This document shows positions 1-35,050 of a DNA stretch of 35,050 nucleotides, piece by piece (positions within the stretch are counted from its first letter, which is position 1; each line of letters starts with the position of its first letter). The stretch is from Perkinsus chesapeaki ATCC PRA-425. Taxonomy: Eukaryota; Protista; Perkinsozoa. The stretch spans positions 1 to 35,050 of the forward strand of contig JAAPAO010000372.1 of assembly GCA_013115145.1 (NCBI GenBank), given 5' to 3'. A program made the position numbers and the translations under genes. A model generated the notes under the pieces. That model was not told the DNA's origin, did not search any database, and saw nothing but the letters and a program-made list of their open reading frames with translations.

Positions 1-211
1 CGGACTGAACGGCAAGCTAATCCGGGTCGCCCAAGACATGCCCAAGCCCGAATTGAACCTCGACCTCACCCCTGACGCCGCTGGGGGTTATTGCGGCGCG
101 CGAGAAAAAAGTTGGGAGCCTCAAGAGAAAAGTTGGTCACCTGAAGGAAAAAGTTGACCCGCGTAAGAAAATTCTTGCCTTCGGCAAGAATATCCCCTCT
201 TACACTCCCAG

Positions 212-3200
212 GTGGAGGGCGTCCAACTTTCTGGTACAGCATGGAAGATCCGTCGAGATAAACTCATCTTCTGCTTGGGAAGATATCAGTATTTCTCCGT
301 CGAGACAACTCGAGCAGAGGAATTCCCAGCCTTAAGAGAGACCACAAACCTTGAGGACTTCAATGGCCATTTAGATGAGCTTGCGGAGAAACATGCTCCT
401 ACCACTTTAGACGCCCTGCTGGGTATACCTATTGAGAGGCAGAACAAGAAGGATGGGATGTACATGAAGACCAAATCTTCAAAATCCTGGTCCGACAAAT
501 CTGACACGATTCAGAAGACTGAACAAAAACAAGAAGAATCTAAGACCTCCCCGAGTAGCACCATACTTAAGACAGAGCATTCTAGCTCTGATGCTTCTAA
601 AAAATCCTCGAAAATGTCGAAGAGGCCGCCCAAAGGCGCCTGCTTCGAATGTGGACAACAGGGCCATCTGCAGTATGACTGCCCTAATAAATCCGTTAAA
701 TCAGATAAGTCCGGCAAGTCTGATACAAGTAGCTATAAGTCCGGCAACAGCGAAGCATCCTCTGAGAGTTCTGCTAATAAGGCTACACGCAGTGGACATA
801 CTTATGCATTGGCAGGCACTACCAACACCGGTGACCTAGCAACAGGAAATGTTGATATTATCTGCCCAAATGGGACGTGTCGCACTGTTAAAGCGGGGTT
901 GGATACCTGCAGCACCATAAACTTATGCGCAGCATCCATATGTGAGGAGCTACAATGTGAAATACAAGCCCTCGATCAACACATCACCGTAAATACTTTC
1001 GGCGGAGATCTGTCACTTGCTCGCCAAGCCCGTCTGTCTATACTTCAATCACCAAATAAAAACATCGCTACCGACTGTTATGTGCTAGATGATGAATTTA
1101 TGCCAGCTGGTTTGGATATCTTACTTGGGTATCGTACTATGGCTATTTTGGGATATAAACTGGTCATGACAAAACCCCAGGATAACGATGGAGATAGATC
1201 GCATATACCTTCTGAAAAATCATATGTGATTCATACAGCCGAAGCCGAAGAACATGTGGAGCCTATGGAGGATATCTTCCTAGCCTACAGTAAACCAACT
1301 CCTCGTGTTAATGCAGACCTTTCACGCTCATATGACGATATGGTAAAATGTGGTATAGAATATTTGACATCCACATATCGGGATTGGACCCGAGTCCAAG
1401 GCAATAAATGGTACCAGTTTAGAATACGACCCATAGAACCGGAGGAAATAAAAGATACTCCAGACCAACGTTTTGTGTACGAGTTCGACTGGATTGACCA
1501 AGCGCCGGAATCCCAACAAAAAGGGACCAACACCTATGATTATGGGTCCAATATGCTGGCCAATATGAGCGAGGCACAAAAAGTTATTTTCTCTGCTGAG
1601 GTCAATAACTACTTATCGAAAGGGTGGTGGTACCCATTTGATTCATCAAAAGAAGATTTGGACAAGGCCATCGTGATTTTTCCTGTGCATCAACCTAACC
1701 ATCCGGGGCATAGTATACGCCCGTGTGCGGATGCTCGTAGGAAGAACGTTGGCTTGCCAGTATGTGGATATTATGATTTACCCATATCTGACTGTGCTAC
1801 ACTACTCCTTGGAAATCCCTCCCGGAACTTAGAGTTCCGGGATATTTCCAAAGCGTTTTATCGCCTACGATTACCAAAACATCGTCGACTACTTCTCACA
1901 GCCAACAAGACCAAATATGGCTCAGACCGGATTGTGTTTGGGCTGAAATGTGGACCCCTAGCATTATCAGCCTATACCAACGCCCTCATACTCTCCTTAT
2001 ACACCGCTCTCACCGGCAATCCCACGCCTGCGCTCTCTCCAGAGGAAAGACCATTATATATTAACAACCTTTGCCTCATCGCCTATTATGATGATTTTGC
2101 CATCAGTACGGTGGACGAACGGCTCGGTTGTCTGGTGAGGGACCTACTGGACTCTATCGGTGCTTGCTGTGGAATCGAGTTCCCTAGCTCGAAGAGTGAC
2201 ACGATTGGAACTACCCCGAGCCGTCATTTAGGCCTGAATTGGTGGTTCGATGAGAACAACCGTCTATGTTGTAATTGTCCTGTCCCTGACGTCTCAGGTT
2301 GGGATTTGCAGGGACCGCTGACGAAGCGAGTATTGTTTCGCTTATGCGGAATTGCCCCAGATCCACTACGACTACATCCTGAACGTAGCCTCATATTTGA
2401 CACACTGCGTGCTTGGGCTGGGCGATACGGGTCTTCTACCGATAAAAGGTCATGGGACGAATTACTCCCCCTTGGTAATGGTGACTATGGTAAGGTCCGT
2501 AAACTTTTCCTACAAGCACTGCAGCTCACTGAAGCCTGCAGTCATAGCTCATGGCAGTACACAAGCATTGTCCGAGGTTATAGCGATGCTTGCGAACAAG
2601 GGTATGGCTGGGTTATCCAAGATAATGAAGGAACTACCATACGCGAAAAATCGCGTGTTTTCCCTGCAAAGCTGCATTGGCATACCAATCGCAAGGAGCT
2701 CTTCTCACTGCTGGATATGATCCGTGAGATAGTCCGCCTTGTGGAGCTTGGTCTACCAATACGAGAGGTCGAGCTCTACTCAGACAATGTCTCAACGGTT
2801 ACTTGGTGTCAAAACCATCTCAGCAATTTGAAAGGATACGACCGTCTTGCTGTCCGCCGACTTGTTGACCAATTTTCAGAGGCAGAAGAAGTGCTACTTA
2901 ATCGAGGAGTACGAGTTGTCACGGTGGCACACTTGCCAGGCTCTCTTAACCAACGAGCAGATCATCTCAGCAGGTGGGTAACTAGTCTCAGCCTCCCTCA
3001 ACCCTTACAGGCAAGAAGTAAGGAAAAGCTCTTCTTCCTAGCCGACGATCAGTCGCAGTTCTCCCCTAACGACGCCCACCAGGACGTCGACCCTACTGCA
3101 ATTCATCAGTCGCCGGTGTCAAACGGTGAATTCCGAAAACGCTGTGCTGAAGCTCTACCTCGCGACAGTACCAGATGGCGACATCATGAACTTCGACGAC

Positions 3201-4738
3201 TTTTGCTAGAATCCTCCGAAAGAAAGACACGTGAAACATCAACCCTGTGGTGCTTTCACACCGACGACAATTGTGTTTTTTTCGTTGACGCGGATGGTAA
3301 CAAGCGGTTGTATGTCCCCGACGAGTCCGAAAAACTGAGGACCGAGATTCTCGCCAGCTGCCATTGGCACCATTTTCCTACTACAGCTATGCTGCATCGT
3401 CTTCGGCAACAATTTTGGTGGCCCAGCATGAAAAGGGATGCTCGCAGATTTACGGAGCGGTGTATAACCTGTCGCAAAGAGAGGCTGCGACTTGTTGCTA
3501 TTGGTGGAGGACAGCGACCTCGAGCAATATCTCGTCGGTTCGAGTCTATCACTGTTGATTTTTTGGGTCCTCTTACAGGTTTCCGGATGACGTCGACTGG
3601 CTGGGAGTCTCCCAGTATTTTGGTAATAGTCGACAACTTCAGTTCCTGGCTAGAGCTGGTACCGACCCCTACACAAGACAGCAAATCCGCCGTCAAGGGG
3701 GTCCTGTCATGGTGTCTACGATACGGACTTCCTCGTACTATCCAGTCGGATAGAGGTGGCAGTTTCGTGTCTGAGATAACTCGTTCGGTATTTGAAGCCT
3801 TTGGTGTTAGAAGCGTTGTCGGTGCTGGACATCATCCTCAACCTCAAGGCACTGCCGAGCAATGCGTCGGCGCAGTTAAGTCCGGCATCCGCCGTTTACT
3901 GGCACATGTACCAGCTGCTGTTGTTCTTGAACACCTGCAGTGGATATCCCGTATTCATAATGTGTCAGCTCGGTATGATGACGAGATTACACCCGAAGAA
4001 CTACTATATGGTGGAAGAACCCGTGACGCTCTGGATCTATTACTTACCCCAGACACCCAGGATACATCCACAATAAGTAAAAACGATTATTTGCACGAAT
4101 TGCGTGATAATCTAGAGTCTCTGCATGATCACTGGAGACGGATCATTGCAGAACAAAGAGTTGCTGGTCTCGCTGAACGGCCTCGCGTCGAGCCTCCCGT
4201 CGACGTAGGTGACAGGGTATGTCGTGTTTTTGTTGATGGTTTACACAAAAAAAGGGTTACTGGGCCTTTTCTAATTGACTCTGTCAACGAAACACGCACT
4301 ATGGCCAAGTTCACCAACGGTAATGAGGCCCCACTTTGGCAGCTTTTTATCGTGCCAACAGCTCACCTGTCCAACTCCTACGGTGATTTCGCCCTTCCAT
4401 TGTCTAGGCAACTTCGACAGACTCCAGTTGACGACTTGGGGCCAGGAGACCTAGTGGCATTCAGGACAATGGACGACACTGACGATGATACTACTTTCGT
4501 TGATCTAGCAGAAGTCGTTTGTAATCGTGTCGAAGACGAAGAGCTTGAACTGCGCCGGCTCCTTGTCGATGACAAAGGTAAATGGCATAAGCTCGCGCCC
4601 GACCATCCCAGTGCCGGCGTCTTTCCCGTCGATTACGCGGCCGTGGTATGCTGTGGACCTGACATGAAGATCAATAAGAGCGGCAGCTTGGCCCAAAGTT
4701 CCCGCATCTTACTTCAGAAGGCTGGTGTTCCGCTCTAA
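212..4738 (+). CDS. Gag-Pol polyprotein, single uninterrupted ORF (true start uncertain)
   Basis: CCHC knuckle CFECGQQGHLQYDC; protease LDTCS; RT motifs DISKAFY and YYDD; RNase H YSDAC..ELFSLL..YSDN..NQRADHLSR; integrase HWHH..CITC, VDNFS, QSDRG, QGTAE; GPF motif. Confidence 0.93.
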   Translation: MEGVQLSGTAWKIRRDKLIFCLGRYQYFSVETTRAEEFPALRETTNLEDFNGHLDELAEKHAPTTLDALLGIPIERQNKKDGMYMKTKSSKSWSDKSDTIQKTEQKQEESKTSPSSTILKTEHSSSDASKKSSKMSKRPPKGACFECGQQGHLQYDCPNKSVKSDKSGKSDTSSYKSGNSEASSESSANKATRSGHTYALAGTTNTGDLATGNVDIICPNGTCRTVKAGLDTCSTINLCAASICEELQCEIQALDQHITVNTFGGDLSLARQARLSILQSPNKNIATDCYVLDDEFMPAGLDILLGYRTMAILGYKLVMTKPQDNDGDRSHIPSEKSYVIHTAEAEEHVEPMEDIFLAYSKPTPRVNADLSRSYDDMVKCGIEYLTSTYRDWTRVQGNKWYQFRIRPIEPEEIKDTPDQRFVYEFDWIDQAPESQQKGTNTYDYGSNMLANMSEAQKVIFSAEVNNYLSKGWWYPFDSSKEDLDKAIVIFPVHQPNHPGHSIRPCADARRKNVGLPVCGYYDLPISDCATLLLGNPSRNLEFRDISKAFYRLRLPKHRRLLLTANKTKYGSDRIVFGLKCGPLALSAYTNALILSLYTALTGNPTPALSPEERPLYINNLCLIAYYDDFAISTVDERLGCLVRDLLDSIGACCGIEFPSSKSDTIGTTPSRHLGLNWWFDENNRLCCNCPVPDVSGWDLQGPLTKRVLFRLCGIAPDPLRLHPERSLIFDTLRAWAGRYGSSTDKRSWDELLPLGNGDYGKVRKLFLQALQLTEACSHSSWQYTSIVRGYSDACEQGYGWVIQDNEGTTIREKSRVFPAKLHWHTNRKELFSLLDMIREIVRLVELGLPIREVELYSDNVSTVTWCQNHLSNLKGYDRLAVRRLVDQFSEAEEVLLNRGVRVVTVAHLPGSLNQRADHLSRWVTSLSLPQPLQARSKEKLFFLADDQSQFSPNDAHQDVDPTAIHQSPVSNGEFRKRCAEALPRDSTRWRHHELRRLLLESSERKTRETSTLWCFHTDDNCVFFVDADGNKRLYVPDESEKLRTEILASCHWHHFPTTAMLHRLRQQFWWPSMKRDARRFTERCITCRKERLRLVAIGGGQRPRAISRRFESITVDFLGPLTGFRMTSTGWESPSILVIVDNFSSWLELVPTPTQDSKSAVKGVLSWCLRYGLPRTIQSDRGGSFVSEITRSVFEAFGVRSVVGAGHHPQPQGTAEQCVGAVKSGIRRLLAHVPAAVVLEHLQWISRIHNVSARYDDEITPEELLYGGRTRDALDLLLTPDTQDTSTISKNDYLHELRDNLESLHDHWRRIIAEQRVAGLAERPRVEPPVDVGDRVCRVFVDGLHKKRVTGPFLIDSVNETRTMAKFTNGNEAPLWQLFIVPTAHLSNSYGDFALPLSRQLRQTPVDDLGPGDLVAFRTMDDTDDDTTFVDLAEVVCNRVEDEELELRRLLVDDKGKWHKLAPDHPSAGVFPVDYAAVVCCGPDMKINKSGSLAQSSRILLQKAGVPL

Positions 4739-4926
4739 TAAGATCTTCCATCATGGAAGTTCCATGGTCTATTTCTATTCTCTCCTATTTGTTGGTAAGC
4801 CTTACCTGTCTAAGACTGGACTACGGTGCCAGCTACAGCTAAGCTATGCTTTACTCTGTTTTACCCCTCACTTGTATTCGTACTTGTATGTATTTTCCGA
4901 AGATACACCTTTTTTGGGAGGGGGCA

Positions 4927-5482
4927 TGTGCCCGCCAGGCAAGATGAACATATCGATTAGCATGGCGAGCGCGGTTGACAATGATGATGTTGGAATTCCA
5001 TGTCTCATGCTTTTGTTATAAGCTGTTACTGTTAACCTCTAACGTATCCTTTGGTTATGCCAAGTCCTAGTCATTATACAGACAATGCCGATGGGGAGCA
5101 GGAACAAGACCGTGAATGTGAAGTGTCGAAACTTGCCAGTCACGGAGGACCGTTGTGGTTCAATAAAACCGTTATGGCTGAACGCTCCGTCTGGTATTGG
5201 GGGCACTTGATGAGTCCACGCCGAACGTCGTACTTGCGTACTCCGCTTTGAAGGTCCATAATTATACGCACACCTGCACGCAGACGCACAGCCCTGTATC
5301 GGTCTGTATGGGGGACAAGTTCCGGAATCGGTCCGCTGGGACATTTCAATGAATCAGTTGCAGCGCCCCACGCGACTCGTGACTCACTGTCGGTCTGTAG
5401 TCGGCGACGTTCGGTTCTTGTCGTGGGTGCACAGTGCATCACGTGTCGCGATATTAGTTGATGAACTCGGAAGAATAACACA
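4927..5482 (+). repeat. Putative 3' LTR (about 556 nt)
   Basis: Starts with TGTG two nt after the PPT, contains AATAAA at 5162, and ends at candidate CACA 5479-5482. No second LTR in the window to confirm the end. Confidence 0.5.
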
Positions 5483-6003
5483 ACAAGGGAGCTTGAGCCA
5501 GAATACCAATACTACGACCCTGGGACGATAGATATAAGCGCACTAACTGCACTTAAGTTCTGTACCAATCTATGTGTACGCAAACACAATTACTCTGCGC
5601 AATTAATCGATATTGGGCTCGACAGCTATAAAGGGAATGGCAAAGGTTTAATACAACAGAGAGCCCTTCGGGACATAACAGGTTGTGGGGAAATCAGCAA
5701 TATAGCAAGATGGGGATCAATCTGGACCCACAACACACACGAGTGCATGCGTGCAAGTGAAAGTCACAATGAACGAATACTGTGGAATGGATGGCGCCGC
5801 TGATTCCACTCTCTTTGCATGCCTTACCGTTTTCGAATTCGATAATAGGCTCGTTCGGACAACTTCTACATAACCTCTCAATTGCCTATCACTTTCCCGC
5901 CGTAAAATGGCTCTAATCGGTGAATCATGCCCAAGAGCGCTTGCCGATACTAGGCGTGCAGTAGAGCGATACTGTGCTGAACTTGATTTGATCCCAATAA
6001 CAA

Positions 6004-6216
6004 GAACTTTAATAAAACTCGGTATGAGTTGATTGATAAACATCATGGTGTCATACAACATACAAATGAATAATGGTTTTGGTATTATTAATAACATCAT
6101 AATAAAATAATATTAAATAAATATTATTTATAGACTATTAATGGATTATATCTTTTATCGATTAAATATATTAGATAGTAACACCAACAATTCTCCATCA
6201 TTCGCCATCCTCTTTT
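6004..6216 (-). repeat. Shared 3' element, copy 1 (160-nt core 6004-6163), downstream of secreted paralog A
   Basis: Reverse complement matches 23615-23774 and 29170-29329, with 3 differences to each by eye. Confidence 0.95.
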
Positions 6217-6233
6217 TACAATATATCTTCCGA

Positions 6234-7283
6234 TCAACTCCTACGAGTTTTCGCTGGACGACTTGGTCTTCTAATCAACCTCTTTAGACGCCCAAAGCGT
6301 GACAGTTGCTTTCCCGGTTGTTCAGTGCCCCCTCCGTGAACCATCTCATCATCTTCCGACATATCCGCATCGTCATTCAGTAGTTTACTTCCGAGCTCAT
6401 CTTTCTCAATGCCTGGAGATATGGGCAAAAATCTTCGAAGTGATCTCGTTATTCTTTTCGTCCTGGATGGTTCCCTTTCCGCCTTGAACAAAGCTGCTAT
6501 CTGATCTTTAGTAAGTGCCTCTCCATCGAGGATGCTCTCACGAGCCTGTGGGAACGTTGCCTTCCAACCATCAAAGAGGCCAACGTTAACTGGCTCAAGG
6601 ATAAGGCGGCGAGTTCGGCCGTCACTTTCCAGCACCACCTGCATAGCCTTGCCATACATAGTTCGTGCGAAGCTACCATAGGGCCAACCCTCCACATTGG
6701 AGGACTGTAGTTCGCCATTTTCATTCGTAACGACATCCACGTTTATATCGTCTTCGGTGAAGCCGTAGTAACGCGTATTAGGAGCAGCTTTTCCGCCGTC
6801 ACTGTCAACATCTACGTGATGTAGCTTGCCTTTCGTACAGAGGCCGTTCAGCTTTTTGACGATGGGGTCTTTATTCGACAAAGTCTTCACTATGACCGAC
6901 CCTGCTGAATCCTCCTTAGATATCGTGCTTGTGAGGTCCTGGAAGCAGGTTTTGTCAGATATTTGAACCTTGGCGATGAAGTTTTGGCAACCGCTTGTGC
7001 TGTTGACAGTAGATATCAGCACGAATCGCTTGTCCTCATTCTTGTCCTGCAGAACGCAAAGCAGTGTTGCAATTGTACCTTTATTCTAGCTCACCTTCGA
7101 TTTCCTAGCCGTAGTTTCATCGTTCATAATCACGTAATAGGTCGTACCCATTTCATCATCTCCAAGCAAAACGTGGAGATGCGGCTGAGCAGGTCCAGTC
7201 TGTAACGGATCATCACCCACGACGATCCATAAAGCTGCCACTAGTGACACGCTCCGAAGTAAGGTTGACGATGTAATCTTCAT
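6234..7283 (-). CDS. Secreted hypothetical protein, paralog A (2 exons: 7283-7095, 7046-6234; about 333 aa)
   Basis: MKITSSTLLRSVSLVAALWIVVG is signal-peptide-like. A 48-nt GTGAG..CTGCAG intron (7094-7047) removes the in-frame TAG. Motifs YYV, GCQNF, YYGF, MYGKAM, LEPV and DGEAL are shared with paralogs B and C. Confidence 0.82.
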
Positions 7284-7378
7284 AAATAAATATCTCTGAA
7301 TGCAGTACAGTGAGGCTACTAAGTGTATCGCAGCAAGGAGGAAGCTGTTCAATGCTCGAAGAAGCGAGCCGTTTACGC

Positions 7379-7397
7379 CGTCTCGTAGGCGAGCGAG
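7379..7397 (-). promoter_or_regulatory. Upstream motif TCGCTCGCCT-N-GAGACG of paralog A
   Basis: The minus strand reads TCGCTCGCCTACGAGACG about 96 nt upstream of the ATG. The same motif lies upstream of B and C. Confidence 0.6.
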
Positions 7398-7545
7398 AGT
7401 GTGTAATTGTAGGAAATGTGTATTCGAGCTATCACGGATGTAAAATACTTCCTGCCTAAAGGAAAGTGAAAATATCAGGTTCCGGAATTTCAACACACAC
7501 AGAGTGTTGGAAGCTGCGCCGTTCGATTCGCACTGTAGAACGGTT

Positions 7546-9662
7546 TCATTGGTGTAGCGCACGGATCGTTAACCTCAAAAGCAGCTTGGAAAGCAAGTCT
7601 CTCAGGAAAGATTGAGAGTACCCTCCGCCGGCGACTGACATTGCGGGCAATAAAGGCTTCATGGCTAGCTTTAGTTCATCTCTCCCCATGCAAGTAGAAC
7701 TATTTCGCTTACCATCAGAATCACTGTGCCTTAACGTAGAAAGGCCTAGCGAGGATAAAACGATGTGTTTGCTAGCTTGGCATGATGACCGTATTACTGT
7801 CATAAAGGTACCAAGCACTTCTTCACCGTTGTCCGAGTGATTTGCTATTCAGCGCAAAGTGTCAACTATGATGGAGCAAGACCCAGTCGATGCATCCAAT
7901 GTCCGTCTCGTCTTTAATAACTTAGTACGAATAGGAGACTAAAAAGTTATAAACCTGTTTTCCAGATACTCGAGGACAATTGTACGGTAAGAGACGCTGG
8001 GCTGAAGGACGGCGCGCACATAGATCTTTTGCTCAAGCTTCCCGGCACTGACTCATTCGAGCCCATGCCCAATACTTCTCATGACGATGATTTACCAGAT
8101 ATGTCAGATGTTTAGATTTTTTACGATAGCATCTGGTCTGTTGTGTGATAAGCAGTTTAAAGCCTCTCAAGTGCGTCAAGCGGTAAAAAGGACTTTCATT
8201 ATACTAACGGCAGTTGCACATAAAGCGGATAGTCTAATTAGGCCATTTCCGTCGTTTAATGGACTATAAACTCCCACACACATACTAACGAAACACAAGT
8301 CCTGTATTGTCATACCAGCCTTTGCACGATTTCTGATGCAAACGCTCTGCCGGCCACTGTGCCTATGTTGCGCCTTAGTGTAGATAATTCTGACGGATCT
8401 GCTCTGCCAAGGATGACTGATCGATGGGAAGCCGCCAAGGCCATGTCAAGGAGGCGGTCAGCAATGATGCCCTGAAGGAGCCTCCTCAGATATAGTATAC
8501 TTAACACACTTTAAATGAGCCTATCACAACCGATCTCCGTGGACGCAAGGAAGTAAAGCTTATCCTAATACTTGCTATGTTTCTCTGTATGCTTTGGAAT
8601 GTTGAGGCGGAGTAACTGGGCGACATATAACACTCATTGAGCGCCTGATACTGACGGTATGCTACCATTATGGGAGTATATCGATACACAGTCGACCCGA
8701 GGTCAAGAGTATTCTTGTATCAAAACGGATATGACCTACGTAGATTTTAGTCGTGGATGCACTATACGACAATGATGTCAGTTTCTTTAATGAAAGGTTG
8801 CGCACTATACACTGGAGGTTCTACTGCCCCTCCAGTAATATGAAAAAAAAGCTGAAACAATAGCCAGTAATATCAACTGGAAGCATATCAGGCAGTTCGA
8901 CCTTGTCAAGCACCACGGCTGGATCTTACGTTCAGTATGTCATCGAGGATCTCGGATGAGATAATAACACCTTCACCCTCGGCAACAACTCGCAGTAGAC
9001 TGTCGCATATGACGATTTCTAGGAACCTAATATTTTGCTCACCAATAATAGCACAACGGTTACTCACGTGGAGTCAAGCTCTTGAAACACATCGTCGGTT
9101 TCGGACTTACGACTGAGTTGGATGAGCTTTTCTTTGAACGTGACATGCCTACCGGGGCCCGCGAGCTGATAATAACACAGTAAGGTTCAGGAATGGCAAG
9201 AGAGTTCTCTGGCGTGCTTTCCTCCGTTCCATATTTGTAATACGACACGTGGTAGAACATCTCATAGAGATCATACAGTAGAGAGCGCCATCCAGCGATG
9301 AGAGTCATCGAGCGATTATGATGAGAGTCTTATCTACGCACGTCTTGTAGTGGGTGATGTACAGCATTGCTGAGCAAGCTCGGCAACTTGCTGTGCATGC
9401 CACTACTGTACTAGAGAAAAAGCACTTCTGCCACCTCTTTCTGACGTTTCTCTTTCAAGCTCTTCACACATTGAGCCGCGAATTCTCTAACCTATTTGGT
9501 ATAATCCTCATCAGTATATTCACATTATTGTTTTCGACATACCACTTCTTTTGCAATTTCCCGACCGTTAATCCCGATTATCTCTTCGATGAGTTCATCG
9601 TGTACCGCGACGATATGTTTCGGAAAGCTGGCGATAATGAGCGCTTGAGATTTCGATGGCAT
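7546..9662 (-). CDS. Hypothetical multi-exon protein(s); may be one or two genes
   Basis: Coding-like minus-strand segments bounded by GT/AG: MPSKSQALIIASFPKH.. from 9662, LYDLYEMFYHVSYY.., LRRLLQGIIADRLLDMAL.., LRDLLSKLLLRLTIRALHQ* ending 7546. No family recognised. Confidence 0.4.
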
Positions 9663-9735
9663 CGGTGAGTTCTTAATGTTCGCCGAAAATTAACTTGAAG
9701 CTCAAACACAACAGAGCTGAGTTGGGGTAAGCCCT

Positions 9736-11992
9736 TCAATCGTGCTCTTCGTTTTCGCCAAAGTACATGCCATGGATGAAATTGTGATAAATCTGATCAC
9801 CGACGCCAAACGGCGCGTTGAACTCCTCAAAAGTAAGTTCACCGAACTCGTGGTATCTGAGAATCCTGAACACACTTAATAAGCACGATTTCCGCTCTAA
9901 CCCGAGGGAATCCCAGATGTCCATGGCTAACTCTCGAATGTCGAATGCGCGAGCGAAGGACGGCTCGCCGCCAGGGTTCAGGCAGAAGGTCTTTATAATG
10001 GCGCGGACGACTTCGCTTCTTTCCAGGGAGCCTGAATTGAGCTTCGACTTTGGCATGCTATTTCGACCGTACCGTTCCTGTTGCCGTCCCAGAAATCGAA
10101 CCATGCCATCGGATGCGAGTCGAGATCTGGAATATCTGACGGTCGCAGATTTACACTGTCTGATTTGATATTGTTGAAGTTTCGCAGAAGATACCTTGCA
10201 AGAGGTTTACTGGTGTACACCAAATCATAAGCCTACTGACGAAGGCCTCTCCGAGGCTCCACAAATTCAGTGAGCGTGATGACGCCGTCATTATCAGGGT
10301 CCCAGACCTCCCAATTGTCCTCGATCGCCCTAATAGTCGACGAATGAACAGTCTCTTCTCGCGAGTGCTACACAGCTAGCTTGTCTCTTGCTACTGGCAA
10401 GACCGCTCCAAGGGCGCCAAGGACCTCCTCCTGGTCTAGGGTCCCCCCGGAATCGATGTCACAGAGCTGAAACCATGCTCTGGGATCCTGAATAGATTCA
10501 ACCCCGTCCGATCAAGCCGGAACGCTAAGTCGAACCTTGAAGACGTCCGGTAGAGTTTTTATCTCGCTAAATCTGGCTCCACAAATAGGGCACTCTTGGG
10601 CAGACGGGTAGCCTGCGGCGCGTGCATCCGACCTTGAAAAATATCTTACACGATTGCTAATGGGTCGCATTCTACGCATTCTTAGCCACGAGCCTTTTTA
10701 TGCACTCTGTGTGGAAGTAGTGCGGACACGCTCGTCGGCTTTGAAGACGTAGGATGCCCACTGGCAGGCGGAAGAGCTCAAAGTAGCATACCGAACACTC
10801 GTTGAATCTAATGCAATCAAGTACGCTGTTTGTCTTGTACCGATACGCTCTGACCTTTCAGCTATACTAAGCGATTCGTAGCGTCGCGAAAGTACAGTAG
10901 GAGCTAACCATTGTGGTAGAACTTCAAGGCTGATCACACTGAGCACCTGGCAGGCGGTCCACTTCTCAACAGGAAAACCCCTCACGAGCCCAGTCTGATC
11001 GTTTCTCCATTCTTTCTCTGTCTCTACTGCTCGCACTATGTCCGGAGGTTCCCCTGTGTCCCACGAGAGACTAAGGACCTATGTGACGCTGATCACTCAT
11101 GTGGGAGAGTTCGAGACATCTCACGTTCTCAGCAAGCCGCCACATACCGACGAACTGGCGTCTTCTGGAGTAAAATATTCCTTGATCGGGTGCGCCAATG
11201 GGATCCTCGGGTTCGTTGAACAGGAAAAGATCTTCTTCGGGCCACTTAGGGTTAGTTGCCTGAAGCGAAACGTCGTCAATACTGCTCCCAGCTGGACGAT
11301 GCTAAAATTCCTCTTGGAATATCAGAAGCGCTCGTAGTGTAACGGTATCATACAAGCTTCCCATGCTTGTGACCCGGGTTCGACTCCCGGCGGGCGCAGT
11401 TTATATTACCTTCATGCTCACTGTGGACAATTGAGGTCTGCTAACCTGCGTATCTAAGCTTGTTTTACGATGAACTCTATTGGGACCTGACTTATCCCAT
11501 ACTCATTAAACAACTTCCCCTTCTGTCAGTCAACTCACCCTGTGATCTATTCCTAACACCCCGCAGAGCACCTACTCCCATTTTCAACGCTCGGCAGCAC
11601 CCTTCTTCAACACAATTATTTTTGGGCGCGCGCCAAGTCATGCAACCGCGCAGGAAATGGATTTGTAGATGGCCGTTGATTGAAGCCCAGGTTTCGCAGG
11701 TTACCGCTTGCTGCGAGGTCCATGCAATAAAGAACAAACAGCTCACAATTATGCTCGCTTAGCTTTGCGTCCTCGACTGCCTCCACAGACCTCGATCCCC
11801 ATGGCTCAGTCCCCCGGTGACGTCGCACAATACTTTTGCCGTGGAGGATGGGATCGTTCACTCCAGTTTCATTGTCTTAAATGTTTACTTCATCGCCCCA
11901 TGATTACTGCTCTGCCACACAGCTTGCCTCGGCCACTCAGGACTGGCAGCCACCGCCTCCACTGACAGGAGACTCAGATTTCGAGACGCCAT
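9736..11992 (-). CDS. RING-H2 finger + EF-hand protein (putative Ca-regulated E3 ligase), multi-exon; core 9736-10800 firm, 5' extension tentative
   Basis: CSVC (10786-10797)..CPHYFHTEC..CPIC (10581-10592) fits C3H2C3. EF-loops DIDSGGTLDQEE, DPDNDGVITLTE and DGNRNG|SLERSE, plus a degenerate fourth. Confidence 0.78.
11328..11398 (+). tRNA. tRNA-Gly(CCC)
   Basis: Full cloverleaf: acceptor GCGCTCG/CGGGCGC, D-stem GTGT/ATAC, anticodon stem CAAGC/GCTTG with loop TTCCCAT, T-arm CCGGG-TTCGACT-CCCGG. Confidence 0.96.
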
Positions 11993-12563
11993 GCTTGATA
12001 GGTGTAAGCCTTCCCACCACGACGACGCTCATCTCTTCTTATATTATTTGCCAATAGAAACTGCACTTGACAATCAACACAGTCCAGTGGAAGAGTAAAG
12101 AACAGACTCTTGAGCTGTGGTCTGATCGATCCTCGTGGCGGATTGGTCGGGACGCGGGGAATGACGTCCAGGTTCTAGATCCGAAGGTCTCAACCGTCCA
12201 TGTAAAGTCTGACGGACTCCGGTGCGTTTAAAGCTTTTACAGGTTCGAATAGATCATGATCCTTCTAGTGACGATCCCGACGAGCAGATTACTATCACTG
12301 ATGTGTCCCGGAACGGGACTTACCTCGGCACACGGCGACTGCAGCCTAATAAAACCGAGGTTCTCAAGTACTAGAACGGAGAACAATCTCACCCATGAGC
12401 TTTGGTATTGCTCAGACCGGGGGCATCATTCTCCTTGGTTACTTCCCCTTATATCCGAGGCCACCCTGAGCCACTGTTACAGGCGACCTGGAAACCATCT
12501 GGGTTTGAAGAGCCCATAAAGGAGTTTGTCAACTCGGACCCTGTTATTGGTCTAACACAGGCG

Positions 12564-15192
12564 ATGCCTCCGGGCCCTACACAAGGTGGGAGCGCTAAGC
12601 GATGCGCAATTTTTACGGTTTTTCTATCAGTTCAGCAGGAGACAGCCCCGCAGCGTAAGAAGGAGCGTGAGACTGTCGGACAGCAGGATCCTGTTATAGC
12701 CCAGCTTAGTGGGGATATCAAGTACTATCTTATCTCGAGCTCAACGGGATCACCAGTTAGATTTCAATGGCGACCGTCGACTGCCAAAATGTCGAAGGAT
12801 GGTCTGCGGAGCTCGGTCGTGATCGGCCGGAATCCCGCGTCGGAGATAGTTGTCAATGACGATAGGATATCTGGCTCGTAATAGGAATGAGAGCAGCAAC
12901 AGTCGTTGGTGGAAGTATGGTGTTGCTATTTTAAGGCATGTCACTTTGGAGCACGACGGGGCGTCATTCCATATAATAGATTCCTCGACTAATGGAACGT
13001 ATCTTAATGAGGAAAGGTTACCTAAGAAACATGTAGGAAGACGGGGGTGGGTTGAATAGGGGTAGTTGGGCCATTTCGAGGAACCTAGGACACTGGGATG
13101 GCCATTCTTAGAGAATGGTTATATGTTACGAGTGATGCGGAGTGGGAGATATAATAGAAAGGTGTTTGGTAGGAACCAGCGGAAGTATCGCAAAGAGTGT
13201 CTTTTATTGTCTGCTTGTAGTGTAAACAATTAAAGTGCTCTGTCTGGGAATAGTCGATGCTTCTTCGTGATTCCTTAACCCATAGCGCTCTTTTCGGACC
13301 CTTCTCCAGTTGTCAGCCTCGAGCCCTATTTCCAAATACGATCGTCATCGTGGTGGTGGTTTGGATTGCGGTTCCTCGAACTCTACCGAAATTTTCTAAT
13401 CAAAAGCTCTGAGCTGCCAAAACCGTTCCTATTGTACTTTTCCATGATTTGGCGCTCACCGATGGATATGATGCTCAGGTACATCCTCTGAAGTCGGGAG
13501 ACCATGTGTCGCTGGCGTCTCTTGGAAAAGATGTCTTGCAGGCACCAGGGGTAGAACCTGGGATCGTAGGATGAAAGCACAGCGCTCCCCTCACTGAGCT
13601 ATTTAGGAGTTCACATTTCGTGCAGTGCTCACAGAATATAAGTATAGCGCTGTCCACGGCAATGTCGATGTAGTGAGGCCGCTTGGCAAGAAGGCACCAA
13701 GCATCACAGCTGTCAACACAGCCGACTCGGACCCCCCTCGGGACACTTTCGGTCGAGCCTTGGAGGACTTGTACGTTTCTGGATGGTGACGCCTTTGTTA
13801 CTGGGGATGTGTCAGGTATTATATAAATGCTCGGCTTGGACAGGGTAACTTCGCCACGGTCCACAGCGCGACAGAGAAAAAGGAAGGAGGAAGGCAAGTG
13901 GCAATTAAGGAGTTGGACTTAGCCAAGTTGCTGAAGTTCCAGCAAAACACTAAGTCTAATAGTGTCACTTTTCGGTAGGTATATGGATTTCATACCGCTC
14001 TTTACTCTGATCAGGTCCGAATTCGAGGTGCTCCGCGAACTTAACCATCCCGCCATTGTTAAATTTTACACCTATTTCGAGAACTCTCGAAGCCTGTTTA
14101 TCGTGACCGAGCTGATGAAGGGCGGCGACCTGTTGGATCGTCTTCTGAATAATGGAGCGTAATCTGGGGCGCGCGGGAAAATTTATTCCGTTTTTCTTCT
14201 GGCAGGTATCGGGAGGCAGATGCTCGAGTGCTATTTAGGGACTTGTGCAGCGGAGTGGCGTATATGCATAGTCATAATATCATTCACCGTGATTTAAAAC
14301 CAGAAAATGTCGGTCGGGGGGTTCGAACCTGCGCTGGTCTAATGGATGGTCTTTTGTTAGATATTACTAACCGCTGATCAGCGGCACGGTAAAATATCCG
14401 ATTTGGGCTTAGCTCGGCACACTAATCCTCTCACTGGGGAGGCTGCAGGTGAGGGCGGGGATTCGAGCAACCTCGAAGATGCTCTACAGTGGAGTAATGC
14501 TGGTGTTGTTATATAGGAAGTTTGGTAGGAAGTGTGGGCCTAGCTATTAGATACTGGTAGCTGATCTTCTATTAATGTCTGGGAGATAATCTTCATAGAG
14601 TCGATCTCCCAATGATTTGGGCAGAAATAATAATAGTTTTCATACCTACATCTACATCTCTCATCATCTCATCATCTCTGACATATTCTATAACCGCGAT
14701 CAGCTGTATATTTTACCGTACTCCATTCGGTTCTAGGCGGGATTCGGGTTTTCGGGTTTCGGGTTTTCTTCTGTGTGGTTCACGCTTGTTCAGGTACCTA
14801 CTGTGGCACTCCACACTACTTCGCCCCGGAAATGGTTATGTTGAAGCTCGGTCAAAGGGGAACATACGACAACAAGGTCGATTGCTGGGCACTTGGAGTC
14901 ATATTGTGAGAAAAATGCAAGGTGCCGGGATCGAACCTGCGCGGGATAGGTATGTGATTCTCTCGGCAACCCCGCCGTTTGCAGCTGATGATGATCCTGA
15001 TGGTAATGGTGGAGTGTTAGATCAGAAAATATTAAATGCCGAGTAAAAATGGCGGTGGTGGGAATCGAACCTGCGCGGCAGATACACGTTCGCCTATGCT
15101 GAATGGGAGGACGTCACAGAGACGGCCAAGGACCTAATTGACATGTTCTTGCAAGTTGATGATAGAAAACGATGGTCAGCTCAGCGAGCATT
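12564..15192 (+). CDS. FHA-domain Ser/Thr kinase, CHK2/Cds1/Rad53-like, multi-exon; last exon unresolved (gene extends past 15192)
   Basis: FHA motifs [23 protein letters not shown] and [10 protein letters not shown]. Kinase motifs [45 protein letters not shown] and AKDLI. Splice phases checked for the C-lobe introns. Confidence 0.9.
14309..14360 (+). other. Intron with antisense tRNA T-arm/B-box (GGTTCGAACCTGCGC)
   Basis: GT..AG intron between KPEN and ILL, phase 0. Confidence 0.75.
14906..14949 (+). other. 44-nt intron that is essentially an antisense tRNA-gene 3' end
   Basis: Reverse complement reads GCAGG-TTCGATC-CCGGC-ACCTTGC-A-TTTTT. Splicing restores GVILYVILS. Confidence 0.8.
15043..15081 (+). 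other. 39-nt intron that is essentially an antisense tRNA-gene 3' end
   Basis: Reverse complement reads GCAGG-TTCGATT-CCCAC-CACCGCC-A-TTTTT. Splicing restores NAEYTF. Confidence 0.8.
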
Positions 15193-15803
15193 GTAGGCAT
15201 TAGGAGGTCGTGGGTTCGAACCCTGGTGGGGTTATATTTTAATTGATATATTCTCTCATCTCGAAGTGTATCTGATTGACCTGTCCACTGCTACGCATGA
15301 CGATTGATGATGGCGTGCACTCCTACGCACAGTTTTCCTAGTCTTCAAGACTTCCCTCTGACATCCATTTCGTAATAGCCTTTTATCGCCTATTTATGAT
15401 AGCTGTTATAGACTGTTTTAAGGCTCCCTGTTGAGGAAAAGGGAATATTCAATAATAATTTAGATGTTCATTGGTGAGTCATTCTGTGTAGGGACGAGCA
15501 CCAATGGTTCGTAAGTAATGACCACGACGAGTCCACAGCAGCGCCGAGCTCTCCACCAGCAGCTAAGCGAAGGAAAACAATGACGGAGAGTGATGAGGGG
15601 GATAATGGTGAGAGTTGAGGAAGGAGCGGTATGGCGCAATGGTTGTTGTTGCACGCATGCGCATGTAGAATTTACCGGGACGGAGCTGTCGGATAGTCCG
15701 TCGAAGCTATCAGCCAATAGATGCAGCAGATCAATTCGAACAACGTCGACTCATGAGTGAGGTTCGACGTTGGTGAGTAGCAGCAACAATGCAGTATTTT
15801 CTC

Positions 15804-18800
15804 ATGGGGTCTCTTTTTGTTGAGTTATTGCGGGTGAACCGGTAAGATATTTCGCAGCTCAACTTGTGCCACCATGCAGCCACCCTCGGCGGCAGTTTCT
15901 TGCTTTTCCTCCCGAATTGAAGTCCGAGGTTTCGGAAACAAGTGGTGAGTTCACAGCGCAGATGAGGTCCGGTTTATGACGCTTCGTTGATTAGGTTCGT
16001 CGGACAGTTCGCTGGGATTGATGTTATCGCAGGAGAGGTATCTTAGCTTCATGCGTGCATGATACGCTGAGGGTCTATGTCAGGTTCGAGTCACCTTCCC
16101 GGATAACATTGAGCAGCCTCGAATAGTTCCAATTTCTGCAGTAAGTGTGGTTTTTATGTATTTCGCTGATTGTCCCACAGGTCCGATTTATCCCTAAACG
16201 CTCCTCAGGGTTGTCACCGTTTAAGCCCAGTTCTGGCGACAGAGTTGAGGTAAGCTCGTCATCATCCTCTAGAGCATTATTATTACTACTACTACCGAAT
16301 CATAAACCTTCGTATTTCACCGATCGTCTGTCGTGGTGGTGTGAAGTGGTTGCGAATAAGTTACGCTCATTTGCTCAAATAGCAGCGCTTGCGCAAACAT
16401 CAAATTAGATAATTATGACTCGGGCAGTAGTCAGGTTAGTCTATAGAATACTAAGGACTTCTAGTCTGGGATCCTCCCGACGCGTCACCAGAGGCGACGG
16501 CTCGTCGTTCGATCATCTTTATTTATTTTACGAGTCATTGGAGCCGACTACGACGACGACCGACGTATTGATGGTCTTAGCTTACACATTGAATTGTTGT
16601 CAAATACTTTATCAACGCAAATCCTGACGGGCCTGCGTTAAGCTTCGGCAGCAGGCCGACGAATTATTGTTAACTATAGTTAGTGACATTCCTTCAGGTT
16701 TGGTCGGACGGTGGTGATGCCTGTCCTCCATTTTGGAGCCCTGGTGTGGTTATTGGTACTCGAGACGGTGTATATATCGTCAAGCTTGAAGAGGCAAATG
16801 AAGAAGGCACTGACGACGACGAGCCTAGGCCCGCAGAGGAGACGCTTTTTCAAGCCTCGCAGATCCGACCGCCGACATGTCTTCCGCTCGAGGTCGGGCG
16901 GGAGGATGAAGGCTCAGGGGGATATTTTGAAGGAGGCGATGAAAAGGAAGAAGCCCTTGATCGCAACGGCGACGTTGGCGAGCTTTCGTCGAGTAGCAGT
17001 GCGTGTGGTCGAAGCTGCTTTATTATTATCGTTTGACTTGTCAGGTTCACGTGACAACACTGCACCATTATTATCCAAGTTGAAAAGCAAAGTAATTGAT
17101 CTTCCGCTATCGCTTTCCGAATGGCTGATATCTGAGGATGGCAAAGGCTGCATGAGGCACATCGCAGCCAGCGCCAGATTAATCTCAGTAAGCACCGCTC
17201 CGTCATCTCAATTAGCAATCTCGATATGAGCAAACCTTGAGGGACTTTTCAAGCGCTGTGGCAGCCCCATCATCAACCGGCTCTGGAAAATAACAGAACA
17301 TACGGCACCTTGTCGATTTTTGCTTCAATATCGCGTCTTGTTTGATGATTTTTGTCAGTTTAGTGAGTAGTATATTTTAGACAGAGCAGTCATACCGGTG
17401 GTGTGTTACGGCAATGCTGTTCAGGGGACTTGAGTTGATCTCTTGACGAGTGACTTGTCTGATTCCAGCAAACTTCAACTCAGCCACACCCTTATATTGA
17501 ATACTCCTACGCGAGTCGGGAAGGCATGCTTATCGTTGCTCCCTTCTTTCATGGAAGAGTGATGATCAGGTATCAGTCCAAACCGCTCTATGCGTTAACC
17601 CACTGGTCCATATAATGGGTTTCGGCCACAGTCCTTCAAGAGCTTGTATGCTTTTGAGGATACACATCAAACATCAAATCGCAATACAACGATTCCACGA
17701 TTCTCTTCGATGCCTACCTCGGCCGTCGGTACCAATAATATCATCAACCAGCACGGTGAGTATCGGATGATGAAGTATCCCTAATCGCAGTGACCCGTAG
17801 TAGTCGTCGCAAATGCTCAAGCTCCTAGGTGTAGCAGTCGTACTATTTTGGGGAGACTGGATACTTTTGATAGGATCTGGTTTAAAAACTCCTTCGAATT
17901 TATTTTCATGTCCAATTTTGTGGTCGGTTGTATAGGTGTTGTTTTTGTTAGGTTGACTCAGCAAAGTCGAATAAGACACCTCGAGCGGCGCCGCCCAAGA
18001 AGCAAATCGCCTCAACGAAAGGATCAGAGAAGCACTCTAAACCAGCTGCAGCACCACCAAGGCCCCTGACGAATGACCATTCATCCAGTTCGTCAGTGTC
18101 GTTGAGGTCAAAGCAACCGGAGCCGGCAGAGGGGAAGATAATTATCAAGTTCCCGACGACCAGGAGGCTCGTGGGATTGACTATCGGCAAAGTTGGGGCG
18201 AATATAAGAAGTGTTCAAGAGGAGCTCGACGTTCATGTAGCCCCGCCGTCTTCTCCTCCTCTTAGCGTTATCTTATGGATTACAGGTCCGTGTGCTGGAG
18301 GTGTGCAATGATTCACCAACTGGATCTATGGTCATTATTGAGGGCACTTGTGAGGACGATGTTGCTCTTGCTAGAAGACGACTGGAGTTCTTCATCACCA
18401 AGTAGGTTGGTTGCCATAGTTGCATATTCTCGTAATGATTATCTGAGATCTTGAGCTTGTCAAGTAGCCGTTATTTCCAAAGCTGATGTCCCGAGGCTCC
18501 GGGGCATCATCCCTGTCCGTTCACAGTCTGCTCGTGAAGACGGGCTTCCCCATTATCCTCCGCATTTCATATATTTTAAAATCTCGTAGACGTCTCACTC
18601 CATGTGTTCTAGATACCCCATCCCCGAGGAGAGCGTCCAATGGGTTGTCGGGCCACGATTCTCCAACCTGGCAGCCCTGTCAGAGCAGACTGGTCTGCAT
18701 TACGCTAGATACGCTGACCTCGATGACGCTGGACAGAAGCAACCATGCATCGAAATGTGTGGTCGAGTGGACGAGATAGAGAAGGCCAAGACGCTAATAG

Positions 18801-18976
18801 AAAGTCATTTGCATTATAGAGAAGTGTTTCGAGATGTCAAGGCGAAGAGAATTAGTCTGATCAACGCAATTAACGCTCAATCAATCAGCAGTAGCTCGGG
18901 TAGGCCTACTCCACCACCCTCCAGAGCTCCATCTTTGATTCAGGCAAACCACCGACGAGCCTATCTATCGGGGTAG
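15804..18976 (+). CDS. FMR1/FXR-like RNA-binding protein (tandem Agenet/Tudor + KH domains), multi-exon
   Basis: Spliced N-terminus MGSLFVELL..VRVTFPDN..VPISAVRFIP..GDRVEVWS..PPFWSPGVVIGTRDGVYIVKL parallels the FMRP Agenet repeats. KH motif IGKVGANI. A second KH ends in AKTLIESHLHY. Confidence 0.8.
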
Positions 18977-19216
18977 AAAAGTTTGGGAGTAAGGAGTCTA
19001 TATCAAGCGAAACTCCAGCTGCATCGACAATTGATTCGATGGATCGGTCGTCTGTCTGCGGTACTTTAGACATTTGAATGATGAATGTTGTTGTTGGACT
19101 TAAAGCCGATAAGAGATCCTATATTTTCTGTATCGTCGTCATCGTAGTAGTAGTCTTTCAAAAGTTATCATAATCATTTTTCTACTTGCAGCAAGCTCTC
19201 GTCACGAGAGCTTGCT

Positions 19217-19252
19217 GACTGTCATGACTGTCACGACTGTCACGACTGTCAT
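19217..19252. repeat. Tandem 9-mer (GACTGTCAY)x4
   Basis: Read directly from the sequence; intergenic. Confidence 0.9.
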
Positions 19253-19839
19253 CCTCATCGATGAAGATAGATTATTATTAAAGTTAAAGCAGTCACTGAT
19301 CAGCATGATGATGATGATAGTGCTATGAGATTGTTGTTGTCACTACTATTAGTATTTACATTAATGTATAGGTTAAGTCAATAGCAACAACAAGAACACT
19401 GTAGAAGCGAAATCATCATCATTACTCTTGTGTTGGTCAATTTACTTGTCTTCGTTGAGGCCACCCTAACGAATAGGTATTTGTCGACTTTTCATTTGCC
19501 ATCAGCACACATAGATTGGAGTTTATGAGATCGTCTTAGACCACGACGATGATAGCGGAACCTCAGAAAGTAGACAGACCTGTAAGGTGTCACACGCCGC
19601 GTCTCAGGACTAGTGTCATGGAGAGGAGCATCACTTCACTCAGCAAAGCCACTCCTGGTCAATCACGTAGCTCGTCCTTGGTAGCCGTGAAATACTCGAC
19701 CGCTGGTGAATGTCAGCAATTACTTTTTAAATGGCTTTATTGCAGTTGGAGGTCCTGTTGGCAGTCATTTCGCTTATTTGTTCAGTAGATGGTCTCAAGC
19801 TCCTTCGAGAGGAGGTGAGATAGAGCACGTAGAGCAACG

Positions 19840-21547
19840 ATGGATTTGTCTTCGCAGCCGGAGAATAGTATAGTGGCTGGGGCGCCCCTCAACGAAGAAG
19901 CGCCAGAGCAAGTCGATCAGGCTGCTGATGCCTATGTAGGGGTGGAAGATGTCTCCCAAGCTTCGTTGTTCAAGATCATTTTAGTGGGACGGCGAGGAGC
20001 CGAAGTTGAATCTTATGAACAAGGTCGACTGGTCCACTATGGGCACCGAGCCACCTAAGAAGGCTTTCGAGAATTATCGAACAGCTGCGAAGATTAAGTT
20101 CCTCATGCCGGACCTGAGATGGAATCCTGAGTAAGCTTAGTTGTGCTCGTGAGAGATGATCTACTCTCGAAGATATCTCTGCTATAGAGTGCCTACAGTA
20201 CTACTGTAACACTACTGTACTACTAGTACAGTACTTAGCACTGTACTACTAGTACTTAGCTGTACTAGTACTACTTTACCTACTGTAACAGTAGGTACCT
20301 CATAGTAGAGATATCTTTAAGTAGATAATCAACTTAGCTATTTAGTGTGTACTTGATGACTAACCAGTGATCGGTAGTGTAGATTAGCCATACCACTAGA
20401 AGCTGCGAGAAGCTCTATGCGTCTCAACCATGGAGATAGATAGAATAAGGCGAAGTGCATTCGGCAAGAATCTTCATTATTGGCGGCTAGTCTTGATCAC
20501 ACCGTAGGCGCCTGTCAGAAATATAAACTTGGGTCGAAATTATTCCCGAGTCGAATTTCGTGGCGAGAGCCTCTTCCGGTCGGCAGGTATCCAGTCACCA
20601 TCCCCGATGATGTTCTATCAGCCAAGCTCCCCGTTGGGGCGCTTTCACGGTTCATGCTGGAGGATCCGGGGCCGAGGTGCGCTTCCGCTCTTCGGTTGTG
20701 TTGGGATAATTCCTCAAAAGATACGCAGCTATGGTGCAAGACCTGTATACGCCAGACTATATGCTAGATGTGAAAAATATGGTAGCTCGCTCGGTGGTCC
20801 GCGCGAAGCATTACTGCTGTTGTTCCGTCAGCCCGATAACACCACAAAGGTTGTGAAGCGTGTCTCCGAGACCCAACTGCAGACCGACTCGGGAGTGGAT
20901 CTTAGCTCCATCATGCCCTTCATGGTCAGCTCCACGCTGAGGTTGCCGCATTCGGAGTCCGAATTTAGGCTGACGTGCCGAATGCGCCGCCGCCGATCGA
21001 TCCAGAGCTTCAATATGTCCCTCCTGGAGCGTCCGCAGCTGCTAGGGCGCATGTAGCATCTGCGTGATGGTGCCGTTGTGGAATGTTTGTTGTTCAGCCT
21101 GTTAAGATTGCAGTCGGTATCGACCAGAACGGGCGGGAATTATGGGACACTGTGAGCTGGACGAGCTGCTGATTGTTGTCATTTTCGTTGGTTAGATCGG
21201 CCAATACTCTGGTGAGCAGGATACCAGGAATGGAGTGCAGACACCGAATAAGTTGGATGCCATCAAGGAGTTGAGAAAGTGAACAGAGGGCCCTTTGTCT
21301 GTCAAAGATTGATGTTTGCTCAGGAAATTGCAGCAACAACAACAGAGTCTCATACAGCGCCATGTTGTTGAGAAAAAGGTGGGAGCAAGCTAAAGTGATT
21401 GTTGTGAGCCTTGGCTTTCAGAAGGCTCCACCGGGGAAGACCAACTGTGATCCATACGGGTATGATGCGAACAAGAAGTTTAAACCGTGCAAGCATATTG
21501 AATATCGAGCTGCCTCCAGACCACAGTCGAGCGATGATAACGAATGA
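19840..21547 (+). CDS. Hypothetical multi-exon protein
   Basis: ATG at 19840. Coding-like exons bounded by GT/AG (..DWSTMGTEPPKKAFENYRTAAKIKFLMPDLRWNP.., ..KAPPGKTNCDPYGYDANKKFKPCKHIEY..*). No family recognised. Confidence 0.55.
20159..20326. mobile_element. MITE-like foldback element inside an intron
   Basis: Imperfect terminal inverted repeats of about 40 nt (ATCTAC..AAGATATCTCT.CTAT.GAG..CCTAC / GTAGG..CTCATAG.AGAGATATCTT..GTAGAT) around a TACTAGTACAGTAC low-complexity core. Confidence 0.6.
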
Positions 21548-22336
21548 TGTGATGGTGCATCATGACTGTTGTCAATATAACTCATTTGAGTTTTTAAGTT
21601 GCCGGGAAAGGAGTCGTATAAACCAGCATGGGCTCAAACGCCAACTTTATTATCCTACAGGAGCAACAGGTTAAACTGACGGGCTTAATGACAAAATAAA
21701 TAACACAAACAGCGAGGATTGAACGAAAGTTACGAATTTCTAGAAATAGCAGCTTTCAATGCTCGAAGTCGAACAAAGACCTTCTTCATCATCATCTTCC
21801 TCTACAATACGCGCAGACGACATACTTGGGAGCATGAAGGATGGGGAGGGGTTGAGGCAGCCGGGTAACGGTGAACCCTTTGTTGAAGGATGAAACCTGT
21901 GAAACATATTCTTCATTCAACGTGACGATGTGGCATTGTTCCGCAGAATTTATCAACTGCTGTTGACCGAGTAATGTGAATCAATCAATTCAACACCCAA
22001 GCCTCAGCATCTAACACTCACTGCTTATTAACAACTGTGTCATGGAGGACGTTAATCGATCGAATCGAATCCATGAAGCCTCATGGTCCATTAAATACTC
22101 TGTCATGGCAGCAGTGAACTTCATTGAGGGCACATCCGTTCACCAGATCTCCGTACCCTGAAACGTACGCCCAGAAAGCATACTGTTAGTAGATGATGGG
22201 AGCTGTAGCGAGGAGAGCTAATAAGAGAGCTTTGAAATGGAGCGGGGTGGTTGTGTCGCCACTTCTTCCTCTTTACGATAGATCTTCCAGCTGAAGCGCT
22301 GCTGACTACTCTGTATGGGGCAAAGCCGTTATTCCT

Positions 22337-22385
22337 TCGCTCGCCTTTAGACGAGTCATGGTTCCTTCGCTCGCCTTTGGAGACG
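22337..22385 (+). promoter_or_regulatory. Duplicated upstream motif TCGCTCGCCT..(G)AGACG of paralog B
   Basis: Two copies at 22337 and 22367. The proximal copy ends about 120 nt before the ATG. Confidence 0.6.
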
Positions 22386-22506
22386 AGACATGTTAAAGAA
22401 GAGCAGTCCCCTCATCTCTTTGTTCACTCTATCATAACATTCTTTATCCAACGTTGAGGCACCAGTATGTGTGATAGTTTCATTTCGAATCTGTGACTAC
22501 GATTGA

Positions 22507-23574
22507 ATGAGATTCTTCACATCATTGCTCTATTATCTGGATATATCTCTCGTACTGGCAACAAAGGGCATGCTGGAAGATGGCTACAAACCTTTGCCAC
22601 TCTTAATGGGAGAGAGTGATGAAGGGGCAAGATATTATGTACTTCTGACCCCTGCAAACACAAAGGGAAAGACCTGGTCTGGGGACCAGTACTATTCCGA
22701 AGAGGGCTACGAGTGCCGCCCGTTTGTTTTCCTCGACAAGCCGTCTCGCAAGGCTTCAGCTGCTACTGTGAGTGCCTACGTGGTAGACAAAGAGAATGGA
22801 TCTCAATTCTTTGCTGGTGAACCCAGTATCACCCAAGACACTTGCGTCAGAGAACTAAAACGTTACGATCCAACGGTGGAACCCCAACACAGTACACTCC
22901 TGCTGACCGGTACTTTCTCACTCGATGATCCAAGTGTAAAGTCTCTGAACAATATGTATAAAAATGAAGAACTTCTCTATAAAGTGACTGGTGAGGAGCA
23001 GCCTGCTGCCAATGCTTTATATTATGGGTTCGTCAAGAATAATCTAGAGGTGAAAGTGAGCACCGATGCGAAGAGGAAGATCAAGACCGTTGAAGTTGAG
23101 GACTCCACGGGTGTTGGATACGGAAGGTTTCAATTCTTGATGCTTGGCAAGGCCATGCTAGTGAGACTGCGGAATGCTCAACAACGGAGGACCCTAGTCC
23201 TCGAGCCAGTTGATAAAGACAAGTTCGCTGGGAAGGCGACATTCGTGGATGCCCGACTCGACTCTTTCGAAGGTGAGCCTTTCAGTAAGGATCGCCTGCC
23301 TGCTCTATTGAACCTGAAGAAGCCCAAGAATAAACCGTCCTTGGCCGCACGCGTGAGGGAATTCAGTCTTTCATCGAGGCCTCAAACTGCGCCATTACAG
23401 AATGACGGGGCGAAGGGTGCAGGTGAGGCAGTAGGCGAAGACAGTGGGAGAAAATCGGATGAGAATTCATCCTCGAGACTTTGGGGATCAATTAGGAAAC
23501 GGATTCTTTCAGCGAGATCCCGTAGGACGAGCAGCACGTCAACAGAAAAGCGGTCAAAAGAGGATGGCAAATAG
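22507..23574 (+). CDS. Secreted hypothetical protein, paralog B (intronless, 355 aa)
   Basis: Long ORF with a hydrophobic N-terminus. Motifs RYYV, GSQFF, ALYYGF, LGKAM, LEPVD and EGEP are shared with A and C. Confidence 0.88.
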   Translation: MRFFTSLLYYLDISLVLATKGMLEDGYKPLPLLMGESDEGARYYVLLTPANTKGKTWSGDQYYSEEGYECRPFVFLDKPSRKASAATVSAYVVDKENGSQFFAGEPSITQDTCVRELKRYDPTVEPQHSTLLLTGTFSLDDPSVKSLNNMYKNEELLYKVTGEEQPAANALYYGFVKNNLEVKVSTDAKRKIKTVEVEDSTGVGYGRFQFLMLGKAMLVRLRNAQQRRTLVLEPVDKDKFAGKATFVDARLDSFEGEPFSKDRLPALLNLKKPKNKPSLAARVREFSLSSRPQTAPLQNDGAKGAGEAVGEDSGRKSDENSSSRLWGSIRKRILSARSRRTSSTSTEKRSKEDGK

Positions 23575-23796
23575 ATGGAGGATTGTTGGTGTTATTATTT
23601 AATGTACTGTATTTAATCAATAAAAGATATAATCCATTAATAGTCTATAAATGATATTTATTTAATATTATTTTATTATGATGTTATTAATAATACCAAA
23701 ACCATTATTCATTTGTATGTTGTATGACACCATGATGTTTATCAATCAACTCATACCGAGTTTTGTTAAAGTTCAAGAATAATGGTAAACCAGAAA
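23556..23796 (+). repeat. Shared 3' element, copy 2 (core 23615-23774)
   Basis: Near-identical to copies 1 and 3. Its 5' part overlaps the last codons and stop of paralog B. Confidence 0.95.
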
Positions 23797-24466
23797 CATA
23801 CGAGCGCATACAACCAAGTTCTACTTGCGAACGAATTCTCTATCCGTCTTGACGACTTCGCACTATACAGTATAAACTTTATAGGTCTAACTGCCACCAA
23901 GACTGGGTCAAGCTTACTTATAACTGTATAGTATAAAGTCATCAAGACGGATTCTTATCAAATCAAGAGTATTCAACTTACGGGCGAGCAACGATGAACG
24001 GAATACGGGCTACTTGCAGACTCAGACTGAGTAATCAATCCGACTGGTCATCTCATGCAGCATTTCATCCTTACAAGTGTTACTAATATCAAATTTCAGT
24101 TGGTGGGTTATCAGCAAGTCGTAATGTGTGTGAGTTTATAGTCCAACGCCGAAATTGGCTTAGTTAGACTATCCATTCAATGTGCAGCTTCAGAGCGAGA
24201 ATTTAATACCTATACTGTTATTGCCACTGTAGGGTTTACCAAAAACGAATGTAACTAGTCTCCAGAGATCCTACTCCTCCTAGCAGAATTCACTTACGCA
24301 AACAAGGGCCTGTGTACAACTACCAAAACACAATGGCTCCCAAGGTGCGAGACCAGTAAGTCGTTATGAGGTTCAGTATTGAGCTTCCTTTTTTTACCGC
24401 TTCACTATGACAAAACGAACTTCGATAACATTTCCGGAAACATTGGTGCAATTCGACATGTTGAAT

Positions 24467-24761
24467 TCAATCATCATCTTTAAGCATCTCATCAACTTGT
24501 TCCCATCTTGTAAGGACAACCGGAGGAGCTTTCCCTTTAAGGCTCTCCTCGAAGCATTTGTTATATTCCTGAATAGACAAATGCTAACCGACTAAACCCT
24601 TCAATGTTTACCTTCAGTTCTGTCTCGCAGCGTTGAACTGCCGTGCGGGCCCTCTCCACGCTGCCTTCTGGTTGACAGGCGTCACGGAAGCAGTCAAAGA
24701 ACTTACTAGAGACTTCAGTGCAACCAGGGCGGACTATTGGGAAATGGGCAGGAAGAGACAT
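24467..24761 (-). CDS. Twin Cx9C (CHCH-type) small protein, 83 aa, 2 exons (24761-24612, 24568-24467)
   Basis: Removing the 43-nt GTAAAC..TTCAG intron gives CTEVSSKFFDC and CETELKEYNKC, both exactly Cx9C. Confidence 0.8.
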
Positions 24762-24824
24762 AGCTGGCCAAAAGCTAAACTTGAATTTTAATTTAGGAAA
24801 ACTCAGGTCAATGTGATAGAAATG

Positions 24825-27314
24825 TTAAGTCTTGTGAAGCTCAATATAGTCACCAATCTCAACCGGCACTCGTTTAAGTGGACCACTTTGATGTTTGCCC
24901 AACTTCGGTCGCAAGAGTACAACGCGACCTCCGGGGCCAGTAACTGGGAAAATAATCAACTAACAAACCTGTCCATTTCTCACCTGACGCTCGGAGACTC
25001 TTCTTCCGTCCCATCTTCACAGCGTCCTCGCGATCAGCGAACGACACGAAACCAAACGGTCGCGATTTATCATCTCGCTTGATTGGTGGGCGGAATTTGC
25101 CGGGAATTCGCACATGATTGACGACACCGAACTCGGAGGCAACTTGCTTCAAAACATCCTCTGTTACTTCTTCAGCTACTTCCCAATCGTAACCGACGAA
25201 GACATCGGTGCATCTGATCATCTAATGCCAGCAGCTGGAAATCGGATAACTTACCCATTTAGGTTGTTGTAATGTTTGTTGCGGAGGTTAACGCTGGCGA
25301 ACTCTACAACACAATTGCCTCGCCACTCGAGCTCTCCCTGGAGAAGAGAAGTCATGTCGTATACCTCTCTCCTCTTCACACAAATATTTTCTATCAGAAC
25401 ATCATCTATTAGCCGGCTGTTGTGTTGGGTGGTACAACTGATACCATAAGTTCTCCTCACCGACTTTGATTCCATATAGGGATATGCAATAAACTCCGCG
25501 AACATCGCCAATCCTATTTTTCCAGTACTGGACCGTAACGCGCACTCGAGGGATGATTAATGATTATAAACCACATAGATGTTAACGAATCGCAGAGGGA
25601 TATACTTACTTGCGGAGTCGGCTGCTGAAGCTCCCATGTGACGGTATGAATGGCAGAGGCGTCGGGGAAGAGCGCGGACAGCTCAGCATCTCGCCACTCA
25701 GATGGAATATGTTCGACCTAATCAGTGTCGCTAAGCCCCATCATGGCAAGCTCTCCCCACAGCGATTTCTCTTTCCCTCAGTGGTGGACCAATCTTCAAT
25801 GCATGAGACAGCTCGAGTGCCTTCTCGTCGTCCGGTGCATTTTGTTCGTTTGCCTGCTTACCCAACTCGACAGCAACACATCCCTCCACAATATTGATAA
25901 CGTCGGTGGATTCCGCCAGCAGGGGGTCGGTGATGGTGTGATCTGGGCACAGGTGAGTTGATCACCGCAGCCGAGGAACGCATCACCTACCTTTGTGACG
26001 TGTCCCGAGTTTGGCATCTCCTAGGACAGCTTGTCGAAGCTGGTCATGCGTCAGAGGCAATTTGATGTAAGCATCGTCCTTGTTGAATTTGGATGCATCA
26101 ATTTCGAATAAATGAGTCATCTGATAACCAAGGCACCCTGGTTCGAATCCCACTCCCGGTAACTTTTCTTACGGGAAGCCAACACTCATGTCGAATCTCC
26201 AAGGCCCTGGCTGGTAGCATAGTCTGACATATCAGCACTCAGATAATCGTGGCCTCCTCTCTGTTGAAATACCATGCAAAGGATAATCGTCCCACTATGC
26301 ATCAGATTCATCACTTTGTGTCGGGCAGCACTCAACGTCAGAGAATCATCATCATCCGTGATGGCTTCTATTCCTGATATGCCCAATGGCGAGCCCGACT
26401 AGAGTTCGTAACACACCTGTGTGAGTTGGTCGGATATCTGCCACAGCGCCGAGTGGCTTCACCTTAAGGTCGAGGATAACCTTGTTGGGCTGAATAAGAT
26501 ACTCGGTCGCCGCAGCTGGCATGGAAGCTCACTTGGGCATAGTCGCGAACCACAACTCGGCACACTTCCCGGCCAAGAGTCCTTCCGTCACTGGGATCCA
26601 ACGTGGAACACATCCCCACGCTGATGGCAATCACATCACGCCTCCGAGTCGGGGATGATGGCTCCGTTGCCTGACCGATCGCTGGTGTGTCTCGCTCAAG
26701 CCCTAAACTAGTTTATTTCCAAATTGCCAGTTAAGTTAATTCACCTCTTGTAGAAGGCCAACTCTTCGCATCGGCATCCGGGTCGATAAGAGGCTCGAGA
26801 CCTCGAGCGCTCCCACTCAGCCGAGCACGTATTAACAATCGTGTGTGAAGGCAAGTCAGGACCTACAACAGACGTCTAAAACTATTCGGATTCCTCGGGG
26901 TACATTCTCAGGTATCTCGTAGGACTTGGCCTGCATGGCTGCAACGGCCGGATGACGGATCCTCTTTGGTTTTGGTATTGCCAGCGGTGGCGTGACCAAC
27001 CGACTAGCATTCGGCTCCAGTGCTTCGGCCGGTCTGAGGTGCATTACTGCAATACCTGAGGTGCGTCGAGCGACGTACCTCTTTTTAGTCGATTTTGTCG
27101 ATTTCTCATCAACCCACAGTGACGACAAAACATCCCCTTTCCCAGCCTCTCGCCGCAACAGATCGGCCACATCGTTCATTCGACCGGTGAGGAGCACGCG
27201 CTCAAGTCTAGTTATCTCATCAACCGTCTCTGCTGCTTCTATAGCAGCTTTAAGCCGTGACACGTCAGCTGGGGATAGCTTGTTCGATATTGGAGCACCG
27301 CCGGGAGCGGACAT
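24825..27314 (-). CDS. REXO5/REX1-like degenerate DEDDh exonuclease domain + RRM domains, with a U2A'-like N-terminal helical motif; many exons
   Basis: Spliced product VIAISVGMC..GREVCRVVVRD..LIQPNKVILDL..SGI..SLTLSAARHKVMNLMHSGTIIL..LEIRH follows the REX1 exonuclease pattern. RRM features: VEHIPSEW, RGNCVVEF and RPFGFVSF. Confidence 0.7.
26121..26172 (-). other. 52-nt intron that is an antisense tRNA-gene 3' end
   Basis: Intron GTAAGAAAAG..TATCAG. The plus strand reads CCTGG-TTCGAAT-CCCAC-TCCCGGT-A-ACTTTT. Splicing gives an in-frame ECWLP|MTHLF junction. Confidence 0.78.
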
Positions 27315-27882
27315 TAAATATTGTCAGTGAAGAACTTATACGACACAAGTGTACATCCCCCCGATCATAGCAGAACGCGGTCGTTTGACCCCCTGGCCCG
27401 AATCGCTCCGGGCGATGCGGTGCTCCCATAGTCTCTCCAGTCTGCTTTATTCGACTTTGATAAACCGTCCCGTTCCGCACGCATGGCGAGAGAACACAAC
27501 TCATTCATCGTAGGTTGAGATGACTTTGAAAATGTACTATTTGGAGAGGAGGATAAAGGATGAGGGGCAGACAGGATGGTTGACAAACAAGACAGCGAAA
27601 CCATCGCGCAGGAGCGGTATAAAGAGACCAATTACAAAGCTCGGTCGTCTATTAAAATATCTTGAACATTAATCCTTTTATGCTGCGCAGCTATAATCGT
27701 GCGTCAAATTCTCACAATGTGAGGTTCACATTCAGGATTACCCCTCTTCCCTCAGTTACACGCATCCTGCATTAATAAATCATACCGTTTTGGTATAGCT
27801 GAATCAGGGTGAACCAGATATATAAGCGATGAACGGTTTGTTGGCTCGTTCGTGACGAACCAGCTGCGTGGCGCTCAATTAC

Positions 27883-28003
27883 TCGGCTCGTTCATTAAAG
27901 TGGTTTTGATTTCGAAAACCGGTTCTAGAACTGGTTTCGTGGAAGTTGCGTTCACCAAACGGGTTCTAGAACCAGTTTCGTCAAAATTTAATGAACAAGC
28001 CGA
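27883..28003. repeat. Imperfect long inverted repeat (MITE-like hairpin)
   Basis: TCGGCTCGTTCATTAAA..TTTTGA..CGAAAACCGGTTCTAGAAC pairs with GTTCTAGAACCAGTTTCGTCAAAATTTAATGAACAAGCCGA. Confidence 0.75.
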
Positions 28004-28028
28004 CTAAACGCGTAGTTCATGAAAACTA

Positions 28029-28069
28029 TCGCTCGCCATTAGACCCGCACTCGCTCGCCTTAAGAGACG
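28029..28069 (+). promoter_or_regulatory. Duplicated upstream motif TCGCTCGCC..GAGACG of paralog C
   Basis: Copies at 28029 and 28051. The proximal copy ends about 115 nt before the ATG. Confidence 0.6.
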
Positions 28070-28184
28070 AGACATGTTGCAATTGAGCAGCATAATATTT
28101 CCATTATCTGTTCTATTATCTTATTCACTTGTTAATGTGATATAGTGTGTGATAGTTTTATTTCGTATCTGTTAATAAGATTAA

Positions 28185-29132
28185 ATGATCTTTCAATCAT
28201 CTATCTGTCGTATTATTATTGCATGTCTAATGTTGGTAGTATCACAAGTTAGAAGTAGGGCAGTTAAGAAGATGCCACCAGCACATTTCATATTCGGAGA
28301 TGATGGCCACGGTAGAAGATATTATGTAGATGTTATCCCAGAAGGCATGGAGCTGGTTCATGAAGACCATTTCACGTATATTGCTGACGGGTATGCTTGC
28401 TCACAAAGAACCATTACTCAACGCTACTCGGACACAGCGCCTCGCTGGGTGTACATTTCCACGACTGATGAGGAGAAGGGCTCTCAAAACTTCCGAGGTG
28501 AGCTGGATATCTCCGACGAGGAATGCGTTGCCACATTCCAACTTCTCGAAGACGTACGCCCACAAAGCGGTCCGTTGAAAGTCGTCGATAACATCGGCAA
28601 AGACCAACCTCTTCTCAAGTCCTTCAATGAGATGTATCGAAATGGGAAACTTCGATACATGCAGTTTCACGAAGTTGACAAACCTGCCTCAAATGCTCTT
28701 TACTATGGATTTAAGAAAGATGGATTCGACGTCCAGATTACTACAGATGGCGACGGAAGGATAAACTCAGTAGTGAAGAATGACCCAAAGGGATTGAAGT
28801 TTAAGCGGTTGGTCTATGTAATGTACGGTAATGCGATGAAGGTAACGTTCTATGATCAAAGTGTAACAATGCATATAAACCTAGAACAAGTTGACAAAGG
28901 CAAGGGTAAGGAGGGATTCGCCCAGTCCCGCGTGCCTGTGGCGGAAGGAGAACCTCTGAACCAAAAAAAACTAATGGCTTTGGTGTACCCAGAGGAACCC
29001 GAGAGCCCGAAGACTTCATCCGTTGGTAACTTCTTATCGAAATTCGGTCTTGGTAAGAAGCGTCAATATCGCCGAGTTGGCAGCCACTCTTCGAGCGAGG
29101 ATGATGAGCAGGAATCACTCCTTGGTGAGTAA
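28185..29132 (+). CDS. Secreted hypothetical protein, paralog C (intronless, 315 aa)
   Basis: Signal-peptide-like MIFQSSICRIIIACLMLVVSQVRS. Motifs RRYYV, GSQNF, ALYYGF, MYGNAM, LEQVD and EGEPL. Confidence 0.88.
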   Translation: MIFQSSICRIIIACLMLVVSQVRSRAVKKMPPAHFIFGDDGHGRRYYVDVIPEGMELVHEDHFTYIADGYACSQRTITQRYSDTAPRWVYISTTDEEKGSQNFRGELDISDEECVATFQLLEDVRPQSGPLKVVDNIGKDQPLLKSFNEMYRNGKLRYMQFHEVDKPASNALYYGFKKDGFDVQITTDGDGRINSVVKNDPKGLKFKRLVYVMYGNAMKVTFYDQSVTMHINLEQVDKGKGKEGFAQSRVPVAEGEPLNQKKLMALVYPEEPESPKTSSVGNFLSKFGLGKKRQYRRVGSHSSSEDDEQESLLGE

Positions 29133-29156
29133 AAAGCAATGGTGAGAAGAGCAGAG

Positions 29157-29351
29157 TGTTGGTGTTAATAATCAATAAAAGATATAATCCATTAATAGTC
29201 TATAAATAATATTTATTTAATATTATTTTATTATGATGTTATTAATAATACCAAAACCATTATTAATTTGTATGTTGTATGACACCATGATGTTTATCAA
29301 TCAACTCATACCGAGTTTTGTTAAAGTTCAAGAATAATGGTAAACCAGAAA
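29157..29351 (+). repeat. Shared 3' element, copy 3 (core 29170-29329)
   Basis: 2 differences to copy 2 and 3 to copy 1 over the 160-nt core. Shares an extra 3' stretch (AAGAATAATGGTAAACCAGAAA) with copy 2. Confidence 0.95.
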
Positions 29352-30025
29352 TATAAATGTTAAATACTGTTCGGATGGCATACAGCCTTCTTTTACTTTC
29401 ATATATATATAACCGCTGACCAAACATTTACCATCAATCAGCATTAGCTCACAGACCTATCACCTCGACCCCCAGGAAAACGCAACTCAGATTTCAGCGC
29501 TTGGCGAAATCATGTAGCTGCGCGGAACTGGCAGGACGATGTCCCATGCTAAACTGCTATTTTCTATTCGAGCCTTCACGGCCAACTCGGCTATGGATAA
29601 GTTGCTATGATGAAATGCGGATGACGCTCCGCATTATGTTCATGATTGTGTGGGGGGCACTTGCTCCTCCACGCTAATAATAAAGCTACGACTACCGCTA
29701 AGCTACAGGAGCCTCCTTCTGCGGAGACCGAAAGTAACCGTTGCCGTGCCTGACGGTTACAACCATACGAGGGTTATCCGGTAAAATTCTCACTAATGCG
29801 GGTTATCTCCGAGTCAAATTGGTCCGGAGAGACTGAGTAGTATTTACGTTTTGGCCTGGTAACTCCCGATGTAGCAACTGAGAGAAGCAGCCTTATAGTA
29901 TTCGACAGCTTGTCTTGGTTACTGGTTTGGGAATGTCGCGTCTCAAACAGAAGGCAGCTCAGCCTTAATATTATATTCTCCTATTAACCACTACGCTGAA
30001 CCGATCTAGCGACAAAGGCTGTTGC

Positions 30026-31030
30026 TTATTTTGTATATATGTATACTATTTCCAAAACCAAAAACACTACACCTGCTCTTACTAGTTCTACCCGAATTTG
30101 TAGGAAAACCGAAAACTGAATTTTTGCACTGATAAGATAAGGAAGCGATAAATACATATCTCCCAGACTAAACCCGTGCACCGAACGTTGCAATCCGAGC
30201 ATCAGATCAACAACGTGGAATAGTCGACGAATTTCCGCCAAGTCTTTCGCGCCCCGTCCGTTATACCTTGGTTGGGACTCCTGCTGTCGCCGGGAACAGC
30301 AGACAGAGGGACAGCCGAACTTGTGTTGCTGATGCCCAAGGAGGTAATCTCTTCTGGTAATAAGGGAAGCACGGGCAAGCCTAAGATATCATTATTGAGT
30401 GACCACTGTAATTGAGTAGTGGGGATCATTTCCTTCACCAAACTGATCTCCCACCGAATGGAACTATGCAGCCGAACAGCCGCGTAAAGGCCTTCGTAGA
30501 GACTTTAACTATAACACCCATCTTATGCTCTCCCGACTTATCATCTATCATCAAAGCTACTAAAGAGGCTTCATTAAGAACCTCCCCACAAGCGTGCAAG
30601 TGGCGTACGCGTACGTCTCCGTGACACATGCGAAGAGTCTACTATCATGGACCATCGGTAAAGCTCATTTGTAAATTATTTTGTATGACATCTTGGGATT
30701 GAAATTGATATATATTCTCTTCTTTATAATACAGTGTATTTTCAACCCTCCTCCCCTTACCTTCATCTTCCATATCATAAGCTCCATCAGAATAATCATC
30801 ACCAAGCCGCTGGCAGGTTGCTTGGATAACTGTTGGTGCCAAACCAGCAGGCACGCTACAGGCAACCTGAACAGAGAATCAAAACCCCAAACGCATTCGA
30901 GCTTACACTGTTTCTAGTTAACAAAGTTGAAGAGAAGGGTGCTGGTAGGGAGGAAGGGCAAAGGGACATCACGGAGCAAGGTAGCTGAGATGATAAGCGA
31001 ATCTTCCCTCCGCACATAAACATCAAAAAC
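30026..31030 (-). CDS. Hypothetical multi-exon protein; boundaries uncertain
   Basis: Coding-like minus-strand segments with GT/AG borders (VACSVPAGLAPTVIQATCQRLGDDY.., YAAVRLHSSIRWEISLVKEMIPTTQLQWSLNNDILGLPVLPLLPEE). Confidence 0.35.
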
Positions 31031-31074
31031 TAGCTCAGGAGAAACATTCAGTATCAACTTGTAATAATCCTCAA

Positions 31075-34000
31075 TCACCTCCATCTGTTCTCAAGCGCCT
31101 TCCTCGATGACATTCTTGTGGTTATCACAATGGTCGCTAACACTAATAAGAAGAACGGCATACGAATATAAGAGGATACAGTAAACCTTACCGACTGCAA
31201 TACTGATGGTCAGCAAAGGATAGTCAAAGTCAGGACCAAGCAACTGAGCAAGATCCGATACACCGAACGCTTTAGCATTTCGCAACCTACATCGTATCTT
31301 TGAGCAGTGTTAGTCGGGCTCATGTACATATCGAGCCCAATTACAACCAGGAGAGATGTCGATTCGAAATGCGTAGGAGCTGCAAGAAATATTCAAGGCT
31401 ACCACGATGCTGCTGCTGCTGTTCAGCTTACTTGTTCGAATGAACTTTATGTTTTCAACTTCATTATCATAGGACACTATATCTGTACTCTTGATGGGAA
31501 CAAGAGGTGTGTAACTGACAAGAAAGCAAACTGCAGCTTGCTTTCAAGAATTTTGATAATTTCTTGGGAGGCAAAAATCACAGCGATTAAAAGCTGTTCA
31601 AGAGTAGCTGTTTGATGATATAAAAAGCCTTGCCGCGGAGGAAGGAGGTTTCAATCGGTCTAGAATGGTGGCACGGTAGCACTGCCACTAGTGCCACTGG
31701 AGGGCGGCGGCGGCGGCACTGCCACCCTCCACTTTTGAACCACATGCCCCAGCAACTTGGTATTAAATGCATCTTCACATCTACGAAAGACGCATCCAAT
31801 CACAATTTGAACTCAATTTTCACCCAATCATGCATCCCGCATGATTGGAGATCTTGTACAGATACGACACCAAATTGATATCATCAATGGTACTCATAAT
31901 CCTCAAGTTTTTACTTCATTTCGACGTGGAATATCCTGATTTTAGTTAACTTTCCCAACGAACGCGAACGTGATGATGTTGTTATATCATTCCCGCAAGC
32001 GACTAACGATTAAAGTTAACCTACGGAGGCACTGAAGCATCATGTTCCTTATCCCCAGCGATATTCTGTAGTCTGCTCGAGCGATCGCTCACAGGTTTGC
32101 TGAGAGGAATGATCGACATCGTTTAAGCAGCTCGATAACTTACACAGTTTGCCGACGCGGGTTGAGAACCGTGTCCTTATTCACAGCCAGCACCTTGCCA
32201 GACGCCAGCCCGAAGAAGACGCTCCTAGGCGTCACTCCCTTTTGAGTGGTACTGACTCCGATGCTAGTAACTGACAACACAATCCGCACGTAAGCGCTGA
32301 ACCTGTGCCCTTACCGGCTTGAGGGAACACGAACTGCTGTGTAGCCGATATAGGCATCTCCAAAGCGTAAGCTGATACTCTGGTGGCATTACCTGATAAT
32401 GACAATGAAGGGCGCCGAGAATTTTCGAAACCAATACCAAACGAATGCGCAAGTTCTGTAGAGGAATTCTTAAACTAGAAGCTCTGGGATCAGCAAGTCA
32501 ACAGCAATAATGGATTTACGAGACCAAGCTACTGTAATGATGATGATGACCAAACTATAATAACAGAACACAGAAGTGTGGCCTTATACGAGAGCTGATA
32601 ATAATGATAACGTGATTATGGGTCTTTATAGGAGCACGAAACAAGGGACTGGTGAAGGAGGAACATCAGGTGATGTCATGTCCAGGAAGGATGCTTCAAT
32701 TGACTAATTCTAAAAGAGTTCTACATTATATCTCAACACCTTAGAAAGATCTCCTCCTAAGGAGCCACTCCCGATGAATACTTTTCTGTGAGTTGGCTCC
32801 CCGATGAGAACTACGTTTATACGGCTACTATATAATTTGATGCTCGTTAAGGTAACAATTTATACTTATACGATGGCGCTCATTATGAAAAAGCAACCAA
32901 GTAGGATAATGATACACTGCAGAGCACACCTCTGATCACGGCAGGCTCACCCTCAATGGCGCCATCAGTGGCCTTAGCAGCAGCCTTTGACATTTTCATT
33001 GTATCCCAGAAACCGTAGTCATCCCTATCCTTGAACAGATCCACAACAAGAAGCTCGTATCTGATAGGAAACCAATGATAATGACTATTTTGTTAACACC
33101 CTTGAGTGAACATAAACATGAATCCTGACCACTAAGCGGTGAGTCAATTGAGGAACTCACAGACTCAATAAAAAGTCTTTTTCGACACCATCAAAATATG
33201 TCTAGGGTTTATAAAAACTGGGAGAATGAAGAAATATGTGAAACGCCGAAAAATGTACGATGTAAACTCCTGTACAGCTCAGATGTTAGCAGATACGCAA
33301 GTCGTATAGTGAATCTACTTTCTTTAAAATGTGGCTGAAAAACTAACATAACCAACTACTGCTGACATACGCTATATTTTATCTGTTTTATAATGAAAAC
33401 TGAATGATAAATTGCTGAGTTTGTGCGAATTTCGTAGACTCAAAAAACTGATGCGAAATGCTTGTACCTAATATTAGGCATCGTGCCTAATATTTACAAT
33501 GAATCCTGTACGCAAAGAATATAATAGAAAATCGCGGATATCGAATGGTCGAAGAGCGCTACCTGTTGGCCTTATCGTTGCGGTAATAAACAACAGCTGA
33601 GTTATCAAAGATGACCATAAGAGGATCGGCGGCATGAGGTATCTGAGGTCAAAGTATGCATTTCAGACGGCTAAAAGATATGCCGACGTACCTTGGTCTC
33701 ATAGACTAGTGCTCCTGTGACAGAATCTACCATCCTCACAATAACATACCCTTGAGCGTTCTCCGTCACCACGCCTGAAAATAGGTGCCAATAGTCAGCT
33801 ATTAGTGGGCCGCTAATATGAACAATAAGAGTGTATGTAGCTTTCTGAGCTTATTAATCCTTTCCTTCTCATAGGAAGACTAAGTGGCCCGAATTGACCC
33901 ATGGAGAGATCAATTCTTCATAGTGCGATAAAGATACTCTTCCTCCACCTTACCAATAAGGTTCGAGTTGATATATCTATACAGCACCGAGGCATCACTC

Positions 34001-35050
34001 TTAACCACCACTGGCACATGTCCAAAGTAGTCCTGCTGTGGTTCGACAATCGATACCAGTCTCTCAGAATCATCTATTATACACATTACAGTCCGGAACA
34101 ACAAGCCACGAGGCTGCTCACCGTTGAATCTGACAGTCCAAGCCTCCTTGCCTTCATAATACCCGATAAAGTCAGTGCCGTTCAGAGAATATGTATGACC
34201 AACGGAGCTTGCGGGGAGAGAACCAGACTCAGCGATTTCACCTGAGCATAAGCACGGCGATAGGGTAAGGAGCAATAGAATCATAGACGATATCTGCGAG
34301 GGTGGGAAATATCGCTAGTGCGTTGTACAGAAAGATATGCATAATGCATCCCTAGTACGAGCGGCTTATACTCGTTCATATATACTCGTGTTTATAATCG
34401 TATAGAAGTCGACATTCCCACATCGCGTTTATTGGCATCATCTAGGAACCCAATTTAAAACATTTTAGAATTCTTTCCCTCAGATCACATTTCCATGAGG
34501 CCCTTACCAGTAGCCGGCTCGATGTAGTCATACTTTCCATTAGAATGGGACACTCTCAGCCATATCTTAGGGCCGTTCTTTACACTGAATTTAAACACCC
34601 TCGCCAGGAATCGAACCCACGACATTTCGATTACCGATCTATAATGCAATCCTTCTCCTCCATCTTGGACCATAGTATCTCGGACGTCGATAAATCGATC
34701 GAGAAGAGTTTGCCGGTTTCGGACAAAACCACCGCCAGCTTAAGATGAGGTCCAATCAGGTTCGCCAATTGCGCCTGGACAGGCGTGAGTTCAACCCCCC
34801 GTACCTCCTTTTTTACCTCATTCTCCGGCTGCCTTCCAGCCACCACACCATTAATAATTTTCTCGCGCGCCACAGGAGCTTTCTGTATCTTCTCTTTCCT
34901 CCCAATACCTACCAAAACCCCCTCCCGTCAAAACCACAATAAGTGTGAATTACTTGCAACTTTGCCGTCGAACCAGTCGCTAACTCGTCCCAACAGCACT
35001 TGCATCTCCGCCGCCGATGTCGGTATGATATCCATTAGCCCACCAACAGC
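31075..35050 (-). CDS. EMC1: ER membrane protein complex subunit 1, multi-exon, 5' truncated by the window
   Basis: KLAVVLSETGKLFSIDLSTSEILWS; VKSDASVLYRYINSNLI; IGVSTTQKGVTPRSVFFGLASGKVL..LNPRRQ; HFESTSLLVVIGLD..PDFDYPLLTISIAV + TM + KALENRWR*. These match the hallmark EMC1/DUF1620 motifs. Confidence 0.9.
34585..34634 (-). other. 50-nt EMC1 intron carrying a sense tRNA-like 3' half
   Basis: Intron reads GTAATCGAAATGTC-GTGGG-TTCGATT-CCTGG-CGAGGGT-G-TTTAAATTCAG. Splicing restores IIDR|VKNGPK. Confidence 0.72.

Follow-up and report, generated by a model that had tools for sequence, protein, structure and literature searches.

A near-identical A/T-rich block behind the genes of a diverged Perkinsus chesapeaki family: a probable case of concerted evolution in a non-coding 3' flank

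In snake-venom PLA2 and conotoxin families, untranslated regions are more conserved than the coding sequences, a pattern that has been ascribed to positive selection on the protein and that goes with low synonymous change. Gene conversion, which is GC-biased in most eukaryotes, is the main process by which the VSG genes of trypanosomes are exchanged. Genome dynamics have been little studied in Perkinsozoa, the sister group of dinoflagellates, to which the clam parasite Perkinsus chesapeaki belongs. VSG genes are dissimilar save for ~200 bp of C-terminal coding sequence and the 3'UTR (PMC2900300), and a motif of the VSG 3'UTR is required for high mRNA levels (PMC5698767).

The window analysed here is an entire 35-kb contig of P. 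chesapeaki (35,050 nucleotides). A first-pass annotation had pointed to three copies of a 160-nt element in this window, differing at two or three positions and located just after the stop codons of three strongly diverged genes. Pairwise counts over the 160-column core confirm this (A-B 3, A-C 3, B-C 2 differences), and each of the three copies has the same orientation as its gene, from whose stop it is 37-70 nt away. In 60-nt windows, DNA identity is 95-100% in the block vs 30-60% in the upstream ORFs, which are homologous with a residue identity of 28-31%. With ~20% G+C, the block is also the most A/T-rich stretch of the contig. The relevant features of the window are as follows.

6004-6163, minus strand: core of 3' block copy A; the match covers 6004-6176 and similarity to copies B and F reaches ~6219
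7283-6234, minus strand: gene A, 349 codons, interrupted by a single in-frame stop (7088-7086)
22366..22392, plus strand: conserved motif upstream of gene B (TCGCTCGCCTT..GAGACGAGACATG), located ~115-140 nt ahead of the ATG
22468..22510, plus strand: gene B leader, before and across the ATG, moderately conserved (86% to gene C)
22507..23574, plus strand: gene B (FOL47_006620), a 355-aa ORF
23602..23800, plus strand: 3' block copy B; the core occupies 23615-23774 and a further 27 nt are common to copy C only
27770..27828, plus strand: decayed relic of the block 3' end, ~220 nt upstream of the gene C promoter motif
28049..28340, plus strand: gene C 5' block (promoter motif, leader and first ~52 codons), 99-100% to paralogue E on another contig
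28185..29132, plus strand: gene C, 315 aa, mosaic relative to paralogue E, within the interval that contains two family genes in P. marinus
29169..29355, plus strand: 3' block copy C, core 29170-29329

The relic was recognized by a local alignment score of 24, compared with a mean of 11.6 and a maximum of 16 in 100 shuffles. The upstream motif (TCGCTCGCCTT..GAGACGAGACATG) has two matches in the window, vs none expected by chance, and is also found upstream of the paralogues D, E and F on other contigs. The start of the block, first read as AAT(A/G)ATAAAAG, is in fact AATC(A/G)ATAAAAG; a poly(A)-like signal resembling AATAAA is indeed present at the start of most copies, the internal AATAAA being replaced by GATAAA in copy A and this part being absent in a fourth paralogue. 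A short ORF starts within the block (33 codons in B and C, 127 in A), which we did not take as coding because its stop position differs among the copies.

The genes preceding the block form a Perkinsus-restricted family whose proteins, of ~320 residues, are predicted to be beta-rich and to carry an N-terminal signal-like helix. In the model of the gene B protein, an N-terminal hydrophobic helix is followed by a confident beta-rich domain (residues 27-275) and a disordered basic tail. The earlier description of these proteins as secreted is to be read as a prediction from this helix (model residues 6-24). The family proteins have no match in Pfam, and a Foldseek search of the model (201 residues at pLDDT >=90) against PDB and AlphaFold clusters recovered only Perkinsus relatives. 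Its restriction to Perkinsus makes the family, which has a confident beta-rich fold lacking a solved-structure match, a candidate for a role in the interaction between this shellfish parasite and its host. Gene A, which NCBI has fused with an upstream RING/EF-hand gene as FOL47_006617, carries a premature stop and is followed by a block at 98-99% identity. This situation suits recent inactivation or conversion alike.

Once the rest of the family had been fetched, the block turned out to be present behind all six P. chesapeaki members found. These are distributed over three contigs: the window carries A, B and C, a short contig (L001) carries D, and a third one (L002) carries E and F. The six copies have the same orientation, lie 35-70 nt past the stop and exhibit 1-5 pairwise differences per 160 positions. 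The copy after D begins 20 nt later than the others, and a further copy upstream of D matches the 3' 100 nt only. A dead seventh member on L002 is followed by a copy that is 78% identical and has ~23-32 nt deleted. An assembly artefact can be ruled out because contigs from two separate DNA studies cross from unique flank into the block, and the copies cannot be allelic since the flanks of those in the window, L001 and L002 are unrelated. The short contig L001 terminates within the block.

In run X2, the cleaner of two DNA runs, word depth is 527 at position 23723 vs 70.6 in the single-copy flank, a ratio of ~7.5. This value roughly agrees with the number of near-identical copies found (seven), so that the block looks specific to the family and does not resemble a high-copy repeat. 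In run X1, depth is ~26 times that of the flank, and unseen copies of the block may exist. An unrelated dispersed repeat located 350 nt from the block reaches 150-2200 times. On the three contigs examined, family genes adjoin every copy of the block, whether near-identical (seven) or decayed, as well as the relic that precedes gene C, and a high-copy repeat spread behind unrelated genes, which the first-pass annotation had named as a refutation of its proposal, was thus not what we observed.

These data also bear on the suggestion that an element inserts specifically into the 3' ends of the family. The block would then be a small mobile element (MITE/SINE-like or a fragment) and its copies recent independent insertions, which could account for near-identical copies set in unrelated flanks. 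Two features of the window, a Ty3/gypsy-like ORF and a separate, unrelated repeat of very high copy number, point to intense transposon activity in the genome. However, the depth in X2 matches the copies already found beside family genes, and terminal inverted repeats, target duplications and fixed ends are all absent. The fold of the block has no terminal stem, and the copy ends are ragged and vary from one copy to another. In addition, the similarity in A, B and F tapers gradually as it enters the coding end, and an old copy, 78% identical, occupies the same place behind the dead paralogue. We therefore consider insertion of a mobile element to be highly improbable. The block is not an LTR of the Ty3/gypsy-like ORF (212-4738) either, as the other copies lack such a neighbour and depth is low. 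The mtDNA of P. chesapeaki is 86% A/T (PMC9550989); present-day mtDNA at >=90% identity could be ruled out, the depth of the block in X1 and X2 being far under the organelle level.

The boundaries of similarity differ from one pair of copies to another. Copies A and F share a tract of 212 nt (99%), B and C one of 187 nt, and C and E one of ~330 nt that includes the coding end. The last 27 nt of the B/C tract are common to these two neighbours and absent from E, the sister of C. Beyond its core, copy A retains similarity with B and F that runs into the part forming the coding end in other paralogues, and A and B are ~94% alike for ~50 nt upstream of the block, into what was the ancestral coding end. 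A and F have two diagnostic variants in common, whereas their coding parts are far apart and the protein tree places F with C/E, at only 85/80. With 1-5 differences per pair, variable sites are too few for a tree of the block alone, and the apparent incongruence between block and coding tree draws on these two variants and on the lengths of the tracts.

The most explicit case is the C/E pair, in which similarity begins at the promoter motif and stops at the end of the block, within unrelated flanks. Along one alignment, synonymous divergence changes by segment from 0 (55 codons) to 0.86, 0.18, 0.79 and 0.19. Such a juxtaposition of saturated synonymous sites (dS 0.8-1.2) and tracts with a dS of 0 implies a mosaic ancestry.

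The P. chesapeaki paralogues are monophyletic in the protein tree (100/100), although gene order in the window agrees with that of loci in P. marinus and P. olseni, where family genes occupy or adjoin the corresponding intervals: gene A adjoins a region where P. olseni has three of them, and gene C lies in the P. marinus interval mentioned above. Trees grouping genes by position were rejected (p-AU 0.004 and 0.0001). Lineage-specific duplication and loss may be an alternative explanation for this clustering by species. Altogether, the block combines what is expected of a conversion tract, being more alike than the adjacent homologous sequence, synonymous sites included (97-99% vs 30-60% for coding DNA), with end points that vary between pairs of copies and with paralogues that cluster by species despite shared genomic positions. 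Conversion within the block itself is read here from a comparison of paralogues rather than from alleles or strains differing by a tract.

Strong selection on a 3'UTR could also keep a non-coding block constant. The block would in this case be a cis-regulatory element (RNA regulon) co-regulating the stability, localisation or translation of the family mRNAs, maintained by purifying selection alone without conversion. Its fixed position and orientation past the stop and the AATAAA-like start of most copies agree with such a function. The decayed and partly deleted copy behind the dead paralogue indicates a block of long standing in the family that degenerates once it is no longer maintained, a state also predicted by pure purifying selection. 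This escaped copy has drifted to 34% G+C (19 A/T-to-G/C differences vs 3 in the opposite direction), as if A/T-richness were maintained in the others. Nevertheless, an identity of 97-99%, distributed evenly along the 160 nt, far exceeds the 70-93% of the family's own 5' motif and leader, the tract ends vary, A and F are linked by common variants and by a longer tract, and the block is intact behind gene A despite its premature stop.

Conservation in the orthologues of related species, expected for a regulon, was not observed either: blastn and nhmmer detected no block in the family loci of P. olseni and P. marinus (74.6 kb), syntenic homologues included, and no other near-identical tract lies behind these homologues, whose 3' flanks have 40-56% G+C. 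We found neither a conserved structure nor a known RNA family. The fold of the block is not more stable than that of shuffled sequences (z -0.42 on the plus strand, -0.57 on the minus strand), Rfam gave no match on 23450-24450 with E up to 1, and at gathering threshold it retrieved only a tRNA from the whole window. Searches of RNA data at gene B gave no transcript match: this gene was not found in the listed RNA runs, no contig of two small RNA runs aligned with the tested stretch (gene B only), and protein searches yielded no transcriptome-derived family member. A regulon maintained by selection alone thus appears unlikely to us.

We favour the view that the block is a 3' flank of the family homogenised by gene conversion, perhaps also under selection, and give it a probability of about 0.62. 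Among the three explanations proposed in the first-pass annotation, the one invoking conversion is the best supported, by variable tract ends, the C/E mosaic and clustering by species; the associated idea of an anchor that swaps ORFs fared less well, as exchange inside the coding part is seen in C/E only. The block would be a shared family 3' flank, probably a 3'UTR or polyadenylation-termination region, that originated in the lineage of P. chesapeaki, before the family members separated. Its near-identity amid saturated coding parts would be kept by repeated conversion, between neighbours as well as across contigs. An identical tract of 160-210 nt should provide enough homology to repair a break in one copy from another, so that the tract would maintain itself, while diverged coding DNA on one side and unrelated downstream DNA on the other would halt the exchange. 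A 3'-end function may be under selection as well. What the data show is that the block lies behind each family member found, in an approximate number of copies, that the C/E pair has a mosaic history, and that the sister-species loci lack the block; homogenisation by conversion and any role in the mRNA are inferred.

One could go further and suppose that the block is a designed homology arm, with constant 5' and 3' blocks that, much as in the VSG genes of trypanosomes, direct a duplicative exchange of the variable beta-domain between loci to generate or switch variants. The precise extent of the C/E homology, from promoter motif to block end between unrelated flanks and with a mosaic interior, is suggestive in this respect, as is the constant 3' end of VSG genes. 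Yet the other pairs of paralogues have nothing in common past conserved protein motifs, the family is small (six genes and one dead copy), and an expression site, silent archives and switching lack support. Moreover, the host is a mollusc and is not known to have antibody-based immunity. An arm designed for antigenic exchange is, in our opinion, very unlikely. A related reading is a small cassette system in which a constant 5' arm (promoter motif, leader and signal peptide) and the A/T-rich 3' arm would direct ectopic conversion, shuffling segments of the beta-domain between unlinked loci, with the 3' arm made A/T-rich by A/T-biased or mutagenic conversion in P. chesapeaki, opposite to the GC bias of most eukaryotes. 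We regard this reading as quite doubtful.

High-identity tracts tend to be A/T-shifted: GC3 is 0.29 (the 5' block of gene C) and 0.42-0.44, compared with 0.51-0.55, and the block itself has 20% G+C, although one of the three C/E high-identity coding tracts exhibits no such shift (GC3 0.51). The extreme A/T content of the block may be a by-product of long-term conversion in P. chesapeaki. Conversion tracts of this species may drift to A/T, which, if confirmed genome-wide, would matter for research on biased gene conversion.

The block is most likely a genuine and orderly instance of a known process rather than an element of a new kind. As an example it is clean and small, its members can be listed in full, and concerted evolution is limited to a flank that does not code, beside coding parts whose divergence has reached saturation. 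From a practical point of view, the block might serve as a probe for retrieving every family member, and this family-specific stretch of ~160 nt is a possible 3' flank for Perkinsus transfection constructs.

A close parallel is concerted evolution by gene conversion, in which a tract is likewise far more alike than its surroundings and has variable ends, synonymous divergence jumps between adjacent segments, and paralogues cluster by species. Here, in contrast, what is homogenised throughout the family is a non-coding tract a short way beyond the ORF, most of the coding sequence escapes, and the extreme A/T-richness of the block is the opposite of the outcome of GC-biased conversion. The PLA2 and conotoxin families similarly have non-coding flanks that are better conserved than the part coding for the mature protein, but the P. 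chesapeaki genes differ in having saturated synonymous sites beside tracts without any synonymous change. With MITE/SINE-type repeats, the block shares a short, A/T-rich and near-identical sequence at several loci; it differs from them in its variable ends without terminal repeats or target duplications, in a copy number close to the size of the family, and in its constant place and orientation in a single gene family. Finally, the VSG genes of T. brucei are highly dissimilar genes for secreted or surface proteins that possess a constant 3' end (PMC2900300), as do the P. chesapeaki genes with their block. The VSG motifs are short (an 8-mer and a 16-mer) and proven in mRNA, compared with a block of 160 nt, and the VSG system comprises thousands of genes, 70-bp upstream repeats and telomeric expression sites, whereas the P. 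chesapeaki family consists of six genes known from DNA alone.

Three family genes in the window are each followed by one copy of an A/T-rich non-coding block, and a repeat search and blastn place the copies at 97-98% identity with one another. The loci discussed here, in the window and on two other P. chesapeaki contigs (L001 and L002), are listed below.

Family genes, block copies and associated features
Window, 7283-6234, minus strand: gene A, ORF homologous to B and C, one in-frame stop at 7088-7086
Window, 6004-6176, minus strand: block copy A
Window, 22366-22392 and 28050-28076: upstream motif
Window, 22507-23574, plus strand: gene B, ORF, 100% match to FOL47_006620 in a protein search
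Window, 23602-23800, plus strand: block copy B
Window, 27770-27828: short remnant matching the 3' end of the block, upstream of gene C
Window, 28185-29132, plus strand: gene C, ORF homologous to A and B
Window, 29169-29355, plus strand: block copy C
L001, 326-352: upstream motif
L001: gene D, FOL47_002951
L002: genes E (FOL47_004021) and F (FOL47_004023)
L002, 7726-8709, minus strand: decayed family member between E and F, annotated as a 234-aa protein
L002, 8741-8767: upstream motif

Over the 160-column core, copies A and B differ at three positions, A and C at three, and B and C at two, in agreement with the two or three differences counted in the first-pass annotation. Its further claim that non-coding DNA is here better conserved than coding DNA also holds: the homologous ORFs upstream share only 28-31% protein identity, and a sliding comparison gives 95-100% DNA identity in the block vs 30-60% in the coding part. 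Each copy lies in gene orientation, as described, and starts 37-70 nt after the stop. The opening motif is present, but its letters are AATC(A/G)ATAAAAG and not AAT(A/G)ATAAAAG. Upstream of the core, the likeness of A and B extends for another ~50 nt. The window makes up an entire contig of the draft genome of this clam parasite, with ~47% G+C; no other 160-nt stretch of it is as A/T-rich as the three copies (G+C 0.19-0.22 vs a mean of 0.467, sd 0.06). The mitochondrial DNA of P. chesapeaki, a possible source of the block, is 86% A/T (PMC9550989).

An exhaustive profile search recovered 26 family relatives, all from Perkinsus or from public assemblies grouping with it; P. chesapeaki is represented by genes A, B, D, E and F, and gene C falls inside the 50%-identity cluster of E. 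No Pfam family matched these proteins. An AlphaFold model built from 18 family sequences is confident (pLDDT at least 90 at 201 residues) and comprises a hydrophobic N-terminal helix (6-24), a beta-rich domain (27-275) and a basic disordered tail; secretion is plausible from this model. Foldseek matched it only to Perkinsus relatives and to no solved structure. Two database gene models deserve comment. FOL47_006617 (823 aa) joins gene A to an upstream RING and EF-hand gene (6234-10100, minus strand), a fusion that is probably a gene-model artefact. For gene B, the NCBI annotation (317 aa) places a short intron near the 3' end (23436-23526); this is probably wrong, since the ORF read straight through closes with an acidic E-D-G-K tail resembling those of D, F and the dead copy. 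A family-specific motif, TCGCTCGCCTT..GAGACGAGACATG, precedes the ATG by ~110-175 nt, except in gene F, where the distance is ~500 nt; it occurs twice in the window, with none expected by chance, and could serve as a promoter or transcript-start element.

The block also follows the stop in all three of genes D, E and F (97-100% identity), contig L001 terminating within D's copy. Another copy on L001, matching only the 3' 100 nt, precedes the promoter motif of D by ~55 nt. The decayed member on L002 retains recognisable N- and C-terminal thirds, its middle being gone, and carries at its 3' end a block of 78% identity with a deletion. Seven near-identical copies are known, every one beside family genes. 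Copy number was estimated by aligning contigs assembled from two DNA sequencing runs of separate studies, X1 and X2, to window 21000-26900; the summed word depths are not copy numbers, and both ratios are rough. In X2, depth is 527 at 23723, within the block, vs 70.6 in unique flank (~7.5x, which agrees with the seven copies found), and a T>C variant at this position, carried by the copy upstream of D, has depth 137. Because a neighbouring repeat is inflated fifteen-fold in X1 over X2, the X1 ratio of ~26x deserves less trust. Taken as approximations, the depths suggest a low-copy block specific to the family, not the high-copy repeat behind unrelated genes that the first-pass annotation had named as its refutation. 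The neighbouring repeat (24126-24355, ~230 nt) is an unrelated, very high-copy dispersed sequence, with word depth from ~150x (X2) to 2200x (X1) that of single-copy flank. Most of its genomic copies differ from the window copy at several fixed positions, a weak match (78%) occurs at 8212-8280, and neither an Rfam match nor a terminal inverted repeat was found.

The suggestion of an element inserting at the 3' ends of this family is not supported: the block has ragged ends that vary from one copy to the next, and neither terminal inverted repeats nor target duplications were seen, so that we reject a transposon. We likewise reject an RNA gene, as either strand folds no more stably than shuffled sequence (z -0.42 and -0.57) and Rfam gives no match, and an exon, as a short ORF starting inside the block stops at different points between copies. 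A Ty3/gypsy-like retrotransposon ORF lies ~1.3 kb from block copy A (212-4738, plus strand; 1508 aa uninterrupted, cut by the contig start), with zinc knuckle, reverse transcriptase, and integrase zinc-binding and core domains.

Neither blastn nor nhmmer matched the block in four P. olseni and P. marinus loci (74.6 kb, about ten family genes), where paralogues likewise share no near-identical tract of any sort; 3' flanks there have 40-56% G+C (five genes, two loci). The handful of bases surrounding the stop (GAATAGATGGAG and variants) is shared across species; the block was therefore added, or evolved, in the P. chesapeaki lineage, downstream of an ancestral stop context. P. marinus locus L004 and P. 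olseni locus L003 are colinear with the window. The interval from the RRM gene to EMC1 holds gene C, and two family genes in P. marinus; gene A adjoins a region flanked by three P. olseni family genes; and a ribosomal L27A neighbour is common to L002 and a second P. marinus family locus. In P. marinus, the interval of gene B lacks any family member. Segments 10400-21500, 24467-27317 and 31070-34800 are strongly colinear with P. olseni contig JABANP010000723.1 and P. marinus scaffold GG679769.1 (FHA-kinase, 494-aa, 83-aa, RRM and EMC1 genes), and a tRNA gene (11328-11398, plus strand; Rfam 62 bits) keeps its position in the P. olseni locus. In the protein tree, where gene A's stop codon was kept and read as X, the six P. 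chesapeaki members group together as a single clade (100/100) in which the internal branches are long. Trees grouping genes by position were rejected (p-AU 0.004 and 0.0001, the closeness of C and E partly dictating the outcome of the first test). Such species-wise clustering at shared positions is the textbook mark of concerted evolution, but duplication and loss together could mimic it.

Genes C and E point to gene conversion. Their flanks are unrelated, and their match runs exactly from the promoter motif (-137) to the block end (+200) as a mosaic whose identity is, in order, ~100% over 318 nt, 50-64%, ~92%, 50-72% and 96-100%. Synonymous divergence in the five segments (Nei-Gojobori) is 0, 0.86, 0.18, 0.79 and 0.19; selection on the protein cannot yield this pattern, whereas patchwork ancestry can. 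Block tract ends vary from copy to copy: B and C, which are neighbours, have 27 nt in common beyond the core that C's sister E lacks, and copies A and F agree at two diagnostic variants and are 99% identical over a 212-nt tract, although A is the most divergent protein.

Could selection alone account for the block's conservation? A decayed block behind a dead gene is expected under selection too, and for this reason we give conversion, possibly acting with selection, a probability of roughly 0.62, and regard selection alone as unlikely. Base composition fits both. GC3 in the high-identity C/E coding tracts is 0.29 and 0.42-0.44 in two and 0.51 in the third, and in the diverged segments 0.51-0.55; the block has 20% G+C vs 34% in the escaped dead copy, whose differences from it comprise 19 A/T-to-G/C changes vs 3 opposite. 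In this small sample, the figures are consistent with A/T-biased or mutagenic conversion and equally with selection for A/T-richness.

Conversion, one part of the proposed recombination anchor, is probable on the C/E mosaic, the shifting tract ends and the species-wise clustering; for a cassette that swaps variable ORFs, as in VSG genes, the mosaic is the one observation in favour. The VSG genes, which are dissimilar save for their C-terminal end and 3'UTR (PMC2900300, PMC5698767), are the model for the cassette idea, with a constant 3' end on otherwise dissimilar genes.
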